Sequence record: OZ035760.1
Length of the DNA: 64,000 nucleotides
Reading direction: 5' to 3' (one strand)
Source: Tequatrovirus NIC06P2
Shown here: positions 1 through 64,000 of the stretch, one piece after another
Layout: every line of letters begins with the position of its first letter
How positions within the stretch are numbered: position 1 is the stretch's first letter
Notes under the pieces: model-generated
Told to the model about the DNA's origin: nothing
Seen by the model: the letters and a program-made list of their open reading frames with translations, nothing else
Database searches by the model: none
Program-made: the position numbers and the translations under genes

Positions 1-47
1 TTTCTAGAATATCAATTTTGATTGTGTATTGAACTACGGATTGAGAA

Positions 48-167
48 TCAATAATCATAGACCTTCCCCTTATGTTTCTGTTTGCGATTAGATTCTTTAA
101 ACGCTTTCTTCTTATCCTTATGAACAGAAGCTTTATTAAAATTATGTTTTGCGACTAAATTGTTCAT
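48..167 (-). CDS. hypothetical small lysine-rich protein (39 aa)
   Basis: ATG at 167 preceded by GAGG Shine-Dalgarno; translation MNNLVAKHNFNKASVHKDKKKAFKESNRKQKHKGKVYDY; below ORF-track size cutoff. Confidence 0.3.
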   Translation of the reverse strand: MNNLVAKHNFNKASVHKDKKKAFKESNRKQKHKGKVYDY

Positions 168-360
168 AGTGCTGAATTACCTCTCTTAAACATTTGCATG
201 TGAATGAGAACTTTTTAGCTACACCACATTCAAATATATGTTCTCTTAAATCACGTGTATCAGTATATCCCATCTCAACAATAAAATGCCTTATTAGATT
301 TTTATCTTTATCATTGAGAGAGTTAAAATAATCGGATTTTGAATTAATTTCCCTGGTCAA
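142..360 (-). CDS. hypothetical protein (72 aa)
   Basis: ORF in track; part of compact minus-strand array downstream of motA; start may be over-extended. Confidence 0.4.
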   Translation of the reverse strand: MTREINSKSDYFNSLNDKDKNLIRHFIVEMGYTDTRDLREHIFECGVAKKFSFTCKCLREVIQHYEQFSRKT

Positions 361-640
361 ATTGAATCACCTTCAGTTGACGTTTTAGCTCTTTTATCAT
401 TTCTTCGTTCATCGCAATATAAAGATCGCGTAGAGCAGGTTTTAGCATTCCATTTACTGGAGAACTAAATGGGCACACATAATCTTTTCCTACGAGCTTT
501 TTAGTGAATTCCATATTACAGAACTGAAATGCCGGTTCATTGGCATAAATTCCCCATTTGGTTGACATCATTTTATTGGCATATTCCAGTGCCTGGATTT
601 GATTCATAATTCCATCAATTTGAAACTTTTTAATATTCAT
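344..640 (-). CDS. hypothetical protein (98 aa)
   Basis: ORF in track; start/stop overlap with neighbours typical of T-even early gene arrays. Confidence 0.5.
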   Translation of the reverse strand: MNIKKFQIDGIMNQIQALEYANKMMSTKWGIYANEPAFQFCNMEFTKKLVGKDYVCPFSSPVNGMLKPALRDLYIAMNEEMIKELKRQLKVIQFDQGN

Positions 641-1101
641 TAGTAAAGGTCCTCAGAGTAAAGTTCTTTTTCATTACCACCACGTTCAATACGTACTTGT
701 CCAGCGTAAGTTGCAATAATCATTGCTTCTTCACGTGTCCAATAATTACTATATTGGTCAATAAACCCTTGGTCATCATCACAAACTTGCTGAGTAACTA
801 ATTGAGGTTTAACTACATCTAAAACTTCTGCCATATCTTTAGAATAATGACGAGCACCTGGAATAATAAGAGTTCGTCCATCTTTTAATTTAAAACGGTT
901 GGCTGCACAGACAATTCGTCGTTGATACTTTTGGTTTTCATCCCAATACACAGTCTGCCAACAGATTTCAGGAACTTCATCTAAAACATTTTGTTCTGTA
1001 TATTCACCGCCGTAAGAAGCTAATTTAGCAGCCAGACTTTCCGGAGTCTCACGCGACAAAGCTTTATCTAACAGAGCTAAACGTTCTTTAAAAGTTTTCA
1101 T
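640..1101 (-). CDS. hypothetical protein (153 aa)
   Basis: ORF in track; stop/start overlap with flanking ORFs. Confidence 0.55.
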
Positions 1102-1427
1102 TTAAACCATCCTTTAATACGTTGCCACAAAGTTTTCTGCTGAGCTTTGTTAACACCAATTGAGCGAATAACCGGTTGAGATTCCTGGAATTCTTTATAA
1201 TCATCAAGGTAAATTTCGTAAGCTGCATCTGTAAATGAACTTATTGCTGCCATAAAATTATTGCGAATACCTACTGGAGCATCTTTACTTTCACGAATAA
1301 TCATGTATTTACCAGTCTTAATCTTTACGATAGTTCCAAGATAAGCTCCATGGTACCAAATATCCCAACCCTCTTGAGTAGGTTCTGCACAACGACGAAG
1401 TTCATTAACGATTTCTAACTTGTTCAT
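1098..1427 (-). CDS. hypothetical protein (109 aa)
   Basis: ORF in track; immediately downstream of motA. Confidence 0.55.
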
Positions 1428-1437
1428 TATTTATTCC

Positions 1438-2073
1438 TCACAGTTCAGATGCTACAATGATTACAGCTTCAATGTTTTCTGCCGAGCGTTTAATGTCAAG
1501 ATACACATTACCGTTTTTAGCGATTTTACATGACATTCCGATATCAGTAAATTTCTGAATATGATGTTCCATCATTTTGTATCCAAAAATTCGCATATTT
1601 CCATTGTTGTTAATTTCAAAATTACGAATTCCGTGAGTACGTTTTTCTAAAATAGCGAGATAGTTACTACGATAAGTTTCAACCTTTTTAAGAACAAATC
1701 CATTTTCATCTAGCAGTTTTAACATGAGGTCTTTATCTTCTTCCATATCGGAAGTAATCTCGCGAGCTTTACGAGTTGCTCGTTTTTTCAGCAGTTCCGG
1801 AGCATTTTCTTGTGCATATAAAGTTGCTGCGTTTGAAATAATATCCTGAGCTTCACCAGTAATGATTAATCCATCACCAGATTTCTCCACCAGGCCTTTT
1901 TTAATCAATACCCCAATATTACTATTAACTACTGCGTTACCTAAATCTGGATGCACCTCACGAACTTCTGCAGCTGTAATGAAATCTTTCTTAGCAATAG
2001 TAATTAAAATCGCAGCAGTTTTTTCATTCAGAACATCGTTAGAAGCTTTGATGATGTAAGTTACTTTAGACAT
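1438..2073 (-). CDS. motA: MotA middle-transcription activator
   Basis: 211 aa, N-terminus MSKVTYIIKASNDVLNEKTAAILITIAKKDF; length and sequence match T4 MotA from memory; position next to gene 52. Confidence 0.88.
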   Translation of the reverse strand: MSKVTYIIKASNDVLNEKTAAILITIAKKDFITAAEVREVHPDLGNAVVNSNIGVLIKKGLVEKSGDGLIITGEAQDIISNAATLYAQENAPELLKKRATRKAREITSDMEEDKDLMLKLLDENGFVLKKVETYRSNYLAILEKRTHGIRNFEINNNGNMRIFGYKMMEHHIQKFTDIGMSCKIAKNGNVYLDIKRSAENIEAVIIVASEL

Positions 2074-2114
2074 TTTCTAATCTCCGTAATTCTGTATCAG
2101 TAGTTGATAGTTGT

Positions 2115-2144
2115 ATAGTACCACAGTATGCTTTGGTTGTAAAC
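2115..2144 (-). promoter_or_regulatory. T4-type early promoter upstream of motA (minus strand TTTACA-N17-TACTAT)
   Basis: reverse complement reads GGTTTACAACCAAAGCATACTGTGGTACTATACAACTATCAACTAC; same cassette recurs many times in the window. Confidence 0.6.
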
Positions 2145-2173
2145 CGTTTTGTGAAAAAAATTTAAAATAAAAA

Positions 2174-2195
2174 AGGGAGAGCCTCGGCTCTCCCT
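2174..2195 (-). terminator. intrinsic terminator hairpin (GGGAGAGCC-GAGG-GGCTCTCCC) followed by U-run on minus-strand RNA
   Basis: perfect GC-rich inverted repeat flanked on plus strand by AAAATAAAAAA (U-tract in minus transcript); directly after the small ORF 2200..2349. Confidence 0.65.
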
Positions 2196-2199
2196 AAAA

Positions 2200-2349
2200 T
2201 TACTGCATGACTGTGATAACTGTCATGATAACACGTTGAATTCCGAACGCAAGAAGACCTCCTGCTACGGCTGGAACAACACCTAAACCCGCCAGTAAAA
2301 TGCTACCGGATACTAATGCAGCGCTTGTAATACCAATGAATGGACTCAT
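2200..2349 (-). CDS. small hydrophobic membrane protein (49 aa), 52.1-like
   Basis: ATG overlaps gene 52 stop (ATGA); translation MSPFIGITSAALVSGSILLAGLGVVPAVAGGLLAFGIQRVIMTVITVMQ; below ORF-track cutoff. Confidence 0.5.
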   Translation of the reverse strand: MSPFIGITSAALVSGSILLAGLGVVPAVAGGLLAFGIQRVIMTVITVMQ

Positions 2350-3674
2350 TTGATTTCCTCTAAATCTTTGGTGTATTCTGTAACTACATCAGTAGTTTTC
2401 CAATATTCGTTTTCTTCTTTTTTAGCTTTAGCTTCTTCTGCAAGTTTCTTTGCTTCGTCGGAAGTCATATGAAAAATATTCATTCCGACTAGTTTATCAA
2501 CATAAGAAGAATACATATCGATTTTCGAAAGTTCTTCGGTCAGTTCTTTACGAGTTTTACCCTGTACAACAATTTCACCTGAAATTACTTTCTTAATGAA
2601 ATGCGCCTTGGCAAAGGCTAAACGAAAAGCGGACTCAGTTTCTTTAATTTTGTTATCAATTCGTTTTTGGACATAAGTTTTACGAACTTCAACAAAGTCT
2701 TTAATTAAATCAACTACGTTATCGTAAACTTGTAGTTTTCCTTTCTCATTAATAACGGTAATATTCTGAGAACGACGCTCAATCAACCCGAAGTCTTTCA
2801 TAATTTTTGCATGGCGTTCTTCTTCGTTATCGCTCAAAGAATATTCTTTACGGAATTTAACTTTGAATCCAAAACCATGCTCACCACAAGCATCATCCCA
2901 TGTAATGAAGCCTTTATCTTCAAGTGGGTCTAAAATTTTACTCACGTAAGTTTCACGATCATACTTATACGGAATCTCAGTGATATGCATTTGAGTTCGT
3001 GAAGTAAACTTATATGTTCCACGAATTTCATATTGTCCATCAATTTCAACGACTTCACCACGAAATTCTGGGAATTCTACCTTCGGTTTAGTTACTTTCT
3101 TTCCTTGAAGAGCTTGCAGTACAGCTTTCTTGACAGAAGAAACACTATGAGGAAGAATGTAAGTTGCATAACCAGTTGCAATACCGGAAACGCCATTAAG
3201 AAGAACAGTAGGAATAACAGGCAAATAGAAAGCAGGCGGAATGTGTTCTTTATCTTGATGTACCGGAGCATATTCAGTATCTTTATATACGTTATAGAAA
3301 TTTTTACTTACACGAGCAAAAATATAACGACTTGCCGCTGCCTTTTGGACAGTACGAGAACCAAAGTTTCCTTGACCATCTAACAGAGGAAAATTATTAT
3401 TCCAAGTGTTAGCCATCAAAGCACCTGCGTCTTGCGCAGAGTTTTCACCATGATGATATCCAAGGTCCGCTACACCGCCTGCGATAGAAGCGAGTTTGTG
3501 AAACTTATCTTTATTTCCTCGTGCCAAATCAAGAGCTCGAGCAATAACAAATCGTTGAACTGGCTTAAATCCGTCAATCATATTTGGGATAGCACGATTT
3601 TCAACCGTGTACATAGCATAAGCCAATGCTTCATTATCAATGATACTTTTTAAATCGCGATTATTCAGTTGCAT
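2346..3674 (-). CDS. 52: DNA topoisomerase II medium subunit (GyrA-like)
   Basis: 442 aa, MQLNNRDLKSIIDNEALAYAMYTVENRAIPNMIDGFKPVQRFV; same length as T4 gp52 and characteristic GyrA N-terminal motif. Confidence 0.95.
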   Translation of the reverse strand: MQLNNRDLKSIIDNEALAYAMYTVENRAIPNMIDGFKPVQRFVIARALDLARGNKDKFHKLASIAGGVADLGYHHGENSAQDAGALMANTWNNNFPLLDGQGNFGSRTVQKAAASRYIFARVSKNFYNVYKDTEYAPVHQDKEHIPPAFYLPVIPTVLLNGVSGIATGYATYILPHSVSSVKKAVLQALQGKKVTKPKVEFPEFRGEVVEIDGQYEIRGTYKFTSRTQMHITEIPYKYDRETYVSKILDPLEDKGFITWDDACGEHGFGFKVKFRKEYSLSDNEEERHAKIMKDFGLIERRSQNITVINEKGKLQVYDNVVDLIKDFVEVRKTYVQKRIDNKIKETESAFRLAFAKAHFIKKVISGEIVVQGKTRKELTEELSKIDMYSSYVDKLVGMNIFHMTSDEAKKLAEEAKAKKEENEYWKTTDVVTEYTKDLEEIK

Positions 3675-3678
3675 AAAT

Positions 3679-3819
3679 TTACCATACTAGTGAATGTAGT
3701 GCCATAATAACATCAGAAATGAAAAGCACGACTTGAATTAATCCAAACATTACTCCATAATATAGTGCTACCAATAAAGCAGCAAGGGCTAATGAATAGC
3801 CCAAGATTTTCTTAATCAT
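3679..3819 (-). CDS. small membrane protein (46 aa)
   Basis: ATG overlaps stop of upstream small ORF; hydrophobic translation MIKKILGYSLALAALLVALYYGVMFGLIQVVLFISDVIMALHSLVW; not in ORF track. Confidence 0.4.
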   Translation of the reverse strand: MIKKILGYSLALAALLVALYYGVMFGLIQVVLFISDVIMALHSLVW

Positions 3820-3970
3820 TAGTAGATAACAACACAAATGTTAAATATGCACACATACCCTGGGCTAAAGCTTGTGAAAACACACTGCTGGCATCGATAC
3901 AGATAGTTAAAACACATGCTACTATCCAACAAATAAATGAAATAACTCCTAATAATTTTGCAATATTCAT
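3812..3970 (-). CDS. small membrane protein (52 aa), possibly ac-like
   Basis: ATG at 3970 with GAGGAG Shine-Dalgarno; MNIAKLLGVISFICWIVACVLTICIDASSVFSQALAQGMCAYLTFVLLSTND; located between ndd and 52 where T4 carries ac/stp. Confidence 0.45.
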   Translation of the reverse strand: MNIAKLLGVISFICWIVACVLTICIDASSVFSQALAQGMCAYLTFVLLSTND

Positions 3971-4066
3971 AATATTCTCCTCAACTATTTTTAAAACCTA
4001 AAATACCAAAGTTTTTAAAATTATTACGATAGAACTGCATCACATGTTCGTTATGGAAATTACTCA

Positions 4067-4525
4067 TTAATATGCCTGCAAAACAAATTTAAAGTTATCA
4101 GCCAACATACGGTTCATTTCTTCAAGCGTTTGATACTCAGAATGATGGTTACGAGTAAACGCCAAAGCTAACTGACCTTTTCCAAATCCTGTCGTCAGAG
4201 GTTTCATCTTAGAAGCAGGCAGATAAAACACTGTGTATGGAACATTGTTATTTGCAATAGTACGCGCAAGTTGAGACCGGCGTTGACGAATATGACTTAA
4301 AACCGCACTGAATCCTTGCTTAGAACGCTGATTACCTACATAAAATCGTGCAGACACACATGGATTACTAAATGGACGACCATCTAATTTACTTACTAAA
4401 AAGTAAAATCCAGGTTTAGATAAAATATCTTTATGTGGAGTTCCTAAAAACCATTCACCACCCTTGATTGTACCAATAACAGTAGCGCCTGCGTTGTTCA
4501 GATCAGTAACAGTCATATATTTCAT
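4067..4525 (-). CDS. ndd: Ndd nucleoid disruption protein
   Basis: ORF-track ORF trimmed to internal ATG with GAGGA Shine-Dalgarno; [43 protein letters not shown]; about 152 aa as T4 Ndd. Confidence 0.8.
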
Positions 4526-4585
4526 ATTAATTTCCTCTAAATTATTTTCTACTCCAAGGCCGCATGAATACACACGGCCATTAAA

Positions 4586-4801
4586 TTAATCGTCGCAGTC
4601 GACGCTCAATTCCCAAAACTCTTCTACGGTATAAGTTTCAGTATCATTTTCAATACAGAAACGTTCATTACTGTTATTTACTAAAGTAGCGTTAACTGTC
4701 GGTTTCTCGCTGGTGCTCTTAAGAGGCGAAACACGAATTAACTGATCACCGTTATCTAAACAAAAAATTTCACCAACTTTTACATCTTTAAAAATTTTCA
4801 T
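4586..4801 (-). CDS. hypothetical protein (71 aa)
   Basis: ORF in track between denB region and ndd. Confidence 0.5.
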   Translation of the reverse strand: MKIFKDVKVGEIFCLDNGDQLIRVSPLKSTSEKPTVNATLVNNSNERFCIENDTETYTVEEFWELSVDCDD

Positions 4802-4916
4802 AATTCACCTCAAGGAGTATAAAATCCAAATGCAGTTGTTGACCATCCCATCCAATATGGAAAATTTGCACCAATGTAAAACATAAGAATATAAAACCAA
4901 ATGTTTAGTAAATTCA

Positions 4917-5135
4917 TCATTTTACACCATTCCAAATTGTTTCAACTACGGATTTTAAACCATTTTGATGAATATCAATTCCGACTACTGTCATCAAATA
5001 GATTCCAACTACAACTGAACCTAAGGCAAAAATCAGCATGAAAATGAATAAAGCCGGAAAAATATTATCGAAAAACCATTCAATAAATGTAAAAGCACTG
5101 CGTTTACGCTTCATATTTTCCTCACATAAATCCAA
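4917..5135 (-). CDS. small membrane protein (72 aa)
   Basis: ORF in track; two predicted hydrophobic helices. Confidence 0.5.
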   Translation of the reverse strand: MDLCEENMKRKRSAFTFIEWFFDNIFPALFIFMLIFALGSVVVGIYLMTVVGIDIHQNGLKSVVETIWNGVK

Positions 5136-5235
5136 AGTAAACGTTTAATACATCAATCATTAAAACGATTGGGAATATACTCAAAACTAATAATATTATA
5201 ACTACATTCCATATAGCTTTAATAATCTTTTTCAT
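5122..5235 (-). CDS. small membrane protein (37 aa)
   Basis: internal ATG with GGAGGA Shine-Dalgarno directly downstream of promoter cassette; MKKIIKAIWNVVIILLVLSIFPIVLMIDVLNVYFGFM; the 82-aa ORF-track call reads through the promoter. Confidence 0.45.
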   Translation of the reverse strand: MKKIIKAIWNVVIILLVLSIFPIVLMIDVLNVYFGFM

Positions 5236-5263
5236 TTTCTGTTCCTCCGTAGTTGATAGGGTA

Positions 5264-5293
5264 ATAATACCACAGAGGAACAGTCTTGTAAAC
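5264..5293 (-). promoter_or_regulatory. T4-type early promoter (TTTACA-N17-TATTAT on minus strand)
   Basis: reverse complement GTTGTTTACAAGACTGTTCCTCTGTGGTATTATTACCCTATCAACTACGGAGGAACAGAAAATG. Confidence 0.6.
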
Positions 5294-5478
5294 AACTTTT
5301 TTAAAAATATTCGTAATAAATGTGAATACCAACTACTACCGCTGAAACCTGTGCAACCCACCACGCACAAGCAATAAGTACAGAATTCATAATTTTCATA
5401 ATAACCTCATTACAAAAGTAAATGTTAAACAAATTACTGGAATACTAATTAACCAAACAAAACACCACCACAGTGAAC

Positions 5479-5742
5479 TCATAGCTCAATCTCAATGATT
5501 TCAAGATTATTTTCTTTAATAGCTTTCTTTAAATCATCGTAAATAAGAACTTCCCAAGAATTGTTTAAATCACCATTCAACAAACGCTCTTGTTGCAATT
5601 TATCAGTAAGATATGGTTGATCTGATTCATATTTAGACAATCCCAATGAAATAAATGATGTTGCATCATCAATTTCAGAATATTGTACATAAACAAATTC
5701 ACCTGTGATTTTATGTTTAACATAAAAGAATTTAAATTTCAT
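5479..5742 (-). CDS. hypothetical protein (87 aa)
   Basis: ATG preceded by GGAGGA and by the promoter cassette at 5769..5799. Confidence 0.6.
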   Translation of the reverse strand: MKFKFFYVKHKITGEFVYVQYSEIDDATSFISLGLSKYESDQPYLTDKLQQERLLNGDLNNSWEVLIYDDLKKAIKENNLEIIEIEL

Positions 5743-5768
5743 TTTTGTTCCTCCGTAGTTGATAGGGT

Positions 5769-5799
5769 AATAGTACCACGGTCCTTGTGGTATGTAAAC
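5769..5799 (-). promoter_or_regulatory. T4-type early promoter
   Basis: reverse complement CTAGTTTACATACCACAAGGACCGTGGTACTATTACCCTATCAACTACGGAGGAACAAAAATG. Confidence 0.6.
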
Positions 5800-5815
5800 T
5801 AGTTTATGAAAATTT

Positions 5816-6373
5816 TTAGATGGAAAGATACCATCCGTTGTAGTTGCTTTTTCGCACTACCTTACGAAGGTCTTCTCTATCCCCAATGAACTTCGGAGTG
5901 TACTGGATGACACCTGGATGAATTTCTTTAGTGTTGAATATAATTATACAGTCCGCGACTTGATGATTTAGAATGGGCCCTAGATTTATTCCAGAACCGT
6001 ATGGATACTCTCCGCTGCATCCTGTTGTTACCGAAATCCAACGTGAGTCAGTTTGATGTGTCTTAACTTCTACACGAAGCCCACAGTATTTTGGATGTGC
6101 TAAAACATCCCATGCATATGTGTACGGATCATCGACATCTTCTTGGCCTTTATTGACATATCCGCTTAGCCAATCTGCCACAAAAAACTCTGCGTACACA
6201 GCGATACGGCATCTTTCGATAACTTCTGCCTTATCCTGATTTGGGTTCTGTTTTAAAGAGTATCTTACAGTATCAGCAATTTTGACCTTCATTTCATTGG
6301 TTAAATCGCTGTTCGATAGAGTAAATGTCGGAATCTGAAATAGTCTCTGTAACCCAGGATTCGTTTTCTGCAT
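5816..6373 (-). CDS. denB: endonuclease IV (DenB)
   Basis: 185 aa, same length as T4 DenB; position immediately downstream of rIIB on the minus-strand transcription path. Confidence 0.75.
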   Translation of the reverse strand: MQKTNPGLQRLFQIPTFTLSNSDLTNEMKVKIADTVRYSLKQNPNQDKAEVIERCRIAVYAEFFVADWLSGYVNKGQEDVDDPYTYAWDVLAHPKYCGLRVEVKTHQTDSRWISVTTGCSGEYPYGSGINLGPILNHQVADCIIIFNTKEIHPGVIQYTPKFIGDREDLRKVVRKSNYNGWYLSI

Positions 6374-6431
6374 TTAAACTTTCCTTTATGTCGGAATCAC
6401 TGATATTCATATAATAAATCATAATTTCTCT

Positions 6432-6455
6432 TAAAACAAAAGGGCCGAAGCCCTT
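6432..6455 (-). terminator. stem-loop GGGCCGAAGCCC with U-run in minus transcript
   Basis: minus RNA reads AAGGGCUUCGGCCCUUUUGUUUU; UUCG tetraloop on 4-bp GC stem. Confidence 0.55.
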
Positions 6456-6458
6456 ATT

Positions 6459-6653
6459 TTATTTGAATTGTGCAATTCTTTTCTCTAGACATTCAGCATA
6501 AGATTTCATTGAGATGAACTGTGAAAGTAACAGTTCTTGCTCAACTGCGTTAACTGTTAGAAACTTTGTGCTTTCTAAAAATTTGCTCAGTGCATTAATT
6601 TTGAGCATTAATTGATCGTATTCTTCTTTTACTCGTGCTTGATAACCTAACAT
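6459..6653 (-). CDS. hypothetical protein (64 aa)
   Basis: ORF in track bracketed by two GGGCCGAAGCCC hairpins; Shine-Dalgarno AAGGA upstream. Confidence 0.5.
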   Translation of the reverse strand: MLGYQARVKEEYDQLMLKINALSKFLESTKFLTVNAVEQELLLSQFISMKSYAECLEKRIAQFK

Positions 6654-6668
6654 AATTTTCCTTAGTTA

Positions 6669-6680
6669 AGGGCCGAAGCC
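6669..6680 (-). other. intergenic RNA stem-loop GGGCCGAAGCCC between rIIB stop and next gene Shine-Dalgarno
   Basis: identical 12-nt hairpin recurs at least six times in the window. Confidence 0.5.
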
Positions 6681-6681
6681 C

Positions 6682-7620
6682 TTATTTAAATTGTTCAGTA
6701 ACGTCTTCAACTACTTCGTATTGGCAGGTACGCATTTTAGCATCGTTGTAATCAATCGGAATTGATACTACATCACGCGGATGTACTTTAACTTTTACAA
6801 CTCGGCTGGTTGAACTGCCAAAGTGACGAATATAAGATTTAGAACACACATGCAGACCACGAGAACAAGTTTGTGTATCATCGTCATTCACACGAGTACG
6901 TGGCATTTTAACTACTTTACCCGGACTGTTATCAAAGGTGTTTGAGTGACAGTCAAAGTAGTTGTCACGAACTACTTTCCAAGCATAGAAGTAACCATCT
7001 TCGGTGATTTCAATATCGTTTGCTACCAAGAAATCAAAGAGTCGAGATACCGCTTTTTGGCTTGGGTTTTCCAACAGATTTTCCAGGAACGGAAAATAAA
7101 ATTCAAAGTTTTCACCTTTTTCCATCGAGTCAAGAATACGATCAATTAAACCAGACCGCAATTCAATATTTTGATAGAACAAGCTTCCACCTTCAATTCG
7201 AACATCACCGGAAATATATTTTTCAACAGCGCGACGAACGTTAATTTTTTGCGCAGCTTCTTCCAGCTTATCCGCTACAAGCAGATTAAGAATTTCCTGG
7301 AAGTTTGAATGAGTATTAGGAGTTGCGTTATAAGTTACACCGTCAACAGTAATTGAAATGAATTTTTTAGATGCATTCCAAATAATGTCAGATTTAGCAA
7401 CCGGAGCAATAACTGCATCGCTATTAACTTTAACTGTAATATCACCGCTAATAGTAACTTTAGGGCGTTTAGCTTCTTCAGCATTTTTCAAAACACGACG
7501 GATTGTGTCAACCGATACACCTTGCCAATCAGCCAATTCCTGTTGGGTGTAATTACCACTTGAGTACAGCTTAACAATTTCAGCTTGTTCGTTTTTGGTC
7601 AGGCATTTAATATTGTACAT
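6682..7620 (-). CDS. rIIB: rIIB membrane-associated protein
   Basis: 312 aa, MYNIKCLTKNEQAEIVKLYSSGNYTQQELADWQGVSVDTIRRVLKN; length identical to T4 rIIB; directly follows rIIA. Confidence 0.93.
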   Translation of the reverse strand: MYNIKCLTKNEQAEIVKLYSSGNYTQQELADWQGVSVDTIRRVLKNAEEAKRPKVTISGDITVKVNSDAVIAPVAKSDIIWNASKKFISITVDGVTYNATPNTHSNFQEILNLLVADKLEEAAQKINVRRAVEKYISGDVRIEGGSLFYQNIELRSGLIDRILDSMEKGENFEFYFPFLENLLENPSQKAVSRLFDFLVANDIEITEDGYFYAWKVVRDNYFDCHSNTFDNSPGKVVKMPRTRVNDDDTQTCSRGLHVCSKSYIRHFGSSTSRVVKVKVHPRDVVSIPIDYNDAKMRTCQYEVVEDVTEQFK

Positions 7621-7631
7621 AATTTTCCTTA

Positions 7632-9809
7632 TTAGGCCGCAAGGGCCTTCATAGTTTTAGCGATTTGGGAAACTTCATCATCGCTCAAAGAGTTGCGATA
7701 ACCGATGAAGTCGGAAACAATACTGAATTTCTTGGTAAACTCAGCAACCATTTTATCACTATTTTTTGAAGCATTACGTGATAATTCATCAAAAAGATTA
7801 GTTACCGTCCAGATGTCATGACCGATGGTATCTTTTCCACCATTAAAATATACACCCTGTAATGAACTAACCATATTAGCGAGTCGTGTATATTCTTCAG
7901 AAACTTCATCTACACTGAAGTACTTCATCATAAAATCTAGCTCAGGATACTTGATAATTTTATCAATATATCGTTTAGCTGAACTTGAATAACCTACATA
8001 CTTATCATAATCTACATCATCAAAAGCATCTACATATAAATCACGCAAAGCTTCAAAAATACATTGGCACTGACCGAGTTCTTTTACCTTTTTCTGTAAA
8101 AGCGGACGAATAACATAAAATTCATTAATGCCAATAAGATTAGCCATACGAATCAAAATATTCATAGATGGATGACAAAGAGATGTAGTACCATCCATAG
8201 AGAAAATATCAGAACGATGCATATACGCTACATAACCAGTAATTTCATCTGCTTCTGACGTAAGTGTAAACAGTTCCTCTTTTTCCCAACGCCCGTCTTT
8301 AATTTCAAACTTAAATGCTGTAGCAGCTTTAGGACGAGGAGCTTTACTTTTAACTACCTTTGGAATATAGCTTTTAACTAAAGCTTCAATTTCTGACAAA
8401 TAATGAATGTTAACTTCATCACTTTCAAACATCGCCATAATATCAGGAAGCAAATCAATCTGCGATTCTACTTCTGGATTAATAAACAGAAGACGTTCGT
8501 TGTGATGAATATTCAAAGTGTTATTAAATTCACTATCATCTAACGCACGTGCTAATCCACGGACAATATTAACACGATTTTTAATATTATCAATAACGAT
8601 ATTAATTTTTGTTGTATTAATACCAAACAGACGATAACTTGATGCAACGGCTGAAGTTTCATGACTTTGCTTAATGCGCTTCAGTCGAGGGTCAAGATTT
8701 ACTTCATACACAACTCCTGCATTGCATAACTTACTATCAGGTTCAAACATACTCTGCATCTTCTTATATGACAGATTTTTAGTCGTGAATTTGACTGAAT
8801 TACTAATCATATAATCTCGAGCAGAATACCCCATCTTCATCAATTCACGATATGTGTGACGAGGAGATGTAGATTCTTTAAATCGTTTTACATCTTCATT
8901 AAATGCTTTCTCACTGAGTTCTTTAACTCGTTCAATAATATTTTTACGAGTACGATCATCAAGTGAAAGAGCCTCGCGAGATGGAGCAATATCAAGTGAA
9001 CCCATTGGAAACTTAATGTAATTCACTTCATTGCGAATGCTTAACCAGTTGCGGTCTCTAATAACACCATCAATAGGATAAACAATACCGCCATAGATAG
9101 CATATAATCCACCACGATCTGGCCAGTATCTTTCTGGATTTACACCGTAATAATCATCAAAATCCGGAAAATAATCAATTTCGCGGTCAAGACCATTAAT
9201 GATAGCCAAATCTTTGAACGGTCGCATGATATAAGAAACTTCATAAGCAAAGTTTCTAAAGTCTTTTTCTTCAACTGGAACTACGATTTCAATACCAGTT
9301 TTATCATCTGGACCCATTTCTTTTACGAATGTAGGTTTAATCTGTGGACCATCACCATCCATGTAAGCTACATAACCACGAATTTCACCTTTATGATACG
9401 AAGTAATACTAAACGTATCAGTATAACTAAACGGAGATTTAGAACCTAAACCAAATCCGCCAATGAAATCGTTAGATTCAGCCTTAGATGAACTGAAGTA
9501 TGAATTATACAGACCAGGAGAATTATCATCACCCTGAATATCAAAATCACTCATACCCGGACCAAAATCTCGACAAACAAATCGTGGATCTAAACGTCCA
9601 GGAACTTGTATGATAAATTTTTCAGGATTTCCATTGAGAGCATGGGCATCAATCATGTTGGTAATCAATTCACGGACTACTGCGCGAATTTTGTTTGTAT
9701 ACAAATCAGATGACAGAATTTTAAATACTTTAGGAGATGCTGTGATGCTAAATGCTTTTGATTTAGAACCATTACCAAGAATTGTTTCTTTTTCAGTGGT
9801 GATAATCAT
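7632..9809 (-). CDS. rIIA: rIIA membrane-associated ATPase-like protein
   Basis: 725 aa, [55 protein letters not shown] (GHKL-type ATP-binding signature); length identical to T4 rIIA. Confidence 0.95.
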
Positions 9810-9819
9810 AATTTCCTCA

Positions 9820-10023
9820 TTAATTCATATTACGCTTAATAACTTCAGCAACTTCTAGTAATTCATCTTTAGTTGCGGTGTCGGATTGAATTTTATCTCT
9901 AATATCCTTAAAGCGGTTTTTAAATTCTTCGGCTTCTCCCATATCGAAAAAGCGTTGAATGATTCTATATTCTCGATGAACTGCTTTATCAAAAAGTTCT
10001 AAATTTACTTTATATGATTTCAT
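9820..10023 (-). CDS. rIIA.1-like small protein
   Basis: 67-aa ORF between topoisomerase gene and rIIA, the position of T4 rIIA.1. Confidence 0.65.
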
Positions 10024-10047
10024 TTCAATATCCTCATTTGCCCAATT

Positions 10048-10078
10048 AATTATACCACATCCTTGTGGTAAAGTAAAC
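10048..10078 (-). promoter_or_regulatory. T4-type early promoter with consensus -10 (GTTTAC-N17-TGTGGTATAAT) for rIIA.1-rIIA-rIIB
   Basis: reverse complement GTTTACTTTACCACAAGGATGTGGTATAAT; near-identical copy at 55857..55887. Confidence 0.7.
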
Positions 10079-11895
10079 TACTGGCTCATCCATTCTTTAC
10101 GAAGGTCAGCGTTATCTCCCATGAGCATTTCAAAAAGCTCTTTCCAATTCTCAGGAAGTTTAACAACATCATATACTGGATTTTGAATCATCTCACGATA
10201 TTCAGATTTTTCCAAAGAGCCAAGTCCTTTAATATAACGGATGCTATGTTTAGGTAGAGCATCTTTGGCACTCTCATATTCAGCGACTGTATAAAACCAT
10301 TCTTGTTTTTTACCGACCTGAGCGATGATTACAGGAGTTTTGACAAAGCGAATTCGTCCTTGCTCAAACAATTCTGGCCAATTACTAAAAAATCCGAGCA
10401 GAGAAGGATAAATGCTTCCTAGACCATCATGGTCAGCATCAGTCATAATAGCAATATTATGATAATTCAAGTTTTCAGCTTTTTCACCGAGAACTAATCC
10501 AGTGATTGCGCAAATATCAAATAGTTCTTTGTTTTTAAGCATATCAGCATATGACATACCCCAACTGTTGAGAACTTTACCACGTAATGGATAACCACCG
10601 TGAAGTTCTTTATCACGAACATCAATAAGATATCCGATAGCCGAATCACCCTCAGTCAAGAAAAGAGTAGTATCAGCATCTTTACCACAAAGATTCGCTT
10701 TAATATGTTTATGAACCTTAGCTTTAGAAGCCTTTTTAGCTGCTTTAGTTTCTGCTGCTTTTTCTGCCGCTAATTTACGAGCCAAAGCAGCTTCAATAAT
10801 CGGCATTAGAATTGCTTCATTATTTAGAATAGCACGTGAAATCTTTTTAGCATCAAGCTGAATATGACTACGGATTTCACCAAATGGAGAAGTCAAGCGC
10901 TCTTTAGTTTGAGAATCAAATCGCATGTTTTTCATATCACGAACAAACATAACGATAGTCAAACATTCTTTAACACGTGCTTTAGTTACATCAATTTTGA
11001 ACTTACGTTTGATTTGTGGAATAAGGTCTTCACAAATATCATCCATAACACAGTCAATGTGATGGCCACCATTCTTAGTGTGGATGTTATTGACGTATGT
11101 TAATTGACGAAAACCATCCGGTGAACGACCAACCGCAATAGAACAATTTTCTTGTTCTTGAACAATAGCATGCTCATCATATTGGCGTGCATATTTCTTA
11201 AAATTGCCCTGAACCTTTTTACCATTAAAGGTAAATTGAATATCAGGATAAACAACAGCAAGTGTCTGGAGACGATCTAGTGTAATGTCAAGATAAACTT
11301 GGGACAGCTCATTAGTTTCAAATGACATAAAATCAGGAATGAAAGTAACACGAGTTCCTTTCCATTTTCCAGGAATATCTTCCCATGATTTATTTTCCAT
11401 GCCGTTTGAACAACGAACTACAATATTATTTTGACCATCACCAGTTTCACCGACAAACATCACAGAAAAAATGTTTGTCAAACTAGAACCAACACCATTC
11501 ATACCACCGGTGACGCGCTCTTTATCATCACCGAAGTTACCACCTGCTTTTGGAATAGTCCACGCAGCAACAGGTCCAGGAATTTCTTCACCGGTAGGTG
11601 TTTTAACCATCGCTTGTGGAATACCGCGACCGTTATCTTCAACTGTTACTTGATTGTTTTTAATAGTAACATTAATTTTATTTGCGAATTTAAACTTAGT
11701 ACGAATACCTTCATCTACTGAGTTATCGATAATTTCATCAATAAGCTTAACAAGACCAGGTACATACTGAACACTTTCCCATTTACCAAACAGAAAGCGC
11801 TCATGCATTTCATTAGCAGAAGAGCCAATGTACATGCCGCTACGCTTTTTGATATGTTCAATATCGCTCAGAATTTTAATTTCATTCTTAATCAT
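10078..11895 (-). CDS. 39: DNA topoisomerase II large subunit (GyrB-like), single uninterrupted gene
   Basis: 605 aa from ATG at 11895 (the ORF track starts at an upstream GTG); MIKNEIKILSDIEHIKKRSGMYIGSSANEMHERFLFGKWESVQYVPGLVKLIDEIIDNSVDEG; corresponds to T4 gp39 plus gp60 in one frame. Confidence 0.93.
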   Translation of the reverse strand: MIKNEIKILSDIEHIKKRSGMYIGSSANEMHERFLFGKWESVQYVPGLVKLIDEIIDNSVDEGIRTKFKFANKINVTIKNNQVTVEDNGRGIPQAMVKTPTGEEIPGPVAAWTIPKAGGNFGDDKERVTGGMNGVGSSLTNIFSVMFVGETGDGQNNIVVRCSNGMENKSWEDIPGKWKGTRVTFIPDFMSFETNELSQVYLDITLDRLQTLAVVYPDIQFTFNGKKVQGNFKKYARQYDEHAIVQEQENCSIAVGRSPDGFRQLTYVNNIHTKNGGHHIDCVMDDICEDLIPQIKRKFKIDVTKARVKECLTIVMFVRDMKNMRFDSQTKERLTSPFGEIRSHIQLDAKKISRAILNNEAILMPIIEAALARKLAAEKAAETKAAKKASKAKVHKHIKANLCGKDADTTLFLTEGDSAIGYLIDVRDKELHGGYPLRGKVLNSWGMSYADMLKNKELFDICAITGLVLGEKAENLNYHNIAIMTDADHDGLGSIYPSLLGFFSNWPELFEQGRIRFVKTPVIIAQVGKKQEWFYTVAEYESAKDALPKHSIRYIKGLGSLEKSEYREMIQNPVYDVVKLPENWKELFEMLMGDNADLRKEWMSQ

Positions 11896-11964
11896 CACTT
11901 ATCCTCGTTTGGTTTCGGGAATATTATACTCCGGTAATCATAAAGCTAAAGGCCCGAAGGCCTT

Positions 11965-12234
11965 TTATTTAAAACGAATAGTTGAATCCTTAAAGAACAG
12001 CCCAGAACATACTGTTCCTTCTACTTTCTGCCCAGTAGGTCCAATAGCACGAAATCCAGTATGTTGGAAATCATTTTCAGAGCAACCGAACCAATTATAT
12101 CCAGTGATTTCAATATTAGTAAAACCACTTGAAGACAAAACTTTGGTTGCATTATCAGCATCAGTACATCCTATTAAAGACACTGCTAATACTAATGCTG
12201 CGATAGAACGATTAACATATTTCATAATTTTCAC
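11965..12234 (-). CDS. putative lipoprotein (89 aa)
   Basis: signal peptide with lipobox-like LIGC: MKIMKYVNRSIAALVLAVSLIGCTDADN. Confidence 0.6.
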   Translation of the reverse strand: MKIMKYVNRSIAALVLAVSLIGCTDADNATKVLSSSGFTNIEITGYNWFGCSENDFQHTGFRAIGPTGQKVEGTVCSGLFFKDSTIRFK

Positions 12235-12602
12235 TTAAATTTAATGGCTTGAAGGAGACTAATAATTCTTAAACGGCTTCTTTCATCTTTAACTGTAAAA
12301 GAAAGAGGATCGCCAGATTTCATAGTGATAGTGCATTCAAAATCAAAATCTTCGGAAACTTCTTTGAAGAAGTCAAATTCTTCATCATAAATTAGAACAT
12401 TACTCTGACAACTATGAAGAATTTTTCCATCATTTCCAGATGCTGTACTAATCATTGTAACATTATGACCTTTCATATCTTCAACGATAAATTCACTAGT
12501 CAATATTACAGCATTAATAGAACTATTCCTATTACTAGCAGAAAGTAGATATTTCTGTTCTTCACCTTCACGAATGCAATATTTCTTACCGATTTTAAAC
12601 AT
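12231..12602 (-). CDS. hypothetical protein (123 aa)
   Basis: ORF in track; ATG overlaps stop of upstream zinc-ribbon ORF. Confidence 0.55.
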   Translation of the reverse strand: MFKIGKKYCIREGEEQKYLLSASNRNSSINAVILTSEFIVEDMKGHNVTMISTASGNDGKILHSCQSNVLIYDEEFDFFKEVSEDFDFECTITMKSGDPLSFTVKDERSRLRIISLLQAIKFK

Positions 12603-12604
12603 AA

Positions 12605-12781
12605 TTACCCTTTAAGTAAGTCGTAAAAACCACCATTCACATGCTTAGGAGCAGAAGGCCGACGAGTAGACAAACGATGACATTTAGGGCAAACATCATT
12701 TTCTCGTTCAGAAATCTTTTTAATTTTTTCATATTCATGCCCGCAATCTTCGGATTGGCATTTATAATCATACATTGGCAT
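12605..12781 (-). CDS. small zinc-ribbon protein (58 aa), FmdB-like
   Basis: MPMYDYKCQSEDCGHEYEKIKKISERENDVCPKCHRLSTRRPSAPKHVNGGFYDLLKG; two CxxC pairs; not in ORF track. Confidence 0.5.
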   Translation of the reverse strand: MPMYDYKCQSEDCGHEYEKIKKISERENDVCPKCHRLSTRRPSAPKHVNGGFYDLLKG

Positions 12782-12783
12782 AA

Positions 12784-13209
12784 TTATTCCTTAAAATGAG
12801 CTTTCAGCATTTGATACAAAGACCATGCCTGTTCATTATTTTCAATAGTAACTTTCATGACTGGGAATTCTGTGAAATCTTCTATTTGTTCTTGCTCTTT
12901 CTCTTCCTGCTCTTGCTCTTCAGCTGCCTGGTATGGATTTTCAACTTCATCAAAGAATTCAGCTTCGCTAGTAGAAAGCCAAATAAAATCTTCATCCAAA
13001 ATATCTTTACCGGAGGATAATGCCAATCTTCCAGTAGATGTCACAATTTTAGTAGGACGACCAAGATAGTCAATATCTATAACTTTAAAAGGTTCCATAC
13101 CTAAACGTCGTGCATAAATTCCGTTTTCAGTGTGGTCTTTAATAAAAGCTTCTTGAGCTTGTTTATTTTTAAATTGATACCATTTATTAACTTCAAATTT
13201 AATAGCCAT
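12784..13209 (-). CDS. hypothetical protein with acidic EQEQEE tract (141 aa)
   Basis: ORF in track; low-complexity acidic segment [14 protein letters not shown]. Confidence 0.55.
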
Positions 13210-13424
13210 TAATAAATTTCCTTCCAGTAAGTTGTACCGTCTTCAGTGATTTCACGGAATACACCGTAAATCGGTTGTTTATCACCAACCTTTTCATACA
13301 CATAAACCGAAGTCAAGTGAATAAACTTGATGGTGTGTTCCTTTTGAACTACTACCAAATCTGGATCAAATAATACATCTTCAAATTCGTCATTAGTGCA
13401 ATTCTGAACAATTTTACGTTTCAT
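13209..13424 (-). CDS. hypothetical protein (71 aa); size and position compatible with T4 cef
   Basis: ORF in track; assignment by size and position only. Confidence 0.45.
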
Positions 13425-13437
13425 TACAATTTCCTCA

Positions 13438-13719
13438 TTAATTGAACAGTGGAGCGATGCGTTTCAGAAGAGTAGCAGCACCTTTAGCGAATTTTACATC
13501 ATGAAAAACAGTTTCTTCTTCCGTTACAACACGAGCTTTAATGTTTTCACAATCCCAATTTTTGCGAACAATCTTCAAAAGCTGCAGTAAATCTTTACAT
13601 TCAGCAATATCGATAACACATCCACGAGAATCTTCCATTATAGCACGATAACCGTAAGCCATACCATAATCGTTGAAAGATTGCTCGATGATAATTAAGT
13701 TTTCCATTTTATTCTCCAA
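13438..13719 (-). CDS. hypothetical protein (93 aa)
   Basis: ORF in track. Confidence 0.5.
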   Translation of the reverse strand: MENKMENLIIIEQSFNDYGMAYGYRAIMEDSRGCVIDIAECKDLLQLLKIVRKNWDCENIKARVVTEEETVFHDVKFAKGAATLLKRIAPLFN

Positions 13720-13731
13720 GTTGTTTTCTGT

Positions 13732-13774
13732 ATCAGTAGTTGATATTGATATAGTACCATAATCAACTACTGAT
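13732..13774. repeat. perfect 13-bp inverted repeat (ATCAGTAGTTGAT / ATCAACTACTGAT) with 17-nt loop containing a promoter-leader-like TATAGTACC
   Basis: read directly; arms are exact reverse complements. Confidence 0.7.
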
Positions 13775-13803
13775 GTATATAGTTTTATGAAAAAATTTAA
13801 ACT

Positions 13804-14295
13804 TTATGCATAGCGAGCTTTGCTGTAGTGTTTAATCCAACTTTCAGGAATGACTTTGTATGTTCCTAAAAATACCACATTGTACAGCTTAACACCATCT
13901 TCTACCCATTGATCAGTAATGTATGCACACATAGCGCGAGTACGCTGAGGAAGTGGTTGTCCACCTTCGGTAAATTCAAACTCATAAGGAGCAATGAACT
14001 TGATAGCTTGACCAAGTTTCCACTTAAAGTCTACACCTACATGTGAAGTATCAATCGTTTCAATTCCTTTAGCAGGAACAGCTTTCAAAAACGCAGATTC
14101 AAGAAATTTCGCGCGAACATAACCAAACTGAGGTTTAGACTTTCCATCTTTAGGAATGATACGCACTTTTACTTCAGAATCTTCATCTTTAACGCCGTGT
14201 TTAAGCTGAATGCTTACAATTTCGACCAATTTTCCTGCTGCTTTAGAACGGGATTTATCAGATACACGAGCAATTTCACCAATATTAATAATCAT
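13804..14295 (-). CDS. hypothetical protein (163 aa), MotB-position; paralog of 14372..14914
   Basis: ORF in track; C-terminal motif ITDQWVEDGVKLYNVVFLGTYKVIPES shared with next ORF. Confidence 0.6.
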   Translation of the reverse strand: MIINIGEIARVSDKSRSKAAGKLVEIVSIQLKHGVKDEDSEVKVRIIPKDGKSKPQFGYVRAKFLESAFLKAVPAKGIETIDTSHVGVDFKWKLGQAIKFIAPYEFEFTEGGQPLPQRTRAMCAYITDQWVEDGVKLYNVVFLGTYKVIPESWIKHYSKARYA

Positions 14296-14339
14296 AGTTA
14301 TTTCTCACTTGTTAAAAAGATTTTATACTCCGCGGGACC

Positions 14340-14369
14340 ATTATACTCTGGTCCCAAGAGTTTGTAAAC
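14340..14369 (-). promoter_or_regulatory. T4-type early promoter (GTTTACA-N17-TATAAT)
   Basis: reverse complement AGTTTACAAACTCTTGGGACCAGAGTATAATGGTCCCGCGGAGTATAAAA; also contains inverted repeat GGGACCA/TGGTCCC. Confidence 0.6.
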
Positions 14370-14371
14370 TA

Positions 14372-14914
14372 TTAATTCAAAATAGCTACCACTGCACTAC
14401 GAGGTACTACGCTAAAATCACCTGCATGAACAACGTTCAGAAGTTCAACACCATCTTCAATCCATTGGTCTGTTACCCAACCACAGACCGAAATAAATGG
14501 AGTCTTGATAGCTACCGCATGAGTTAGAAGGTCGGTAGGGTCTTGTTCTTCAACTTCTTGGAACAGGATGAACTCATCTTCATAAACCAGGTTTTTCTTT
14601 ATTTTGTTATTATCTAACCGGCGACCGTGGATGACGTAAGATTTGTCAAACCACTCACTTTTGGCAAATTCTTCAACAATAAATTCGCCTTCGCCAAAAA
14701 CATCAGTCAGAGTTTTATGACCGGAAATCAAGGCATTAGTTTTAATTTTAGGTTCAACCAGTTTGTAGGTTTTGCCGATTTCAATAGCGGTAGTCATAGT
14801 AGGTTCCTTAATTTCCAGCGGTTTAACAGGGCATACATAAGTGCTTACAACATCAAAATCAATCAGTTTAGCTACCGGATTTGGTATGTATTCAGGATTA
14901 TAATTAAATTTCAT
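14372..14914 (-). CDS. hypothetical protein (180 aa), paralog of 13804..14295
   Basis: C-terminal VTDQWIEDGVELLNVVHAGDFSVVPRS matches preceding ORF. Confidence 0.55.
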   Translation of the reverse strand: MKFNYNPEYIPNPVAKLIDFDVVSTYVCPVKPLEIKEPTMTTAIEIGKTYKLVEPKIKTNALISGHKTLTDVFGEGEFIVEEFAKSEWFDKSYVIHGRRLDNNKIKKNLVYEDEFILFQEVEEQDPTDLLTHAVAIKTPFISVCGWVTDQWIEDGVELLNVVHAGDFSVVPRSAVVAILN

Positions 14915-14916
14915 AA

Positions 14917-15456
14917 TTATCTCATTTCAATAAAATCTACGAGTTCAGCATGCGATTTGCGGAACATTACTTGGTGCCCGCCAATGATAACTTGGTCATC
15001 TGGCACTTCGTATACAGCAAGATAAAATCCTTTAGAAGCTAATTCTTCACGCTCTTCTCGTGTGAACCATCTCATCATATCATATTCACTAGCGAAAGCA
15101 AAATGATAAAGACCTATAAACCATCCGGGAATATGATATTCTACTCCAACATAATCTTTCTTGAACTTAGTATTAATTACTATATTAGCGTTTTTAACTA
15201 ATAGTTTATCTTCGTGTGGTAAAGGAATTCTTTTATTATTATCGCTATGATGCATAAAATTAGGTCTGTCATAACCTACGTGTAATAGCCACTCTTCGCT
15301 CCATGAATCTATTATACTCCTATACGGCGTTATTTGAACACAAAGATTTCGACGTATTGTTATAGCATCTTCATAATCAAGAATACTAAACGATGATTCA
15401 ACACGATAAATTTTCATTTTATTATCCTCAGTAGCTATGGTGTTATAATACCACAA
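14917..15456 (-). CDS. hypothetical protein (179 aa)
   Basis: ORF in track. Confidence 0.55.
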   Translation of the reverse strand: MWYYNTIATEDNKMKIYRVESSFSILDYEDAITIRRNLCVQITPYRSIIDSWSEEWLLHVGYDRPNFMHHSDNNKRIPLPHEDKLLVKNANIVINTKFKKDYVGVEYHIPGWFIGLYHFAFASEYDMMRWFTREEREELASKGFYLAVYEVPDDQVIIGGHQVMFRKSHAELVDFIEMR

Positions 15457-15474
15457 CTAACCGAGGAAGTAAAC
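15445..15474 (-). promoter_or_regulatory. T4-type early promoter (GTTTAC-N17-TATTAT)
   Basis: reverse complement GTTGTTTACTTCCTCGGTTAGTTGTGGTATTATAACACC. Confidence 0.55.
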
Positions 15475-15480
15475 AACTTT

Positions 15481-16164
15481 TTATCGTTTTGTTGGAAGAG
15501 ACAGAGGATCGCACTCTTCCTCTGATGGAGCATCTTCAAGACCCATAGCGTATCGCAAAGCATACTTCATCATCAGGATGTCTTTCGCACAGTCATGAAT
15601 AGAATTATGCGCAACAAATCCATCTAAAGTTCCCTTTGGAAGGGGACACGTTGTCATATCACGAACAAGTAGAAGTGCTTCAATTCTGGTACGAATATCA
15701 CGCTGATTCCAAAATTTACAAGGTTCTAACTTAAATGTATCAAGCTCATTCTCGGAAACGCCGTTAAGACGTTGAATATCGCGAATGAGATCGACTAAAA
15801 TTGGAAAATCAAACGACATTCCACGGCACCAGCCTTGAGATTTCCAAGGATCGATATTATGCGCATTGATGTAATCATTAAATTTTGCAATACCATCGAT
15901 AGTGCTTACATCTTCATCTGATGGCGCAATATTTTTTCGAGCTTCAGGAGATTGATTCTTCCACCATTCGATAGTGCTTTTAGTAAAAAGACGATGTCCT
16001 TTTTGGCTTTTTAAATCAAATTTGATTTTAATGCCACGTGAAACTAATTCATCAAATGTTTCAACGACTTCTGGATTAGGGTCAAAAGCAATTACAGCCA
16101 AATCAATAACAGCTGCTTTTTCACCGCTTCCCATTGTTTCAAAATCTATAATAAAATCAAACAT
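15481..16164 (-). CDS. dexA: exonuclease A (DEDD-type 3'-5' exonuclease)
   Basis: 227 aa as T4 DexA; MFDFIIDFETMGSGEKAAVIDLAVIAF has the DxE exonuclease motif. Confidence 0.85.
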   Translation of the reverse strand: MFDFIIDFETMGSGEKAAVIDLAVIAFDPNPEVVETFDELVSRGIKIKFDLKSQKGHRLFTKSTIEWWKNQSPEARKNIAPSDEDVSTIDGIAKFNDYINAHNIDPWKSQGWCRGMSFDFPILVDLIRDIQRLNGVSENELDTFKLEPCKFWNQRDIRTRIEALLLVRDMTTCPLPKGTLDGFVAHNSIHDCAKDILMMKYALRYAMGLEDAPSEEECDPLSLPTKR

Positions 16165-16439
16165 TAAATTTTCCTTGCTAAATCGCGAATTTGACCTACA
16201 GTATAATCTTGGATATAAACTTTATTAATAGGCTCATCAATAAATTTTGCCATAGATTCAATATCTTTTTGTATCTCTTCAAGACTGTATACTATCTTTA
16301 AAGCTTTTTCGCGAATAGTAATATTTTCAGGACTAGAATTTTCCTCAATGACAGCTTTAACATTTGTCATAAGAGATTTAAACTGATGCAAACTTAATTC
16401 AATCATTAATAACCGCCTTATAAAGATGGCTAATTTCAC
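16164..16439 (-). CDS. hypothetical protein (91 aa)
   Basis: ORF in track; C-terminus resembles next ORF. Confidence 0.45.
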   Translation of the reverse strand: MKLAIFIRRLLMIELSLHQFKSLMTNVKAVIEENSSPENITIREKALKIVYSLEEIQKDIESMAKFIDEPINKVYIQDYTVGQIRDLARKI

Positions 16440-16659
16440 CTAAAACATAATCACTGATTGTAACAGTTTTTACTTCACCACAAAAGAATTCTAACGCAAT
16501 TAAATCTCGTTCAATTTCTTCTAATTGAAGCATTAACTTGCCTGATTCAGTTTTCACGTTTTTGCGATTTTTACTATAAGCCAATTCATAAATTTCATTT
16601 ACTTTATCTTGAAGAAGATAAAACTGATCTTTAGTTATTTCCACGAATAGATTCCTCAA
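16399..16659 (-). CDS. hypothetical protein (86 aa)
   Basis: ORF in track; C-terminal ISDYVLGEISHLYKAV resembles IQDYTVGQIRDLARKI of the neighbour. Confidence 0.45.
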   Translation of the reverse strand: MRNLFVEITKDQFYLLQDKVNEIYELAYSKNRKNVKTESGKLMLQLEEIERDLIALEFFCGEVKTVTISDYVLGEISHLYKAVIND

Positions 16660-16891
16660 ATTTAATTAGTAATTTACAGACACTTTCATCTAGTGTAATT
16701 ACCGTATCTGTATTACTGTGATATGATTGTTTTTCAATTCGTTTAATTGCTAATATAGTATCACTTATAAGATAAAGCTTATGAAGGAGCTCAGCTCCTG
16801 TTACCATAACATCGAGATTATCTTGCTTATTAGTATGCTTCCTTATACCATCTATTAGACGATTTAAATATTTTGAATTGATGTTAATCAT
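16631..16891 (-). CDS. hypothetical protein (86 aa)
   Basis: ORF in track. Confidence 0.45.
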   Translation of the reverse strand: MININSKYLNRLIDGIRKHTNKQDNLDVMVTGAELLHKLYLISDTILAIKRIEKQSYHSNTDTVITLDESVCKLLIKFEESIRGNN

Positions 16892-16897
16892 ATAGCC

Positions 16898-18217
16898 TCA
16901 CACATAAAACACATCATAACGACCACGGGTAACACCAACATAAAGAAGTTGTTGAGCTAATTCAGCATCTGCATAATGAATACAAGGCGTATAAATGAAA
17001 GCACGGTCTACAGACATACCCTGAGCTTTATGGAATGTTGATGCAGGAAGTGCTTTCACTTTACTAAACTGTGATTTAGCATCCCAAAAATCACTCCACG
17101 GAGCTTTTCCGCCTTTATTCCAATTTTTATAAGTTTCTGCCGTTTTACCTAAAAATAAGTTAAACTTATACAGCTCTTCATCAGATGAAATTATTTTAAT
17201 CTTTTCACGATAATATTCATCATCGCCGTAAGTTTCTACTGTCAAATCCCAATGACGAATTAGATATTCTCCAGAAACACCACGAGCTTTAACAAAGGTT
17301 GATGTATACTCTGCTTCTATAATACGAACTAATTGTCCGTTATTAAAAATAATTTCTGACACAGGCTTTCCATCAATTTTATATGTTTTAATTAATGGTT
17401 CCTGCATTACAATAATTTCGCCGACAATAAAATCTTTATCAGTTTCAAAAATCTTTTTGCGAATAATATTGTTTAACTTATCAACAGATTTATTCGTAAA
17501 TGCCATTACGCGATTTTCAAACAAATCATCTAGTGATTTGACGATTGAAAAATAATTTACCATAAAATCGCGTAAAGCGGTATCACCAGTAAATCCACGT
17601 ACTCCATGCCCGTCAACAACTTTATCATAAATCCACTTACCGTTGCGAACATCAGTAGCTACATCAATAATAGGAGCATTACTGCGTTTAACTTCAGTAA
17701 GTTCACACTGATAAAAATCTTTGTGTGTAAAGAATGGACTGATATAAGCAGTATTTTCTCCTGGATCAACAGGTCTAATTTGCTTATTATCACCTATTCC
17801 AATTATAGTACACCAAGGTGGAATAGTTGAAAGCAGAATTTTAAATAGCTTTCTATCATACATTGACACTTCGTCGCAGATTAATACCCTGCATTTAGCT
17901 AAATCTGGTACTTCCTTCTGTTCAAAAAGAACGTTTTCTTCATACGTAACTGGGTTAATTTTAAGAATACTGTGAATAGTACTCGCTTCTTTCCCTGACA
18001 GTTTTGAAAGAATCTTTTTAGCTGCATGAGTAGGAGCTGCTAAAATAATACCAGTTTCACCCGTAGATATTAAAGCTTCAATGATGAACTTAGTAAGAGT
18101 AGTCTTACCAGTACCAGCAGGTCCATTAATAGTTACATGATGTTTCTTTTCTTTAATAGCCCTCATAACGATGTTAAAGGCATTTTTCTGGCCTTCTGTC
18201 AAATCATCAAATGTCAT
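16898..18217 (-). CDS. dda: Dda DNA helicase (SF1)
   Basis: 439 aa as T4 Dda; Walker A GPAGTGKTT in MTFDDLTEGQKNAFNIVMRAIKEKKHHVTINGPAGTGKTTL. Confidence 0.92.
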   Translation of the reverse strand: MTFDDLTEGQKNAFNIVMRAIKEKKHHVTINGPAGTGKTTLTKFIIEALISTGETGIILAAPTHAAKKILSKLSGKEASTIHSILKINPVTYEENVLFEQKEVPDLAKCRVLICDEVSMYDRKLFKILLSTIPPWCTIIGIGDNKQIRPVDPGENTAYISPFFTHKDFYQCELTEVKRSNAPIIDVATDVRNGKWIYDKVVDGHGVRGFTGDTALRDFMVNYFSIVKSLDDLFENRVMAFTNKSVDKLNNIIRKKIFETDKDFIVGEIIVMQEPLIKTYKIDGKPVSEIIFNNGQLVRIIEAEYTSTFVKARGVSGEYLIRHWDLTVETYGDDEYYREKIKIISSDEELYKFNLFLGKTAETYKNWNKGGKAPWSDFWDAKSQFSKVKALPASTFHKAQGMSVDRAFIYTPCIHYADAELAQQLLYVGVTRGRYDVFYV

Positions 18218-18525
18218 CGTAAATTCCCTGCAATTGGTATACTAACAATACGCCCAGTATCTAAAATTCGCTGATATAATCTTTGTGTGTCTACGTCAGG
18301 CTTAACATGTTTAACTTCTATTTTATTAAACCAAAATTTACGTGGAGTCTCAACTAATCTTGGAATTCCCTTACCTAAAGCTAGTTGATACTGCTCTTTA
18401 AGAGTGGTAAATACTTTATCAGCAATCTTCCATTCAAAAAATACAGCAGGACGATGTTCATCAAGCGGAACTGGCGCAGTAAATCCGTCTTTGTCTCGGT
18501 AAACTATCGCGTATACATAAACCAT
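18214..18525 (-). CDS. hypothetical protein (103 aa), dda.1 position
   Basis: ORF in track; ATGA overlap with dda. Confidence 0.55.
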   Translation of the reverse strand: MVYVYAIVYRDKDGFTAPVPLDEHRPAVFFEWKIADKVFTTLKEQYQLALGKGIPRLVETPRKFWFNKIEVKHVKPDVDTQRLYQRILDTGRIVSIPIAGNLR

Positions 18526-18526
18526 A

Positions 18527-19273
18527 TTATCCTCGGATAAGTTTAAAAATTGAACAATTTAGCGGGTATCCTCTTTTCAGTTTAAGTTTATCAATAAAAG
18601 ACAAGTTTTGATACCGCTCTACACCTTGAATAATTTTATCACACATATCATATTGCATTTCTGCTTCTGACAACTTTTTCACAATTTTCCAATCCGAGCC
18701 TTTAAGAAGAACGTTCAGTTTAACAACTTCAGCGCCTTCTGCTATGCGAGAACCATCAATACGAGCTTTAAGCGCTATAATTCTTAGCTTAATGTCAGAG
18801 GTCTGTTTTGATTTAGAAAGCTGAGAAATGTGTTCAATTCGGTTTTCACGTTTTTTCTGTATAGCTTTAATTTGATTATAAGTCTTTTTGATTTTAGCCC
18901 ATTTCTTTTCATCTAAATTTAGTTTATGAACTTTTTTCGCAGATGAACGACCAATTCGCAAAGCAAACAAATCACGCTTTTCGATTAACTCTTCTAAAGT
19001 ATAATCAGAACGAAATGTATTATACTTTTTCTTTACTGCAATAACATTCCCTTTAATGTATCCAACGTTATTATCAAAACGTTCTAATGATAATTTCTCT
19101 CCTTCAATACGATTATCAAAAGGTTCTCCCGAGTAAGCACAAACTTTTTGATCTAAAATGTTCTTAATGTAATTGAAGTCTAAGTTAAAATCTTTAGAAC
19201 GTCTTTTTGCAGATGCCTGAGTATGCTCTAGACGACGTTTAATTTTACGAATTTGGCTATTAGACAGCTTCAT
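18527..19273 (-). CDS. srd: Srd-like protein (248 aa)
   Basis: size and position between dda and modA match T4 srd; basic, coiled-coil rich. Confidence 0.6.
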   Translation of the reverse strand: MKLSNSQIRKIKRRLEHTQASAKRRSKDFNLDFNYIKNILDQKVCAYSGEPFDNRIEGEKLSLERFDNNVGYIKGNVIAVKKKYNTFRSDYTLEELIEKRDLFALRIGRSSAKKVHKLNLDEKKWAKIKKTYNQIKAIQKKRENRIEHISQLSKSKQTSDIKLRIIALKARIDGSRIAEGAEVVKLNVLLKGSDWKIVKKLSEAEMQYDMCDKIIQGVERYQNLSFIDKLKLKRGYPLNCSIFKLIRG

Positions 19274-19308
19274 ATTTTTCTCACATCTTACGGACGGTTA
19301 ACTACTTA

Positions 19309-19339
19309 TACTATAACATTTTTACTTTAACTTGTAAAC
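19309..19339 (-). promoter_or_regulatory. T4-type early promoter upstream of srd
   Basis: reverse complement GTTGTTTACAAGTTAAAGTAAAAATGTTATAGTATAAG. Confidence 0.5.
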
Positions 19340-19396
19340 AACTTTATGTAAAAATGCTTTAAAAATTTCATGGTATAATGAATCTAAGTCCTTCCA

Positions 19397-19999
19397 TTAT
19401 AGATTAAATCCTTCAAAATCAAGAGTATAGATAGTGTATGTTGAATACTTTTTGTACTCATATCTATCTGCAATTCTAAATACGCTTCCAGCTGGTATCA
19501 TTACTTCTTGTTCATCTGAAACTAATTCCATATTACGATAACGATGACTATCCGGAAACTTAAAGTTTGGATTGTATTCTTTACAGCGTAGAGCTTTTAT
19601 AGCATACTCCTGGAAATTGAATACCATAGGAGCTTTGAATTCAAAAATAACTTGTGTGTTATACTCTAAACCAGAAGCAAAATGTAGAGCTATATTTTTA
19701 TCATATGAAGCTGATACGACTTTATCAAATGTAATAATATCAATTCCTTGATTTAATACTTGTTTAGTCTCAGCTGGAACACCTCTCCAAAGAGGTTTAT
19801 CGTTTGGTTCCAAACGATATTTGATTATTTCATTTAACCAAGAATGATCGTCTGGTTTATTAGTAATACAATGAATTAAAAGTTCAATTTCAGATAAATT
19901 AAACCCTTCAGAAAGTAATTCTTCACGAATAGAAGCACGCACCGATGCATCCATTGATTTTATTTTAAAATCTTTTAGTTGCATTACTGAGTATTTCAT
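19397..19999 (-). CDS. modA: ADP-ribosyltransferase ModA
   Basis: 200 aa as T4 ModA; adjacent paralog ModB; position between srd and soc region. Confidence 0.75.
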   Translation of the reverse strand: MKYSVMQLKDFKIKSMDASVRASIREELLSEGFNLSEIELLIHCITNKPDDHSWLNEIIKYRLEPNDKPLWRGVPAETKQVLNQGIDIITFDKVVSASYDKNIALHFASGLEYNTQVIFEFKAPMVFNFQEYAIKALRCKEYNPNFKFPDSHRYRNMELVSDEQEVMIPAGSVFRIADRYEYKKYSTYTIYTLDFEGFNL

Positions 20000-20619
20000 T
20001 CAACTACCTCAATATCATATACTTTAAATGTTCCAAATGAATCGTGTAATTTTTCTTTTGAAATAGAAGTTATTTTATACTTTCCAATTGGAATCATCCA
20101 TTCTTGTTCACGCACAATCATCATTAAGTTATCAGTACGCTCTGAATCTAATCCATCAGTATCTTCATACGTGTACTTAAACTCAGTATTAGGAGAAGAA
20201 AGTATAATATCGCTGATATGGTCAGAATAATTAAAAGCTTTATTAGTTTTTAAGCGAAGTATTATTTTAGTAAAATATTCAGCGTAAGAAAAAGAACATG
20301 CTGTGAGCAAACTAGTAGTAAATGAATCTACTCTATTCGTTGAAAACACTTCTCCAACTTGTAAATCTTTAATAAGTTCTTCTGTTGATTTTGATATACC
20401 ACGATATAACTGATAAGGTGATTTAGTTAAATGCTTTTTAATGATTTTATTCAATTGCCGATGAAGAGCTTCATTCTTTTTGGCTTCCATACATTGCCAA
20501 AGAACTGACTGCTCAAAGTCAGTAAATTTTTCACAGACCTTTTTATACATATCATATTGAAAATCAACGCTTTCAGCTTTTATAGATAACTGTTCAACAT
20601 CTGCAAGATTAATAATCAT
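19996..20619 (-). CDS. modB: ADP-ribosyltransferase ModB
   Basis: 207 aa as T4 ModB; ATGA overlap with modA. Confidence 0.75.
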   Translation of the reverse strand: MIINLADVEQLSIKAESVDFQYDMYKKVCEKFTDFEQSVLWQCMEAKKNEALHRQLNKIIKKHLTKSPYQLYRGISKSTEELIKDLQVGEVFSTNRVDSFTTSLLTACSFSYAEYFTKIILRLKTNKAFNYSDHISDIILSSPNTEFKYTYEDTDGLDSERTDNLMMIVREQEWMIPIGKYKITSISKEKLHDSFGTFKVYDIEVVE

Positions 20620-20686
20620 GATAGCCTCCGTATACTTCAGAAGCTATCATATCATCGTTAGAAAGGAAAGTAAACAACTTTTTGAA

Positions 20687-20869
20687 TTATTTTGCCCAGG
20701 GAGCCCAAGGCGGAGGGTCAAGATGGTATGAAGCTAGTTCTTCTAGAAGAGCATCTGGGGCTTCAATTCCATAATTCTGTAATACTATACGGTACTCTTT
20801 CTTATAATCACTAGAATCATTCTGGATATTCGTAGAATGATTATCTTCTAACATCTCAAATAAATCCAT
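20687..20869 (-). CDS. hypothetical protein (60 aa)
   Basis: ORF in track. Confidence 0.4.
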   Translation of the reverse strand: MDLFEMLEDNHSTNIQNDSSDYKKEYRIVLQNYGIEAPDALLEELASYHLDPPPWAPWAK

Positions 20870-20877
20870 ATTAATTC

Positions 20878-21348
20878 CTAGCGATAAAAACCAAAATGAC
20901 GATTAGCTTCAGCAATCTTTCTTTCTTCTTCGGACATTCTCCAGCGTAGTCCAACATCAAAATGAGCCCAGACCATTTTAACAAATGCGTGTATGTCTTT
21001 AATATCTTCAATAATGAATGTTTTACTTTTCGAAGGTTGACTCGCTAATTTAACCTTATCATCTTCAAACAGGTCAAAAAGACCATATTCATGAGCTCTT
21101 TTATAGCCTTTAATAGTTAAAGCTTCGGAAGAAGAAAACGGTGAATCAGTATTTTGCAAAATATCTTCAGTATGCTTTATAATTAGAATAATATTTTCTG
21201 GATATTTTCTTTCTTTTATATCTTTAATTAAAAAATCCGGATTTTCTGCTAAAGGAATAATTAATGAGCATTTTTTATCAAGTGTATTTACTGATTTACC
21301 TTCTTTAGACATAAATTCTATTGAATAATGTTTTGCTACTTCAATCAT
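20878..21348 (-). CDS. hypothetical protein (156 aa)
   Basis: ORF in track. Confidence 0.55.
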
Positions 21349-21501
21349 GGGATTTCCTTTTGCCTACTAATGGACCATCGGGAATTTTGTTTTCCTGGAT
21401 ATATTTCTCATTTTCTTCCATCATTTTACTACCTATTTTAAGAAGCAAATCCATTGCTTCATTTGCTTTAGCTTTAGCCTCTTCTAACGTCATATCTTTG
21501 T

Positions 21502-21705
21502 TCATGATTTATCACCATAGATGTCTCTCATCAATTTAAGCGCTGAGCGTTCTAATTTCTTTTCTTTCTCAGCACTAATCATTGATTTCATCCATTCTTC
21601 CGATTCGTTCTGCATTTCTTTATTTGCTTGTTCAACCCAACCATCATCAATATACATTGAGTTTGGTCTATTGAACCATTCAAGCATTTTCTTCAGAGCT
21701 TTCAT
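21502..21705 (-). CDS. hypothetical protein (67 aa)
   Basis: ORF in track. Confidence 0.4.
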
Positions 21706-22177
21706 TTGTTTTACCTAAAACAATAGTAGGAGCATCGTCAAATTCATGAATTTTTAGCAAATTTGGATTTAAATTATTCCATAAAGAGGTAATAAAATAT
21801 GATAAAGCATCTTCGTCCACAATTATAAACTTATTTCCTTTATCTATTTCCCAACTATATGCTGAATCATATGAATAAAAAGATAAAGGTTTATCATTAT
21901 ATTTTTCTGTGTTAACATTAATGTATTCTGATTTAGTAAATGCTTCAATTGCTCTAAATGGAATATTTTGTACAGTTTCAATAATACCAATCTTTTTAAG
22001 TTTTATTTCAGCATCTTCTGGAACTGGCATTGAAACGAAATTTTTTACGAGATACATTGGGTCACAATAACCCTTATCAATCATTACAGCTACAGTAATT
22101 GGAACATCTTTAGCAAACGACATGCTATTACTGCTAATATACATTTCAAACAAAATCGCTTCCATAATTTTCCTCAA
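21680..22177 (-). CDS. hypothetical protein (165 aa)
   Basis: ORF in track. Confidence 0.55.
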
Positions 22178-22515
22178 TCACAAGATGTGGATGAACAACT
22201 AGAATCACAAGAACTTCCACATGAATCGCCCGTCCATACATGAACAGGAACATTAGTATCATATGAATCAGAACTAGACTGTGTATTCTGTGCATTAGAT
22301 GATGTAGTAGGTACTGACCAACGCCAAGGATTTTTATAATATTCTTGGGCTTCTTCATAAGTCATAGTGACTGCTTCTACTGTTCCATCTCCCATATAAA
22401 CATACTCAACTACAGTTAAAGGAAGGTCGTCATTTGAAATAGGAACTACACCTTCCCCAGGAACTGTAGAGAAAAAATCCGTAAAGAAATTTTTAAACCA
22501 ATTAAAGATAAACAT
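22174..22515 (-). CDS. hypothetical protein with Cys/Ser-rich C-terminal tail (113 aa)
   Basis: C-terminus [18 protein letters not shown]; hydrophobic N-terminus. Confidence 0.5.
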
Positions 22516-22721
22516 TACAAAAAGCCTCTTTTGAATTCAACTTGCTTCTCGCCATAATCGTATCGAATCTCTGCATTAAATTCAACAGAACCATCTGCGT
22601 ACATCATAAATGAATGCACAACAACTTCTGTAGACCATGGTTGCAATTCATATTTCTTCATTACGTGTCGTGAAATGATAATATCTAAATCTTCATTCGG
22701 TTTAATCCAACGATTTAACAT
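22515..22721 (-). CDS. hypothetical protein (68 aa)
   Basis: ORF in track. Confidence 0.45.
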   Translation of the reverse strand: MLNRWIKPNEDLDIIISRHVMKKYELQPWSTEVVVHSFMMYADGSVEFNAEIRYDYGEKQVEFKRGFL

Positions 22722-22791
22722 AGCGCTCTCCTCTATAAGATAATTCTATTATACCATACTCATTTTGATATGTAAACCATTTAAATGAAAA

Positions 22792-22813
22792 AAGGACTCC
22801 CGAAGGAGTCCTT
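22792..22813 (-). terminator. intrinsic terminator hairpin downstream of soc
   Basis: minus RNA AAGGACUCCUUCGGGAGUCCUUUUUUCAU; 8-bp stem, UUCG loop, U6. Confidence 0.65.
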
Positions 22814-22819
22814 GAATTA

Positions 22820-23056
22820 TTAACCACCTATTTCTGTTGGCGTAAACATTGCAGCATTCTTAGTTTTCCAGTCAGCTGCATCAGAAACTACAGTAGAATA
22901 TGCTGCCTTTTCAGAAGGAAAGGTCTGATAATGAGAATCTGCAATACGATGCTCGTTAGAATAGATTTCAAACGGAACAGAAACTTCCATACCTTTAACT
23001 TCTTTGCCTTCACCTGCTGGATGAGTAAAGGTCTTGATGTTAACGAAACCGCCCAT
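22820..23056 (-). CDS. soc: small outer capsid protein Soc
   Basis: 78 aa; AGGAG Shine-Dalgarno; HYQTFPSEKAAYSTV segment matches T4 Soc from memory. Confidence 0.85.
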   Translation of the reverse strand: MGGFVNIKTFTHPAGEGKEVKGMEVSVPFEIYSNEHRIADSHYQTFPSEKAAYSTVVSDAADWKTKNAAMFTPTEIGG

Positions 23057-23090
23057 AATAAACTCCTTTATTGTTTAATTACAGGTGTAT

Positions 23091-23927
23091 TTATAAACCA
23101 TTTTCAAATCTCTTTATCATGTTTATATAATTTTCGTCAGGATAACCTAGGCTAACTGCTAACTTTCTAAAATTGACATATTTAGGTTTGTTGTTATTAA
23201 TCCATAATTCTCTAAGCTCTTTTTCATAATTCCATTTAAGTTGATTTCTGCGTGCAATTTTGCTTAAAGTTTTTCCTTTAGCTTTTAAAGCTTTTTCAGA
23301 TGACTGTTTTAATTTTTGAATATTTAAAACTTCTTCTATAGATAAATTATTTTCCTTTGAATATCTTATGCAAAAATCTTTTACTACGGCTATTAGGCAA
23401 TTTTTGTGAGTACCTAAAATTTCTGGATTATTTTCTTCAACTAAAATTCCCCAATATCTTCGATAGCGAGGCATATCCCTTGAAATCCAGTCATTATACC
23501 AAAAATCAAAGTTGGAATACATGAAAGATTTTCTTTTGCGAAGAGTATCTTGGTTTATCCATTGCTCACGTTTATCAGCCCATAACTTAATAGTAAAGTC
23601 TTTCTCTAAGTCAGAAAGCTTCTTAAATTGCGAGCTATTTACTGAGGTCATTCTCTGGAATGCATTCAGCAATCCAAATCTTCCAGTTGAACATAAGAGA
23701 TAGTGAACATATATGTGTTGATATATTGGGAGATATACTCTATTCCAAGGATATGTTTTAAAATCACTGTACTCAGGAAATGCGCATTTAGGAAGTATAT
23801 GATGGGCTTCTGTTTTAGATTTAATGTGAGTGTTTAACTTATACTTATCTATAATTTTTAAATACTCATCTAAAAGTTCCCATTGCGGGAACTTTTCTTT
23901 AAGAGCAGATTTGAAATTAATATCCAT
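23091..23927 (-). CDS. putative HNH homing endonuclease (free-standing)
   Basis: HNH-like motif EAHHILPKCAFPEYSDFKTYPWNRVYLPIYQHIYVH; ATG lies within the last codons of gene 56; C-terminal GYPDENYINMIKRF module shared with ORF 59252..59971. Confidence 0.65.
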   Translation of the reverse strand: MDINFKSALKEKFPQWELLDEYLKIIDKYKLNTHIKSKTEAHHILPKCAFPEYSDFKTYPWNRVYLPIYQHIYVHYLLCSTGRFGLLNAFQRMTSVNSSQFKKLSDLEKDFTIKLWADKREQWINQDTLRKRKSFMYSNFDFWYNDWISRDMPRYRRYWGILVEENNPEILGTHKNCLIAVVKDFCIRYSKENNLSIEEVLNIQKLKQSSEKALKAKGKTLSKIARRNQLKWNYEKELRELWINNNKPKYVNFRKLAVSLGYPDENYINMIKRFENGL

Positions 23928-24435
23928 TATCTTGACGTTCAAAATTATGTTTGTTCTTCAGATAATAAAGTTTAAAGATTTCTTCTGCTGTAAGACCAAG
24001 ACCTTGGAACATGTTCAGAACAAAATGAAGAATATCAATCATTTCGAATTTAATTTCTAACTGATCCTGTGGAGACAAATCAGTAATCAAAGTTTCACGG
24101 CGTTCACCATGCTGCGACTTCCAAGGTTTCCATACAGCAGATGCATCTTTTTCGCCATTGCTCATACCGCCAAGAGAAGTTAGAAGTTCGCGGAATTCAT
24201 CATCAATATAATCTTTCTGATTACGCAGCCAATCAACAACTTCACCTGCGGTAGCCAAATCATCAGGATGACGGTTATATTCAGGTTTATCTTTAGCTAA
24301 ACGAATCTGTAAAGATTTCTGCATATCAAGCATTACCTGCAGCGGGTCTTTTTCATCACCGAGAATATCCCAATATTCATTTTGAGCTTTATCAGCGCCT
24401 TCGATCAGTTGACTACATTCGTTGAAATGTGGCAT
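23917..24435 (-). CDS. 56: dCTPase / dCTP pyrophosphatase
   Basis: 172 aa vs 171 in T4 gp56; MazG-like EExxE region; between soc and 61. Confidence 0.88.
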   Translation of the reverse strand: MPHFNECSQLIEGADKAQNEYWDILGDEKDPLQVMLDMQKSLQIRLAKDKPEYNRHPDDLATAGEVVDWLRNQKDYIDDEFRELLTSLGGMSNGEKDASAVWKPWKSQHGERRETLITDLSPQDQLEIKFEMIDILHFVLNMFQGLGLTAEEIFKLYYLKNKHNFERQDNGY

Positions 24436-24471
24436 GTTATTTTTCCTTTCAATTCATGGGTTAGTAGATTA

Positions 24472-24495
24472 ATTATACAATAAATATATAAAGCA
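24472..24495 (-). promoter_or_regulatory. MotA-dependent middle promoter for gene 56 (MotA box TGCTTTA, 11 nt, TATAAT)
   Basis: reverse complement TTGCTTTATATATTTATTGTATAAT. Confidence 0.55.
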
Positions 24496-24508
24496 ATAAG
24501 GAGGACAT

Positions 24509-24709
24509 ATGGTACAAAAATTAATGGCACTTGTTAATGCCATAAAAGGTAATAAGAAACGTATAGCTTTTACTATTTCTGCTATGGTAGGAATTTTACT
24601 CTGGAACTTTATTCTATCACCTGTTGCAATTGCACATGGTATTAATATTCCAGTAGTTACTCTTGATACATTTGTAGATTTAGCATTTGCTTTAGTTGGG
24701 TTGATTTAA
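24509..24709 (+). CDS. small membrane protein (66 aa) on plus strand
   Basis: strong Shine-Dalgarno AAGGAGGA 4 nt before ATG; MVQKLMALVNAIKGNKKRIAFTISAMVGILLWNFILSPVAIAHGINIPVVTLDTFVDLAFALVGLI; opposite strand to flanking genes. Confidence 0.5.
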   Translation: MVQKLMALVNAIKGNKKRIAFTISAMVGILLWNFILSPVAIAHGINIPVVTLDTFVDLAFALVGLI

Positions 24710-25734
24710 ATCTTAGCATATTTAGATAGCCGCATTTTAGCCATCAACCCCTGTGCAATATTATTTTTCATATATTCCATAATTTGTTCAGGGGTTGCAC
24801 CTTCCTTTCTAATCATATCATTAACATCTTTTGATTTCCAGGGAGATTTATCCCAAAACATAACCCTTTCTCCTGCATCAACTAATTTAGTCATTCGTTT
24901 AATAGTGTCAGGGTGACGAGGTTCATTATCTAAAACCCACACTCGTCTATCTTTAAATGGAACAACTTCTAGGTCTAATTGACCACCCGTAATAGCTATA
25001 CCATTTTCAATAAAAAGTGAATCTATAGGTCCTTCTAGAACATATACATCACCATCTTTAACTCGTTCGACTCCATAGATTTTTGTTGCCTCAGGATAAG
25101 CTTTGATGGTGATATATTTTTGAGGAGCATCTTTCTTTAATGCGCGTCCTTGAAAAGACTCAGCTTTTCCATTAGCATTATAAATTGGAATAACAAGACG
25201 AGGCTCAGAAATTTCCTTTTTATATGTTCCCGGTGCTATGCTATTAACCAATTTAGGCCATTCGGTTGTAAACCAAAGATATTTCCATTTATCCTTTGGA
25301 ATACAACGAGCTTTTACATATTTTATAATTGGATGGTCTTCCGCCAGTTTATCTAATCTAACACATGACGGAAGAGATTTAATTATTTTCTTCTCAGGTT
25401 GTTTAGGAAGTTCTTTAGGTTTTTCTACTGGACGACTTTTACCTTTTTCTTTTCTTATTTCAAAGATATACTCACGATATAAATCAGGTTCAAACTCCTT
25501 TAAATATATTCCGATTGGTGCATGATAGTTACAGTTATAACAATGAATATTTCCTTCATTATTATCACCATAATACCATCCACGAGCTTTATTCTGGTCT
25601 GTTTTTGAATCTCCACAAACAGGGCATCTAAACCGTAATTTAAAAGTTGAACTATTATTTACTTGTGTGAATTTAGGTAAATGAGCTAATGCACGGTATG
25701 CGAACTCATTATCAATCCAAGGTATTGATGACAT
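24706..25734 (-). CDS. 61: DNA primase
   Basis: 342 aa as T4 gp61; N-terminal zinc-binding CPVCGDS...CYNC; TOPRIM-like region. Confidence 0.92.
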   Translation of the reverse strand: MSSIPWIDNEFAYRALAHLPKFTQVNNSSTFKLRFRCPVCGDSKTDQNKARGWYYGDNNEGNIHCYNCNYHAPIGIYLKEFEPDLYREYIFEIRKEKGKSRPVEKPKELPKQPEKKIIKSLPSCVRLDKLAEDHPIIKYVKARCIPKDKWKYLWFTTEWPKLVNSIAPGTYKKEISEPRLVIPIYNANGKAESFQGRALKKDAPQKYITIKAYPEATKIYGVERVKDGDVYVLEGPIDSLFIENGIAITGGQLDLEVVPFKDRRVWVLDNEPRHPDTIKRMTKLVDAGERVMFWDKSPWKSKDVNDMIRKEGATPEQIMEYMKNNIAQGLMAKMRLSKYAKI

Positions 25735-25913
25735 TTTTACTCTTCTTTTTCTTTAGATTCCTCTTTTTTCTTTTTAGGAATCTGTTCAGGACCTTTATTT
25801 ACTACAGCGCCTGACGTTGTTCCAGTAGAGATATTTTCAGGACTACCACCTGAATCTCCAGCGACCATATCTTCTTTGATAAATTCTTTAAACGTTTTCA
25901 TATTAGCCTCTAA

Positions 25914-26207
25914 TTATTCACCTACCACTTCAGCGATGATATTTTTATTATTAAAGTTTTTATCACAATACAGAACGTAATTATACTGCATTACACCACC
26001 AGACTTAAGCTGTTTTTGCACTTCAGCTTTCATTTCAGGACGATCACGCTCAACGATATTCATAATATCTGCTTCAATTTGAGTTTCAACCTCAGTCTGA
26101 TCCGCAGTCATAGACCATTCGCACAAATCTTTATCATAACCTGCCATAGCAGGCTGAGCAGCACAAGAAGCTAAAGCAAAAATTGTAGCAAAGATAAATT
26201 TTTTCAT
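25914..26207 (-). CDS. sp: spackle-like periplasmic protein (signal peptide)
   Basis: 97 aa from ATG with GAGGAG Shine-Dalgarno; MKKFIFATIFALASCAAQPAMAGYD; the ORF track over-extends upstream. Confidence 0.6.
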   Translation of the reverse strand: MKKFIFATIFALASCAAQPAMAGYDKDLCEWSMTADQTEVETQIEADIMNIVERDRPEMKAEVQKQLKSGGVMQYNYVLYCDKNFNNKNIIAEVVGE

Positions 26208-26268
26208 GATTAATCTCCTCAGTAGTTTATGTTTATATAGTATCTCAATTTCCAATAAAAGTAAACAG

Positions 26269-26526
26269 TTATTTTAAAACTTTTGCGTAATCACATGTTA
26301 CAAACTGTTTCTCTAGCTTAACGATCTTACGAAAATACCTTTTACACTGACGAATCTGCCGCTTCGTAGGGCGAACAGCAAACTTAATAAATTCCACTCG
26401 ACCAAATGGAGGACTTTCTTCTGCTGGAATATCTAACGCCAATTCCCACGTATCGGCAATAAGTGCTTTGAATTGCGTATTTTTCCTGACGTTATACGGA
26501 GTAGGTTTAAATAAAACAATATGCAT
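26269..26526 (-). CDS. hypothetical protein (85 aa), 61.x position
   Basis: ATG immediately after dmd stop with GAGGA Shine-Dalgarno; ORF-track start is further upstream. Confidence 0.5.
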   Translation of the reverse strand: MHIVLFKPTPYNVRKNTQFKALIADTWELALDIPAEESPPFGRVEFIKFAVRPTKRQIRQCKRYFRKIVKLEKQFVTCDYAKVLK

Positions 26527-26527
26527 A

Positions 26528-26710
26528 TTATCCTCGGCAATCCACTTCACATACTTTCTTGTCATCAATGAAAGCTTTAACTAATGCTTTATTAACATCA
26601 GCATATTGAGTAGTAGCCCATTGAACGTCATCTTTCATCATTGTGATTTCTTTAGTAAACGTGCTTTCATTCTTAAACCACCCCATAAAAACTACCTTTA
26701 CCAATTCCAT
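26528..26710 (-). CDS. dmd: Dmd antitoxin (inhibitor of RnlA/LsoA toxins)
   Basis: 60 aa, MELVKVVFMGWFKNESTFTKEITMMKDDVQWATTQYADVNKALVKAFIDDKKVCEVDCRG; directly downstream of gene 41, as T4 61.5. Confidence 0.7.
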   Translation of the reverse strand: MELVKVVFMGWFKNESTFTKEITMMKDDVQWATTQYADVNKALVKAFIDDKKVCEVDCRG

Positions 26711-26768
26711 AACAATCTCCCCATTTAACCAACAAGACTACTATACCATAGTCTTGTCAGCTTGTAAA

Positions 26769-28196
26769 CTAAAATTTTAATTCATTCGCCAAAGCATCTA
26801 ACTGAGCTCGAGTCGATTCGTTTCTTTGATAGCGATTCTGTTCAGCCTGAATCTGTTGTGAACCTGCTACCTCACTCACTTCAGTTGGAGTAGAATCTTG
26901 TTCAATTTCTACCCATTTCTGATTTCCTTTTTGAACACCCATCAAAAACTTATTCCACTTATTCTTATCACCATATCGTGATTTGATTTGCTTAATGAGT
27001 TGTTGTTCAGCAGCTGCTAGCTCCTCGGTTTCAATGACCGCAAGCATAAAATCAGCTGTTGCTGGAAGACCAGCAGATTCTGCGATATCACTCATGTTAA
27101 CATCAGAAGAGTCCCAAGCTTGTTTACCAACCTGTGCTGCAGTCCAAAGAACAGTTTCGGTTTCAACAGCCAGAGCACGCAATTCCTCTGCGATAGCTTT
27201 AACAGTTGTGTAACTATTTTCTGAATAAACTCTAATGCGGCAAGATTTACAAATACCTAGATAGTCGACAATAATGATTGTTGGAACAAAATTCTTCTTG
27301 AGCTTCAATTCGTTTAAAAGTGATCGAAATGTATTAGCGTCTGCTCCACCAGTAGGATATTGCTTAACGATTAAACGACCAAGGGTAGATTTCTCACGCC
27401 ATTTTTCCATTTTTCCTTTATATTCAGCGTAAGAAATATGTCCATCATCAATATCGTCAAGAGAAACATCGAGCATGTTAGCATCAATACGTTTAGCACA
27501 GACTTCTTCTGCCATTTCCATGGAGATATAAAGAACGTTATGACCAAGCTGCAAATAATCTGCTGCTAATGAACAAAGTCCTAATGATTTACCAACGTTA
27601 ACGCCAGCCATTAAAACGTTCAGTGTTCCAGTCTCAGCTCCGCCTTTAGTAATTTTGTTTAGAATTCTGAGTTTAAATGGAACCTTACGAGCTTTATTCA
27701 TATAAGATAGCCAACGCGCTTCATAGTCATCCATCCAATCATGACCAACGTAGCTATCAAATGAAATTGATAATGCTTGGCGCATGATGTCAGGAATAGC
27801 ACCTACATCTGGCATTTTCTTATTTCGTTTTTCCGGAGGAAGCTCAGCATTAGTTTGAATTTCGATTATTTTAGACGTAGCATTAAACATCGCCCTTTGC
27901 TGAACATATTTTTCTGTTTCTTTTATTAACCAACTGTGGTCTTCCGGAGAATCAGCCAGTTTTGAAATAAGTGTTTTTACACCAGAATATTCTGTTTCAG
28001 TAAATGAACTATTTTCTAATGCAACATTTAACGCATTAATAGATGGAACGCTATGGTACTCATTAACATGAGATTTAATTAATTTGAATGTATTTTTAGC
28101 TGGACCACTTTCAAAATATTCTGAATCCATATATGGCCAAACTTTTGAAAAATAAGCTTGATCAAATATAAGATGAGAAAGAATAATTTCTACCAC
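26769..28196 (-). CDS. 41: replicative DNA helicase (DnaB-like)
   Basis: 475 aa as T4 gp41; Walker A GVNVGKS. Confidence 0.95.
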   Translation of the reverse strand: MVEIILSHLIFDQAYFSKVWPYMDSEYFESGPAKNTFKLIKSHVNEYHSVPSINALNVALENSSFTETEYSGVKTLISKLADSPEDHSWLIKETEKYVQQRAMFNATSKIIEIQTNAELPPEKRNKKMPDVGAIPDIMRQALSISFDSYVGHDWMDDYEARWLSYMNKARKVPFKLRILNKITKGGAETGTLNVLMAGVNVGKSLGLCSLAADYLQLGHNVLYISMEMAEEVCAKRIDANMLDVSLDDIDDGHISYAEYKGKMEKWREKSTLGRLIVKQYPTGGADANTFRSLLNELKLKKNFVPTIIIVDYLGICKSCRIRVYSENSYTTVKAIAEELRALAVETETVLWTAAQVGKQAWDSSDVNMSDIAESAGLPATADFMLAVIETEELAAAEQQLIKQIKSRYGDKNKWNKFLMGVQKGNQKWVEIEQDSTPTEVSEVAGSQQIQAEQNRYQRNESTRAQLDALANELKF

Positions 28197-28205
28197 ACTT
28201 ACTCC

Positions 28206-28568
28206 TTAAAAGAATTTAAACTTTTTCTTTGACCTTTTATTAAATGCATCTTGTAGTTGCATTGTAATACATTTTTCTACATGAGGAGCTAACTCAGCTT
28301 TTCTTTCTTGGTCAAGAACAGCAAAGTCCATTACGACTTTTCCATCAACCCAATCTAATTTTGTCACATACACAATGTGTGTAGAACCATCTTCTAGTTT
28401 AATGACAATCTCCTGGATAACATTTTCCATAGCGGATTTAATTATCTTAAGAGACTCATTAAAAAGACGTTCTTTTCTTTCTTCTTCCCCCTCCGAAGAG
28501 GGGGATTCATCGATAATTTCTAGATCTAAATCTAAATCATCTTTATTCATTAAATTCTTCCATATCAC
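28206..28568 (-). CDS. 40: head vertex assembly chaperone gp40-like
   Basis: 120 aa; between uvsX and 41 as in T4. Confidence 0.7.
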   Translation of the reverse strand: MIWKNLMNKDDLDLDLEIIDESPSSEGEEERKERLFNESLKIIKSAMENVIQEIVIKLEDGSTHIVYVTKLDWVDGKVVMDFAVLDQERKAELAPHVEKCITMQLQDAFNKRSKKKFKFF

Positions 28569-29724
28569 TTAACTGTTCGAGGTCAGTTTCTAAATCAGCA
28601 GCTGATTTACTTTTACTTTCTGGAGATTTAAATTTTTCAACCTTTGAGTTAATCAATTCATCAACTTCAGCTTCAACAATTTCATTACTATCAATAGCAC
28701 CTAACTGATAAGCACGTTTAATAGCATCTCGGAATGGTTGATGCTTAAATAAAGGACCCCAGAATGTAGTGCAGTTGGTATCTTTTGCACGCCAAGATTT
28801 TTCTTCGCGAATCATCTCACCGGTTTCTTCATCAAGAAATTCACGGGCATACCAGCCATTTTTAGGTTTTACTACAAATCCTAATTCTAGAGCCATATCT
28901 AACAATCCAGAATAAGGATCGATACCACCGTCAAATTTAACATCAATAAAGAATTTACTTTTTTCTTTAACGGTACGAGATTTTTCTACATTTAGAACAA
29001 ATTGATACCCCTGAAGATCAGAACCATCTTTAATTTGACGTTTACCGATAATGAATACAGTATCAGCCGAATACATTACGCCTGTACCGCCTGTCATCAC
29101 GGTTTTACTAAACATTTCAATTGTTTCAATTGTATGGTTAACCGCAACGCACGGAATATTTTTAATGCTAAAATAAGGAGTAACAATACGGAATAATGAC
29201 TTCAGTGATTTAGCACGAGTCATATCTGCCACAGATTTTTCATTCAAGGCATCTTCCGTTTCTTTCTTAGAAGCCATATTACCGATTGAGTCGATGAATA
29301 CAATAACCTTTTCACCACGCTCAATAGTTTCAAGCTGATTCACCATATCAATTTTCAGCTGTTCAACTGATTGGATTGGCGTATGAATTACTCGTTCCGG
29401 GTCAACACCCATAGACTTAAGATAAGCCGGAGTGATACCAAACTCTGAGTCATAGAACAAACAGATAGCATCAGGATACTTATTCAAATAAGCTGCTACC
29501 ATTGTCAGTGACATATTAGATTTAAAATGTTTAGAAGGCCCTGCGAAAATAGTTAAACCAGACTGCATACCACCATCAATCGCACCGCTAATTGCAATAT
29601 TAAGCATTGGAATTTTTGTACGAATTACATCCTTTTCATTAAAGAATTTAGATGTAGTCAGTTCAGCAGTCATTTTAGAAGTGGAAGCTTTAATCAAACG
29701 GGATTTTAAATCTGCAATAGACAT
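28543..29724 (-). CDS. uvsX: UvsX recombinase (RecA-like)
   Basis: 393 aa vs 391 in T4; RecA-fold Walker A GPSKHFKS. Confidence 0.95.
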   Translation of the reverse strand: MSIADLKSRLIKASTSKMTAELTTSKFFNEKDVIRTKIPMLNIAISGAIDGGMQSGLTIFAGPSKHFKSNMSLTMVAAYLNKYPDAICLFYDSEFGITPAYLKSMGVDPERVIHTPIQSVEQLKIDMVNQLETIERGEKVIVFIDSIGNMASKKETEDALNEKSVADMTRAKSLKSLFRIVTPYFSIKNIPCVAVNHTIETIEMFSKTVMTGGTGVMYSADTVFIIGKRQIKDGSDLQGYQFVLNVEKSRTVKEKSKFFIDVKFDGGIDPYSGLLDMALELGFVVKPKNGWYAREFLDEETGEMIREEKSWRAKDTNCTTFWGPLFKHQPFRDAIKRAYQLGAIDSNEIVEAEVDELINSKVEKFKSPESKSKSAADLETDLEQLSDMEEFNE

Positions 29725-29801
29725 TCATTTTTTCCATAGGCATCATTATATTTTCCTCACTGGTTAAAGATAGAGTAATTATAACACAATAAATTTAGGC
29801 A

Positions 29802-30644
29802 TTAATCAACTGCTATTGGATGAATAGCATTAAACTTATGAAATGCTTCTGATTTTTCTTTACGAGAAACACACATGCGAAGAACCTTTAATGGCTCGTC
29901 TTCTTCACCCAACGATTTTCGTTTTTCAATATTAGAAGTTTTCCAACGAGCTTGCTCTGGAAACTCTCTATTGATTTGCTCAAGCGCTCTATTATGTTTA
30001 GAATTACTGCGAATTGAACTGCACCCGCCAGGAGCTTGTGCTTTTCCAGATACAACCAGATATTTGAACAAGGCCAAATGCGGATAACCTTGATTAATTA
30101 AATTGAGAAATGCATACATATCTTCGCATAAATCAATTTTTCCATACCCAATTTGTTCTGTGGTAAGTTTTCCGAGGTCATACCATGTATTCGTGAATCC
30201 GTATGAATTTTCACGATAATTACCCCAAGATGAAGTAATTTTAAAAATTGGTAGACGAGCATGACCGTGATAATACCCGCAATCCATGGCATCTTCAACG
30301 TATTGAATCAATTCATAGAACTGTTCACGAGTTAATTGATTAATTTTATCTACACATCGGCGATCATCTCTTTTTCGCATTGAACTCATACGAATAGTAG
30401 TATCATCGTCAATCATCCAGATTCGTTGACCTGCATACATATCAGTAATTGCTTTACGAGTACCGGCAATTCCGTTTACATCATCAGGAATAGTTACAAT
30501 TTTAGCTTTAGACCCATAGGCATCATAATAAGCTTTTTCTTCATGTTCACGTACTACGATATGAGGTTCATAATCAGTCGGAAACATATCAAGGGCAGAA
30601 ACTGCCCCTACACGTTGATAGCTCGGAATTACGAATTGAATCAT
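29802..30644 (-). CDS. GT-A fold glycosyltransferase, probably beta-glucosyl-HMC-alpha-glucosyltransferase of T2/T6 type
   Basis: 280 aa; VIPSYQR N-terminal motif and DDD (DxD) motif at IWMIDDDT; occupies the T4 beta-gt locus. Confidence 0.6.
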   Translation of the reverse strand: MIQFVIPSYQRVGAVSALDMFPTDYEPHIVVREHEEKAYYDAYGSKAKIVTIPDDVNGIAGTRKAITDMYAGQRIWMIDDDTTIRMSSMRKRDDRRCVDKINQLTREQFYELIQYVEDAMDCGYYHGHARLPIFKITSSWGNYRENSYGFTNTWYDLGKLTTEQIGYGKIDLCEDMYAFLNLINQGYPHLALFKYLVVSGKAQAPGGCSSIRSNSKHNRALEQINREFPEQARWKTSNIEKRKSLGEEDEPLKVLRMCVSRKEKSEAFHKFNAIHPIAVD

Positions 30645-31282
30645 TTAAGTGCCTTACATTTGTCAAAATGGTATCTTGTCATATTTGGCCCACGTCCTTT
30701 TAGTCCGCAATGCGGACATATTTTTTCTATCAAATTATGAGGTTTTCCTTTACGATTTTTAGACATCGTTTCTTTAATTATTTTAGCTTTTTCTACGCCA
30801 AAAATTTCTTCATAAGTTTTACCAGAATTTTCCTTGGCTCGATTTATAATTCCATATGCCTGCTCATTTTTACCATACATTGGATTACCTTCGCCTTTCA
30901 TTCTTTTAGAATGATCAGGACGCTTGATTCCACGAAAGGCATTTCCGCACTTATATCTTTCTTCTGGAGATAGTTTTTTACCGTACATTCCATTTAATTT
31001 GCCTGGAAAACTTCCTCCCCATGCTTCATTCTTTAAATTATATGAATCCGGACAATTAGCAGCATCTAAACAAGTTAAAATAATTTCTTCAACCTGTCTA
31101 AACATTGGTCCTTCATATAATATTTCTTTATTAAAGAATTTTATTCCATATTTCTTTTTAGCATGTTGCCAAACTACACCCGAACCATCATAATTCGGGT
31201 TGTGACCATCATGACTTCCTATATACCACTTTTTAGTTTTAGGATGTTTATACTTATAAACATGTGGCACATTTACTTCCAT
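30641..31282 (-). CDS. GIY-YIG homing endonuclease (Seg-like)
   Basis: VYKYKHPKTKKWYIGSHDG GIY-YIG motif; C-terminal zinc finger CPHCGLKGRGPNMTRYHFDKC; start overlaps stop of gene 42, stop overlaps start of glycosyltransferase. Confidence 0.7.
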   Translation of the reverse strand: MEVNVPHVYKYKHPKTKKWYIGSHDGHNPNYDGSGVVWQHAKKKYGIKFFNKEILYEGPMFRQVEEIILTCLDAANCPDSYNLKNEAWGGSFPGKLNGMYGKKLSPEERYKCGNAFRGIKRPDHSKRMKGEGNPMYGKNEQAYGIINRAKENSGKTYEEIFGVEKAKIIKETMSKNRKGKPHNLIEKICPHCGLKGRGPNMTRYHFDKCKALK

Positions 31283-32013
31283 TTTCCAGTATAATCCTTT
31301 TTAGCAATATGAGTCTCACCGGTGTTCCACCAATGGTCAACTAAATAAAACTGATTTTCGTACACATGAAGACTTCCAACGTTCCATATAATAGAACCTG
31401 CTTTATATTGCCGCGATGGGTCGCCTGCATTCAAATCAGATACTAATTTATATAGTACGTATTTTTGCCAAGCATAATCATTACGATAGCCTGCCCAGCA
31501 ATCATTGCTTCTCATGCTAACAACCGCATTGACTTTCTTATCACGAATCAGGTACTGTACTGTATTAGTACACATGAAATCTGACATGCCATCTTTATTG
31601 TAGTCAAACTGCATAGATGGACGAGTATAAATCATGATACCACGTCGAGAATCAGGATTTTGACCAAGTTCAGCTAAACACATATCATACTGGGCATAGT
31701 TATCTTCTGACCAGATAGCCCAACCATAATTTGAGTTAATTTCGCCTTTAGAAGATGCTACCTGTTGCCAAATCTTCGGTGTTTCACCCGGAATATCTTT
31801 AACAAACAGACTTTGAGACTTGTACCATTCAAGTTCACGCTGAATGTATTCATCATTAAGAGCGCCAAAAATAAACGGTTCATCTGCTACAAATGATGCG
31901 CCAATAATTTCAATAGTTTTAACACCAGTTTTATCAACTACGAAATCTTTTTCCTTTAATGCAGTTCCCAAATAAAAACGGATTTCTTCAACTGTCATAG
32001 AGTCATTAATCAT
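31273..32013 (-). CDS. 42: dCMP hydroxymethylase
   Basis: 246 aa as T4 gp42; thymidylate-synthase-like fold. Confidence 0.92.
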   Translation of the reverse strand: MINDSMTVEEIRFYLGTALKEKDFVVDKTGVKTIEIIGASFVADEPFIFGALNDEYIQRELEWYKSQSLFVKDIPGETPKIWQQVASSKGEINSNYGWAIWSEDNYAQYDMCLAELGQNPDSRRGIMIYTRPSMQFDYNKDGMSDFMCTNTVQYLIRDKKVNAVVSMRSNDCWAGYRNDYAWQKYVLYKLVSDLNAGDPSRQYKAGSIIWNVGSLHVYENQFYLVDHWWNTGETHIAKKDYTGKWK

Positions 32014-32166
32014 TTAAACCTCAATTGATGCATTCATATTTAAATTGTAACAGTAATAAACCCCACCCTATGATAAGAGTTGGAATCATAGCAGGAACTG
32101 TTACGCTATAGTATATACTTATTATAACCATCAAGATTAAAAGCAACACTGCTATAATTTTGCTTT

Positions 32167-32418
32167 TCATTCTTTCTCTCTGATGATAATTACCTGATTT
32201 GGCTGTGCAGACTTTTTAGTTTCACCAGCAATTGACCAAATAAATGTAATAAACCAACCAATAATTGACCAGTTAAACAGTAAAGATGTGAAAAAGATTC
32301 CTACTGTCGATTTTGACCCACGCATCAAGGCGATAAACCATGGAAGCATGTATATAATAATAGCCAACACGCCTGAAACTAAAACCATAAAAATTGAACC
32401 TGCTACTAAAGTTTCCAT
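32167..32418 (-). CDS. imm: Imm superinfection immunity membrane protein
   Basis: 83 aa as T4 Imm; two hydrophobic helices. Confidence 0.85.
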   Translation of the reverse strand: METLVAGSIFMVLVSGVLAIIIYMLPWFIALMRGSKSTVGIFFTSLLFNWSIIGWFITFIWSIAGETKKSAQPNQVIIIREKE

Positions 32419-32425
32419 GTTTTCC

Positions 32426-32806
32426 TCACTTAGTCAAATTTTTTACACATGAATTATAAGAATTCACTACATACTCCATCGGAGCATTTTTACCTGTACG
32501 CCATTGGTAATTATTAGCCCAATTTGCCCAAAGTTCTGCACAGTAATTTTCAATTTTTTCTTCGCGTGTAATTACATCCGAATTACGATATGCTTGAGCA
32601 GATTCATCTGGACGAATAGCTTCGTCAAAATTCGCCTGCATTTGTTCTACTGTCTCTTTTGGAGCTTCTTTATAACACTTGACATTAGGATTATAAAACT
32701 TGCTTGAACAGTTTACAATTTTTCCTACATCAGACTGATTTACTACCGGTCCTTGAGCTACACAACCAGTAAGACCTAATGCAATAACCAAAATAGCGAT
32801 TTTCAT
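32426..32806 (-). CDS. putative lipoprotein (126 aa), imm.1 position
   Basis: signal peptide with lipobox LTGC. Confidence 0.55.
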   Translation of the reverse strand: MKIAILVIALGLTGCVAQGPVVNQSDVGKIVNCSSKFYNPNVKCYKEAPKETVEQMQANFDEAIRPDESAQAYRNSDVITREEKIENYCAELWANWANNYQWRTGKNAPMEYVVNSYNSCVKNLTK

Positions 32807-32816
32807 AATAATTTCC

Positions 32817-33065
32817 TCAAATGCAAGTAGTAATTACTCCAGTAGTGCTTATGCAGGTATTACCCATTTGCACACCTAAAGATCCATTTGTATTCACATG
32901 AAGATTATCATCAATTTTAACTGATATTTTACCATTAGTGTGAATAACGGTGCTAGATTCAATCACAGGTTGAGTATCATTTTCAACACTAACAAATGGA
33001 ACTGCTGCTAATGCAACTAAACAAACTGCTAAGCATCCCATAACAATTTTCATTTTATTCTCCAA
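32817..33065 (-). CDS. secreted small protein (82 aa)
   Basis: N-terminal signal peptide MKIVMGCLAVCLVALAAVPFVSV. Confidence 0.5.
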   Translation of the reverse strand: MENKMKIVMGCLAVCLVALAAVPFVSVENDTQPVIESSTVIHTNGKISVKIDDNLHVNTNGSLGVQMGNTCISTTGVITTCI

Positions 33066-33086
33066 ATCCGTATTAGTTGATAGTTG

Positions 33087-33117
33087 TATAGTACCATGGA
33101 AGAACAGTCTTGTAAAC
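33087..33117 (-). promoter_or_regulatory. T4-type early promoter
   Basis: reverse complement CTGTTTACAAGACTGTTCTTCCATGGTACTATACAACTATCAACTAA. Confidence 0.6.
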
Positions 33118-33204
33118 AGTTTTGTGAAAATTTTTTAGGGAATTCTAAAGGTCCAGAATCATCTGTTTTTCATAAGTATAGATTTATATTACTTGTATGA
33201 AAAA

Positions 33205-33220
33205 GGGACCCGGAGGTCCC
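33205..33220 (-). terminator. intrinsic terminator hairpin downstream of gene 43
   Basis: minus RNA GGGACCUCCGGGUCCCUUUUUCAUAC. Confidence 0.6.
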
Positions 33221-33233
33221 TAGATTTATTCTA

Positions 33234-35930
33234 TCAGCCAAACAGGAAGTCTAACGAAGCTTTTTCTTCATAGTCCATACCAGCCGATTCACACATGCCT
33301 GCAAGCGGTTTAACAAACGATTTTTGGAACAAAGTTGAGTGGTCAATCCAAGATAGTACATCAGAACGAATTTCTTTTGGAAGTTCTGTACCCGACGGCC
33401 AAGCAATGCACTTGTCACCAAATGGATTTCCTTCACGTAATGGAAGAACCATTACCTTATTTCCATCCAAAATTGGAGCTACACCTAGACCGCTAACAGC
33501 TCGACGATAAGTTAGCACACCACGAATATGGAACGGACATTTAAATCCTGGCCAACCTTTATCATCATATTTCGCTATATCGTTCGCAGTTTTTACTTCA
33601 GCAATAACTTTATAGTCAAGTTGACGATATTCTTTCTCGAAGTTCTTGTAATATTCTTGGACAGACTCTTCACCTTCCTGAAGAATACGACGAATACTTT
33701 CTTCGAGAGCTTCTTGCACTGCTTTTGGTGTTGAACTCTGCTGAGTTTCCATACCCATGATTTTTAGATGCGGTTCAGCAAATCGTTTATCTTCCATATC
33801 ATAAACGTTCAGAGCATAACGCTTTTTCGCTTTCCAAAATCCACCAACGCCCTTTGAACCAAGTGGAGGGCAAGAAATAGCTTCACGGTCCATATGCATC
33901 AGATGCTCGCGGTTATTCATATAATCACATAACTCACGATATGCAACATCAATCATAGGTTCCATCTTTTTCTTACCGAACTGATTCATGAATTCAACTA
34001 AATCGTTCTGCTCTTTGAATCGGTCAAGACCTACTTTTTCAATAACTTTATCTACGCAAACATATACCGAATCAGTATCACCTGCTGCAATGAAATCTTC
34101 GCCATTAGTTCCGCATACTTTATTCAGATATTCATTAATTTTACGAGCAATCCACTGAATACCAACTTGGCCGAAAATTGTGATAGCAGTAGCATTTCGC
34201 AAATCATAGTAACGGAAATGAATATTACCAAGAGCACCATAAAGACTGTTAATAAGAATTTTACGGTTCAGCTGATTTGTGTTAGCAAGTGTAGCTGCTT
34301 TTTCACATTCTTCGATCAGACTATTAAGAACAGATTCAGTGTAATTCGATAATTCATTTAAGAAATCATCACTGAACTTAACATATCGTTCAACTTCTGG
34401 TTTAGTTGAACAAGACCCCGCGCCTTTCATAATAATCTTTTTAATAGCTTCGGCATTCATTTCTTCAGCGAACATTTTCTTTTTCCAGTCTTTACGCTGG
34501 AAAAATACTTTAGCGATTTCCTTTGGAATGATACCTTCTTGATGCTTATCATACATCCATCCATTCGGAGAACAAGAATATTCATCACTCGGTTTAGGAG
34601 CTGTTCCTGCAATATATTCATGAATTGGATGAACTTTAAACTGCCCACGAATAGTCTCAGGACTAATGTTAACCTGACGAATAATGCTAGGATACAGAGA
34701 CGTCAAGTCAAAACTCATAATATATCGACGAGCAATTGGTTTAGGTTCAAACACAAATGCACCTGGAAAACTTTGTTTAACGTGCGAACCCTGTTGAGGA
34801 ATAACCTTATGTTCACCTTTCAATGAGTTAAAAATAATAGCATCCCAAGTTTTAATAGGACTCATTACACCAGAAAAAGGCATTTTAGCATAATAAGACA
34901 TACTTAAAACTAGATCGATAAACCCGCGAATTTTATCAATTGCTTGAACTGATTCTACGTCAATGATGTTATAACTAATGTATCGTTGATGATTAGTCTC
35001 ACGAAGTTTATTAATAGGACCGTCGTATGGTAATTTACCTTTTTTGGTTTCATGCTGAGCAACTGATTCCAAAGAGAATGACGGCAAATTAGTAAAAGCG
35101 AATTTCTTGTACAAATCTAAATAATCAAGAATAGATACGCCATCAATAGAATAAATTTCTTTGCTACCGTACATATTTTGGATAAGTTTAGATTTTACTC
35201 GACCGATTGGAGAGAAGCGTTTCATACTACGTTCACCGAGAACCATTTTAACGCGATTCATGATATACGGAACGTCAAATCCCTCAATATTCCAACCAGT
35301 AAAAATAGCAGGTCGTTTCTGTTCCCAGAGATTGATATATTCCATGAGCATATCACGCTCATTATCGAATGGCATATAAATTACTCGGTCAAGAATTTCT
35401 TGAGGAACTTCATCACCACCTTCACAGTCAAGCTTAGCAGCTAACTTTGCATCCCATTTTGATACTGAACCATACATTGAATTCAAAAGGTCGAAAACAT
35501 AAAAACGATCATCAATTGAATCGTAATGAGTGATAGCATCAATTTCATATTCAGCTTTCATTGGGTCAGGAAATTTATCACCAGTAACCTCAATGTCACA
35601 GTTAGCTACACGAACAAATTTTCGGTCATAAACAATTTCTGAACCGTATGTATCACTGATATAAGCGAGTTTAAAATCGTTCATACCGAGAGCTTCGAGA
35701 CCGATGTCTTCCATTCGTTTCATCCAATCTCGAGCATCTTTCATTGATGGAAATTTTTGAGGAGCGCAGTTTTTACCATAGATGTCTTTGTACTTTGACT
35801 CTTCCTTACAATGCCTAAACATAGTTGGAAGATATTCTACTTCACGAGTACGTTCCTTTCCGTTTTCATCAATATAACGTTCAACAATGTTATTTCCGAC
35901 TGTTTCGATAGAGATATAAAATTCTTTCAT
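33234..35930 (-). CDS. 43: DNA polymerase (family B)
   Basis: 898 aa as T4 gp43; MKEFYISIETVGNNIVERYIDENGKERTREVEYLPTMFRHCKEESKYKDIYGK. Confidence 0.97.
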   Translation of the reverse strand: MKEFYISIETVGNNIVERYIDENGKERTREVEYLPTMFRHCKEESKYKDIYGKNCAPQKFPSMKDARDWMKRMEDIGLEALGMNDFKLAYISDTYGSEIVYDRKFVRVANCDIEVTGDKFPDPMKAEYEIDAITHYDSIDDRFYVFDLLNSMYGSVSKWDAKLAAKLDCEGGDEVPQEILDRVIYMPFDNERDMLMEYINLWEQKRPAIFTGWNIEGFDVPYIMNRVKMVLGERSMKRFSPIGRVKSKLIQNMYGSKEIYSIDGVSILDYLDLYKKFAFTNLPSFSLESVAQHETKKGKLPYDGPINKLRETNHQRYISYNIIDVESVQAIDKIRGFIDLVLSMSYYAKMPFSGVMSPIKTWDAIIFNSLKGEHKVIPQQGSHVKQSFPGAFVFEPKPIARRYIMSFDLTSLYPSIIRQVNISPETIRGQFKVHPIHEYIAGTAPKPSDEYSCSPNGWMYDKHQEGIIPKEIAKVFFQRKDWKKKMFAEEMNAEAIKKIIMKGAGSCSTKPEVERYVKFSDDFLNELSNYTESVLNSLIEECEKAATLANTNQLNRKILINSLYGALGNIHFRYYDLRNATAITIFGQVGIQWIARKINEYLNKVCGTNGEDFIAAGDTDSVYVCVDKVIEKVGLDRFKEQNDLVEFMNQFGKKKMEPMIDVAYRELCDYMNNREHLMHMDREAISCPPLGSKGVGGFWKAKKRYALNVYDMEDKRFAEPHLKIMGMETQQSSTPKAVQEALEESIRRILQEGEESVQEYYKNFEKEYRQLDYKVIAEVKTANDIAKYDDKGWPGFKCPFHIRGVLTYRRAVSGLGVAPILDGNKVMVLPLREGNPFGDKCIAWPSGTELPKEIRSDVLSWIDHSTLFQKSFVKPLAGMCESAGMDYEEKASLDFLFG

Positions 35931-35990
35931 AGATATTCCTTAGTTTATAGCCCGAGTTATTAGGCTCTTGATATATTATACTCCAAATAA

Positions 35991-36004
35991 GGGGCCGAAG
36001 CCCC
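35991..36004 (-). other. intergenic RNA stem-loop GGGGCCGAAGCCCC between regA and 43
   Basis: read directly. Confidence 0.5.
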
Positions 36005-36008
36005 TTGC

Positions 36009-36377
36009 TTAATTACCAATCGTATATTTAGGAACAAGTTTCCATTCATGTTTTTGTTTAAAAGAAATAACTCGGAAGTTATTAGTTAAATCTTTCATAA
36101 AAGTTCTTTGTCCAGGAACGATTTCAATCAGTCCCCAATCTTCTAACAGCCATGCAATCGAATCACGACGAACTTCATCTTCTTCTGTCATTTCAACTTG
36201 ACGGCCATCCATACGAAGCATTTCTTTAAAATGAACGATATAGTATAGTCCTTTTTTCTGAAGAATATGACAGGACTGATACAGAACTTTATCTTTATTA
36301 TTAGCAATTCCCATACGAGTCAAAGTTTCTTTTACTTTCAGAAAATCTTCAGGTTTTTTAAGAGTAATTTCAATCAT
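36009..36377 (-). CDS. regA: RegA translational repressor
   Basis: 122 aa as T4 RegA; MIEITLKKPEDFLKVKETLTRMGIANNKDKVLYQSCHILQKKGLYYIVHFKEM. Confidence 0.9.
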   Translation of the reverse strand: MIEITLKKPEDFLKVKETLTRMGIANNKDKVLYQSCHILQKKGLYYIVHFKEMLRMDGRQVEMTEEDEVRRDSIAWLLEDWGLIEIVPGQRTFMKDLTNNFRVISFKQKHEWKLVPKYTIGN

Positions 36378-36378
36378 T

Positions 36379-36942
36379 TTACCATTCCAATGCTAGTTTT
36401 TTGAGTTGTTTCTGTTCTTTTACGTTCTTAGTCACTTCTTTCAAAAAATCATCCGTGACTAAACCTTTTAGTTCTTTTAATACTAAAGGAAGTTTTCCAT
36501 TTTTAGTAAGAATTGATTTATAGTTAATTGCATCATTTGTATTAACTTGATACCGCTTAGCAAGTAACTTAATAATCAATACTTCGGTGGAATCTTCAAC
36601 CAGTTTTGCCCATTTACCGTATCTTTTACCACGAGGAACTGCAGCCATTAGATAATTAAAATGAGCTTCATCACTTAAGCCTGATCCAATTAAATTCATA
36701 GCATATACAGCTGGCATGCACTCTGGAAATTGTGATAATGCATTTTCAACCATGAATTTTGAATAATCTTTTTGAGCAATAGAGCATTTAGTTTTATTAT
36801 TAATAGCTCCAATTATTTCAAAAAATTCATTTTCAGCTTTTTCTTTAAAAGAATCAGCAGCAGATTGGACAGCTGTCCAATCTTTTGAATACCAAGCAAC
36901 TTGATGCTCGTTTAATTGAATATCATCTTCAAATAAGCTCAT
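36379..36942 (-). CDS. 62: clamp loader small subunit
   Basis: 187 aa as T4 gp62; position between 44 and regA. Confidence 0.9.
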
Positions 36943-36943
36943 A

Positions 36944-37903
36944 TCACTTCCACTGCATTTCGCATGCTAATTGAATGAAAAGATAAGCTAGATGCAATTC
37001 AGTATTAGCTGCAATACCATGATACTGATTATTTTCGCCGACAATTTCGTACATACGAATAATACTCTGTGGAGTTACACGTGAATAGATTTCTTCGGCA
37101 AGTTTACCCACGAACCACGAATAATCGGCTGCATATTTTGGTGCTAAAGCTCTGAGTTGTTTAACATCTTTATTTTTGAGAGACTCAAGAACATCATCAA
37201 TAGCACCACGATCGTTAGTAACCAGTGATAAAATACCAGCATCCAAAACACCTTTAGATGAATAACTATCGAGCTCGCCAATAGTTTTACGAAAATCAGG
37301 AAAATTCTTTTTAACCAAAGCTGCTACAACTTTCATATCAGCTATAGCAATTCCTTCACGCTTGCAGATTTCAGTCAACCGACGAATCATCTGCTTCATC
37401 ATTTCAATTTTATCTTCATCGGTCGGTTGACCGAATGTGATAACTCGACAGCGTGACTGAAGCGGTTTAATAATACCATCAATATTGTTAGCAGTAATAA
37501 TAATACTACAGTTTGAACTATAAGCTTCCATAAAGGAACGAAGATGTCGCTGAGATTCTGCTAAACCTGAACGGTCAAATTCATCAATAACAATTACCTT
37601 TTGACGACCATCAAATGAAGCTGCACTCGCAAAATTAGTTAAAGGACCACGAACGAAATCAATTTTACAGTCTGATCCATTTACAAACATCATATCAGCA
37701 TTTACATCATGACACAATGCTTTTGCTACAGTTGTTTTACCTGTTCCTGGAGAAGGAGAATGAAGAATAATATGTGGAATCTTACCTTTACTTGTAATAG
37801 ATTTAAAGGTTTCTTTATCAAAGGCGGGAAGAATACATTCATCGATAGTAGATGGACGATATTTCTGTTCAAGAATGTGTTCTTTTTCATTTACGGTAAT
37901 CAT
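36944..37903 (-). CDS. 44: clamp loader ATPase subunit (AAA+)
   Basis: 319 aa from ATG with GAGGA Shine-Dalgarno (the ORF track starts at an upstream TTG); Walker A SPGTGKTT. Confidence 0.93.
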
Positions 37904-37937
37904 AATTTCCTCATTCAAGTTTTAGTGTAAATTATAA

Positions 37938-37951
37938 AGGGCCGAAGCCCT
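37938..37951 (-). other. intergenic RNA stem-loop AGGGCCGAAGCCCT between 45 and 44
   Basis: read directly. Confidence 0.5.
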
Positions 37952-37954
37952 CTA

Positions 37955-38641
37955 TTAAAAATCGTGGGTAGAATCAGCTTCAAGAGCTACTACATAATTC
38001 GCGTGTTCACCTTCAAATTTAGCAGCGCCTTGTTTACCTTTTGCCCAGAGCAGAAGTTTATAATTTCCTGGTTGCATTTTCATATTTGCCATATTGATAA
38101 TGAAATTAAATGTATTTTCACCATCATAATCACCAAGAGTCAAAGAATATTTAACACGGGTCAGAGCAGAATCTTCTACTTTATTAAAACCGTTAATTAC
38201 GATTTTACCTTCTTTTACCGTGATAGCAATTGTATCAATTTGCAGACCACGAGATACACGCAACAGTTGTTGAAGGTCTTCAGCTTTAATTTCAGTAACA
38301 ACAGATGCTACCGGGAATGGAATTGGTTTATTAGGAGCAACTACTGTACTCGGATCAGCTGCTGGCCAAAAAATTGTTGAACGAGCATCAGCAATTTTAA
38401 TATTTCCATCTTCTGACTGGGAAATTTCTGCATCATCATTAACTAGAGACAGAATACCGAGAAAACCGTTCAAATCGTAAATTGCTACATCAAAATCAAT
38501 AACGTCAGAAATATTTGCTTCCGCATAAGTTGTACCATTAACTGCGCGAGTCATAATAAATTGACCGGATTTAAGCATAATACCAGAGTTAATAGTAGCG
38601 AAATTTTTAAGCAGAGCAGTAGTATCTTTAGACAGTTTCAT
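37955..38641 (-). CDS. 45: sliding clamp
   Basis: 228 aa as T4 gp45. Confidence 0.93.
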   Translation of the reverse strand: MKLSKDTTALLKNFATINSGIMLKSGQFIMTRAVNGTTYAEANISDVIDFDVAIYDLNGFLGILSLVNDDAEISQSEDGNIKIADARSTIFWPAADPSTVVAPNKPIPFPVASVVTEIKAEDLQQLLRVSRGLQIDTIAITVKEGKIVINGFNKVEDSALTRVKYSLTLGDYDGENTFNFIINMANMKMQPGNYKLLLWAKGKQGAAKFEGEHANYVVALEADSTHDF

Positions 38642-38696
38642 GTAATTTCCTTCAATTCAAATGAGATTTAATTTTATAACTAATTAAATAAAGCAA

Positions 38697-39086
38697 TTAA
38701 CGATTAAAATCAGCCGCAATTGTTTCCGCAACAATTTGAGCAGCAACAATTAGACGTTCATCTGCATTACCGCAATAATCATCTTCAAGACGTTCACCGC
38801 ATGAAGTCATAATAAATTTAGCACCGGCGTTTAGGGATTCTGTAGTATGTTTGCGCATTAGTTCAATCCATTTATTACTTACTTCACGATCGATAGCTTC
38901 ATAATACGCATGACGAGCAGGTGCAGATTTAATTTTGTTCTGAATAACTTCCATTGCGTTATCAGAAAGAGACAAAACCCATGCTCGACGAATTTTATTT
39001 TGGTTTTGTGGATTTGATTCAGAACGCACATGTTTTGGCTGAATATCTTTTACATCAACAGTATAATTCACAGTAATTTTAGTCAT
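38697..39086 (-). CDS. rpbA: RNA polymerase binding protein RpbA
   Basis: 129 aa as T4 RpbA; position downstream of 45. Confidence 0.75.
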
Positions 39087-39095
39087 AATACACCT

Positions 39096-39287
39096 TTAGT
39101 CATAATAATCAGTAACAGTCCAAGCTTCATTTCTATTGGACATTATTTTTGTATATTCTGCTTTAAATGCATTCCTAAGCATAGATTCAGTAACTATATG
39201 CTCTTCATTAGAAAAATTATTTCTCAGAATATATCGTTTTATTTCAGGAATAGTTAATAGATGCTGTCCAGTTGAATATTCTGCCAC
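39096..39287 (-). CDS. hypothetical protein (63 aa)
   Basis: GTG start with GGAGGA Shine-Dalgarno. Confidence 0.45.
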   Translation of the reverse strand: MAEYSTGQHLLTIPEIKRYILRNNFSNEEHIVTESMLRNAFKAEYTKIMSNRNEAWTVTDYYD

Positions 39288-39338
39288 AGTTCCTCCGTAT
39301 AAATATGTTTATCACTCGCTGTATCAAAAGGATATGTT

Positions 39339-40052
39339 ATGAATTATAAACTAATTTACGAAAAGTTAATCTCTAATGCTAAATCTCGAAAACTTGATTG
39401 CTATACTGAATCTCATCACATTATACCACGCTGTTTAAATGGCAGCGATGATGCTTCAAACTTAGTAGATTTAACACCAGAAGAGCACTATGTAGCTCAT
39501 CAACTTTTAGTAAAAATTTATCCTTCTGAACCAAAATTAGTCTATGCTGCTAACATGATGACAGTTTCCACAAAATACGCTAAACGCAACAATAAAACTT
39601 TCGGTTGGATTCGTCGTAAACTCTGGGAAATAGAAAAGAATAAAGAATTCTCCCAGGAGACACGAAAGAAAATGTCTGATGCAGTAGCTAATAAAGCAAG
39701 ACTAACTTGTCCTCATTGCGGTAAGTCTGGATTAAGCGGGAATATGAATCGTTGGCATTTTGATAACTGCCCAAATCACCCTAATCCTAAAGTTAGACCA
39801 CCAATGTCTAAAGAACACAGAAATAATATCTCAAACGGGCTTAAAGCAATCGTTCTTGAAGAAACATCCTGCGAATTCTGCGGAATGATAGGCAAGAAAT
39901 GCGTTATCGCAGCGCATAGAAATTTCTGCAAGAAAAATCCAAATGGACGCAAGAAAACTGAAAAGACTGGTACTTGCGTCCATTGTGGTAAAGTTACCAC
40001 TTTCGGAAATTTATCAAGGTGGCATAATGATAACTGTAAGCACAAACATTAA
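39339..40052 (+). CDS. HNH homing endonuclease with three C-terminal zinc-finger-like repeats, plus strand
   Basis: HNH motif TESHHIIPRCLNGSDDASNLVDLTPEEHYVAHQ; repeats CPHCGKSGLSGNMNRWHFDNC, CEFCGMIGKKCVIAAHRNFC, CVHCGKVTTFGNLSRWHNDNC; opposite strand to all neighbours; stop overlaps stop of gene 46. Confidence 0.75.
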   Translation: MNYKLIYEKLISNAKSRKLDCYTESHHIIPRCLNGSDDASNLVDLTPEEHYVAHQLLVKIYPSEPKLVYAANMMTVSTKYAKRNNKTFGWIRRKLWEIEKNKEFSQETRKKMSDAVANKARLTCPHCGKSGLSGNMNRWHFDNCPNHPNPKVRPPMSKEHRNNISNGLKAIVLEETSCEFCGMIGKKCVIAAHRNFCKKNPNGRKKTEKTGTCVHCGKVTTFGNLSRWHNDNCKHKH

Positions 40053-41737
40053 TTAATAGTGGCAACACTAAATCTACCAACTTTTTCCATTTTAATATGC
40101 TGTCCATAATCCTGCGGATCATGGTCTTTATGCGAAATTATGAAGAAGTTGGTATCCTTCAAACCATCTAAAATTTTAGCTACATTTTTAATGCCTTCAG
40201 CATCAAATGCACCGTCATACACTTCATCAAGAAATAAACAACTTATTTTAACACCTGAAACTTTTTCAGCAATATCACGCCAAGTAAATAAAAGAGCAAT
40301 ATCAATTCGTGCTTTTTCACCTTGACTGAATGAAGCATAACTAAAATCTTCGCGACCACGGGATTTAATTGTCTCATTAAATTCTTCATCTAATGTAAAC
40401 ACATAATCCGCTTCCATTATTTTAAGATAATGGTTAATCTGCTTATTAAATAATGGAATGTACTTTTTAATAATAGCACCTTTAATACCAGAATCTTTGA
40501 GCATATCAGTCAAAATTCCTCGGTGGTATTTTTCCATTACTAAATTAGTTTTTGTCTTAACAATTTTATCAAGTTCTTCTTGAAGCAGTGCTATTTCATC
40601 AGCATGGTCAATAAACTCAGAAGATGCTTTTTCTATAGCCGCTTTAACCTTTTTAGCTTTATCTACTGCTGCGATCAGAGATTGCTTTTTATTGCGAATA
40701 TCATTTGCCAACGACTGTTGGGTTTTAATATTATCTCGGTATTCATCAACAAGAACTTTTAAATTATCACGGTGTGTTGAAAGCTGTTCAAACGAATGCG
40801 TACATTCAGAAACTTTATCTTTAATTTTAGAAACAACTTTATCACCGGAACTTAATTGTGACAAGCAGGTTGGACATAATCCACCTTCGTGATACATATT
40901 AATGACTTTATTATACGAGTCAATTTTTGATTTAATTAAAACTGCTTCTTGACCGATTTTATTAAATGCATCAGTCGGGTCTTCATCTAAAACAATATTA
41001 ACTAATCTTTCATTAGCTTCTTCTATTTCCGATTTTAGCATTCTAGCTTCTTTTGCCAAATCATCATACATATTTTGCAGACGAGTAAGGTTGTCACCCG
41101 TTAATTTTTTCTGGCGTTCAACGTTATCATTATATATTTTAATTTGTTGGATAATACTATCTTTTTTAACATCAAGCACTTGGTTTTGTGAATTTAATTC
41201 ACGTATTAGTGCTTTATTAAGCTTATCCATTTCAGCTAATGTTCCTACCTCGAGCAGGTCTTCCACAAGCTTTCTTCGTGCAGGGGTCGACAAACCCATG
41301 AAAGGGGTATACCCTGCTGTACCAAGGACAACAATCTGCTTGAAACTGGCATATGACATTCCGATAAGCTGTTCAAATTCTGCTTGGAAATCTTTACTGC
41401 TGGCAGATTCATTAAGACGTGTACCGTTAACGGTGATTTCAAAAACGTTCGGTTTTTGTCCTCTTTTGATATAGTACTTTTTCTCATCATATTCCATCCA
41501 CAGTTCAACTAAAAGTTCTTTCTTATTTGTGCTGTTTATTAATTGACCTTTCTTTACATCACGGAATGGCTTGCCAAAAAGCCCAAATGTGATGGCTTCT
41601 AACATAGTAGACTTACCACCGCCATTTCGTCCAGTAATAAGAGTTTTTTGAACCTTATCTAATTGAATGTCAATAGGATTTCCACCTACTGACATTATAT
41701 TTTGATACCTAACTCGGTTTAGTTTAAAATTCTTCAC
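40049..41737 (-). CDS. 46: recombination nuclease subunit (SbcC/Rad50-like)
   Basis: 562 aa vs 560 in T4; Walker A GRNGGGKST; long coiled-coil middle. Confidence 0.93.
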   Translation of the reverse strand: MKNFKLNRVRYQNIMSVGGNPIDIQLDKVQKTLITGRNGGGKSTMLEAITFGLFGKPFRDVKKGQLINSTNKKELLVELWMEYDEKKYYIKRGQKPNVFEITVNGTRLNESASSKDFQAEFEQLIGMSYASFKQIVVLGTAGYTPFMGLSTPARRKLVEDLLEVGTLAEMDKLNKALIRELNSQNQVLDVKKDSIIQQIKIYNDNVERQKKLTGDNLTRLQNMYDDLAKEARMLKSEIEEANERLVNIVLDEDPTDAFNKIGQEAVLIKSKIDSYNKVINMYHEGGLCPTCLSQLSSGDKVVSKIKDKVSECTHSFEQLSTHRDNLKVLVDEYRDNIKTQQSLANDIRNKKQSLIAAVDKAKKVKAAIEKASSEFIDHADEIALLQEELDKIVKTKTNLVMEKYHRGILTDMLKDSGIKGAIIKKYIPLFNKQINHYLKIMEADYVFTLDEEFNETIKSRGREDFSYASFSQGEKARIDIALLFTWRDIAEKVSGVKISCLFLDEVYDGAFDAEGIKNVAKILDGLKDTNFFIISHKDHDPQDYGQHIKMEKVGRFSVATIN

Positions 41738-41997
41738 AAAAGATTCCTTTTAATGTATCTTTTAGACCATTCTATCATATCATCATAATCTAAAAAGTAT
41801 TCATCAAATTCAGCCATGCAAACAACACCTTGTGCTGCTTTTGATGTGATATAAATTATTCCAACATATCTAGAATCTTCTTCGGTATAATCAATGTTTG
41901 CTATGAATTCATCGTTAATGTCAAATGTCGAAAACTTCACAGTATGCATCCTTAATACAAGATACAGCCATATCTTGTAATGATTTAGGTGTGTCAT
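41734..41997 (-). CDS. hypothetical protein (87 aa)
   Basis: ORF in track between 47 and 46. Confidence 0.5.
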   Translation of the reverse strand: MTHLNHYKIWLYLVLRMHTVKFSTFDINDEFIANIDYTEEDSRYVGIIYITSKAAQGVVCMAEFDEYFLDYDDMIEWSKRYIKRNLL

Positions 41998-42184
41998 TAT
42001 CTAAAATGTTGAAGTTAAAAGATACAGCCCAATCTGTGCAGACCGTAACCTTTTTAATACAATTATCTTCAACCTCTAGTGGTTCAAACCAGTATTCAAT
42101 AATTTCTTTATGCCCAATATCATCTTTCACTTCGCATTCAAAATGCTGACTCATCATAACATTTTTAAATTCATCAAAAGTCAT
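41921..42184 (-). CDS. hypothetical protein (87 aa)
   Basis: ORF in track; start may be over-extended (overlaps the next ORF by 77 nt). Confidence 0.45.
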   Translation of the reverse strand: MTFDEFKNVMMSQHFECEVKDDIGHKEIIEYWFEPLEVEDNCIKKVTVCTDWAVSFNFNILDNDTPKSLQDMAVSCIKDAYCEVFDI

Positions 42185-43200
42185 TGTGTTGCCTCTACAT
42201 ATAGCTGATTTGCATATTGAATAAGTGCTTCACGGTCAGAATCAGTGATGTCTGGAATTGCATTAATGTATTCTTCCATCAACGTCTGAAGAGATTGAAC
42301 TTCAACTTCTTCACTGTCATCTGACTCGACAGAGTTATCAATTTTTGACACAACTCGTAATGAATGCACAACTTTTTCTAGTTCAGATTCGAACTTCGTT
42401 AGATTTTTGTCTACTTCAGTTACTATAACACGTACTGATAGATTTGTAAAATCTTTATAGTCAATTTTTCCTTTAAATGGATAATGAATTCTACGATGCC
42501 AGGTAGTGTTGTTTGGAATAAATTCCATTTGTTCTGTTTCTGTATCAAACATCCAGAACCCACGAGGGTCATTCTCGTCACCTGCAGTTAGTGTCCATGG
42601 TGTCCCAATATATCTGACGTTAGCAGCCTCAGAGATAGTATGGAAGTGACCAGACCACACTTCTTTATAAGTCTTAAGGAAATCAGGTTCAAGACCATGA
42701 GATTTCATTCCTTTATAAAAATAAAATCCGTTCAGTTCCCAGTGACCAACGCAAAAAGAAGCAGATGAAGTTTTGATGTGTTCAAGAATTTCACCAGTAT
42801 TTTCTTCACACATCCAAGGAATTAAATCAATTAAACATCCGTCAAAATCTACTGTAGTAGGCTTATCATATACTTTAACATTAGGATATTTAGCCAAAAG
42901 CTCAGTAGAGGCATTTGGATGCATTACATTTTTGTAGTGAAGATCGTGATTTCCTACAATAGTATGTAATGTGATTCCAGCACCATCAAGCATTTGAACT
43001 ATTTCACGGGCAAACTCCATAGTTTTATGCGTGATCGCTTTTCGCACATCAAAAATATCACCGTATTGAATCCAGGTAGTAATTCCATTTTTCTTAGAAT
43101 ATTCTATCGCTTGCTTAATTCCATCAATTTGAATACCGCGAATCCACTCATCATCAGCTTTAACGCCTAAATGCCAATCACCTAAATTTAAAATTTTCAT
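42181..43200 (-). CDS. 47: recombination nuclease subunit (SbcD/Mre11-like)
   Basis: 339 aa as T4 gp47; phosphoesterase motifs DWHLG and GNHD. Confidence 0.93.
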   Translation of the reverse strand: MKILNLGDWHLGVKADDEWIRGIQIDGIKQAIEYSKKNGITTWIQYGDIFDVRKAITHKTMEFAREIVQMLDGAGITLHTIVGNHDLHYKNVMHPNASTELLAKYPNVKVYDKPTTVDFDGCLIDLIPWMCEENTGEILEHIKTSSASFCVGHWELNGFYFYKGMKSHGLEPDFLKTYKEVWSGHFHTISEAANVRYIGTPWTLTAGDENDPRGFWMFDTETEQMEFIPNNTTWHRRIHYPFKGKIDYKDFTNLSVRVIVTEVDKNLTKFESELEKVVHSLRVVSKIDNSVESDDSEEVEVQSLQTLMEEYINAIPDITDSDREALIQYANQLYVEATQ

Positions 43201-43360
43201 ATATCAAGAACCGTCATTGAAATGCAAAATAAAATTATTGAAATAAATCCATCTGGAGTGCTAAAGAACCCAATCCAACATGCTCTAGTGAATAGATAAA
43301 ATGCAAGAAAAAGTATCACATATCCAAGAAATATCATTATATCAAACTCCGTATAAAGCT

Positions 43361-43378
43361 AAAGGGCCGAAGCCCTTT
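43361..43378 (-). other. RNA stem-loop AAAGGGCCGAAGCCCTTT at 3' end of alpha-gt
   Basis: read directly. Confidence 0.5.
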
Positions 43379-44579
43379 ATTTTGTAATAATGTCAAACTG
43401 TTCTTTAAAGCAGAAGCTTGAATCTTGATGCTGATACAAAAATTCATATGCTTTTTCTCGCTCACGGTCATAAAGAGCTCGGTCAGATGACAGTTCTTTA
43501 ATACGCTCGAATGTTGATTCCATGTCATTTTCATCAAACCAAACGATACCGCTATCATGCGAGGTCAAAGGAGTATTATCAACACGGAATTTTAAATTTT
43601 CTCCAGTAGATTTCCAAAATACCGGAATTGTTCCACATGCACCAAGCTCGAGGTGAGTATATTCTAAAGAGCGCTGTAGATATTTTTTATCCAACTTACT
43701 CAACTGATAACCAAATCCAGATTTACTCATACGTTCAAGCATTTCGCTATTTACATAACGATCGAGAATTTGCGTTGGTAAATTAGGAGCAATTTTAATT
43801 TGGTCTACTTGATGAAGACGATAATACTCGTATGGAATTCCTTTTTCTTTAATAGGAATGAACGCTGGAGAACGTTCCAGACCTTCCATAATAGTACTTA
43901 GTCCTGCAGGTTTAAGATGTTTTTCGTGAAAATCAAACATCTGATAAAAACCTTTCCATGTAGTCGTACGACCAATCCAACGGTTGATATTCATGTTAAT
44001 TTCAGAAACATCTTTCCAGTAGGTTGATCGAACCTTCGCAATATCCATAGGAGGCTGAAAGTTGTATACGGTCGGTGCTTCTTCAATATCATCAAACAGA
44101 GAAACTGTTTCTGGATACCATTCTTTCATCAGAACTTTATTAAAATCGCCATTATCAGAATGGCTAAAAATAACATCAGCTCGACGAACAGTTTCTTCTA
44201 ATCCCAAATTTCGACGCAAAGAAAGAGAAGAATGGTCATGTTGATAAACTACAACACGAACCGAAGGTTTAATGTTATCAATAATTTTTTTATAGTTATT
44301 AATAGTGTCTTCTTCAACTGAAGTAGCAGGAACGGAATTGATAATTAGAATATCACAATCATTTACCAGCTTAAGTGTTTTATCGTATTCTTTTGCCAAT
44401 AAAACCGGAATTGAAAATGATTTATAATCATGCGCGCAATTACGGGTAAATGATTTATCTTTAGCATAAACCAAAGTTACTTCATGACCATTTTTAATAA
44501 ACCAATCACGTTGCTCAAGAGAAAATTTAGTTACGCCGCAACCTTCAAGACCTCGAGCCATAAAAATGCATACTTTCAT
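43377..44579 (-). CDS. agt: alpha-glucosyltransferase (HMC DNA)
   Basis: 400 aa as T4 alpha-gt; MKVCIFMARGLEGCGVTKFSLEQRDWFIKNGHEVTLVYAKDKSF closely matches T4 sequence from memory. Confidence 0.9.
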   Translation of the reverse strand: MKVCIFMARGLEGCGVTKFSLEQRDWFIKNGHEVTLVYAKDKSFTRNCAHDYKSFSIPVLLAKEYDKTLKLVNDCDILIINSVPATSVEEDTINNYKKIIDNIKPSVRVVVYQHDHSSLSLRRNLGLEETVRRADVIFSHSDNGDFNKVLMKEWYPETVSLFDDIEEAPTVYNFQPPMDIAKVRSTYWKDVSEINMNINRWIGRTTTWKGFYQMFDFHEKHLKPAGLSTIMEGLERSPAFIPIKEKGIPYEYYRLHQVDQIKIAPNLPTQILDRYVNSEMLERMSKSGFGYQLSKLDKKYLQRSLEYTHLELGACGTIPVFWKSTGENLKFRVDNTPLTSHDSGIVWFDENDMESTFERIKELSSDRALYDREREKAYEFLYQHQDSSFCFKEQFDIITK

Positions 44580-44603
44580 TTAATATCCTCATTGTTTTGG
44601 TTT

Positions 44604-44627
44604 ATTTTACCAAAAATTTATAAAGCA
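44604..44627 (-). promoter_or_regulatory. MotA-dependent middle promoter upstream of alpha-gt
   Basis: reverse complement TTGCTTTATAAATTTTTGGTAAAAT (MotA box, 11 nt, -10). Confidence 0.5.
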
Positions 44628-44822
44628 ATATAGGAGCCGAAGCTCCTATCCGCATAATACACCATACAGAGGCTCATTAGAGCTTCTAAATTTTATGCGC
44701 TTATATTTTATAGTTCCTTCCGCTTTAGCTTTATCATGAGACTCTTTAAAGCGTCTCATCATTTCCTCTTTAGAGGAACGAATTTTATTATAATCTATTT
44801 CAGAAGTCTGGGTGTTCATCTT

Positions 44823-45029
44823 TCACAGTTGCCACCATTTTTTGACTTGATAAGAATCAACCCACACTTTCATATTAGGGTCTGCTCTTACAATAGGAGG
44901 ATTAACTTCTTTAATTGAACTATCATGGTATTCTTTTTCAGAAATTTTCACACAAAGATGACCATTCAAAGATTCAGTAAATCCTGCATTAATTTTAAGA
45001 CGCTTGAATTTTACGTGTGTAAGCATCAA
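44823..45029 (-). CDS. hypothetical protein (68 aa)
   Basis: ORF in track. Confidence 0.4.
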   Translation of the reverse strand: MMLTHVKFKRLKINAGFTESLNGHLCVKISEKEYHDSSIKEVNPPIVRADPNMKVWVDSYQVKKWWQL

Positions 45030-45312
45030 TCATATCCTCAATCTGCGATCTAGTAGTCTTCCAAAGAATACTGATGAGTTCATCGTTATATGGCTGTTTT
45101 AGAATATCCCGACTTTTCTTGATAGCATATTCGTATTGAGCAAAATTATTATTTTCAGCTGCGATCTGAGCGTGCTTATAAAGACGATTCAGTTCGCGTT
45201 TGTTTTTAGACAATAACTTATTTGCTTTTCTTTCTGCTTCAAGACGGTTCTTTTCTTCAATAGAAGAAATAAGCTTTTCCACTTCATCATTAATTTCGGG
45301 TTTATCAGTCAT
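44995..45312 (-). CDS. hypothetical protein (105 aa)
   Basis: ORF in track. Confidence 0.5.
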   Translation of the reverse strand: MTDKPEINDEVEKLISSIEEKNRLEAERKANKLLSKNKRELNRLYKHAQIAAENNNFAQYEYAIKKSRDILKQPYNDELISILWKTTRSQIEDMIDAYTRKIQAS

Positions 45313-45313
45313 A

Positions 45314-45532
45314 TTATTTCTCTAATATAAAATAAAAATCATCATCTGTTAAATGATACCGATAGTTTAATTCTACACCATTAGATTTAAAAGCGGTATC
45401 ATACGGATTTTCTGGATCAATATCAATGTCAAGAGCTAAAACTTCCCTGAGATACATTTTAAGTAAATAGGGAATAGCTTCAACTTCAGGTATTTCTTCC
45501 AAGAATCCGGAGAGGTTAATCGTTAGCCTCAT
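45314..45532 (-). CDS. hypothetical protein (72 aa)
   Basis: ORF in track. Confidence 0.45.
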
Positions 45533-46073
45533 ATAAAAAATCCAAACTAGGAGAATCGTCTACAACACTTTTCTTTTCAGCCCCCGGTGTTCTATAGGTT
45601 GATTCTTCGTAATGCGTCATTTTATCGTAGATGTCTTGAATAAAAGTTTCATCTACTAACGCAACCATATCGTCGTCACGACTGTCATAGACATTGTGAA
45701 CGAAGTAACTATATTTCTTTGCAACTTCCTTACGTTCTTTTTTAATACGTTGGACGAATGCATTAAAACAAGCTTGAGTTATATACGCATGTGGGTTTTT
45801 ATATTTCGTTTCATCAAAATTGTGAAGCCCCTTAATAGAAGCTTCTATACCATCTGCAATCATTTCTTGTTTCCAAGACTGGGTGTATCCTGAAAAGTTG
45901 AAACGTTTAGATAAGCCTTCTGCAATAAGCATAATGGCTAATCCGATAGTATCATTCTGACGAACTACTTTATTTGGGTCTTTATTATTTGCTAATTCTG
46001 TTTTCCAATCAATAATAGCTTGTAAAAGCTCTTTATTGTTTACGTAATTATATTTAGGCTTAGTTTCTGACAT
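45516..46073 (-). CDS. 55: late sigma factor gp55
   Basis: 185 aa from ATG with AAGAGG Shine-Dalgarno (the ORF track starts at an upstream GTG); [27 protein letters not shown]. Confidence 0.9.
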
Positions 46074-46151
46074 TTTCACCTCTTAGCTCAATTCATAGAT
46101 CTATTATATCATAATATTTGAAGATCTATCTTAAAGCATAGAGGATATCAG

Positions 46152-46421
46152 TTATCTAAGTAAACAGTATGCTTGGAACACTTTCTCCATCATCTTTTTA
46201 AATTCATGAATATCTATATAATGACTAGTTAAATCAGCATGATATAAAAAGTCTAAAAACTTTTCATGTGTGCTAACATATTCACTTTCATTTAATTCAG
46301 AAACATGACTTTCCCAATATCCAACACCAGTCTTATTTGGGAAAAATGAAATTTTCATGTATTGGTCAACATAGAAAATGCCATAATTTTCAATAGTAAT
46401 AGAAATATTAATAAATTTCAT
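46152..46421 (-). CDS. hypothetical protein (89 aa)
   Basis: ORF in track. Confidence 0.45.
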   Translation of the reverse strand: MKFINISITIENYGIFYVDQYMKISFFPNKTGVGYWESHVSELNESEYVSTHEKFLDFLYHADLTSHYIDIHEFKKMMEKVFQAYCLLR

Positions 46422-46633
46422 ACATTCATCAACTTAGCCGCTTCAAGAGCTGCATCTAGTGAATCAAATTGGTCAACATATTCAATCAATTCGCCGTAAT
46501 TAGCATATAACCACCATTGGCTAAATTCATACTCAAGGATGAATCCATTTCCTTCAATTTGAGTTAAACCATTGCCATTTGTATTTACTTCATATCCAGC
46601 AAGACGCAAATCGTTAATAAGAGTTTCGTTCAT
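46418..46633 (-). CDS. hypothetical protein (71 aa)
   Basis: ORF in track. Confidence 0.45.
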   Translation of the reverse strand: MNETLINDLRLAGYEVNTNGNGLTQIEGNGFILEYEFSQWWLYANYGELIEYVDQFDSLDAALEAAKLMNV

Positions 46634-46635
46634 AA

Positions 46636-46962
46636 TTATACCTTAGTAATTTTCAGGTCTGCAAATTTTTTCTTGCGTTGATTTTTCATGCGACGAATAG
46701 TTTTATCGGAAATTTCATGCTTTTGATAAGCTTTAGATTCTACACCAAAAGCTTTAACATCAAATTCTGACAAGATATATTGAACCAACAATTCACGTAC
46801 AGTGTTGCGTCCAATCTTCTGATCATTCTGTTTCATCATTTGATGAAGCTCTTTTTCCCATTTATCCAAAATTTGAGGAGTTACAATATCGCCTTTTTCT
46901 AGCAAAGAAACTACTTTATCATATGCGTAAGAATTAATGACGTTTTTAATTTGAATAGTCAT
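46636..46962 (-). CDS. hypothetical protein (108 aa)
   Basis: ORF in track. Confidence 0.5.
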   Translation of the reverse strand: MTIQIKNVINSYAYDKVVSLLEKGDIVTPQILDKWEKELHQMMKQNDQKIGRNTVRELLVQYILSEFDVKAFGVESKAYQKHEISDKTIRRMKNQRKKKFADLKITKV

Positions 46963-47000
46963 ACATTATCCTCAATTACGTTAAAATTTTGTTATCCAAA

Positions 47001-47016
47001 AAGGGCCGAAGCCCTT
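47001..47016 (-). terminator. stem-loop AAGGGCCGAAGCCCTT followed by U-run on minus RNA
   Basis: minus RNA AAGGGCUUCGGCCCUUUUUGGAU. Confidence 0.55.
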
Positions 47017-47215
47017 AGCTAAACTTTTTGGCACCCTTCCAGCCTTCATACATCATTGCGGCTGATATTAATATTGCTCCTGAGCAACTTGAATATTTGT
47101 GATTCCAAAACCAGTTTAGAAAAACTTCATCATCAATACCTTGGGCTATCATATTTTCAAAGAACTGACGACGAGCTTCGGCAATTCGCTGCGATAATTT
47201 AGATTCAGGATTCAT
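47015..47215 (-). CDS. hypothetical protein (66 aa)
   Basis: ORF in track. Confidence 0.45.
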   Translation of the reverse strand: MNPESKLSQRIAEARRQFFENMIAQGIDDEVFLNWFWNHKYSSCSGAILISAAMMYEGWKGAKKFS

Positions 47216-47347
47216 TTAAATTTCCCAATTACCGTTTTCATCAATAAATTTAATCCAGTCATTTACTGACCACTTAGTTGTATCGCCTTTTGGAGTAACA
47301 TTTAAAGTATATAGCCCTTGCTTAAAAAGCATGCGTTTGATATTCAT
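47216..47347 (-). CDS. hypothetical small protein (43 aa)
   Basis: internal ATG with GAGGAAAAT Shine-Dalgarno; ORF-track 71-aa version overlaps the upstream gene. Confidence 0.4.
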   Translation of the reverse strand: MNIKRMLFKQGLYTLNVTPKGDTTKWSVNDWIKFIDENGNWEI

Positions 47348-47354
47348 ATTTTCC

Positions 47355-47648
47355 TCAGCTGTAACGATAACACTCGTTTGATTTACGTTTAGCAACTCGT
47401 TGAGAAGTATTATAATCAAAATCATCGTCAATGTAAACTGATTTTTTCAACTTTCTTACTTCACCACGTAATTGGCGATTTAGCTCATCTTTAACTTCTG
47501 AATCAATACCTTTCATTCTACGCCATTTATCTGAGCGAAAAATGTTTTCAACCATATCTTTATGACTTACCCCATCAGGAGCTTTACGCTTTCCGAAATA
47601 GTCATAATCACGCACTTTTAAGTCTTTACGACGATACGTTTTACCCAT
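47355..47648 (-). CDS. hypothetical basic protein (97 aa)
   Basis: ATG overlapping stop of upstream small ORF (ATGGGTAA); MGKTYRRKDLKVRDYDYFGKRK. Confidence 0.45.
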   Translation of the reverse strand: MGKTYRRKDLKVRDYDYFGKRKAPDGVSHKDMVENIFRSDKWRRMKGIDSEVKDELNRQLRGEVRKLKKSVYIDDDFDYNTSQRVAKRKSNECYRYS

Positions 47649-47817
47649 GGAGTTTAATTTCCTTAGCAACTGAACTAAATACAGCACGATCACAAACCAT
47701 GCGTTTGTTCCATTTAATCACAGTATAATGAACATCTAGATCATCGACTGCTGTAACAATAACGATATGTCCGTTAACACGATAGTACTGGTCAATTTTA
47801 ATCTCTTTATCAACCAT
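47641..47817 (-). CDS. hypothetical small protein (58 aa)
   Basis: ATG with GAGGA Shine-Dalgarno downstream of promoter 47848..47877; MVDKEIKIDQYYRVNGHIVIVTAVDDLDVHYTVIKWNKRMVCDRAVFSSVAKEIKLHG; not in ORF track. Confidence 0.45.
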   Translation of the reverse strand: MVDKEIKIDQYYRVNGHIVIVTAVDDLDVHYTVIKWNKRMVCDRAVFSSVAKEIKLHG

Positions 47818-47847
47818 ATCAATTCCTCAAAGGTAATTCATATGTTA

Positions 47848-47877
47848 ATAATACCACGGTTTGAACTTGTTGTAAAC
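47848..47877 (-). promoter_or_regulatory. T4-type early promoter
   Basis: reverse complement GTTGTTTACAACAAGTTCAAACCGTGGTATTATTAAC. Confidence 0.55.
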
Positions 47878-47975
47878 AACTTTGTGAAAAATATTTTAGG
47901 GAATGATAAGAAAGGAACGATAGCTTAGAATGGTAATATACAGAATGTGAGAAAGAAAGGCCCAGAGGGCCCGTC

Positions 47976-48299
47976 TTAATCTTCTATGATATCTCTATCA
48001 TATCCAAGTGAAATGAGAGTTTCTTTGAAGTGTTTAATGTTCTTTTGTCTAGAATCATTAATGAAAATGACTGGATAACGAATGTTAAGAGATGTGAATC
48101 CAGCGCGTTTAGCAAGAGATACAATCAGTGGACGATCATACTCAATCTTACCGTTATTTGTAAGAACTTTATAGAAAGTAAAAGGAGCATTGAGCTCCTT
48201 TAGAAGTTTTGTAACTGATTGACATCCAGGACAACGACCTACTTCATCTGGAATTCCATAGACTTCAATCTTATTCTTTAAGTTCGAGTTTTGTTCCAC
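47976..48299 (-). CDS. nrdH: glutaredoxin-like protein NrdH
   Basis: CPGC active site in EVYGIPDEVGRCPGCQSVTKLLKEL; start placed at GTG with AAGGA Shine-Dalgarno, start uncertain (ORF track extends to 48428). Confidence 0.6.
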   Translation of the reverse strand: MEQNSNLKNKIEVYGIPDEVGRCPGCQSVTKLLKELNAPFTFYKVLTNNGKIEYDRPLIVSLAKRAGFTSLNIRYPVIFINDSRQKNIKHFKETLISLGYDRDIIED

Positions 48300-48582
48300 G
48301 AGAAATAATTCCTTGGTAAGCCCAATAAGGAGGATTAACAGAATCCTCACCAGAGTTTTCTTCAGGAAAATAAACCTGGATAACAAATCCAGACGCATCA
48401 AAGGTAAAATAAACCGTAGGTAGTTCACCTAACAATTCGGCACGAGTATTAATTTCTTCGAGATCTCGTTCACGTCCAGCCCAAAAACTAGGATTTAGAC
48501 TACATTCGTAAAAATAATAGTCATTACCGAACATATCAAAACCCTTCCAACTCTCTACCACATACCGCTCAAAACTAATCAT
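48271..48582 (-). CDS. hypothetical protein (103 aa)
   Basis: ORF in track. Confidence 0.5.
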   Translation of the reverse strand: MISFERYVVESWKGFDMFGNDYYFYECSLNPSFWAGRERDLEEINTRAELLGELPTVYFTFDASGFVIQVYFPEENSGEDSVNPPYWAYQGIISRGTKLELKE

Positions 48583-48584
48583 AA

Positions 48585-48800
48585 TTAAGCCTTTTTATCA
48601 AGAACAGAATTCAGCTTGTTAGTAATTTTATCCAGACGCTCATTAAACTCACTAGAAGATAAGCCCTTTTCTGGAGAAATTAAACTAATAACGAAAAATA
48701 TAGCAATAAAAGGAATAAGGAAAATAGCTCCAACTGCCATAAACAGAAAGAATGTTACAGTTGTAAGAAAATCAGCTAAACCTTTACGAAATTTATACAT
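48585..48800 (-). CDS. small membrane protein (71 aa)
   Basis: hydrophobic helix FFLFMAVGAIFLIPFIAIFFVISLI. Confidence 0.45.
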   Translation of the reverse strand: MYKFRKGLADFLTTVTFFLFMAVGAIFLIPFIAIFFVISLISPEKGLSSSEFNERLDKITNKLNSVLDKKA

Positions 48801-48915
48801 ATTTTACCCTTAATTAATTAACAAAGCATTGATAAGTACTAAACTATATTGGGAATAAAATTCTGGACCAAAATGAAAAATCATATCATTTATAGTATCC
48901 ATAATGCAATTCAAT

Positions 48916-49386
48916 TTAATCATGTTTCCACACCCCATCGGTATTTGACCAAAGTCGCTGATTATCTGATCCTCGCCACAGCTTTTTAGTCGGAAGATTT
49001 TTCTCATACTTCCCATCAATAATAACATCAACATATTTAAGCATTTCTAGTTGTTTAATATCTTCAAACTTATATCCTGTCCACAACCAAATGCTTTTAT
49101 TGGGATAAAGATTTTTAATAGTTTGAACCACAGAGTGAATCACGTCTCTGTTATCAGGATAAAGAGGGTCACCTCCGGTTATAGTCAATCCTTCTATATA
49201 ATCATTATTCAAACATTCAATTAATTGTTCTAGTGTTTCACCAGTGAATGGAATACCATTTCTAGCATTCCATGTTGATTTATTATAACACCCTTCACAT
49301 TTATGCAAACAACCTGTAACGAAAAGAACGACCCTGCATCCAGGGCCATTCACAAAATCACAAGGATAAAATCTATCATAATTCAT
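48916..49386 (-). CDS. nrdG: anaerobic ribonucleotide reductase activating protein (radical SAM)
   Basis: 156 aa as T4 NrdG; CxxxCxxC cluster CLHKCEGC. Confidence 0.92.
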   Translation of the reverse strand: MNYDRFYPCDFVNGPGCRVVLFVTGCLHKCEGCYNKSTWNARNGIPFTGETLEQLIECLNNDYIEGLTITGGDPLYPDNRDVIHSVVQTIKNLYPNKSIWLWTGYKFEDIKQLEMLKYVDVIIDGKYEKNLPTKKLWRGSDNQRLWSNTDGVWKHD

Positions 49387-51200
49387 TGATGCTTAACCCT
49401 ATGCATGATTTCTTTATTTTTACCGAGATTAAATCCGCGTTCGTTCGGATTTCCCAAATAGCCGCATGTTCTTCTTATTGTGTTCATCTTTTTAGGATCA
49501 GTTTCTCCACAAATAGAACAAACAAATCCATTTTCAGTAGGAGTCATTTCATGGGTACTTCCGCATGTAAAACATTTATCTACTGGCATATTAACACCAA
49601 AATAATCTAAATGTTGTGCAGCATAATCCCATACGGCCTCAAGACCCTTTAAGTTATTTTTCATATCAGGAAGTTCAACATAAGAAATGTGACCACCTGT
49701 CGCAATGAAATGATATGGCGCTTCACGAGAAATCTTTTCAAACGGAGTAATATTTTCTTCTACTGAAACATGGAAACTGTTAGTGTACCAACCTTTATCG
49801 GTAACATCTTTTACGCTTCCATATTTTTCTGTATCGAGTTTACAGAAGCGATAACAAAGGTTTTCAGCAGGAGTCGAATATAAACTAAAAGCAAATCCAG
49901 TTCTTTCAGTCCACTGTTTAAGATGAGCATTCATTTTAGTTAAAATTTCTTGTCCAATATCACGACCGACAAGAATATTCAATTCGTGAATACCAATGTA
50001 TCCTAGGGACACTGAACTTCTACCGTTTTTAAATAACTCAATTATGTCGTCATCAGGTTTAAGACGAACCCCGAATGCACCTTCTTGGTAAAGAATAGGA
50101 GCAACAGTAGCTTTAACTCCTTTTAAGGAACTAATTCTACACATCAAAGCTTCAAAACACAAATCCATTCGTTCATTGAATAATTCAACAAATTTCTGTT
50201 CATTGAACTGTGTTCCAATATAAGAATCTAACGCGATGCGAGGAAGATTCAGTGTTACAACACCAAGATTATTACGTCCATCAAGAATTTCATTACCAGT
50301 CGAATCTTTCCATACGCTCAAGAAACTACGGCAACCCATTGGAGAAACAGGAACAGATGAACCAGTGATAGCTTTATTGTTCTTAGCTGAAATAATATCA
50401 GGATACATCCTTTTGCTTGCACACTCTAGAGCAAGCTGCTTAATATCATAGTTCGGATCGTCTTTATAAAGATTAACACCTTCTTCAACGAACATAACAA
50501 GCTTAGGGAAAATAGGAGTTATCCCATCACGACCAAGACCTTTAATACGATTTTTCAGAATTGCTTTCTGAATCATTCGTTCAGTCCAGTCAGTTCCCGT
50601 ACCAAATGTAATTGTTACAAAAGGAGTCTGTCCGTTTGAACTAAAGAGAGTATTTACTTCATATTCATAAGCTTGGAATGCATCGTATACATCTTTTTCT
50701 GTTTTAGATTGAGCATAATTCAACGCATCAGCGATTTGCCATTTTTCTGCATCCTCAATATGTTTTGCATAGGTGCGTTTAACATAAGGAGAAAGTACTT
50801 TATCGACATTAGCAAATGTAGTTCCGCCATATTGGTGAGAAGCAACCTGTGCAGTAATTTGTGCCATAATTGCAGTAGCAACACCGATTGATTTAGGAGT
50901 TTCAATCTGTGCATTACCAAGCTTAAATCCATTCTCAAGCATTCCTTTTAAATCTACTAAACAACAATTAGTAAATGGAAGAGCAGGGGAATAATCAATA
51001 TCATGGAAATGAATAATTCCGCTTTCATGCGCTTTCATAATAAAAGACGGGACCATATTTTTGGCAATGTGTTTAGACACAATACCAGCCATAAGGTCCC
51101 GTTGAGTTGGAAAAACACGAGAATCTTTATTAGCATTCTCGTTTAAAAGGTCTTTATTAGTTTTATGAATCAATCCTTCAATTTCTTTTTCAATTGTCAT
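49383..51200 (-). CDS. nrdD: anaerobic ribonucleoside-triphosphate reductase, uninterrupted
   Basis: 605 aa single ORF; C-terminal glycyl radical region and zinc ribbon CFTCGSTHEMTPTENGFVCSICGE. Confidence 0.95.
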   Translation of the reverse strand: MTIEKEIEGLIHKTNKDLLNENANKDSRVFPTQRDLMAGIVSKHIAKNMVPSFIMKAHESGIIHFHDIDYSPALPFTNCCLVDLKGMLENGFKLGNAQIETPKSIGVATAIMAQITAQVASHQYGGTTFANVDKVLSPYVKRTYAKHIEDAEKWQIADALNYAQSKTEKDVYDAFQAYEYEVNTLFSSNGQTPFVTITFGTGTDWTERMIQKAILKNRIKGLGRDGITPIFPKLVMFVEEGVNLYKDDPNYDIKQLALECASKRMYPDIISAKNNKAITGSSVPVSPMGCRSFLSVWKDSTGNEILDGRNNLGVVTLNLPRIALDSYIGTQFNEQKFVELFNERMDLCFEALMCRISSLKGVKATVAPILYQEGAFGVRLKPDDDIIELFKNGRSSVSLGYIGIHELNILVGRDIGQEILTKMNAHLKQWTERTGFAFSLYSTPAENLCYRFCKLDTEKYGSVKDVTDKGWYTNSFHVSVEENITPFEKISREAPYHFIATGGHISYVELPDMKNNLKGLEAVWDYAAQHLDYFGVNMPVDKCFTCGSTHEMTPTENGFVCSICGETDPKKMNTIRRTCGYLGNPNERGFNLGKNKEIMHRVKHQ

Positions 51201-51670
51201 TTTAAACTCTTTCTAAGCTGCTTCTTAAATGAAGCTATTAACTGTGTTTTGGTGTCAGATTCATTATATTCAAATCCTCTTTGAAGCATCTCGGCCATCA
51301 TTTCCTCTTTTCCTAAACGAGAAAATTCCTTTGATTTATCTCCAACAAAGTTAGGGTGAATATTATTTTGGGTGTAATCGGATTTTAAATAAGTAAGTAA
51401 ATTTTCTAACCATTCAAGATAATCAACACCTTGTCCCTTTAAGCCAGAACGATTAAATTTATGCTTCATTTGACCTTCTGCGGCATTGCAGAGATTACAA
51501 AGCAATCCACGTACCTTTCCTGCTTTTGGTCCATTTAATTCATGGTCATGGTCAAGGTGATTAGCTTGAACGTCAGGATTTAGTTCTCGTTGGCAAATTA
51601 AGCATTTACCATTTTGTGCATCATAAAATTTCTGTTTTTCTTCTTTATATAATTTGCCAGTCAATAACAT
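51197..51670 (-). CDS. 49: endonuclease VII (Holliday junction resolvase)
   Basis: 157 aa; MLLTGKLYKEEKQKFYDAQNGKCLICQRELNPDVQANHLDHDHELNGPKAGKVRGLLCNLCNAAEG matches T4 gp49 from memory. Confidence 0.93.
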   Translation of the reverse strand: MLLTGKLYKEEKQKFYDAQNGKCLICQRELNPDVQANHLDHDHELNGPKAGKVRGLLCNLCNAAEGQMKHKFNRSGLKGQGVDYLEWLENLLTYLKSDYTQNNIHPNFVGDKSKEFSRLGKEEMMAEMLQRGFEYNESDTKTQLIASFKKQLRKSLK

Positions 51671-51711
51671 AATAAACCCTTACCTTAAATAGATAAGGGT
51701 ATTTATTATTT

Positions 51712-52197
51712 TCAAGTATTGTAAAACATTTGATTCAATCGCTTATATTGCCGAATCTTTTGGTCAGAAAAAGAAATTTGAGTTTCAAGCCATTCAATGT
51801 ACTCTGCGGCAGCTTGCATCAGGTTACCTTCATAGCCATCGTTATTTTCTTGTGCAGCTAATTTAGCTAATGCGTATGAAATACGTTCACCTTGAAAAGC
51901 GGCTTCAGGCTTCTGAACAACTTGATTAGTTCGCTCTACAACTTCTTCAATTTCGCCATTTTCGACTGATTCAGCATTCCATAAGCACCAATACGTAATT
52001 GGCTTATCGTAGATGTTAATAATCTTTCCATCAGAAAGTTCAATTTCAATAATTCCAGTATCAGGTTCTATATCATCTTCGCATTCTTTTGCAAGTTCAC
52101 GAACTTTAAAGACAGTACCTGCACTAAGTTCCGGCCAGTAATTACATAGCCCTGTATCAGCACGATTAATTCTAAACCACTTATCTACTGTAATCAT
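51712..52197 (-). CDS. pin: Pin protease inhibitor-like protein
   Basis: 161 aa from internal ATG (MITVDKWF), size and position downstream of 49 as T4 pin. Confidence 0.65.
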   Translation of the reverse strand: MITVDKWFRINRADTGLCNYWPELSAGTVFKVRELAKECEDDIEPDTGIIEIELSDGKIINIYDKPITYWCLWNAESVENGEIEEVVERTNQVVQKPEAAFQGERISYALAKLAAQENNDGYEGNLMQAAAEYIEWLETQISFSDQKIRQYKRLNQMFYNT

Positions 52198-52320
52198 GTC
52201 CCATCTCCATATCAATTAAGTCATTTATCGTTGGTTCATTATATACTGTTTCTTCATCAGTGTAAACCGGTTCTTCCGGCTCTGGCTCTACAGTTTCCCA
52301 TCTAGCCGCCCACCAAGGTT

Positions 52321-52641
52321 TTATAGCGTAATCCATTCTCGTACTGTCTGAGTTACTACACGTTCTCGAAGCTCAACCAGTTCAACAGTAGGAACTGCAT
52401 AATACCAGTCAGAATGGTAAGAACCTGAGCGAGATTCATTTACGGAAACATATACGTAGTGTTTTGGGCTAAAGTAAATTACTCGACGATATTGGCATTT
52501 GCCTTGTTGAGTCCATTCTTCGGATTCAATCTGAATAAGATAGTCGGAAAAATCGAAATCATAGTTTTCCGAAAATGCATCATGGTCTTCGATGATTTCG
52601 CTCAGAACTGCATCAACATCTAATTTATTTTCAATAGTCAT
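52321..52641 (-). CDS. hypothetical protein (106 aa)
   Basis: ORF in track. Confidence 0.5.
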   Translation of the reverse strand: MTIENKLDVDAVLSEIIEDHDAFSENYDFDFSDYLIQIESEEWTQQGKCQYRRVIYFSPKHYVYVSVNESRSGSYHSDWYYAVPTVELVELRERVVTQTVREWITL

Positions 52642-52652
52642 TTTTTCACCAA

Positions 52653-52847
52653 TTAATTTCGCAATTTATTAAGTTCTTCATAATCAATCCAGGATTCTAA
52701 TCCTGATGGCAAATCAGATTCAATTTCCCAAAGAAGTTCTTCAATTTTATGAAGACGATCTAATTCTTCAGCTGGAATAGTAACCATTGATGGAGTTCTT
52801 GATACACTAATATCGTAAATCATATTTACCCCAGTTTGACCATGCAA
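52653..52847 (-). CDS. hypothetical protein (64 aa)
   Basis: ORF in track. Confidence 0.4.
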   Translation of the reverse strand: MHGQTGVNMIYDISVSRTPSMVTIPAEELDRLHKIEELLWEIESDLPSGLESWIDYEELNKLRN

Positions 52848-53041
52848 TCACCGTATTTCCACTTAGAAATAGACTTTTCACCATTAGAATAATAAACTTC
52901 GAGTTTAGCACGATTATTTTTAATTTGAATAACCTTGGCTGTCATCAAAGTTCCATACCCATAGTAAACTGCAACTTCATCACCTACATATACCGCGCTT
53001 CCGCGGTAGTCATGGATATAATCAGTTCCTTCGAGAATCAT
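52826..53041 (-). CDS. hypothetical protein (71 aa)
   Basis: ORF in track. Confidence 0.45.
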   Translation of the reverse strand: MILEGTDYIHDYRGSAVYVGDEVAVYYGYGTLMTAKVIQIKNNRAKLEVYYSNGEKSISKWKYGDCMVKLG

Positions 53042-53301
53042 TTAAAGTATTCCCGCAATTGGTCAAATCCACCAATATGACTTCCATCAGGAGCAAATAC
53101 CTGAGGCATCGTCAATCCGATTTGAGTATCACGACCTAGTTTAGTCAGAAGCTCAGCGATTTTCTCATCATCAAAAACACCTTTTTCCGGCATAATGTTG
53201 ATAAATTCAAACGGCTGTTTCTTCACGGTCAAAAGACGTTTTGCATTATCACAATACACGCATTTATGGATGTTGCTATCATAACCATATACTTTAAACA
53301 T
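53038..53301 (-). CDS. nrdC: thioredoxin/glutaredoxin NrdC
   Basis: 87 aa; MFKVYGYDSNIHKCVYCDNAKRLL with CVYC active site matches T4 NrdC. Confidence 0.9.
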   Translation of the reverse strand: MFKVYGYDSNIHKCVYCDNAKRLLTVKKQPFEFINIMPEKGVFDDEKIAELLTKLGRDTQIGLTMPQVFAPDGSHIGGFDQLREYFK

Positions 53302-53302
53302 A

Positions 53303-53560
53303 TTATTCCTTAATTCCTAGTACTTGTTTAAAAGTCTCGTCGTAATCAAGACTTTGGCCCGTTTGTTCTTTATGTTTGTATATAATATCACTTACTTCTG
53401 ATAGCATATTTTTATATGAACGAGTTAAAGCAGATTTAAGCACGCTGTATCTATCAGGAAATTTACCATGTTCATTATAATAAGCTATTGCTAATTCACG
53501 GACTGCCTTTTCAGCAGTCTCCATATATTCTTTACGCTTGGTCATTTTCTTCTCGGTCAA
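53303..53560 (-). CDS. hypothetical protein (85 aa)
   Basis: ORF in track. Confidence 0.5.
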
Positions 53561-53849
53561 ATCGGTGTTTACAATGGCGACATTTATAACGAAGATTACT
53601 AGTCTGCCAATGAACTAATTGTACCTGTTCAGTACCGCATTCAGGACAATTAGGAACGTTTTTAGAAGCACGTTCGCGGCGTTCAACCATAACCATAATG
53701 GCATCCCAAGCAGGAGGTTTAAAGTCTAAATCATCACAACCATGAATCTTTCCACGCATTTCCAAATCGTCTTCTTCACCGGCCATAATAATTTTAATTA
53801 AACTGAAATTACTTGAAGCTGCAATGTCTTCTAATAGACGCTTTTTCAT
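53532..53849 (-). CDS. zinc-ribbon protein (105 aa)
   Basis: [30 protein letters not shown]. Confidence 0.5.
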
Positions 53850-54775
53850 TTCAATACCTCAATAGCATTACGTAAACCATTTGCTTTTGCATTAAGAGCT
53901 TTTAACAATTTGGTGTGTTCTGCAATTTGGGCTTCAACTTCAATCAAACGAGCATTGAGATATTCGCGTTCTTCACTCAGATTATCAACCTTTTCTACTT
54001 TAGGCTCTTTTACAACTGTCTTATATGTATTAGGGTTCTTCAGTTTAATTAGAATGCGTGAACTGTATAACATTGAACCATTATCTTCGGTTTCGTCATA
54101 CATTTCCACTACGTCCATCATCTCCACCATCGTGCAGAGTTTATAAGACAACGAACGAATAATTTTGTTGTGCTTATTAATTTCTCTAGCTGTCATGGTG
54201 CCGAGATTACGTGAGTAATAATAAGGAACCTGGATATTAATTAATACTGATGAACCACCTGGCTTGTGTGTTACTTCATCAGCAATAACCCAATCCTTAA
54301 CATGAACTGTATTTGTACGGTCATCGCCCGCGGTAAATAGTTTACGAGCATGCTTAAAAAGCATATTCACTTGGTCATTGAATTGACAAGCGAATTTATC
54401 AGCAAATTTAGTTTCGGGAATGGTAGATAACCAATCAGCCAAATGAGTCTTTTTAACATCGTTAACAATAGTAAATTCAACCAAATCGGTTATAGATGTC
54501 TCAGATTTAATGAAGCTCGGCTTCATAAAGTTTTTAATGTTATCACTAGCTACAGTAGAAGATAACAGACGAGAACGTTTAAACCATTGAAGCAAATTGC
54601 CTAACGAATGAGAATAAGCGTTTTGAGTATCTTTACAGATATGATTTTCCTGGCCAACATATTGAAGGAAATCACGAAGAATATTATTGATTACTGCCCT
54701 GTGTCCTATCTGATAATTACGATGTTTAGTAATAAGACTGTCAAAATAATCAATATAATGTTTACGAGTTTTCAT
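53846..54775 (-). CDS. hypothetical protein with C-terminal coiled coil (309 aa), paralog family member
   Basis: N-terminus MKTRKHYIDYF and FKRSRLLSS motif shared with next ORF; C-terminal heptad-rich tail. Confidence 0.6.
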   Translation of the reverse strand: MKTRKHYIDYFDSLITKHRNYQIGHRAVINNILRDFLQYVGQENHICKDTQNAYSHSLGNLLQWFKRSRLLSSTVASDNIKNFMKPSFIKSETSITDLVEFTIVNDVKKTHLADWLSTIPETKFADKFACQFNDQVNMLFKHARKLFTAGDDRTNTVHVKDWVIADEVTHKPGGSSVLINIQVPYYYSRNLGTMTAREINKHNKIIRSLSYKLCTMVEMMDVVEMYDETEDNGSMLYSSRILIKLKNPNTYKTVVKEPKVEKVDNLSEEREYLNARLIEVEAQIAEHTKLLKALNAKANGLRNAIEVLK

Positions 54776-54827
54776 GTTCTTCTCACTTTGTTAATGATTT
54801 GTACTCCGAGCCATCCTTGGCTTTAAA

Positions 54828-55829
54828 TTACTTAATTAACTGTAAAGCTTGTTCTAGACGATCAAGACGATTAACGGATTCTTCCCAAATCTTTTTAGCC
54901 TGCTCATATTCTTTCTGCGCTTTATTAGAAATTTCTAGAACTTCCTTATAAGCTTTTTCTAATGCAATAACTTCTGGACGAATTTCTACCGGTTCAGGTG
55001 AATCATCAAGACATTCCATTAGTTCCTCAAGGGTAGTTTCTTCTTTAGGAGTATTCACAATTTCATCACATTTTTGTTGATAAATTTCTTTATCAGTAGG
55101 TGAGTACGCGCACTTTACTTCACGAAGACTAATTACAATTTTATATCCTTCCCAACCGCATATATTCTTAAAAGGATATGTATGAATATTTTCTACTGTT
55201 TCCATACAAAGTAATGCGGTCTCTAATTGACGAGTTATAGTGCTAGCAATTGAGAAAAATTTATTAATGTTCTTTTGGTTAGCTTCTGGTGTAAAAAATC
55301 CATAATTCACAAAAATAGATACTTTATTTTTATCAAGTTCATATTCTTTTATGATAATCATATCAGAAGCCAAAGGATGAATTTGACGATAATCGCCATA
55401 ACATAATTTAGAAGCTGATTTTAGAATCTGTCCTTTGAAAAGTCTGAAATTACTAATCCAACGACGAGTAAAAATATTCTCAGGGTCTTCTTTATTATTA
55501 AGATGATAAGAATTAACATCACCGAACCAATTATATCCTACTACATCTTTGGTTCGTTTAATTTCTTTCCCAAAATTACCAAGAATATCCCGATTAACCA
55601 AATATGAAAGAAGACGAGACTCTTTAAAGGTTTTCTTGATAAGATCTTTATCTACACGACTAGAAATTTTACGAATTTCATGAATAAATTTAGTAGAAGA
55701 AACAATACCTGCATCAACACTATTGAGCCATTGATTGATAATAGAAAGAACGCTATTTTGGCCAAACATCGGTATAGCTTTATCATCAATAACGCTATTG
55801 AATGATTTGATATATTCGTTACGAGTCAT
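54828..55829 (-). CDS. hypothetical protein with C-terminal coiled coil (333 aa), paralog family member
   Basis: ATG with GAGGAG Shine-Dalgarno directly after promoter 55857..55887; MTRNEYIKSF; FKESRLLSY motif; ORF-track version reads into the promoter. Confidence 0.6.
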   Translation of the reverse strand: MTRNEYIKSFNSVIDDKAIPMFGQNSVLSIINQWLNSVDAGIVSSTKFIHEIRKISSRVDKDLIKKTFKESRLLSYLVNRDILGNFGKEIKRTKDVVGYNWFGDVNSYHLNNKEDPENIFTRRWISNFRLFKGQILKSASKLCYGDYRQIHPLASDMIIIKEYELDKNKVSIFVNYGFFTPEANQKNINKFFSIASTITRQLETALLCMETVENIHTYPFKNICGWEGYKIVISLREVKCAYSPTDKEIYQQKCDEIVNTPKEETTLEELMECLDDSPEPVEIRPEVIALEKAYKEVLEISNKAQKEYEQAKKIWEESVNRLDRLEQALQLIK

Positions 55830-55856
55830 ATTAATCTCCTCAGTAGAAAGTAAGAA

Positions 55857-55887
55857 CATTATACCACATCCTTGTGGCAAAGTAAAC
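55857..55887 (-). promoter_or_regulatory. T4-type early promoter, near-identical to the one at 10048..10078
   Basis: reverse complement CTAGTTTACTTTGCCACAAGGATGTGGTATAATG. Confidence 0.65.
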
Positions 55888-56912
55888 TAGTTCAGTGCAT
55901 TTAGCGCATTGTTCAGTTTAGAACGTTGCTTTGTCAGATTTTGAACCCTTGACTGAGCTTGTTCTAACGCCTTTTCAGCTTCTAGCACTTCATTAGTTGC
56001 TTTAACGAGTTCATCATCTACTGCCTTAAGAGACTTCTCAATCGCATCTGCATGCCATTTTTCAACAGGTTTAAGACTCGGATTTTCAACAGGAAGAAAA
56101 TTCACTTTATTAAGTTTACATGCATCTATATTGCTTGAACTATGCATCCAAAATTTAGGATCGTTTGATAAGTAATTGGATAAATTTAAATTTAAGTTAT
56201 CTTGTACTTCTTGCTTTTTCTCTTGCGGGACTTCGTCCTTTCTCAAAAAATCATATTTAAATGAAACGATCATATCAAGTTCATATGATGTTGTATCTAA
56301 CTTAAATCGTTCAAAACGAGGTAAAATCTTAGATTGAACAGCAGCAACAACATCCATATACTTAAATGCTTCTGTCAGCTGTGATTTAAGACATTCACAA
56401 ATTGAAAGAGAATTTTTAGTATTAGGCTTAAAGCTAATTCGTGCAGTTCTATTATTTTCTTTTAACGGTCTTACTTCCATCTGAAGAGTATAACCATCAA
56501 ATTTCAGATTCTTTAAGTTAATATCAGAACCTTTTAATCGACTAGCAGTAGACAAAATTTGCTTTAATTGTTTACGGAATAGAGCAATAAATCTCCATTC
56601 AAGACGATAATGATTTGGATTAAAAAATCCTGTTGATAAATCGACCTTACTCTGACCAACGCCTTGAACAAATAAAGGATTTTTATAATCAATAGTTTTA
56701 CAGAAATCGGTGAGCTGCTCACGAGCAGTCATTTGAGTAATATACCCCGCTTTACTAAAATGACGTAACCATTCACTGCTATTCATATACTTAAAGTGAA
56801 TATCACGATTAACTTTATCAGGGTCTAAATTATTTTGGCACAAAAATGTCATAACATTACGGGTATAGCTGGCATTACGAACCATATCTTCAATTTGAGA
56901 ACGAGTTTTCAT
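55887..56912 (-). CDS. hypothetical protein with C-terminal coiled coil (341 aa), paralog family member
   Basis: N-terminus MKTRSQIEDM; C-terminal heptad-rich tail. Confidence 0.6.
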   Translation of the reverse strand: MKTRSQIEDMVRNASYTRNVMTFLCQNNLDPDKVNRDIHFKYMNSSEWLRHFSKAGYITQMTAREQLTDFCKTIDYKNPLFVQGVGQSKVDLSTGFFNPNHYRLEWRFIALFRKQLKQILSTASRLKGSDINLKNLKFDGYTLQMEVRPLKENNRTARISFKPNTKNSLSICECLKSQLTEAFKYMDVVAAVQSKILPRFERFKLDTTSYELDMIVSFKYDFLRKDEVPQEKKQEVQDNLNLNLSNYLSNDPKFWMHSSSNIDACKLNKVNFLPVENPSLKPVEKWHADAIEKSLKAVDDELVKATNEVLEAEKALEQAQSRVQNLTKQRSKLNNALNALN

Positions 56913-56920
56913 GGTGTTCC

Positions 56921-57823
56921 TTAAGATTTAAGTAAATCAATAATTTTAATTAATTTTTCACGTTCAGATTTAGCTTTACTACTCAATCCAGATAGTCTGA
57001 AAATTTCATCGTCATATTGTTGAATAGAAATATTCAGCTCTTCAATTTGCTTATTAAAATAATCAATTTGTTCAGAATGTTTTTCGTTACTACGAACTGG
57101 TACAGGTTTTGTAGGCAATTTAGTTGAACTGGATTCATCCGGGCGATAAATTAAAATACAACTTGAACCAATTGGACATTTTGCACCAGATGAATATTCT
57201 AATGTTCCAGCTTCTTTTAAAATTTCAAAAGCTAAACAGAGATGATGACCCATATTGGCATAATCTGTAGAGTGAGCTCTGACGTAATAATCATCTCCAC
57301 GAGTGCTAAATTTAAAGCATTTAAGGTCTTCTGTATTATTAGTTTTAAAAATCATTTGTTTATCTAGACCTTTAGCTAATCGAGCGCCTAATGCTAATAA
57401 TCGTCGTTGATTTTCCCACAAATCTGCGATCATTTGGTCAAATGATAATTTCGGCATTAGTCGACCATAAAGGTCGTATCCTTTATTATAATTGCGAAGG
57501 ATTTCACTCGCGTTAATGCGAGACAACGCTCCAATTTTATTAAGGGCTTTCATGATGCGATTAGATAAAAGCATTCCAGATCCGTTTGTTCGTTGTAAAT
57601 GTTTTTCTAATCCAAATCCAATATCAACTTTAAACTTATCTAAAATTTCGGCGTGAACATCTTTATCAATAACATTTAAATTTAGTACTGGGTTAAATTT
57701 ATGAAAAAATTTATCTGACTCGTCGCGTTGAAGTACAGTCCATTCATTTGATTTTTTATTAACTAAAGATTTAATTACTGCATTGACATTATTAATTACT
57801 ACTGACATATTTTCCTCACTCAA
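56921..57823 (-). CDS. hypothetical protein with C-terminal coiled coil (300 aa)
   Basis: ORF in track; C-terminal tail EIFRLSGLSSKAKSEREKLIKIIDLLKS. Confidence 0.55.
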   Translation of the reverse strand: MSEENMSVVINNVNAVIKSLVNKKSNEWTVLQRDESDKFFHKFNPVLNLNVIDKDVHAEILDKFKVDIGFGLEKHLQRTNGSGMLLSNRIMKALNKIGALSRINASEILRNYNKGYDLYGRLMPKLSFDQMIADLWENQRRLLALGARLAKGLDKQMIFKTNNTEDLKCFKFSTRGDDYYVRAHSTDYANMGHHLCLAFEILKEAGTLEYSSGAKCPIGSSCILIYRPDESSSTKLPTKPVPVRSNEKHSEQIDYFNKQIEELNISIQQYDDEIFRLSGLSSKAKSEREKLIKIIDLLKS

Positions 57824-58224
57824 TTTTCAATTTTACTAAATACACAGAATATGATGGAAAAGACTATATAAGCACCGCATACAGATTGAACTAATACCAT
57901 TCCAAAGAACCAAATAATATTATCAAACCATGTCTGTTTTACGTCGAAAGGACGTAAACTTACAGTAATATTATCACCTTTTTCTATTGAAGAATACATC
58001 TCTGGCGAAATATATTCGCTAAATCTATAACCGTCTTTGAGTTCATATACGGCAATAAACGATAAACTAGACCCCTTTCCTTGAGTTCCTGTAAGGGTAT
58101 TAACTACAGTAACATCATAATCTTTATAATGCATATAATCATTAATTGCGTAATAACCATATGCAATTACTATACATAAACAACATATCAATAAATTCAA
58201 TCTTTTAATTATCAACTGTTTCAT
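57820..58224 (-). CDS. membrane protein (134 aa) with N- and C-terminal hydrophobic helices
   Basis: LNLLICCLCIVIAYGYYAI and IIWFFGMVLVQSVCGAYIVFSIIFCVF. Confidence 0.5.
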   Translation of the reverse strand: MKQLIIKRLNLLICCLCIVIAYGYYAINDYMHYKDYDVTVVNTLTGTQGKGSSLSFIAVYELKDGYRFSEYISPEMYSSIEKGDNITVSLRPFDVKQTWFDNIIWFFGMVLVQSVCGAYIVFSIIFCVFSKIEN

Positions 58225-58279
58225 AATAATCTCAATTAAAAGGGCTTAGAACCATTATACCATCCTTGGTATAAAGCGG

Positions 58280-58807
58280 TTATGCGAGTACCGTCTTTAA
58301 CCGTTCTTCAAACTTCCGAAGAGTATTTTGGCGTTCAGCTCTTTGCTTTTTGTAAGTTTCAATACGCTCTGAAATGAGAGTGTATCGTTCATTTACTGAT
58401 TCTTTCATAAAATCAGGAATTTCACGAGAAGCTTTAATCTCGTCAAATTTATCAATAACAGCTTGCTCTTCAGCAATTAAGTTATCATACATCAAAATAT
58501 CTTTCTTGATGAACCCAATATCTTCTTGAGTTACACGAGATAATTTAGATGCTTTATCCTTTTTGTACTGTTCGTTAGTATCACGAGACCAGTGTAATGT
58601 ACGATTTTTATTCGTATTCTTGTAAATTTCTACAATACCAATCTCATCAATAATAACGATCCAATTCCAACGGGATTTGTAAATTTGTCCTCCATCAACC
58701 GTGATTTCACCTCCGATTGAGATGTCATTAAAGAACTTGCTTTGCGCTTCAGATTTAAATTTACCATCGTTGTAATTTACCAGGTTGAAAATATCTTTAG
58801 CGTTCAT
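58280..58807 (-). CDS. hypothetical protein (175 aa)
   Basis: ATG (MNAKDIF) downstream of promoter 58835..58864; ORF-track version reads through the promoter. Confidence 0.55.
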   Translation of the reverse strand: MNAKDIFNLVNYNDGKFKSEAQSKFFNDISIGGEITVDGGQIYKSRWNWIVIIDEIGIVEIYKNTNKNRTLHWSRDTNEQYKKDKASKLSRVTQEDIGFIKKDILMYDNLIAEEQAVIDKFDEIKASREIPDFMKESVNERYTLISERIETYKKQRAERQNTLRKFEERLKTVLA

Positions 58808-58834
58808 TTTGTGTTCTCCGTAGTTGATAGTTGT

Positions 58835-58864
58835 ATAGTACCACAGAGGAATGGTCTTGTAAAC
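58835..58864 (-). promoter_or_regulatory. T4-type early promoter
   Basis: reverse complement GGTTTACAAGACCATTCCTCTGTGGTACTATACAACTATCAACTACGGAGAACACAAAATG. Confidence 0.6.
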
Positions 58865-58866
58865 CA

Positions 58867-59181
58867 CTAAAAGAAACTTCTTTCACAATTTTTTCCACTG
58901 AACCAAGCGCTCACTGCTTTCTTAGTCTCAGGAGCAGTGTTATCCATAAACCATTCAAAGGCAGCCTTTTTATGATTCTGGAGGGCTTCTCGGGCTTTAA
59001 TCTGCTCACGGTCTATTAACACTAACATATGAGCCTTTCTTGTCACCATGGGCTTCTTATGATTTTTTGAATATTCCCAATCATTTGTCCATCGCATCGT
59101 TGTTGCGAATTGAAGTACAGCTTCTTTAATTTTAGTTTCGTAAATTTCACGAGCCTTTGAGTATAACATCATTACCTCCAT
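58867..59181 (-). CDS. hypothetical protein (104 aa)
   Basis: ORF in track. Confidence 0.5.
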   Translation of the reverse strand: MEVMMLYSKAREIYETKIKEAVLQFATTMRWTNDWEYSKNHKKPMVTRKAHMLVLIDREQIKAREALQNHKKAAFEWFMDNTAPETKKAVSAWFSGKNCERSFF

Positions 59182-59251
59182 TTACCAGTTTAATTCTAGT
59201 CATCTTTTTAATGGCAGTCCATATAATCTATTTCTGAACTGCCTTTTTGTC

Positions 59252-59971
59252 TTAGGATTCTTCTAAATGTCTTTTCTGAAAAGTTGATACCATACTACGA
59301 TACGGTTCATTTGGATATCCGTGTTTTATAGCTTCCTTTGTAAATTTTCTCCATCCATATTTAGTTTCTTTCCAAAGCTCGAATAATTCATCTTCATACT
59401 GCCATATAGTTAAATGAGAACGCTTTGCAGCTTTAATTCCATTAATATGCTTTTCTTTTACTGTAGGATTGCTTAGTTTCTTTTTAATAATATTACTAAC
59501 TTTTCTAACAAAAACTGGGTCCTTATATCGTTGCGAAGTTTTTATTGAAGTGTTTAATTTAGCTTCCGGCGTGGATGTGACCTCTTTCATCTTTTTCTTC
59601 ATATGCTGTATATGATTAGGATTTTTCCATAAATTTATAGAATGCTTTTTGCATTTTATCCTAGTTTCATCTGCAACCTTTCCTCCTTCACCCCCGTATG
59701 ACAGGTTAACACAGTTTTTTCCATATTTCAATTTACCTGCCATGATATATAATATTTCAGCTTGTACCATTTTATCATAATTATCAAAAACTTCTAAAAC
59801 CGTTTTTGATAATATGTGGTCATTTGACACTTTTACACGTTCTATATAATTTCCACTACCAACATACGAATCATTGATGTTATTAGTTATATGTCGACCA
59901 TAATAGTATTTCTTAATACCTGTCTTTAAATTTAATATTTCAGTTTTATAGATAGTAAAATATTTTTTCAT
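59252..59971 (-). CDS. putative GIY-YIG family endonuclease (Seg-like)
   Basis: N-terminal FTIYKTEILNLKTGIKKYYYGRH ... YVGSG ... NLSYGG resembles the GIY-YIG core; basic repeat-rich C-terminus; C-terminal GYPNEPYRSMVSTF module shared with HNH ORF 23091..23927. Confidence 0.5.
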   Translation of the reverse strand: MKKYFTIYKTEILNLKTGIKKYYYGRHITNNINDSYVGSGNYIERVKVSNDHILSKTVLEVFDNYDKMVQAEILYIMAGKLKYGKNCVNLSYGGEGGKVADETRIKCKKHSINLWKNPNHIQHMKKKMKEVTSTPEAKLNTSIKTSQRYKDPVFVRKVSNIIKKKLSNPTVKEKHINGIKAAKRSHLTIWQYEDELFELWKETKYGWRKFTKEAIKHGYPNEPYRSMVSTFQKRHLEES

Positions 59972-60954
59972 TTTAATAATACCGTTTCAGCAATTTCTTC
60001 CCAATGGTTTTTGTCGGTCATAATAAAGTCAGCAAGATAAAGAGCAGTACGCAGTGAAACATTGCGTAAACGATTAACATTGACTTTCATCCATGATAAT
60101 GCTTTATAAGTTTCTTCATCAGAAAGACCGCGCTTTTGCATCATGTCGGTTGAAAGAATAACATCTTCAACCCTGACCATAATTTCTTCATTAGTGTGAA
60201 CACCCAAATCCAAATAAACTGAGCGGGACACTAATGCTTGTAAATGTGGAGCAAGTTTAGTACCACGGTCTAATTCGCGGTCAATATCAACGTTTGTGAT
60301 AAAAACAATCGTTCCTTTAAATTCAAACTCACGCTCAATGCCTTTTTCTTCTAAGTAAGAAGATGCAGTGCTCCAGCAGACTTTACGGGTCTCTCCAGTG
60401 TCCAGAGCAGCTTTCAGAAGATTAAGAATGTCCATATCAGAGAAAACATCCACATCATCAATCAAAAGGACAGAATTCTCTTCACGATTATTCCAAAGCT
60501 GTTCATAAAGACCGATACCAGAGATTTTACCATTAATGCTTTTATACTCAATGTATCCAATATCATTTGCTTTATTCAAAGCTTTATCTAAAGAATACGT
60601 TTTACCAATACCTGCTGCTCCCGAGATAATTAATGAACGAATGTTTCCGTTAATAATACCATTCGTCATCATTCCCATAACATTAAATCTTTTATTAATG
60701 CGGGTTTTCATATCTTCATATGATTCTTTAACTTCTTCAACTTTTACACCATCATATGAAATGTCTGATTTGTAAACCCAAACACCGCGACGCTTACCGT
60801 CAATTTCAACAAAAACTTTACCATCTCCTTGTGCATCTACCGGAGCATTATCTGGGAACCATTCACCTAAGAGCTCAAAAGTTCCAGAGATTTCTTTACC
60901 GAAGTAGATACCCTTATTGATAGTTACAGTTTTCATTTTATTCTCCAATCTCAC
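59968..60954 (-). CDS. P-loop NTPase, AAA-like (328 aa)
   Basis: Walker A GAAGIGKT, Walker B LLIDDVD, putative sensor FITN; ATGA overlap with downstream endonuclease gene. Confidence 0.6.
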   Translation of the reverse strand: MRLENKMKTVTINKGIYFGKEISGTFELLGEWFPDNAPVDAQGDGKVFVEIDGKRRGVWVYKSDISYDGVKVEEVKESYEDMKTRINKRFNVMGMMTNGIINGNIRSLIISGAAGIGKTYSLDKALNKANDIGYIEYKSINGKISGIGLYEQLWNNREENSVLLIDDVDVFSDMDILNLLKAALDTGETRKVCWSTASSYLEEKGIEREFEFKGTIVFITNVDIDRELDRGTKLAPHLQALVSRSVYLDLGVHTNEEIMVRVEDVILSTDMMQKRGLSDEETYKALSWMKVNVNRLRNVSLRTALYLADFIMTDKNHWEEIAETVLLK

Positions 60955-60971
60955 ATTTGTTTTGATAGGGT

Positions 60972-61002
60972 AATAGTATCACACTACTACCCTTCTGTAA
61001 AC
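60972..61002 (-). promoter_or_regulatory. T4-type early promoter upstream of the P-loop NTPase gene
   Basis: reverse complement TGTTTACAGAAGGGTAGTAGTGTGATACTATTACCCTATCAAAAC. Confidence 0.5.
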
Positions 61003-61005
61003 AAT

Positions 61006-61269
61006 TTATTTTAACGTTCGCCAAATTTTTACTGCTTCACGGCGAGATACTTCTACAGCTCCAAGTTCTACAGCTTTTTGGCGTCGGCGAGCGTGTAAGT
61101 CATAATGTTTAATGCGTTTATCTTGAAACCAAGAACGTTTCATTCCTATTGCTTCTGCCATTTCATGAAGCTCTTCAATATCTCCATCAGTGAACATATG
61201 ACAATTTTTAGTTGGATGACCGCGAAGTTTCCATCCATGATTCATTAAAACATCTACGTAAACTGTCAT
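61006..61269 (-). CDS. DUF4031-like small protein (87 aa)
   Basis: MTVYVD...HMFTDGDIEELHEMAEAIGMKRSWFQDKRIKHYDLHARRRQKAVELGA pattern typical of DUF4031 from memory. Confidence 0.55.
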   Translation of the reverse strand: MTVYVDVLMNHGWKLRGHPTKNCHMFTDGDIEELHEMAEAIGMKRSWFQDKRIKHYDLHARRRQKAVELGAVEVSRREAVKIWRTLK

Positions 61270-61415
61270 TGATTCTTCTCCAAATAAGTTTCGATAATTT
61301 TCTGAGCGAGATAAACTGCATTATCTTCAGTTGCATCTTCTAAGAAACTTTCAAAACACTCTGAAATTTCTTCTGTGTCAATCAACTTTTTTACTTCAAT
61401 TGGTGTAATTTTCAT
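61266..61415 (-). CDS. hypothetical small acidic protein (49 aa)
   Basis: internal ATG downstream of promoter 61447..61477; ORF-track version overlaps the promoter. Confidence 0.35.
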   Translation of the reverse strand: MKITPIEVKKLIDTEEISECFESFLEDATEDNAVYLAQKIIETYLEKNQ

Positions 61416-61446
61416 TTTTCCGTTTAAGGGTTTGTTTTGATAGTTG

Positions 61447-61477
61447 TATAGTACCATAAAGCTTTATGCTTGTAAAC
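61447..61477 (-). promoter_or_regulatory. T4-type early promoter
   Basis: reverse complement GGTTTACAAGCATAAAGCTTTATGGTACTATACAACTATCAAAAC. Confidence 0.55.
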
Positions 61478-61508
61478 CATTTTGTGAAAAATTTTTGAAA
61501 TAAAAAAA

Positions 61509-61528
61509 AGGGAGCCCGAAGGCTCCCT
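61509..61528 (-). terminator. strong intrinsic terminator (GGGAGCC-UUCG-GGCUCCC plus U8) ending the nucleotidyltransferase operon
   Basis: minus RNA AUGAUAGGGAGCCUUCGGGCUCCCUUUUUUUUA. Confidence 0.75.
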
Positions 61529-61529
61529 A

Positions 61530-62543
61530 TCATTTATAATAACTTCGGTGGTTTTCAAGATAGACCTTCTCAAGGAAGTCATCCCAGAAACCCATGTCTA
61601 CTTTTTGCTGCATACCGTTCTTAGAAGCTTCAGTAGATGCTGCTTCTACTTGATCGACCACATCTTCCAAAAACTCTTGAACCGTTTTAAATGGATGTTT
61701 ACCCAACTTCACGTCGAGAATAAATGGAGCGTCTTGAAGTGGATAAACCAAGTCACCAGTTTTGTAAATTTCCAATAGTTGAAGTCCACCACGACAAGCA
61801 TGGCTCAGAGCTTTCCAGTCAATGCCTTCGTTGGCTTCGGCCTTACGAGCACGTTCACCGTATTCAGCATCTAATTTGTTCAGTGACTGCTTAAGCTCAA
61901 TAAGAGAAAGCGTTGTCTGATATTTACGACCCAACACAGTGTAGAACGTTTGTGGGCCTGTTTTCTCATGATTATGGAACACCCATTCACAGAATTCGTT
62001 TTCTGGAAGACGATGCTTAATATCTTCAACTTTAGTACGACGCTGCTTAATGGAACCGTCTTCTTGGTAATCAACCCATTGCTCAGGGATTTGATTAACT
62101 ACTTTCAATACATCACGTAATGCAGCCAAACGAGAACCCTTGACACCGTATTTAGAAGCTTGCTTGCGGACATATCCTAAATATGATTTCATGTTAGTCG
62201 TATAAAAACGAGAACGGTTGTCTTGAATAAACTTCCACACATCAGGCAAATCAGATTTAACCACTAGTTCAGGTGGAGTATGAAGCATATCCAATGCTAC
62301 AGTTTCACCATCTGCTGCTAATTTAAAGAAATATTTAAGACTGTATAGTTCATGGTCAATATCATCTTTAGTGTTTTTAGATGATGTGTTGTTAGTGTTT
62401 TTACTCATGTGCTCTTTAACATTTCCAATAAGAATATCACGAGCAGGAGGAACAAAGATTTCTTTAAAATCTACATCAGATTCTGGAGTAGAAGTTCCAT
62501 AAAGATGACTACCAAAATAGCTTTTCATTACTGTTTTCATCAT
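61530..62543 (-). CDS. Pol-beta superfamily nucleotidyltransferase-fold protein (337 aa)
   Basis: N-terminal signature SYFGSHLYGTSTPESDVDF (hG[GS]x10DhDh); ATGA overlap with upstream membrane protein gene. Confidence 0.6.
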   Translation of the reverse strand: MMKTVMKSYFGSHLYGTSTPESDVDFKEIFVPPARDILIGNVKEHMSKNTNNTSSKNTKDDIDHELYSLKYFFKLAADGETVALDMLHTPPELVVKSDLPDVWKFIQDNRSRFYTTNMKSYLGYVRKQASKYGVKGSRLAALRDVLKVVNQIPEQWVDYQEDGSIKQRRTKVEDIKHRLPENEFCEWVFHNHEKTGPQTFYTVLGRKYQTTLSLIELKQSLNKLDAEYGERARKAEANEGIDWKALSHACRGGLQLLEIYKTGDLVYPLQDAPFILDVKLGKHPFKTVQEFLEDVVDQVEAASTEASKNGMQQKVDMGFWDDFLEKVYLENHRSYYK

Positions 62544-63001
62544 TCAGCCTTATATTCAATAACAGGACATACTTTAGCTTTACGAGCTTTTAAAAATTCG
62601 ACGATAATCGATTTCTTGGGTTGAATAGGAGGTAAACCTTTATACGCCCTATCAATATTTTCTACATGTAAAGCATAATCCTTTTTCCATTTATAATCTT
62701 TATATTTTTCATGCAGTTGTGCAGGAATAACAAATGAACCGATAATAAGTAAAACAAGCAAAATGGCAAGTATAAATGCTGATGGAATAAGAGTCCATAA
62801 ACTACCAAAAATAAGCCATTTCTGTATGATTTCTGCGCAGATGATAGTTAGACCTACGAGTATAATACATCCGAAAAAAGAAACGAAAAATGTAGGGATA
62901 ACAATAGACCAAAAGTATGCGCATAGTGTCTTAGGTCGTTGCCATTCATCGTTAAACAATTTGAATAATTTATAGTGCCAAGAGTTTTCATTAATAATCA
63001 T
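62540..63001 (-). CDS. multi-pass membrane protein (153 aa)
   Basis: three hydrophobic segments (IVIPTFFVSFFGCIILVGLTIICAEII, LIFGSLWTLIPSAFILAILLVLLIIGSFVI); overlaps the nucleotidyltransferase start. Confidence 0.6.
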   Translation of the reverse strand: MIINENSWHYKLFKLFNDEWQRPKTLCAYFWSIVIPTFFVSFFGCIILVGLTIICAEIIQKWLIFGSLWTLIPSAFILAILLVLLIIGSFVIPAQLHEKYKDYKWKKDYALHVENIDRAYKGLPPIQPKKSIIVEFLKARKAKVCPVIEYKAE

Positions 63002-63003
63002 AA

Positions 63004-63525
63004 TTATCCTTTCATTGAAGGCGTAACGGTTGTTAAATACTTAATCATAGCTTCAGCTTCTGATTTTGATAATGAAATTTCTCCATTGTTTTGACGAATA
63101 GAAATAAAATCCGGATGACGGTCACCACCAGCTTTTAAAACACACATATAAGTATCAACTTCGCCTTCAATATTTGAAATGCTTGAAGCAGTTCCACATG
63201 AATGCGGTTTTTGATAAATCAATACAGCTTTTCTTCCACCGTTTGACTGTTCATAGGCTTTTAATACATCAAACAAATCAGTTCTTTTATCAATAGCTAA
63301 AATGTTATTTTCATCTTCAATGTTAAATCCTTCGGATACTTCATAAAGTGTCACCCATAAATCGCCAATATCAATAACAGCGTTCACTTTTCCATGACTT
63401 TCAAGAGCATGACAAATTTTCTTGATTTCGTCATAACTCATTTTAATAATATCATCTCCTTGAATAAGGAAGATGTCATTTTTAAATTCAACGCGAATTA
63501 AACCACTTCCACTTGAAATAAACAT
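63004..63525 (-). CDS. hypothetical protein (173 aa), paralog of next ORF
   Basis: C-terminal ISLSKSEAEAMIKYLTTVTPSMKG resembles VTFTKDEAIALKTYLDSVIPTMISK of ORF 63532..63999. Confidence 0.55.
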   Translation of the reverse strand: MFISSGSGLIRVEFKNDIFLIQGDDIIKMSYDEIKKICHALESHGKVNAVIDIGDLWVTLYEVSEGFNIEDENNILAIDKRTDLFDVLKAYEQSNGGRKAVLIYQKPHSCGTASSISNIEGEVDTYMCVLKAGGDRHPDFISIRQNNGEISLSKSEAEAMIKYLTTVTPSMKG

Positions 63526-63531
63526 ATTTCC

Positions 63532-63999
63532 TCACTTTGAAATCATAGTTGGAATGACAGAATCAAGATAAGTCTTTAGTGCAATAGCTTCGTCTTTGGT
63601 AAATGTGACAATATGTGATCGAAAATCGTCGATTTGGCGAATAGTTAAGACATCTCCCTCTTCATAACATTTTGATACATTTAAAAGAGTTTCATCATTC
63701 TGATTGCAAGCGTTAGTAATAATAGCATTGCAATTTTTGAGCCATTTTAAACTATGTTTTCTTTCATTAGAATAATAAAAATATTTAATCTTAGCTATAA
63801 AACTATCCCAATGGATAACTGATAAACACATTGACTCACTTTTAATATTAAATCCTGGGCATGAAGAATAAAAATGAATTTTGTGCTCATCATTGATGCT
63901 TACTATTTTATCAGTATAAGGATATTCAATTTGGGTTAAATGAATGATTTCACTAGGCGTAAAATATAGCATATCGTCTTCTTGCGTCAAACGATACAT
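63532..63999 (-). CDS. hypothetical protein (155 aa), paralog of previous ORF
   Basis: shared C-terminal motif; ORF may continue beyond the window end. Confidence 0.5.
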   Translation of the reverse strand: MYRLTQEDDMLYFTPSEIIHLTQIEYPYTDKIVSINDEHKIHFYSSCPGFNIKSESMCLSVIHWDSFIAKIKYFYYSNERKHSLKWLKNCNAIITNACNQNDETLLNVSKCYEEGDVLTIRQIDDFRSHIVTFTKDEAIALKTYLDSVIPTMISK

Positions 64000-64000
64000 G

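What the first reader, a model, noticed from the sequence alone, without database searches (positions are those of the whole stretch)
23091..23942. HNH-type endonuclease gene occupying the soc-56 junction and overlapping the 3' end of gene 56
The ORF start (ATG at 23927, or an upstream TTG at 23942) lies inside the last codons of the dCTPase gene 56. The protein has an HNH-like HH...N...H...H core. In T4, from memory, this junction carries a GIY-YIG endonuclease (segF), so here a different nuclease family appears to occupy the same site. That would be an example of independent invasion of the same locus.
Basis: partly seen in the sequence, partly recalled or inferred. Interest (0 to 1): 0.55.

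Follow-up and report, generated by a model that had tools for sequence, protein, structure and literature searches.

The report
Mob-type HNH homing endonuclease gene
Between the dCTPase gene 56 and the capsid gene soc, this T4-like phage carries an intact, mobile HNH-type homing endonuclease gene in the slot where T4 has the unrelated GIY-YIG enzyme SegF; this is a clear but expected example of selfish nuclease genes swapping in and out of one site.

Summary
A 278-codon ORF (23091..23927, minus strand) starts at an ATG 11 nt inside the end of gene 56. It stops at the TAA inside the soc late promoter TATAAATA.

The protein is a relative of T4 MobD. It has an N-terminal HNH-like domain with H42, H43, N62, H71 and H75 invariant among 40 relatives. 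It also has a roughly 50-residue C-terminal DNA-binding module.

T4 has GIY-YIG segF in the same slot, with the same 11-nt overlap. T2 has two small ORFs there instead.

About 30 sequenced phages from at least four genera carry the HNH gene at this junction. It is 85-98% identical across genomes whose flanking genes are only 67-80% identical, and dN/dS is about 0.1. It is therefore under selection and has moved horizontally, together with the last roughly 40-70 nt of gene 56.

"Independent invasion" needs qualifying:
- Both endonuclease genes use the same start codon and stop inside the same promoter.
- T4 and this window are 100% identical over the last 69 nt of gene 56.
- The C-terminus of SegF is a distant copy of the same DNA-binding module.

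Exchange of gene cassettes through shared flanking sequence fits at least as well. The kind of event is already documented (SegH/Hef replacing mobC/mobE), and databases already annotate the gene. This is a new member of a known kind, of modest interest.

The parts
23091..23927 (-). Free-standing Mob-type HNH homing endonuclease gene (278 aa plus stop)
   Evidence: ORF. PHROG 655 'homing endonuclease' 1e-33. T4 MobD BLASTP E 9e-11. Orthologues sit at the same junction in about 30 phage records. dN/dS 0.07-0.16.
23616..23927 (-). N-terminal nuclease domain (residues 1-104). The predicted beta-beta-alpha core is residues 39-79 (23691..23813), with H42, H43, N62, H71 and H75.
23373..23516 (-). Middle region (about residues 138-185), apparently a degenerate second copy of the C-terminal module
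   Evidence: It aligns to the C-terminal module of MobD at E 0.004. The match to the module HMM is weak (independent E about 1). Model confidence here is low (pLDDT 50-70).
23103..23252 (-). C-terminal module of about 50 residues, presumed to bind DNA (W..Y..EL..LW..NKPKY..FRK.AV..GYPD..Y..M...F)
   Evidence: The module matches independently, often in tandem copies, in 44 stretches of related proteins. MobD has it. A GIY-YIG ORF in the same window has it. SegF orthologues match the module HMM at E 6e-7 to 9e-5, against a noise level of 0.58.
23917..23927 (-). 11-nt overlap ATGGATATTAA: the endonuclease start codon lies inside the last codons of gene 56 (D-N-G-Y-stop)
   Evidence: The same overlap and sequence are found for T4 segF. 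The overlap is 11 nt in PhiZZ23, SmallBear, KM16 and DK-13.
23917..23985 (-). 3' tail of gene 56 that travels with the endonuclease gene. The allele-specific part is 23917..23952, encoding KHNFERQDNGY*.
   Evidence: 100% identical to T4 over 69 nt. The last 70 nt are 94% identical to SmallBear, where the rest of gene 56 is 75% identical. Phages without an endonuclease gene mostly have AENFARQDRGY*, which lacks the ATG.
23872..23896 (-). Terminator-like hairpin 31 nt into the ORF: AAAAGUUCCC-GCAAU-GGGAACUUUU
   Evidence: RNA fold, z -3.26. The sequence is identical in all six orthologues compared. T4 segF has an analogous hairpin of different sequence at a similar offset. That hairpin is described as an intrinsic terminator in PMC2988022. 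fPS-2 annotates a terminator at this position.
23088..23095 (-). soc late promoter TATAAATA; its TAA (23091..23093) is the stop codon of the endonuclease ORF
   Evidence: It is one of only 2 TATAAATA sites in 64 kb, where about 10 are expected. The homologous site is annotated as a late promoter in SA20RB. segF in T4 also stops inside it.
24472..24494 (-). Probable T4-type middle promoter (GCTT-N13-TATAAT) upstream of gene 56, the likely source of the transcript that also carries the endonuclease gene
   Evidence: Sequence. The homologous site is annotated as a middle promoter in SA20RB and fPS-2. No promoter of its own was found for the endonuclease gene.
23917..24435 (-). Gene 56 (dCTPase), the upstream host gene and the likely target gene
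22820..23056 (-). soc (small outer capsid protein), the downstream host gene

Best explanation
This is a free-standing homing endonuclease gene of the T4 Mob (HNH) type, most similar in architecture to MobD. It sits in the gap between gene 56 and soc of a Tequatrovirus.

Shown here:
- The gene is intact and under purifying selection.
- It has an HNH-like catalytic motif and a modular C-terminal domain.
- It has been transferred between T4-like phages of several genera as a unit made of the last roughly 40-70 nt of gene 56 plus the ORF. The unit ends at the soc late promoter.

Inferred expression:
- The gene has no promoter of its own, so it is probably transcribed by read-through from the gene 56 promoter.
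- A terminator-like hairpin 31 nt into the ORF probably attenuates that transcript.
- Translation is probably at a low level, by coupling or re-initiation at the ATG that overlaps the end of gene 56. This is as proposed for segF and mobE.

Inferred action:
- During mixed infection the enzyme nicks or cuts the homologous region of a co-infecting phage that lacks it.
- Recombinational repair then copies the endonuclease gene and the adjoining gene 56 tail into the recipient. This is intronless homing with localised marker exclusion.

Inferred target:
- The target is probably close to the insertion point, either the AENFARQDRGY-type tail of gene 56 or the junction between 56 and the soc promoter.
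- That is the only stretch that consistently differs between carriers and their closest non-carriers.
- The imported tract does not extend further into gene 56.
For: Identity:
- PHROG 655 at 1e-33 and PHROG 12434 (HNH) at 4e-10.
- MobD BLASTP E 9e-11 over 259 columns, and hhalign 97.7%.
- Invariant H42, H43, N62, H71 and H75.
- The confident N-domain model places these residues on a strand-strand-helix unit.
- Relatives carry NUMOD3, NUMOD1 and I-HmuI NUMOD-like modules.

Mobility:
- Orthologues at the same junction occur in about 30 of roughly 780 records that match this region. The genera include Tequatrovirus, Moonvirus and Gaprivervirus, plus Klebsiella phages.
- The SmallBear endonuclease gene is 97.6% identical to the window copy. 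Its primase is 67%, the body of gene 56 is 75% and soc is 70% identical.
- The corresponding figures are 92% against 69-79% for KM16, and 85% against 69-82% for DK-13.

Selection: dN/dS is 0.07-0.16 in all three parts of the protein.

Linkage of the gene 56 tail:
- All six carriers compared have KHNFERQDNGY.
- PhiZZ23 has a T2-type gene 56 body (95-100% identical to T2) but the window-type tail, endonuclease gene and soc.

Regulation:
- 11-nt overlap.
- Hairpin with z -3.26, invariant in six orthologues.
- No late promoter other than the soc one.
- The parallels for segF and mobE are described in PMC2988022.
- Nicking by MobA and MobE is stated in the same review.
Against: Weak or missing family evidence:
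- No curated HNH profile (Pfam, NCBIfam) matches this protein or any of 40 relatives.
- MobD itself is only marginal to Pfam HNH (E 0.003, below the cut-off).
- Sequence search of the PDB found nothing.

Untested function:
- No activity, target site or homing has been tested for this gene.

Weakness of the target-site inference:
- The review states that free-standing endonucleases cut hundreds to thousands of bp from their gene. That fits poorly with a target at the junction.
- The KHNFER tail also occurs with segF in T4 and phi1_146055. A related QHNFERQDNGY tail occurs in two phages with an empty site (L007, L016). The tail is therefore not unique to this gene.
Confidence: 0.85

Rival explanations
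1. Serial replacement instead of independent invasion. One endonuclease gene first created the slot: a start codon in the gene 56 tail and a stop in the soc promoter. The other gene later displaced it by recombination in the shared flanks. On this reading the two are successive tenants of one cassette site and compete for it.
For: - The left junction is identical to the nucleotide (ATGGATATTAA), and both genes stop inside TATAAATA.
- T4 and the window are 100% identical over the last 69 nt of gene 56, against about 75% in the gene body.
- Both genes have an internal 5' terminator-like hairpin.
- Replacement of mobC and mobE by SegH and Hef is a documented precedent (PMC2988022).
Against: - segF in other genera sits behind different gene 56 tails. 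One is the common AENFARQDRGY tail, used with a GTG start. segF therefore does not need the tail linked to the HNH gene.
- Selection to keep gene 56 and the soc promoter intact would by itself restrict viable junctions to nearly the same nucleotides.
- The direction and order of events cannot be inferred.
Confidence: 0.4
2. The gene is a no-longer-mobile remnant or a domesticated gene. It would be kept because it now carries signals the host needs: the gene 56 terminator, the soc late promoter and the gene 56 stop context. Alternatively it may serve another role, such as DNA binding or exclusion of competitors.
For: - The soc late promoter and a terminator-like hairpin lie within the ORF.
- The review notes that embedded host signals favour retention of endonuclease genes.
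- No activity data exist.
Against: - dN/dS of about 0.1 extends over the nuclease domain and covers the catalytic residues.
- 97.6% identity across genera, against 67-75% for the flanks, indicates recent horizontal spread.
- Empty sites show that the host signals work without the gene.
Confidence: 0.1
3. segF and this gene are one lineage in which only the nuclease domain was swapped in situ (GIY-YIG for HNH), keeping the original DNA-binding domain and target.
For: - They share the first three codons.
- The C-terminus of SegF matches the module HMM built from relatives of this protein, at E 6e-7 to 9e-5.
- The review calls segF a 'hybrid' endonuclease.
- A GIY-YIG ORF in this same window carries the same module at 39% identity.
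Against: - The C-terminus of SegF is closer to the modules of other Mob-family proteins (P0063 at 7e-8, P0072 at 3e-6). In that phmmer search this ORF did not appear among the listed hits.
- Direct BLASTP between the two proteins gives E 0.069 over 26 residues.
- There is no nucleotide similarity beyond the 11-nt overlap.
Confidence: 0.05

Closest known systems
T4 MobD (free-standing HNH-family homing endonuclease, nrdC.11/mobD.1 site)
   Same: - Same architecture: an N-terminal HHI(L/I)P...N...H...H nuclease domain and a C-terminal W..LW..(N/R)PK..F....GYP..Y module.
- Alignable over nearly the full length (25% identity, E 9e-11).
- Both are promoter-less, lie in the same orientation as their neighbours, and overlap or abut the upstream gene.
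   Different: - Different genomic site and therefore presumably a different target.
- Only 25% identical.
- This protein has an extra, degenerate internal copy of the module.
- According to the 2010 review, the activity of MobD has not been determined.
T4 SegF (GIY-YIG; gene 69), between 56 and soc
   Same: - Same slot, same ATG and same 11-nt overlap with gene 56.
- Stop codon inside the soc late promoter.
- Terminator-like hairpin in the 5' end of the ORF.
- A distant copy of the same C-terminal module.
- SegF targets gene 56 and excludes T2 gene 56 (PMC2988022 Table 1 and PMC2330249).
   Different: - Unrelated catalytic domain: GIY-YIG against HNH.
- No sequence similarity outside the overlap and the module.
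- GIY-YIG enzymes make double-strand breaks, whereas the Mob enzymes tested so far nick.
- From memory only, the SegF cut site lies a few hundred bp inside gene 56. The paper could not be retrieved.
T4 MobE and MobA, and I-HmuI (HNH homing enzymes with shown activity)
   Same: - HNH-type free-standing or intron-encoded nickases that are over-inherited in mixed infection.
- mobE also overlaps its upstream gene and has an internal 5' terminator.
- RB43 'MobE' matches residues 2-121 at 32% identity, E 6e-5.
   Different: T4 MobE and MobA were not detected by tblastn at E 1e-3; only MobD was found in T4. Their sites (nrdA/nrdB and 60.1/39) and C-terminal domains are different.
SegH and Hef replacing mobC and mobE (Sandegren, Nord and Sjoberg 2005, as cited in PMC2988022)
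   Same: Precedent for endonuclease genes of different classes occupying the same intergenic site, or targeting the same gene, in different T-even phages.
   Different: A different locus (the nrd genes). The original paper could not be read here, so details of the junctions could not be compared.

Membership tests
HNH (beta-beta-alpha-metal) nuclease superfamily | Conserved His (general base) at the end of strand 1, Asn before strand 2, and His or Asn metal ligand in the following helix | tested here: met
   H42 and H43, N62, H71 and H75 are invariant in 40 relatives. In the N-domain model (pLDDT 92.8) they lie on strand 39-43, just before strand 63-67, and on helix 68-79.
HNH (beta-beta-alpha-metal) nuclease superfamily | Match to a curated HNH profile (Pfam PF01844 and related models; NCBIfam) | tested here: not met
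   No Pfam or NCBIfam hit for the ORF. No HNH model was hit by any of 40 relatives. T4 MobD reaches only E 0.003, below the cut-off. PHROG 12434, labelled 'HNH endonuclease', does match at 4e-10.
HNH (beta-beta-alpha-metal) nuclease superfamily | Structural similarity of the catalytic core to solved HNH enzymes | tested here: inconclusive
HNH (beta-beta-alpha-metal) nuclease superfamily | Divalent-metal-dependent DNA nicking or cleavage | not testable with these tools
   Needs purified protein.
T4 Mob-type free-standing homing endonucleases | Sequence homology to a named Mob protein | tested here: met
   MobD BLASTP E 9e-11 and hhalign 97.7%. tblastn hits to proteins annotated as MobD, MobE or Mob-like in many T4-like phages.
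T4 Mob-type free-standing homing endonucleases | N-terminal nuclease domain fused to a separate C-terminal DNA-binding region | tested here: met
   The N-domain (residues 4-130) and the C-terminal module (residues about 200-276) match different proteins independently. Relatives carry NUMOD modules.
T4 Mob-type free-standing homing endonucleases | Located between conserved genes, in the same orientation, and optional among close relatives | tested here: met
   The gene lies between 56 and soc. At this site T2, SA20RB and many IMG/VR loci instead have small ORFs, nothing, or segF.
T4 Mob-type free-standing homing endonucleases | Evidence of horizontal movement (gene more similar than its flanks) | tested here: met
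   85-98% identity for the endonuclease gene, against 67-82% for primase, the body of gene 56 and soc, in three genera.
T4 Mob-type free-standing homing endonucleases | Site-specific cleavage of the endonuclease-less allele and super-Mendelian inheritance in mixed infection | not testable with these tools
   Needs experiments. A target near the gene 56 tail is inferred only.
GIY-YIG Seg endonucleases (SegF) | N-terminal GIY-YIG catalytic domain, or homology to SegF | tested here: not met
   BLASTP against SegF gives only 26 C-terminal residues at E 0.069. tblastn with SegF finds no match in this ORF's orthologues. There is no GIY...YIG motif in the sequence.

The most novel reading that the evidence does not exclude
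The 56-soc gap may be a single 'cassette slot' whose start codon and stop codon are supplied by the host, and for which HNH and GIY-YIG endonuclease genes compete. The HNH enzyme would cut the common AENFARQDRGY tail of gene 56, or the junction itself. The KHNFERQDNGY tail that travels with the gene would then be its immunity allele. The byte-identical tail in T4 would be a footprint showing that the segF-bearing T4 lineage passed through, or recombined with, an HNH-bearing genome. That would be direct evidence for serial turnover of homing endonuclease genes at one site.
Probability: 0.25. Interest if true: 0.5.

Novelty: new member of a known kind. Interest (0 to 1): 0.3.

Why it matters
The finding adds a well-defined natural example to the biology of homing endonuclease genes in T-even phages. 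Two unrelated nuclease families use the same host-supplied start and stop signals at one intergenic site. There are also clean natural before-and-after genomes: T2 and SA20RB, empty-site phages, T4, and this phage.

This makes three questions directly testable:
- How one endonuclease gene displaces another.
- Whether the linked tail of gene 56 confers immunity.
- How far marker exclusion around gene 56 depends on which gene occupies the slot.

It does not change current understanding. Occupation of the same site by different classes of endonuclease gene, and the modular shuffling of their DNA-binding domains, are already described.

Tried and rejected
Searches that found nothing useful:
- Pfam and NCBIfam on the ORF gave nothing relevant. 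Pfam on 40 relatives gave no HNH model, only NUMOD motifs.
- Sequence searches of the PDB with the protein and with the family profile gave nothing.
- The word-indexed protein search found just 3 proteins. The exhaustive HMMER search was needed to find the family.

Ideas tested and dropped:
- segF descends from this gene in situ. Not supported.
- The hypervariable patch of gp56 (residues 106-123) is the target or immunity site. Rejected, because the window and the non-carrier SA20RB are identical there while the other HNH carriers all differ.
- An RNA structure masks the soc ribosome-binding site in read-through transcripts. The fold is no better than shuffled sequence (z 0.17).
- The small hairpin that pairs the endonuclease AUG is functional. 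My reading of the KM16 tail sequence suggests two of its pairs would be broken there, but this was not computed, so the hairpin is not claimed as functional.
- The T4 tail must come from an HNH-bearing donor. Weakened, because a Klebsiella phage with segF also has a KHNFERQNNGY tail.

Papers that could not be read: Belle et al. 2002 (SegF) and Sandegren et al. 2005 (SegH/Hef) are not held in the library. The position of the SegF cleavage site therefore rests on memory only.
Full report
**1. What is in the sequence**

On the minus strand the window reads primase gene 61 (24706..25734), gene 56 dCTPase (23917..24435), a 278-codon ORF (23091..23927 from the ATG), then soc (22820..23056).
- The ATG at 23927..23925 lies 11 nt inside gene 56. 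The gene 56 stop codon is 23919..23917.
- The longer TTG start at 23942 is unlikely to be used. Annotated orthologues use the ATG. Relatives begin M-[D/N]-I. The TTG is not conserved, being TCG in KM16.
- The ORF ends at a TAA (23093..23091) that is part of the soc late promoter TATAAATA (23095..23088). This is one of only two TATAAATA sites in the 64 kb, where about ten would be expected.
- The window is a Tequatrovirus about 97% identical to ACG-C40 and fPS-2. It is not identical to any record in the collection.

**2. What the protein is**

Curated profiles do not recognise it. Several other lines of evidence place it in the Mob family:
- It matches PHROG 655 'homing endonuclease' (1e-33) and PHROG 12434 'HNH endonuclease' (4e-10).
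- An exhaustive HMMER search found 765 relatives. The N-terminal part (residues 4-130) and the C-terminal part (about 200-276) matched different proteins independently.
- In an alignment of 40 relatives, Y22, H42, H43, P46, N62, H71 and H75 are invariant.
- The protein aligns with T4 MobD over nearly its whole length (E 9e-11). hhalign gives 97.7% probability for the nuclease region.
- An AlphaFold2 model of residues 1-104 is confident (pLDDT 92.8). It puts the HH pair at the end of a strand (39-43), N62 just before a second strand (63-67), and H71 and H75 on the following helix (68-79). This is the beta-beta-alpha-metal layout.

**3. The C-terminal module**

Residues about 226-275 form a roughly 50-residue module: W..Y..EL..LW..NKPKY..FRK.AV..GYPD..Y..M...F.
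- The module recurs, often in tandem, in related proteins. It is present in MobD.
- The middle of this protein looks like a degenerate second copy (E 0.004).
- An HMM of the module, searched against 3341 six-frame ORFs from the window and the fetched loci, picks out SegF orthologues at E 6e-7 to 9e-5. The next hit is noise at 0.58. This matches the review's label of segF as a 'hybrid'.
- The same HMM finds a GIY-YIG, Seg-like ORF elsewhere in this window (59252..59971, minus strand). Its last 80 residues are 39% identical to this protein.

DNA-binding modules are evidently shuffled between the two nuclease families. However, the SegF module is closer to other Mob proteins than to this one. SegF is therefore not a simple derivative of this gene.

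**4. The junction compared with T4, T2 and others**

- T4 has segF between soc and 56 with an 11-nt overlap. T2 and SA20RB have two small ORFs (soc.2 and soc.1) instead.
- Among 40 IMG/VR loci encoding gp56, the gap holds nothing (31-45 bp), soc.1/soc.2, segF, the HNH gene, or other inserts of 160-600 bp.
- The HNH gene and segF start at the same ATG in the same sequence, ATGGATATTAA. They diverge completely right after the gene 56 stop codon. Both stop inside TATAAATA.
- Both also carry a terminator-like hairpin of different sequence 30-45 nt into the ORF. For segF and mobE this is described as an intrinsic terminator that limits expression.
- Most phages without an endonuclease gene end gp56 with ...AENFARQDRGY, which contains no ATG. 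All HNH carriers end with ...KHNFERQDNGY.
- T4 and the window are identical over the last 69 nt of gene 56, although the gene bodies are about 75% identical.
- Other segF carriers have KHNFERQNNGY, AENFERQNNGY, or the common AENFARQDRGY with a GTG start. Two empty-site phages have QHNFERQDNGY.

**5. Evidence that the gene moves**

- Orthologues with at least 80% protein identity occur in about 30 records. In the six high-identity rows shown, gene 56 lies under the match. In every locus fetched, the gene sits between 56 and soc. segF orthologues occur in about 60 records.
- Nucleotide identity to the window copy is 97.6% in the Klebsiella phage SmallBear, where primase is 67%, the body of gene 56 is 75% and soc is 70%. 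The last 70 nt of gene 56 are 94% identical there.
- For KM16 (Moonvirus) the figures are 92% against 69-79%. For DK-13 (Gaprivervirus) they are 85% against 69-82%.
- dN/dS is 0.07-0.16 and is similar in all three parts of the protein.
- PhiZZ23 is window-like in primase, the endonuclease gene and soc. Its gene 56 body is T2-type (95-100% identical to T2), with switches at the gene start and about 45 nt before the stop.
- The mobile unit is therefore the tail of gene 56 plus the ORF. Gene 56 itself is a mosaic.

**6. How it most likely works**

Shown here:
- An intact gene under selection.
- Horizontal transfer.
- Shared junctions and the anatomy of the signals around the gene.

Inferred from the Mob and Seg literature:
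- Transcription by read-through from the gene 56 middle promoter (GCTT-N13-TATAAT at 24494..24472). The homologous site is annotated in SA20RB and fPS-2.
- Attenuation at the internal hairpin.
- Low-level coupled translation from the overlapping ATG.
- Site-specific nicking of a co-infecting genome that lacks the gene, followed by recombination-dependent copying.

The position of the target is my own inference. The only sequence that always differs between carriers and their nearest non-carriers is the gene 56 tail and junction, and the imported tract stops there. The hypervariable patch of gp56 (residues 106-123) does not track presence of the gene. This argues for a target close to the insertion point. 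The argument is weakened by the general rule that free-standing enzymes cut far from their gene.

**7. Comparison with what is known, and novelty**

- RefSeq already annotates the gene as 'HNH endonuclease' or 'homing endonuclease' in several phages.
- Different classes of endonuclease gene at one site, or targeting one gene, are documented for the nrd loci: SegH and Hef in place of mobC and mobE. The same is reported for ICP1.
- I found no paper that describes this particular gene at the 56-soc junction.
- It is a new member of a known kind.

Details that seem new:
- Both endonuclease genes borrow the same host start and stop signals.
- The gene 56 tail is linked to the HNH gene.
- The T4 and window tails are identical.

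**8. Verdict**

'Independent' invasion is unproven, and cassette exchange is an equally good or better reading. Interest is modest.

Noticed in passing
window 59252..59971 (-): A second free-standing homing endonuclease gene, Seg-like GIY-YIG (PHROG 314, 2e-30). Its C-terminal 80 residues are 39% identical (E 9e-9) to the C-terminal module of the HNH ORF. One genome thus shows the same DNA-binding module on both nuclease families. It lies next to an ATPase-like ORF (59968..60954, PHROG 1250).
   Followed up: partly
L044 1349..4221 (same contig as L029; IMGVR_UViG_2974741249, 155,101 bp): A rearranged 56-soc locus. It contains a 45-aa fragment of gene 56, a 139-aa gene 56 with an internal deletion, and a chimeric ORF joining HNH residues 1-19 to gp56 residues about 49-172. 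It also contains an HNH gene that lacks its first 20 codons because of a frameshift. Both breakpoints fall at the terminator-like hairpin (…FPQWELL). This could be a recombination hot spot or an assembly artefact.
   Followed up: partly
window 24067..24120 (-), gp56 residues 106-123: A hypervariable patch in an otherwise conserved dCTPase, with 38-58% nucleotide identity between lineages in 40-nt windows. It does not correlate with which endonuclease gene sits downstream. Whether it is the SegF target or immunity region could not be checked, because the paper is not held.
   Followed up: partly
L045 (PhiZZ23) gene 56, compared with L053 (T2) and the window: The body of gene 56 in PhiZZ23 is T2-type (95-100% identical) within an otherwise window-like region. 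The switches fall at the gene start and about 45 nt before the stop. Gene 56 alleles appear to be exchanged as cassettes.
   Followed up: yes
window 24436..24705, and the homologous gaps in L001, L002, L048 and L053: The gap between genes 61 and 56 is also variable. T4 and T2 have dam there. fPS-2 and Mexia have another Mob-like HNH gene, and DK-13 has an endonuclease gene next to primase. This window has only a 66-aa plus-strand ORF (24509..24709, PHROG 2024).
   Followed up: partly
window, whole 64 kb; sites at 23088..23095 (-) and 39298..39305 (+): The T4 late-promoter motif TATAAATA occurs only twice where about 10 are expected by chance (all 100 shuffles had at least 2). This suggests avoidance of late promoters in this early and middle gene region. 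One of the two sites is the soc promoter.
   Followed up: no
window 23917..23931 and 23091..23105 (-): The end of gene 56 (GATAATGGATATTAA) and the end of the endonuclease ORF (GAAAATGGTTTATAA) match at 11 of 15 positions. Only 2 of 253 ORF ends in the window match the gene 56 end as well. This was noticed post hoc and is weak. It could be a remnant duplication of the gene 56 end or a coincidence.
   Followed up: partly
L054 1786..2640 (Shigella phage CM8; T6 matches at a similar map position): The nearest full-length paralogues (about 30% identity) sit between genes 47 and 46 in CM8. T6 and several other records give an equivalent match at a similar position, but their context was not fetched. 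T2 retains a half-length copy (residues 1-139). Members of this Mob subfamily occupy several intergenic sites next to DNA-metabolism genes.
   Followed up: partly

Follow-up and report, generated by a model that had tools for sequence, protein, structure and literature searches.

Endonuclease genes of two unrelated catalytic families occur in one stretch of a T4-like phage genome, which raises the question of whether their products carry the same C-terminal modules and, if so, how these modules came to be shared. The window, meaning the whole 64-kb stretch of DNA that was analyzed, belongs to a Tequatrovirus and carries four free-standing homing endonuclease genes and no more, of which HNH-1 and HNH-2 are Mob-like HNH genes and GIY-1 and GIY-2 are Seg-like GIY-YIG genes. 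A sequence-only reading had placed the four ORFs where they are indeed found and had proposed that HNH-2 and GIY-1 share a zinc finger, here called module A, and that HNH-1 and GIY-2 share another ending, here called module B. The following sections describe the genes, the two modules, their probable role and their origin.

Four free-standing endonuclease genes

HNH-1 is on the minus strand (23091..23942) and occupies exactly the soc/gene-56 slot that in T4 holds segF. Its start codon is likely the ATG at 23927, giving 278 aa like its orthologues; the mechanical ORF reaches a TTG at 23942 (283 aa), and the residue numbers of HNH-1 follow this longer version. GIY-1 (30641..31282, minus strand, 213 aa) is flanked by a beta-glucosyl-HMC-alpha-glucosyltransferase gene and gene 42, so that segA and beta-gt of T4 are replaced here by GIY-1 and the glucosyltransferase gene. 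HNH-2, which is MobE-like (39339..40052, plus strand, 237 aa), is flanked by genes 45.2 and 46 and lies on the strand opposite to these neighbors, and GIY-2 (59252..59971, minus strand, 239 aa) sits between homologues of NrdC.9 and NrdC.10; the insertion points of both correspond to short gaps in T4. Synteny thus presents the four as probably mobile genes that are inserted or substituted, relative to T4, in the gaps between conserved genes. When all six frames of the window were scanned with HMMs, no endonuclease gene turned up beyond these four. The mobD slot (62544-63507), where the window differs from T4, was considered as the site of a fifth, and it holds two unrelated small ORFs.

The earlier assignment of the proteins to two unrelated catalytic classes holds. 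HNH-1 and HNH-2 match PHROGs family phrog_655 (E=1e-33 and 1.5e-68), and both contain the HH..N..H residues, with the motif intact in the catalytic domain of HNH-1 (23634..23942, minus strand). In BLASTP searches HNH-1 matches T4 MobD (E=1.8e-9), and HNH-2 matches T4 MobE, MobB, MobD, MobC and MobA (E from 8e-32, which is the full-length match to MobE, to 2e-14). GIY-1 and GIY-2 match phrog_314 (E=2e-31 and 2e-30) and carry the GIY-YIG motifs VYKY..WYIG and IYKT..YYYG; their BLASTP matches are T4 SegC, SegB, SegA, SegD and SegE (E from 1e-12 to 1e-5), with GIY-2 giving E=8e-12 against SegB and 1.8e-7 against SegA. The Pfam GIY-YIG model reported neither GIY-1 nor GIY-2, and the Pfam HNH model left HNH-2 under its cutoff (17 versus 21.4 bits) and did not match HNH-1. 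For GIY-1, whose catalytic domain spans 31007..31282 (minus strand), an AF2 model with a pLDDT of 88 has as its top Foldseek matches the I-TevI catalytic domain (1MK0/1LN0, probability 1.00, TM(target) 0.63), and the predicted catalytic fold is the I-TevI-like alpha/beta fold.

Module A, a zinc finger of the I-TevIII type

The shared CPHCG...HFD.C finger of HNH-2 and GIY-1 is present, and only the spacing of eight to nine residues given for it was wrong: the motif reads CPHCG-x6-NM-x-R-x-HFD-x-C, that is, CX2CX12HX3C. In a six-frame translation of the window, this motif and that of module B occur solely in the ORFs for which they were described. GIY-1 has one finger (30656..30718, minus strand), modeled as a beta-hairpin followed by a helix, a topology compatible with a zinc finger. 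HNH-2 has three, which had been overlooked, all on the plus strand: finger 1 (CPHCGKSGLSGNMNRWHFDNC, 39708..39770), a degenerate finger 2 (CEFCGMIGKKCVIAAHRNFC, CX2CX11HX3C, 39870..39929; profile E=6e-4) and finger 3 (CVHCGKVTTFGNLSRWHNDNC, 39975..40037). Finger 2 of HNH-2 is thus the one with an 11-residue spacer; the finger of GIY-1 and the other two of HNH-2 have 12 residues there.

The similarity between the two proteins covers the finger and the linker upstream of it (110 aa, E=5e-9 by BLASTP), and finger 3 of HNH-2 matches GIY-1 separately (E=5e-4). Both proteins also resemble I-TevIII, the HNH endonuclease of the phage RB3 nrdB intron (HNH-2, E=5e-7 and 3.5e-5 by BLASTP against T4 I-TevIII; GIY-1, z=6.3 in a shuffle test), and a module A profile matches both I-TevIII fingers. 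The ligand spacing and the conserved non-ligand residues, a nearly invariant P, M and F across the module A family, are the same in I-TevIII and in the C-terminus of T4 MobE. Module A is therefore the I-TevIII/MobE-type CX2CX12-13HX3C finger (C2HC, beta-beta-alpha). As in HNH-2, the I-TevIII fingers are in tandem, although I-TevIII has two and HNH-2 has three, with the 11-residue spacer in the middle one. Pfam returned for module A only generic zinc-ribbon/C2HC noise, and no curated family, NUMOD1, NUMOD3 and NUMOD4 included, matched it.

Between the finger and the catalytic domain of GIY-1 there is an extended linker with a helical segment (30749..31000, minus strand) that is NUMOD3-like, with a NUMOD3 E-value of 0.0027 that falls below the cutoff. 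In bits, PF07460 (NUMOD3) scores 18.0 for GIY-1 and 12.6 for HNH-2 against a gathering cutoff of 20.4, and many GIY-1 homologues have a precomputed PF07460 match. The GIY-1 linker resembles those of HNH-2 and of T4 MobE (E=1.6e-5 against MobE 97-227). Putative NUMOD3-like repeats occur in GIY-1, HNH-2 and their homologues, whereas modules A and B match none of Pfam NUMOD1, NUMOD3 and NUMOD4.

Module B, a predicted three-helix domain

The GYP(x)E(x)Y(xx)M(xxx)F ending described for HNH-1 and GIY-2 is there in both, inside a larger similarity of about 80 aa (31/80 identical, 39%; E=9e-9 by BLASTP). In HNH-1 the module extends over 23100..23333 (minus strand; profile E=5e-29) with the pattern W.YE.EL..LW...KP....F.KLA...GYP.E.Y..M...F, and in GIY-2 over 59267..59506 (minus strand; profile E=8e-26); W, P, Y and F are conserved in the family. 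The same module is found at the C-termini of three T4 proteins, the GIY-YIG enzymes SegA (E=1e-16) and SegF (E=3e-6) and the HNH enzyme MobD (E=4e-25), in copies merely 25-35% identical to those of the window, and HNH-1 also matches the SegA tail by BLASTP (E=2.7e-8).

The structure predicted for module B is a three-helix, HTH-like domain of about 50-80 aa, with a confident three-helix core in HNH-1 (23097-23240, pLDDT>90). Among its best-superposing structural neighbors, almost every one is a DNA-binding HTH domain (Myb-like, homeodomain, Fur, ArgR, transposase HTH), although the fold matches are weak. A profile search of the PDB gave nothing (best E=0.45), and 50 module B members had no match to Pfam I-TevI_DNA-bd/NUMOD1 or other curated families. 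That module B might be a divergent I-TevI-type HTH or NUMOD1-IENR1-like tail, as in I-TevI, SegC, SegD, MobB and MobC, was rejected on these grounds together with an hhalign probability of 1.2%. A word-indexed search found nothing with an 83-aa fragment of module B and just 3 proteins with full-length HNH-1. An exhaustive HMMER search gathered the homologues: 95 cluster representatives among 1.84 billion carry the module, at times in tandem copies, so that it is confined to few of the homing endonucleases of phages.

In the accessible literature, the original NUMOD paper excepted, module B is not named, and Mob C-termini have been treated as "specific to each protein" (PMC2790892). Module B (W.Y.EL..LW...KP....F..A...GYPD..Y..M...F, with a core of about 50 residues) might be a DNA-binding domain of the NUMOD class that had so far escaped cataloguing, with no counterpart in Pfam, NCBIfam or the PDB, and one that has passed many times between the two nuclease families, T4 SegA, SegF and MobD included; this is a tentative proposal.

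Role of the modules

By analogy with I-TevIII, module A probably binds DNA and contributes target specificity; its counterparts in that enzyme bind zinc, one ion per finger, and are themselves needed for DNA binding, which is reduced by mutation of either finger (Robbins et al. 2007, PMC1865063). For module B, the HTH-like neighbors of the model suggest the same two functions. Both modules have the terminal position that in I-TevI is held by a DNA-binding domain made of a minor-groove helix and an HTH (Pfam PF20987), presumably with the same role, although this domain is homologous to neither of them.

The modules could instead be homologous and shuffled and yet serve dimerization, linker organization or distance measurement, regulation or protein-protein interaction. 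[quoted passage not shown] Against this stand the I-TevIII mutants, the predominance of DNA-binding domains among the best-superposing neighbors of module B, the shared terminal position, and the natural interchange of the finger with a DNA-binding tail of the I-TevI type, all of which make a role other than target recognition unlikely.

Distribution and origin of the shared modules

The interchange is seen in close relatives of GIY-1 (55–68% identical), which have the C-terminal DNA-binding domain of the I-TevI type instead of the finger; this is a direct natural swap. In public data, module A is carried by 42 GIY-YIG and 23 HNH proteins, and module B by 41 GIY-YIG and 35 HNH proteins. Occurrences of module A number about 264 in all. 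T4 has the module A finger on HNH proteins only, whereas here and in about 60 database homologues the finger ends a GIY-YIG protein. Twelve module A carriers were unclassified and were considered as a possible third nuclease family; 7 of them were scanned with Pfam, of which three (L066, L008 and L032) matched the GIY-YIG model and four (L046, L083, L010 and L082) matched no nuclease domain. The modules are homologous across the two families and widespread on both, with a discrete natural swap and with gene presence or absence relative to T4. The swaps presumably arose by recombination between endonuclease genes.

The two members of each pair lie within one 64-kb window, and T4-type infections are highly recombinogenic (PMC2988022), as would suit a recent exchange in the lineage of this genome, in which HNH-1 and GIY-2, and likewise HNH-2 and GIY-1, swapped or copied tails. 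The identities within the pairs, however, are merely about 39% for module B and about 26-43% for module A. After its own orthologues, the module of HNH-1 is nearest to GIY-YIG proteins from elsewhere (0.37-0.41) and that of GIY-2 to other GIY-YIG proteins, the fingers of GIY-1 and HNH-2 are closer to proteins of viral contigs than to each other, and T4 has the same module types on different gene sets. Recent exchange is thus very improbable, and since the pairs within the genome are not mutual nearest relatives, there is nothing special about this genome. A separate candidate, the in situ swap of a catalytic domain at the slot shared by SegF and HNH-1, which would have left closely related tails, was rejected (z=1.5).

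The similarities themselves are significant, as the alignments and 2000 composition-preserving shuffles for each comparison agree: z is 11.6 for HNH-1/GIY-2 (Gumbel P~2e-7) and 11.2 for HNH-2/GIY-1 (P~3e-7), in contrast to background values for the crossed pairs HNH-1 x GIY-1 (z=0.9) and HNH-2 x GIY-2 (z=1.8). Lysine-rich proteins might come to share brief zinc-binding or helical motifs by chance or convergence: the motifs span 14-21 aa, zinc chemistry limits the Cys/His positions, the four proteins all have a basic, biased composition, and Pfam sees only generic noise in module A. At the sequence level, however, this explanation is effectively refuted by these scores, by similarity over 80-110 aa far past the motifs, by non-ligand residues conserved family-wide in both modules, and by profiles that recover the modules in T4 proteins left out of profile building. 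The central claim of the sequence-only reading, that the same C-terminal modules are attached to unrelated catalytic domains within one genome, is consequently supported by BLASTP, shuffles and profiles alike.

A modular design and its implications

The four genes are very probably explained by the "beads-on-a-string" arrangement described by Edgell, Gibb and Belfort in 2010 (PMC2988022), with repeated re-pairing of its parts. Each protein would begin with a nuclease domain of one of the two families, continue through a basic linker resembling NUMOD3 and finish in at least one small module by which the enzyme would be kept on its long target sequence. Since these modules are autonomous units on flexible linkers, recombination between endonuclease genes during phage co-infection would have joined them time and again to one nuclease family or the other, and this would account for the presence of the same kinds of module on both families in many phages, this one included.

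For phage homing endonucleases, modular DNA-binding regions of the NUMOD type go back to Sitbon and Pietrokovski in 2003 (cited in PMC3943268, PMC1564403 and PMC3239194); as here, these are small autonomous modules C-terminal to GIY-YIG or HNH nucleases, with the same types across families. T5orf172 and other phage homing endonucleases likewise have repetitive modular DNA-binding regions that are exchanged between enzymes, and the C-terminal zinc fingers of the Mob class were noted in the same study (Barth et al. 2023, PMC10448857), although the T5orf172 enzymes have another nuclease family and other modules (CapR-type CxxC...CxC fingers, AP2, RepA_N). The module sharing in this phage is thus real but ordinary, as the shuffling of DNA-binding domains in homing endonucleases is already published and is visible in T4 itself; the sole mildly new point is that module B seems uncatalogued.

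The significance is mostly one of annotation: the four endonucleases of this phage follow an established modular design, fingers of the I-TevIII type are common beyond HNH proteins, on GIY-YIG enzymes as well, and exact module boundaries would aid the annotation of genes whose usual label is "homing endonuclease" or "hypothetical protein". In the GIY-1 family, for example, a natural breakpoint lies at residues ~174-185; such breakpoints show where modules can be exchanged and are useful for chimeric nuclease engineering. Module B is perhaps worth follow-up, being present in three textbook T4 proteins and yet lacking a curated family or a solved structure. If the proposal made for it is true, module B would offer DNA recognition in a small unit that is portable by nature and deserves characterization, comparable to the I-TevI domain for engineered nucleases.

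Homing Endonuclease Genes and Their Shared C-Terminal Modules

The window comes from a T4-like phage (Tequatrovirus) whose closest relatives are Yersinia phage fPS-2 and Escherichia phage ACG-C40 (96-97% identity over the 10 kb tested), and its gene order is collinear with that of T4 between rIIA and the MobD.1 region. When the ORFs of all six frames were scanned with HMMs, only four homing endonuclease genes were found, all at the positions indicated by the sequence-only reading. HNH-1 (23091..23942, minus strand) and HNH-2 (39339..40052, plus strand) belong to the Mob-like HNH family (PHROGs phrog_655), while GIY-1 (30641..31282) and GIY-2 (59252..59971), both on the minus strand, belong to the Seg-like GIY-YIG family (phrog_314).

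That reading had proposed that the same C-terminal modules are attached to unrelated catalytic domains within this genome, on the basis of two motifs which, in the six-frame translation, are confined to the four endonuclease ORFs. The zinc finger motif (module A) is present in HNH-2 and GIY-1, with a corrected spacing: the eight or nine residues originally counted are six, giving CPHCG-x6-NM-x-R-x-HFD-x-C, i.e., CX2CX12HX3C. HNH-2 carries three such fingers, the middle one degenerate. In both pairs the similarity reaches far past the short motifs, as HNH-1 and GIY-2 share 31 of 80 residues over module B (E=9e-9) and the HNH-2/GIY-1 alignment spans 110 residues of linker and finger (E=5e-9). 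When Smith-Waterman scores were compared with 2000 composition-preserving shuffles, the two sharing pairs gave z=11.6 and 11.2 (Gumbel P~2-3e-7), and the crossed pairs, HNH-1 with GIY-1 and HNH-2 with GIY-2, gave background scores only. The motif matches are therefore statistically significant, which confirms the sharing of C-terminal modules across the HNH and GIY-YIG enzymes of the window and supports the proposal.

Counterparts in T4

The four proteins were set against the complete T4 complement of 15 homing endonucleases, taken from MT984581. Module A corresponds to the finger of T4 MobE, of which HNH-2 is a full-length relative (E=8e-32), and to both fingers of T4 I-TevIII; its carriers are thus GIY-1 on the GIY-YIG side and HNH-2, MobE, and I-TevIII on the HNH side. 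Module B corresponds to the C-terminus of T4 SegA (E=2.7e-8 against HNH-1) and of MobD, with a weaker counterpart in SegF, and a profile built without any T4 sequence matches SegA (1e-16), SegF (3e-6), and MobD (4e-25). It is therefore carried by the GIY-YIG enzymes GIY-2, SegA, and SegF and by the HNH enzymes HNH-1 and MobD. The I-TevI-type tail (module C) occurs in I-TevI, I-TevII, SegC, and SegD and in the HNH enzymes MobB and MobC, a purely descriptive assignment, as its profile was made from these same T4 tails. Thus, the cross-family sharing already exists within canonical T4. Upstream of the real module B copy, the profile matches residues 128-173 of HNH-1 (23424-23561) a second time, very weakly (E=0.01); this match could be due to chance or to a tandem copy that has decayed.

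Structure and Function of Module A

The CX2CX12-13HX3C fingers of I-TevIII each bind zinc, and mutation of either lowers DNA binding (Robbins et al., PMC1865063). The full-length AlphaFold model of GIY-1 (49 homologues, pLDDT 88) predicts four units: a GIY-YIG domain (residues 1-90), then a NUMOD3-like stretch in extended form and a helical segment, and finally a β-hairpin followed by a helix (186-208), this last unit with the predicted topology of a classical ββα finger. [quoted passage not shown] Module A had no specific match in any Pfam family or PDB sequence.

Mobility Relative to T4

In the soc/56 slot, T4 segF is exactly replaced by HNH-1. The adjacent gene 56 (23917-24477) is 77% identical to that of T4, with flanks of 95-98% on both sides. 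Gene 56 is the reported target of SegF, so this divergence could be of the kind often seen beside the target of a homing endonuclease. The T4 DNA adenine methyltransferase gene dam, between genes 56 and 61, is missing, about 900 bp of T4 being reduced to about 20 bp (24477-24498), and tblastn found no match to T4 Dam in the window.

The segA and beta-gt genes of T4 are replaced by GIY-1 and a T2/T6-type glucosyltransferase gene. This cassette (29712-31281) encodes a 280-aa β-glucosyl-HMC-α-glucosyltransferase, named from related records, and GIY-1 flanks the transferase gene on the side opposite to that of segA in T4. HNH-2 and GIY-2 are clean insertions at short intergenic gaps of T4. HNH-2 is on the plus strand amid the replication genes 45, rpbA, 45.2, and 46, all on the minus strand, and its stop codon (40050-40052) overlaps the convergent stop codon of gene 46 (40049-40051).

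The window lacks the T4 genes mobA, mobB, mobC, and mobD as well as the nrdD intron that bears I-TevII. The absences are clean at 10413-10478 (mobA with the gene 60/39 split region), 44570-44595 (mobB), 49366-49386 (mobC), and 50662-50665 (the intron). The T4 mobD slot (62544-63507) holds two unrelated small ORFs, one membrane-protein-like (62540..63001, 153 aa) and one of 173 aa (63004..63525), and the HMM scans detected no nuclease domain in either. Presence/absence differences of this kind are typical of free-standing homing endonuclease genes.

Probable Module Shuffling across the Nuclease Families

Published work already covers the "beads-on-a-string" modularity of the two phage nuclease families, the concept of NUMODs, and the explicit proposal that GIY-YIG and H-N-H enzymes evolve through shuffling of their catalytic and DNA-binding domains (PMC2988022, PMC3943268, PMC1564403, PMC1865063, PMC10448857). 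Module shuffling is therefore already known and not particular to the NIC06P2 genome. In the accessible literature, no named description turned up for module B or for GIY-YIG enzymes with a finger of the I-TevIII type, and one paper terms the Mob C-termini "specific to each protein" (PMC2790892). The remaining novelty is module B, which appears to have no curated family or structure.

Module A occurs at 264 places in IMG/VR, and the 77 ORFs from the best 80 of these loci comprise 42 GIY-YIG, 23 HNH, and 12 unclassified proteins, several of the last being divergent GIY-YIG enzymes by Pfam. One 387-aa ORF (L046:1072-2235, IMG/VR contig 3300047325_000130) has four module A-type fingers and no recognizable GIY-YIG or HNH domain; in this protein and in the likewise unclassified ORFs of loci L083 and L010, the nuclease domain may be divergent or of another type. 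Module B had 95 matches among 1.84 billion cluster representatives which, together with two HNH-1 relatives, give 97 proteins (41 GIY-YIG, 35 HNH, and 21 mostly short fragments). Two to three tandem copies are present in P0004, P0007, P0021, P0053, and other proteins. Several matches are short proteins (52-137 aa) with little besides module B; these proteins could be fragments at the ends of contigs or DNA-binding modules that have been domesticated and stand alone.

The nearest neighbor of a module is on the same nuclease class in 68 of 93 cases for module B and 53 of 66 for module A, against random expectations of 47 and 34, and the modules thus partly co-segregate with their nuclease. The closest relative lies on the other family for 25 (B) and 13 (A) modules, which implies repeated exchange between GIY-YIG and HNH enzymes. 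The clearest case of shuffling is a direct swap among the GIY-1 homologues: the finger is at the C-terminal end in 59 of 70, and seven are 55-68% identical to GIY-1 up to residues ~174-185, after which similarity falls to zero and an I-TevI-type tail stands in the finger's place. The tail of P0128 scores z=13.7 against T4 I-TevI and matches Pfam I-TevI_DNA-bd at E=2e-4, below the cutoff. In the nearest-neighbor comparison of modules, neither HNH-1/GIY-2 nor HNH-2/GIY-1 were mutual nearest relatives; therefore, their co-occurrence in one genome reflects the design common to the whole family rather than something that happened locally.

Follow-up and report, generated by a model that had tools for sequence, protein, structure and literature searches.

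The analysed stretch of Tequatrovirus NIC06P2 DNA (OZ035760.1; 64,000 nucleotides, hereafter the window) carries a 213-amino-acid ORF between gene 42 and a glucosyltransferase gene, which is probably a free-standing homing endonuclease gene of the Seg type that spreads without an intron by way of a cut in gene 42. By its predicted fold and its family, the product is a Seg-type GIY-YIG homing endonuclease. The gene, here called seg, is selfish and an ordinary member of a kind that is already well known. What is new is that its close homologues always lie beside gene 42, that a divergent gene 42 tract is linked to it in two genera, and that the glucosyltransferase side is without linkage. Our literature search found no paper describing this gene.

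Gene boundaries and expression signals

The coordinates of seg and its neighbours are given in Table 1. The ORF proposed in the initial annotation matches an entry in the ORF list exactly, and the overlaps claimed at both of its ends can be read directly in the sequence. Gene 42 ends in ...ACT GGA AAA TGG AAG TAA; the A of AAA and the TG of TGG together form the ATG of seg. An in-frame GTG at codon 5 was ruled out as the start on the grounds that PE37 and FL33 have GCG in its place, which leaves the ATG at 31282 given in the ORF list. At its other end, seg closes with ...CTT AAA TGA, which the glucosyltransferase ATG overlaps. The same architecture at the gene 42 end, with an overlap of 13 nt, is found in Jiaodavirus and Yersinia phage MHG19. 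The protein database holds 70 homologues, and synonymous codon differences between intact seg copies exceed non-synonymous ones in most pairs (at most 14:2); seg is therefore a real gene and not a chance ORF.

Table 1. Positions of seg, its protein modules, its neighbours and the linked gene 42 tract in the window
Feature	Position	Strand	Evidence
seg, 213 aa, free-standing GIY-YIG homing endonuclease gene	30641..31282	-	ORF list, PHROG 314, homologues, predicted fold
Overlap of seg start and gene 42 end, 10 nt	31273..31282	-	Sequence
Overlap of seg stop and beta-alpha-gt start, ATGA	30641..30644	-	Sequence
632-nt insertion relative to the empty site (T2, T6, RB51, Paracelsus, pSs-1)	30645..31276	-	Alignment of seg+ and seg- loci
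GIY-YIG catalytic domain, ~aa 5-95 (Y9, Y20-I-G22, Y31-x-GSG, E64/E65, N82)	30998..31270	-	
Basic helical linker with NUMOD3-like repeats, ~aa 96-180	30743..30997	-	Pfam NUMOD3 below cut-off; relatives; SegC alignment
C-terminal CCHC zinc-finger module (CPHCG...GPNMTRYHFDKC), aa 186-210	30653..30727	-	Invariant residues, structural model
beta-glucosyl-HMC-alpha-glucosyltransferase gene, downstream neighbour	29802..30644	-	PHROG 842 (E 3e-89); Pfam TAGT
Gene 42, dCMP hydroxymethylase, presumed target	31273..32013	-	Pfam Thymidylat_synt (E 8e-15); 91% identical to T4 gp42
seg-linked divergent gene 42 haplotype, nt 495-741, probable co-conversion tract	31273..31519	-	Fixed differences, identity bands
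Patch A, gene 42 codons 168-176 (MRSND-CWAGY here, VVFGF in T2/T4/T6)	31486..31512	-	18 fixed differences at nt 495-528; 5′ tract edge in two genera
Patch B, gene 42 codons 217-221 (VYENQ here, VYSRH in T2/T4/T6)	31351..31363	-	

Translation of seg may be coupled to that of gene 42, as the initial annotation supposed from the overlaps. An overlapping seg start is kept in three genera, whereas metagenomic homologues start 26–46 nt past gene 42. No well-spaced Shine-Dalgarno sequence for the seg start was visible by eye. A hairpin that hides the start codon is a regulatory feature of I-TevI, segB and mobE; such a structure was not supported at the seg start (minimum free energy −21.6 kcal/mol, z −1.07). 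There is no late promoter consensus near seg, TATAAATA occurring twice in the whole window with neither occurrence nearby, and a sigma-70 scan returned sites no more numerous than in shuffled sequence. By inspection, the AAGG at 30652–30655, in the 3′-end of seg, is a possible Shine-Dalgarno sequence for the glucosyltransferase.

Domain architecture and family of the seg protein

In the GIY-YIG superfamily, the GIY and YIG motifs lie about 10–11 residues apart in the first two beta-strands; in the seg protein, V-Y9-K and Y20-I-G22 are 11 residues apart. Across 48 homologues, Y20, G22 and N82 are invariant, Y9 (VYKY) is conserved in at least 90%, and E64/E65 is kept in most. C189, C192, R203, H205, F206 and C209 of the zinc-finger module are likewise invariant in this set, and the motifs named in the initial annotation (VYKY, YIG and the C/C/H/C of the zinc finger) are all present and conserved. 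The catalytic residues of I-TevI are E75, N90 and R27; no clear counterpart of Arg27 was identified in the seg protein.

In the predicted structure (mean pLDDT 87.5), the catalytic domain shows the GIY-YIG alpha/beta fold, and the top three Foldseek matches to this model are all I-TevI (probability 0.99–1.00). Profile comparison agrees: hhalign pairs the seg family with T4 SegA (98.8%, E 5e-17), and PHROG 314 ‘homing endonuclease’ matches the protein with an E value of 1.8e-31. The GIY-YIG fold postulated in the initial annotation is thus borne out by structure prediction as well as by profiles. By BLASTP, the seg protein shares 35% identity with T4 SegC over 147 amino acids (E 4e-14). Among the 48 relatives, Pfam detects SegE_GIY-YIG (PF19835) in 15 and GIY-YIG (PF01541) in eight; in the seg protein itself, Pfam gave no GIY-YIG match at E ≤ 1, TIGR01453 scored 21.4 bits against a cut-off of 56 bits, and phmmer against PDB sequences returned a sole chance match (E 0.92).

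The NUMOD-like repeats of the initial annotation hold for the family and fall short in the protein itself: NUMOD3 matches 30 of the 48 relatives (Pfam, E ≤ 0.01), whereas in the seg protein it reaches 18 bits at residues 125–138, below the cut-off of 20.4. The linker does align with the NUMOD3 region of T4 SegC. The zinc-finger module, which is modelled as a beta-hairpin and a helix, matches no Pfam model, and Foldseek returned weak CTCF zinc-finger matches alone (probability ≤ 0.21). In many viral contigs, proteins of both the HNH and the GIY-YIG class end in this same module.

Insertion site and distribution

In the empty site, the gene 42 stop overlaps the glucosyltransferase ATG (...GAG TGG AAA TGA TTC...); this arrangement is exact in all five reference phages of Table 1. 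The distribution of seg is sporadic. Counted at ≥95% identity, it is present in 77 of 478 phage records with the same glucosyltransferase, while the Jiaodavirus seg locus is fully covered in 13 of 157 matching records, 136 of which are Klebsiella phages, mostly Jiaodavirus. Every homologue at 57–99% identity, whether from the three genera or from metagenome contigs, has a gene 42 homologue immediately 5′ of it. The gene downstream of seg varies, being beta-alpha-gt in Tequatrovirus and Jiaodavirus and the T4-type beta-gt in Yersinia phage MHG19; that of the window is of the T2/T6 type and not T4 beta-gt (PHROG 842). The copy in SYGD1, which its annotation suggested to be degenerate, proved to be an intact ORF. 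An intron context was ruled out for seg, as Rfam found no RNA family at E ≤ 1 in 29700–32100 and the coding ends of both neighbours are overlapped.

A seg-linked tract in gene 42

In Tequatrovirus, 43 fixed differences separate seg+ from seg- phages in nt 495–740 of gene 42, against none in nt 1–494. On the other side of seg, the 843 nt of the glucosyltransferase gene contain no fixed difference, so that the linkage is one-sided. The gene 42 bin at nt 481–540 alone holds 18 differences, at nt 495–528. The Jiaodavirus seg+ and seg- gene 42 sequences are 98–99% identical over nt 1–501 and 68–72% identical from nt 502 to the end. The linked tract therefore starts at about nt 500, in the codons of the active-site loop, in Tequatrovirus and independently in Jiaodavirus, with its 5′ edge at patch A in both. 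Linkage was followed base by base in six seg+ and four seg- Tequatrovirus genomes and in three seg+ and two seg- Jiaodavirus genomes; for the remaining records it is given by BLAST identity bands (77 records at least 95% identical to the tract, 408 at 80–90%), which are counts and do not match one record list to another. Since seg is always accompanied by a divergent last third of gene 42, that gene is its likely target of cutting. Patch A is a candidate recognition or cleavage site, present here in what would be a resistant form, and patch B is a second candidate.

The seg- phages BYEP01, T4_ev151, PD112, CJY920 and EO1 carry the seg+-type tract to nt 690–725, with at least three different switch points, which is exactly what incomplete co-conversion would give. 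These recombinants are five of the six seg- phages taken for this comparison; the sixth, ERS-1, was left out of the site table because of an indel. The reciprocal class, seg+ phages with a seg--type tract, is absent by count, the 77 seg records being equalled by 77 records with the seg+-type tract.

The tract is 66.7–69% identical to those of Jiaodavirus and MHG19 and 78.5% identical to that of T2, and its recent import from Jiaodavirus or Yersinia phage MHG19 is therefore ruled out. The xWAG[YF] form of patch A occurs in all seg+ lineages, Yersinia phage MHG19 and every metagenomic locus included, and also in the seg- Salmonella phage CGG4-1 (Gelderlandvirus). As this form looks widespread, the tract could be of old descent and have been kept by linkage, instead of having evolved as an immunity allele.

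Proposed homing into gene 42 and its alternatives

We propose that gene 42, seg and the glucosyltransferase gene share a transcript, from which seg is probably translated weakly, by ribosomes that re-initiate where gene 42 stops. In a cell infected by both a seg+ phage and a seg- relative, the enzyme would make a double-strand break in the seg- gene 42, most likely in the active-site loop codons (nt ~495–530) of a VVFG-type allele. A cut there would fall about 215–245 bp from the insertion point. Recombinational repair would then copy the donor's resistant 3′ tract of gene 42, usually together with the 632-nt seg cassette, into the recipient. Such an arrangement has precedents, in that free-standing endonucleases cut hundreds of base pairs from their own genes and their flanks are co-converted (PMC2988022).

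In KpnM6E1, Merci and Phi_KR8, whose gene 42 alleles are of the VVFG type, the identical gene 42/glucosyltransferase junction holds another endonuclease gene, of the HNH class; patch B of Jiaodavirus co-varies with this gene. Tentatively, the junction may be a site contested between the GIY-YIG Seg enzyme and this unrelated HNH endonuclease, each accompanied by its own resistant 3′ third of gene 42, a conflict that would maintain two old classes of active-site-loop allele (xWAG[YF]/xNQ and VVFG[FY]/xRH) across at least two genera; we regard this as possible, though rather less than probable.

The HNH gene also bears on an unlikely explanation in which seg is a passenger and another agent, for example the HNH gene itself, has moved the spreading element, a 3′ tract of gene 42 of the VVFG/SRH type, into both genera. 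The CWAGY-type tract of seg+ phages would then be a residual ancestral state, and the breakpoint near nt 500 would mark the conversion tract of the other element. The presence of xWAG[YF] in CGG4-1, MHG19 and the metagenomic loci does make that form look ancestral, most sequences of both Tequatrovirus and Jiaodavirus are of the VVFG type, and in comparisons between genera 3′ tracts of one type are closer to each other (67–69% identity) than to those of the other type (~60%). However, the substitutions linked to the HNH gene stay within nt 645–672 of gene 42 and never reach nt 500, and none of the VVFG-type Tequatrovirus genomes inspected has an endonuclease gene at this position. The mostly synonymous differences among seg copies indicate a gene that is being maintained, and the recombinants run one way, seg- phages with the seg+-type tract having been found without their converse.

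That seg is a decaying or domesticated relic, its gene 42 tract the frozen remnant of a single ancient import shielded by low homology, is highly improbable. A tract identity of 78.5% would lower recombination, the translation signals look weak on inspection and lack a hairpin, and decayed copies exist: a frameshift deletes the zinc finger in Shinka, and Klebsiella phage GF retains just a C-terminal remnant. Yet the tract does recombine, as the five seg- phages attest, the breakpoint is found again in another genus, where the tract is no more than 67–69% identical to this one, and synonymous changes prevail in most pairwise comparisons. The motif residues (Y9, Y20, G22, N82 and the zinc ligands) are moreover intact in six of the seven Tequatrovirus copies, bar one H191Y change in PE37.

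It is very unlikely that the protein cuts elsewhere (in uvsX, the glucosyltransferase gene or somewhere distant) or that it serves as a nuclease directed at competitors or at host DNA instead of homing into gene 42. In favour of this, the target is unreadable from the protein sequence, SegA cuts uvsX from a neighbouring position in T4 (PMC2988022), and enzymes encoded at unrelated loci have an almost identical zinc-finger module, which may therefore not confer specificity. Against it, the glucosyltransferase gene is free of seg-linked differences, and gene 42 is constant across genera while the downstream neighbour differs.

Implications

If homing into gene 42 is correct, the homing endonucleases of T4-like phages include one directed at the gene for dCMP hydroxymethylase, the first enzyme of DNA hypermodification, and the mosaicism in the final third of gene 42, seen among coliphages and Klebsiella phages that are near-identical elsewhere, would be explained. 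The accepted understanding of how homing endonuclease elements work is unchanged by seg. The locus would lend itself to work on how long co-conversion tracts are and how endonucleases compete, and the natural material for this exists: empty sites, genomes with seg, presumed convertants without it, and an HNH gene that may be a rival for the junction. For the sequencing and engineering of therapeutic T-even phages, it would be a locus open to overwriting in mixed infections.

Comparison with known systems

I-TevI, encoded by the group I intron in T4 td, is the best structural match for the seg catalytic domain, and both proteins have a modular layout of catalytic domain, NUMOD3-like linker and zinc finger. 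The zinc finger of I-TevI lies in the linker and is followed by a helix-turn-helix, whereas the CCHC finger of the seg protein is C-terminal. Unlike I-TevI, seg is not in an intron (Rfam, 29700–32100). The closest T4 protein by sequence is SegC, encoded between genes 5.1 and 5.3/5.4, which has in common with the seg protein a NUMOD3-like linker and the motifs Y-x-GSG, KKYGI and YN-K. At the C-terminus of SegC, in place of the CCHC zinc finger, lies a DNA-binding domain of the I-TevI type (Pfam PF20987, at 23.8 bits slightly short of the 27-bit cut-off), and the two genes differ in locus and in presumed target.

T4 SegA is of the same family, free-standing, and encoded in the same 42-gt-uvsX gene block, but has no C-terminal CCHC finger. 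The initial annotation placed T4 segA on the other side of beta-gt, and this is seen in the T4T gene order uvsX-segA-beta-gt-42, where the 42/beta-gt spacer is 23 bp only; a review of these enzymes agrees, placing the insertion site between uvsX and beta-gt and the target in uvsX (PMC2988022). In the window, segA is absent from the uvsX/gt spacer.

The mechanism proposed here is that of T4 SegF and SegG, which are known for intronless homing and marker exclusion; for them the same review, with the titles of papers that it cites, describes a cut in an adjacent conserved gene, at a distance from the endonuclease gene itself, and co-conversion of the stretch between (PMC2988022). The activity and biased inheritance of SegF and SegG have been shown experimentally, whereas seg is known here from its population signature, and the targets are genes 56 (SegF) and 32 (SegG), as against gene 42 as the presumed target of the seg protein. 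The mobE/hef case at nrdB, also treated in the review, which regards the nrdA/mobE overlap as possible translational coupling (PMC2988022), resembles the Seg-type and HNH genes at the Jiaodavirus 42/gt junction in that two endonuclease classes meet at one site; the genes and enzymes of the two cases differ, and the 42/gt pair is known from sequence.

Genomic context and insertion of the seg ORF

The window derives from a Tequatrovirus of the T2/T6 type, and its positions 29700-32100 are 98% identical to BCH953P4, AV121, WL-3 and JK23, among others. The overlaps described in the initial annotation were found at both ends of the seg ORF (see the table). Gene 42 closes with ACT GGA AAA TGG AAG TAA, in which the final A of AAA plus the first two bases (TG) of the Trp codon give the seg ATG; at the seg stop, CTT AAA TGA shares ATGA with the glucosyltransferase ATG. 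An in-frame GTG at seg codon 5 is GCG in PE37 and FL33, so the start is placed at the ATG at 31282.

Coordinates of the genes and sequence features in the window
Feature	Position	Strand	Basis
uvsX	28543-29724	minus	ORF list
Glucosyltransferase, 280 aa (T2/T6-type beta-glucosyl-HMC-alpha-glucosyltransferase)	29802-30644	minus	PHROG 842 (E 3e-89); Pfam TAGT
Terminator-like hairpin	30590-30610	minus	
seg ORF, 213 aa	30641-31282	minus	ORF list
Insertion, 632 nt	30645-31276		alignment with empty sites
Zinc-finger module	30653-30727	minus	
Gene 42, dCMP hydroxymethylase	31273-32013	minus	Pfam/PHROG annotation
Near-consensus late-promoter sequence	31445-31452	minus	
Gene 42 nt 8-100	31914-32006	minus	
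Small membrane-protein genes, then DNA polymerase gene	beyond gene 42	minus	ORF list

In T2, T6, RB51, Paracelsus and pSs-1, gene 42 directly overlaps the glucosyltransferase start (GAG TGG AAA TGA TTC). Alignment with these empty sites defines the insertion, which joins the downstream sequence exactly and so restores the same ATGA overlap. The site differs from that of segA, as had been proposed: the T4T gene order is uvsX-segA-beta-gt-42, where a spacer of 23 bp separates 42 from beta-gt, in agreement with a review that places segA between uvsX and beta-gt with uvsX as its target (PMC2988022). Escherichia phage PD112 (comparison locus L098, 1-14) lacks seg at the gene 42 junction and has an annotated homing endonuclease gene just downstream of its glucosyltransferase gene, which is the position of segA in T4.

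The distribution of seg is sporadic: the glucosyltransferase gene was found in 478 phage records, and 77 of these carry seg at 95% identity or higher. When intact copies are compared pairwise, most pairs have more synonymous than non-synonymous codon differences (up to 14:2), which argues that seg is maintained by selection. The copy in Escherichia phage Shinka (L013, 2001-2643) has an extra A in an A-run at about codon 186, and the resulting frameshift, which drops the zinc finger, reflects either decay or a homopolymer sequencing error. A deletion in the partial genome of Klebsiella phage vB_KpnM_GF (L005, 3002-3100) has taken out the 3' end of gene 42 together with most of seg; gene 42 breaks off at codon 214 and runs on, out of frame, into the final ~40 codons of the seg homologue. 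This could be a repair scar near codons 217-221 (patch B, below) or an assembly error.

Two further features were observed nearby. Glucosyltransferase codons 12-18 contain a GC-rich hairpin of 9 pairs with a T-rich run after it; this element is kept in phages with (seg+) and without (seg-) the ORF and is labelled a terminator in some GenBank records. Gene 42 nt 8-100 differs at a series of positions from almost every other Tequatrovirus copy compared (for example, MINDS..RFYLGT against MISDS..RLHLGL), with a few of these differences also present in T6 and BYEP01, and looks like a separate mosaic patch unrelated to seg.

Protein family and predicted fold

Pfam detected no GIY-YIG domain in the seg protein, and its only match, NUMOD3, scored 18 bits against a cut-off of 20.4 bits. 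Since this did not settle whether HMM or structure prediction would fail to find the GIY-YIG fold proposed initially, other routes were tried. The protein matched PHROG 314 (‘homing endonuclease’, E 1.8e-31), and a protein database search returned 70 relatives. An AlphaFold model built from an alignment of 48 relatives (mean pLDDT 87.5) shows a helical linker between an N-terminal beta-beta-alpha-beta-alpha domain and a beta-hairpin plus helix at the C-terminus; its best three Foldseek matches were all I-TevI (probability 0.99-1.00). Profile-profile comparison linked the family to T4 SegA (98.8% probability, E 5e-17).

The GIY-YIG motifs and zinc finger of the initial annotation are likewise reflected in that alignment, where Y20, G22, N82, R203, F206 and the zinc ligands C189, C192, H205 and C209 are invariant, and Y9 and the Y31-x-GSG motif nearly so. 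Pfam matches among the 48 (E <= 0.01) were NUMOD3 in 30, SegE_GIY-YIG in 15 and GIY-YIG in 8, so the NUMOD-like repeats hold for much of the family but fall below threshold in the seg protein itself. From the predicted fold and homology, the protein is a Seg-family GIY-YIG enzyme. Rfam gave no match in the region, and seg thus has no surrounding intron.

A near-identical C-terminal module, CPHC...NMTRYHFD(N/K)C, which lacks any Pfam model, ends many viral-contig proteins. Its carriers with NUMOD3 linkers include HNH (L028, 2692-3198; L091, 2407-3078) and GIY-YIG (L044, 2584-3129) enzymes. Such likeness in enzymes at different loci suggests that the module probably does not set target specificity.

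A one-sided, seg-linked tract in gene 42

A base-by-base comparison covered ten Tequatrovirus genomes, six of them seg+ and four seg-. The 43 fixed differences are all located within nt 495-740 of gene 42, and there are none in its nt 1-494 or in the glucosyltransferase gene (843 nt). Counts over the whole collection agree for the final 165 nt of gene 42: 77 records are at least 95% identical to the window, 8 are 90-95% and 408 are 80-90% identical. The densest cluster, codons 168-176 (patch A), reads MRSND-CWAGY-RND in the window versus MRSND-VVFGF-RND in T2, T6 and T4, with the Arg168 and Ser169 codons changed wholesale; at patch B, VYENQ replaces the VYSRH of the same phages. In the thymidylate synthase family the patch A loop bears the phosphate-binding Arg, and it precedes Asp179 of T4 dCMP hydroxymethylase; it is therefore an active-site region. 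Homing endonucleases favour active-site sequences as targets (PMC2988022).

Six candidate seg- recombinants were retrieved, and ERS-1 was left out because an indel shifted its extraction. The other five (BYEP01, T4_ev151, PD112, CJY920 and EO1) all carry the seg+-type tract across both patches; the change to the seg- type comes within nt 690-725, with at least three distinct switch points among them. The tract is thus able to recombine, and such phages would be expected from incomplete co-conversion or secondary loss of seg. The converse, seg with a T2-type tract, was not apparent: 77 seg records equal 77 tract records, as a match of counts rather than of record lists.

The Jiaodavirus query matched 157 records, 136 of them from Klebsiella phages, and a complete seg locus is present in 13 Jiaodavirus records. 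Gene 42 of the seg+ (CWAGY and QNQ) and seg- (VVFGY and ERH) phages of this genus is 98-99% identical over nt 1-501 but only 68-72% from nt 502 to the end. This breakpoint coincides with the one in Tequatrovirus, even though the two tracts share only 67-69% identity between the genera; the Jiaodavirus tract is an independent replicate of the pattern.

Proposed homing and alternative readings

Homologues 65-70% identical to seg directly follow gene 42 in Klebsiella Jiaodavirus phages and Yersinia phage MHG19, with the same overlapping start built on the Trp codon, and in MHG19 the next gene downstream encodes a beta-gt of the T4 type instead of the beta-alpha enzyme. In metagenomic viral contigs, 57-65% identical homologues lie just 3' of gene 42 homologues that are themselves only 49-62% identical to that of the window. 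As the downstream gene changes, the unchanging partner is gene 42.

The simplest reading of the insertion and its linked tract is intronless homing. The predicted enzyme would cut the seg- allele of the adjoining conserved gene, and repair would then copy the donor's resistant allele together with the endonuclease gene. The ORF is almost certainly a Seg-type homing endonuclease gene, and its target probably lies in the 3' third of gene 42. The sharp 5' tract edge common to two genera points to a candidate site around nt 495-530, which would place the cut some 215-245 bp away from where seg is inserted; patch A is only tentatively proposed as that site.

Alternatively, the VVFG form may be the one that spread, since xWAG[YF], present in all seg+ lineages, also occurs in the seg- Salmonella phage CGG4-1 and is maybe ancestral. 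The junction may also be contested by two endonucleases, as in three Jiaodavirus genomes it holds a 174-aa HNH gene with overlapping start and stop codons (KpnM6E1, L107, 1032-1556; Merci, L108, 826-1356; Phi_KR8, L109, about 835-1353, unannotated). In gene 42 these three share seven substitutions, all within nt 645-672 (ERH to SRH), that are absent from KP01 and Mineola, which lack the HNH gene; this patch may be the target or immunity site of the HNH enzyme.

Expression

No consensus late promoter was found near seg, and there is no significant hairpin at its start (z -1.07). In the window only, among 18 Tequatrovirus gene 42 sequences compared, nt 562 is T (D188Y in gp42), creating, about 165 nt before the start of seg, the sequence TATAAATT, which differs by one base from the late-promoter consensus of T4. 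By inspection, seg is preceded only by a poorly spaced Shine-Dalgarno sequence. Because the overlapping start is kept in three genera, coupling of seg translation to gene 42 by termination-reinitiation is plausible, and similar coupling has been discussed for nrdA/mobE (PMC2988022). The metagenomic homologues begin 26-46 nt downstream of gene 42, however. An AAGG in the seg 3' end, seven nt before the glucosyltransferase ATG by inspection, may replace the Shine-Dalgarno sequence supplied by the end of gene 42 at empty sites.

Comparison with known systems

GenBank labels for seg range over hypothetical protein, site-specific intron-like DNA endonuclease, putative homing endonuclease, SegD, segE-like and segC-like, and our literature search found no paper describing the gene. 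It is uncharacterised, although its kind is well known; added here are a prediction of its target that can be tested and a clean signature of natural co-conversion. The nearest T4 protein is SegC (35% identity over 147 aa, E 4e-14), which ends in an I-TevI-type DNA-binding domain, whereas the seg protein has a CCHC zinc finger. Intronless homing has been demonstrated for SegF and SegG, and seg is proposed to spread in the same mode.
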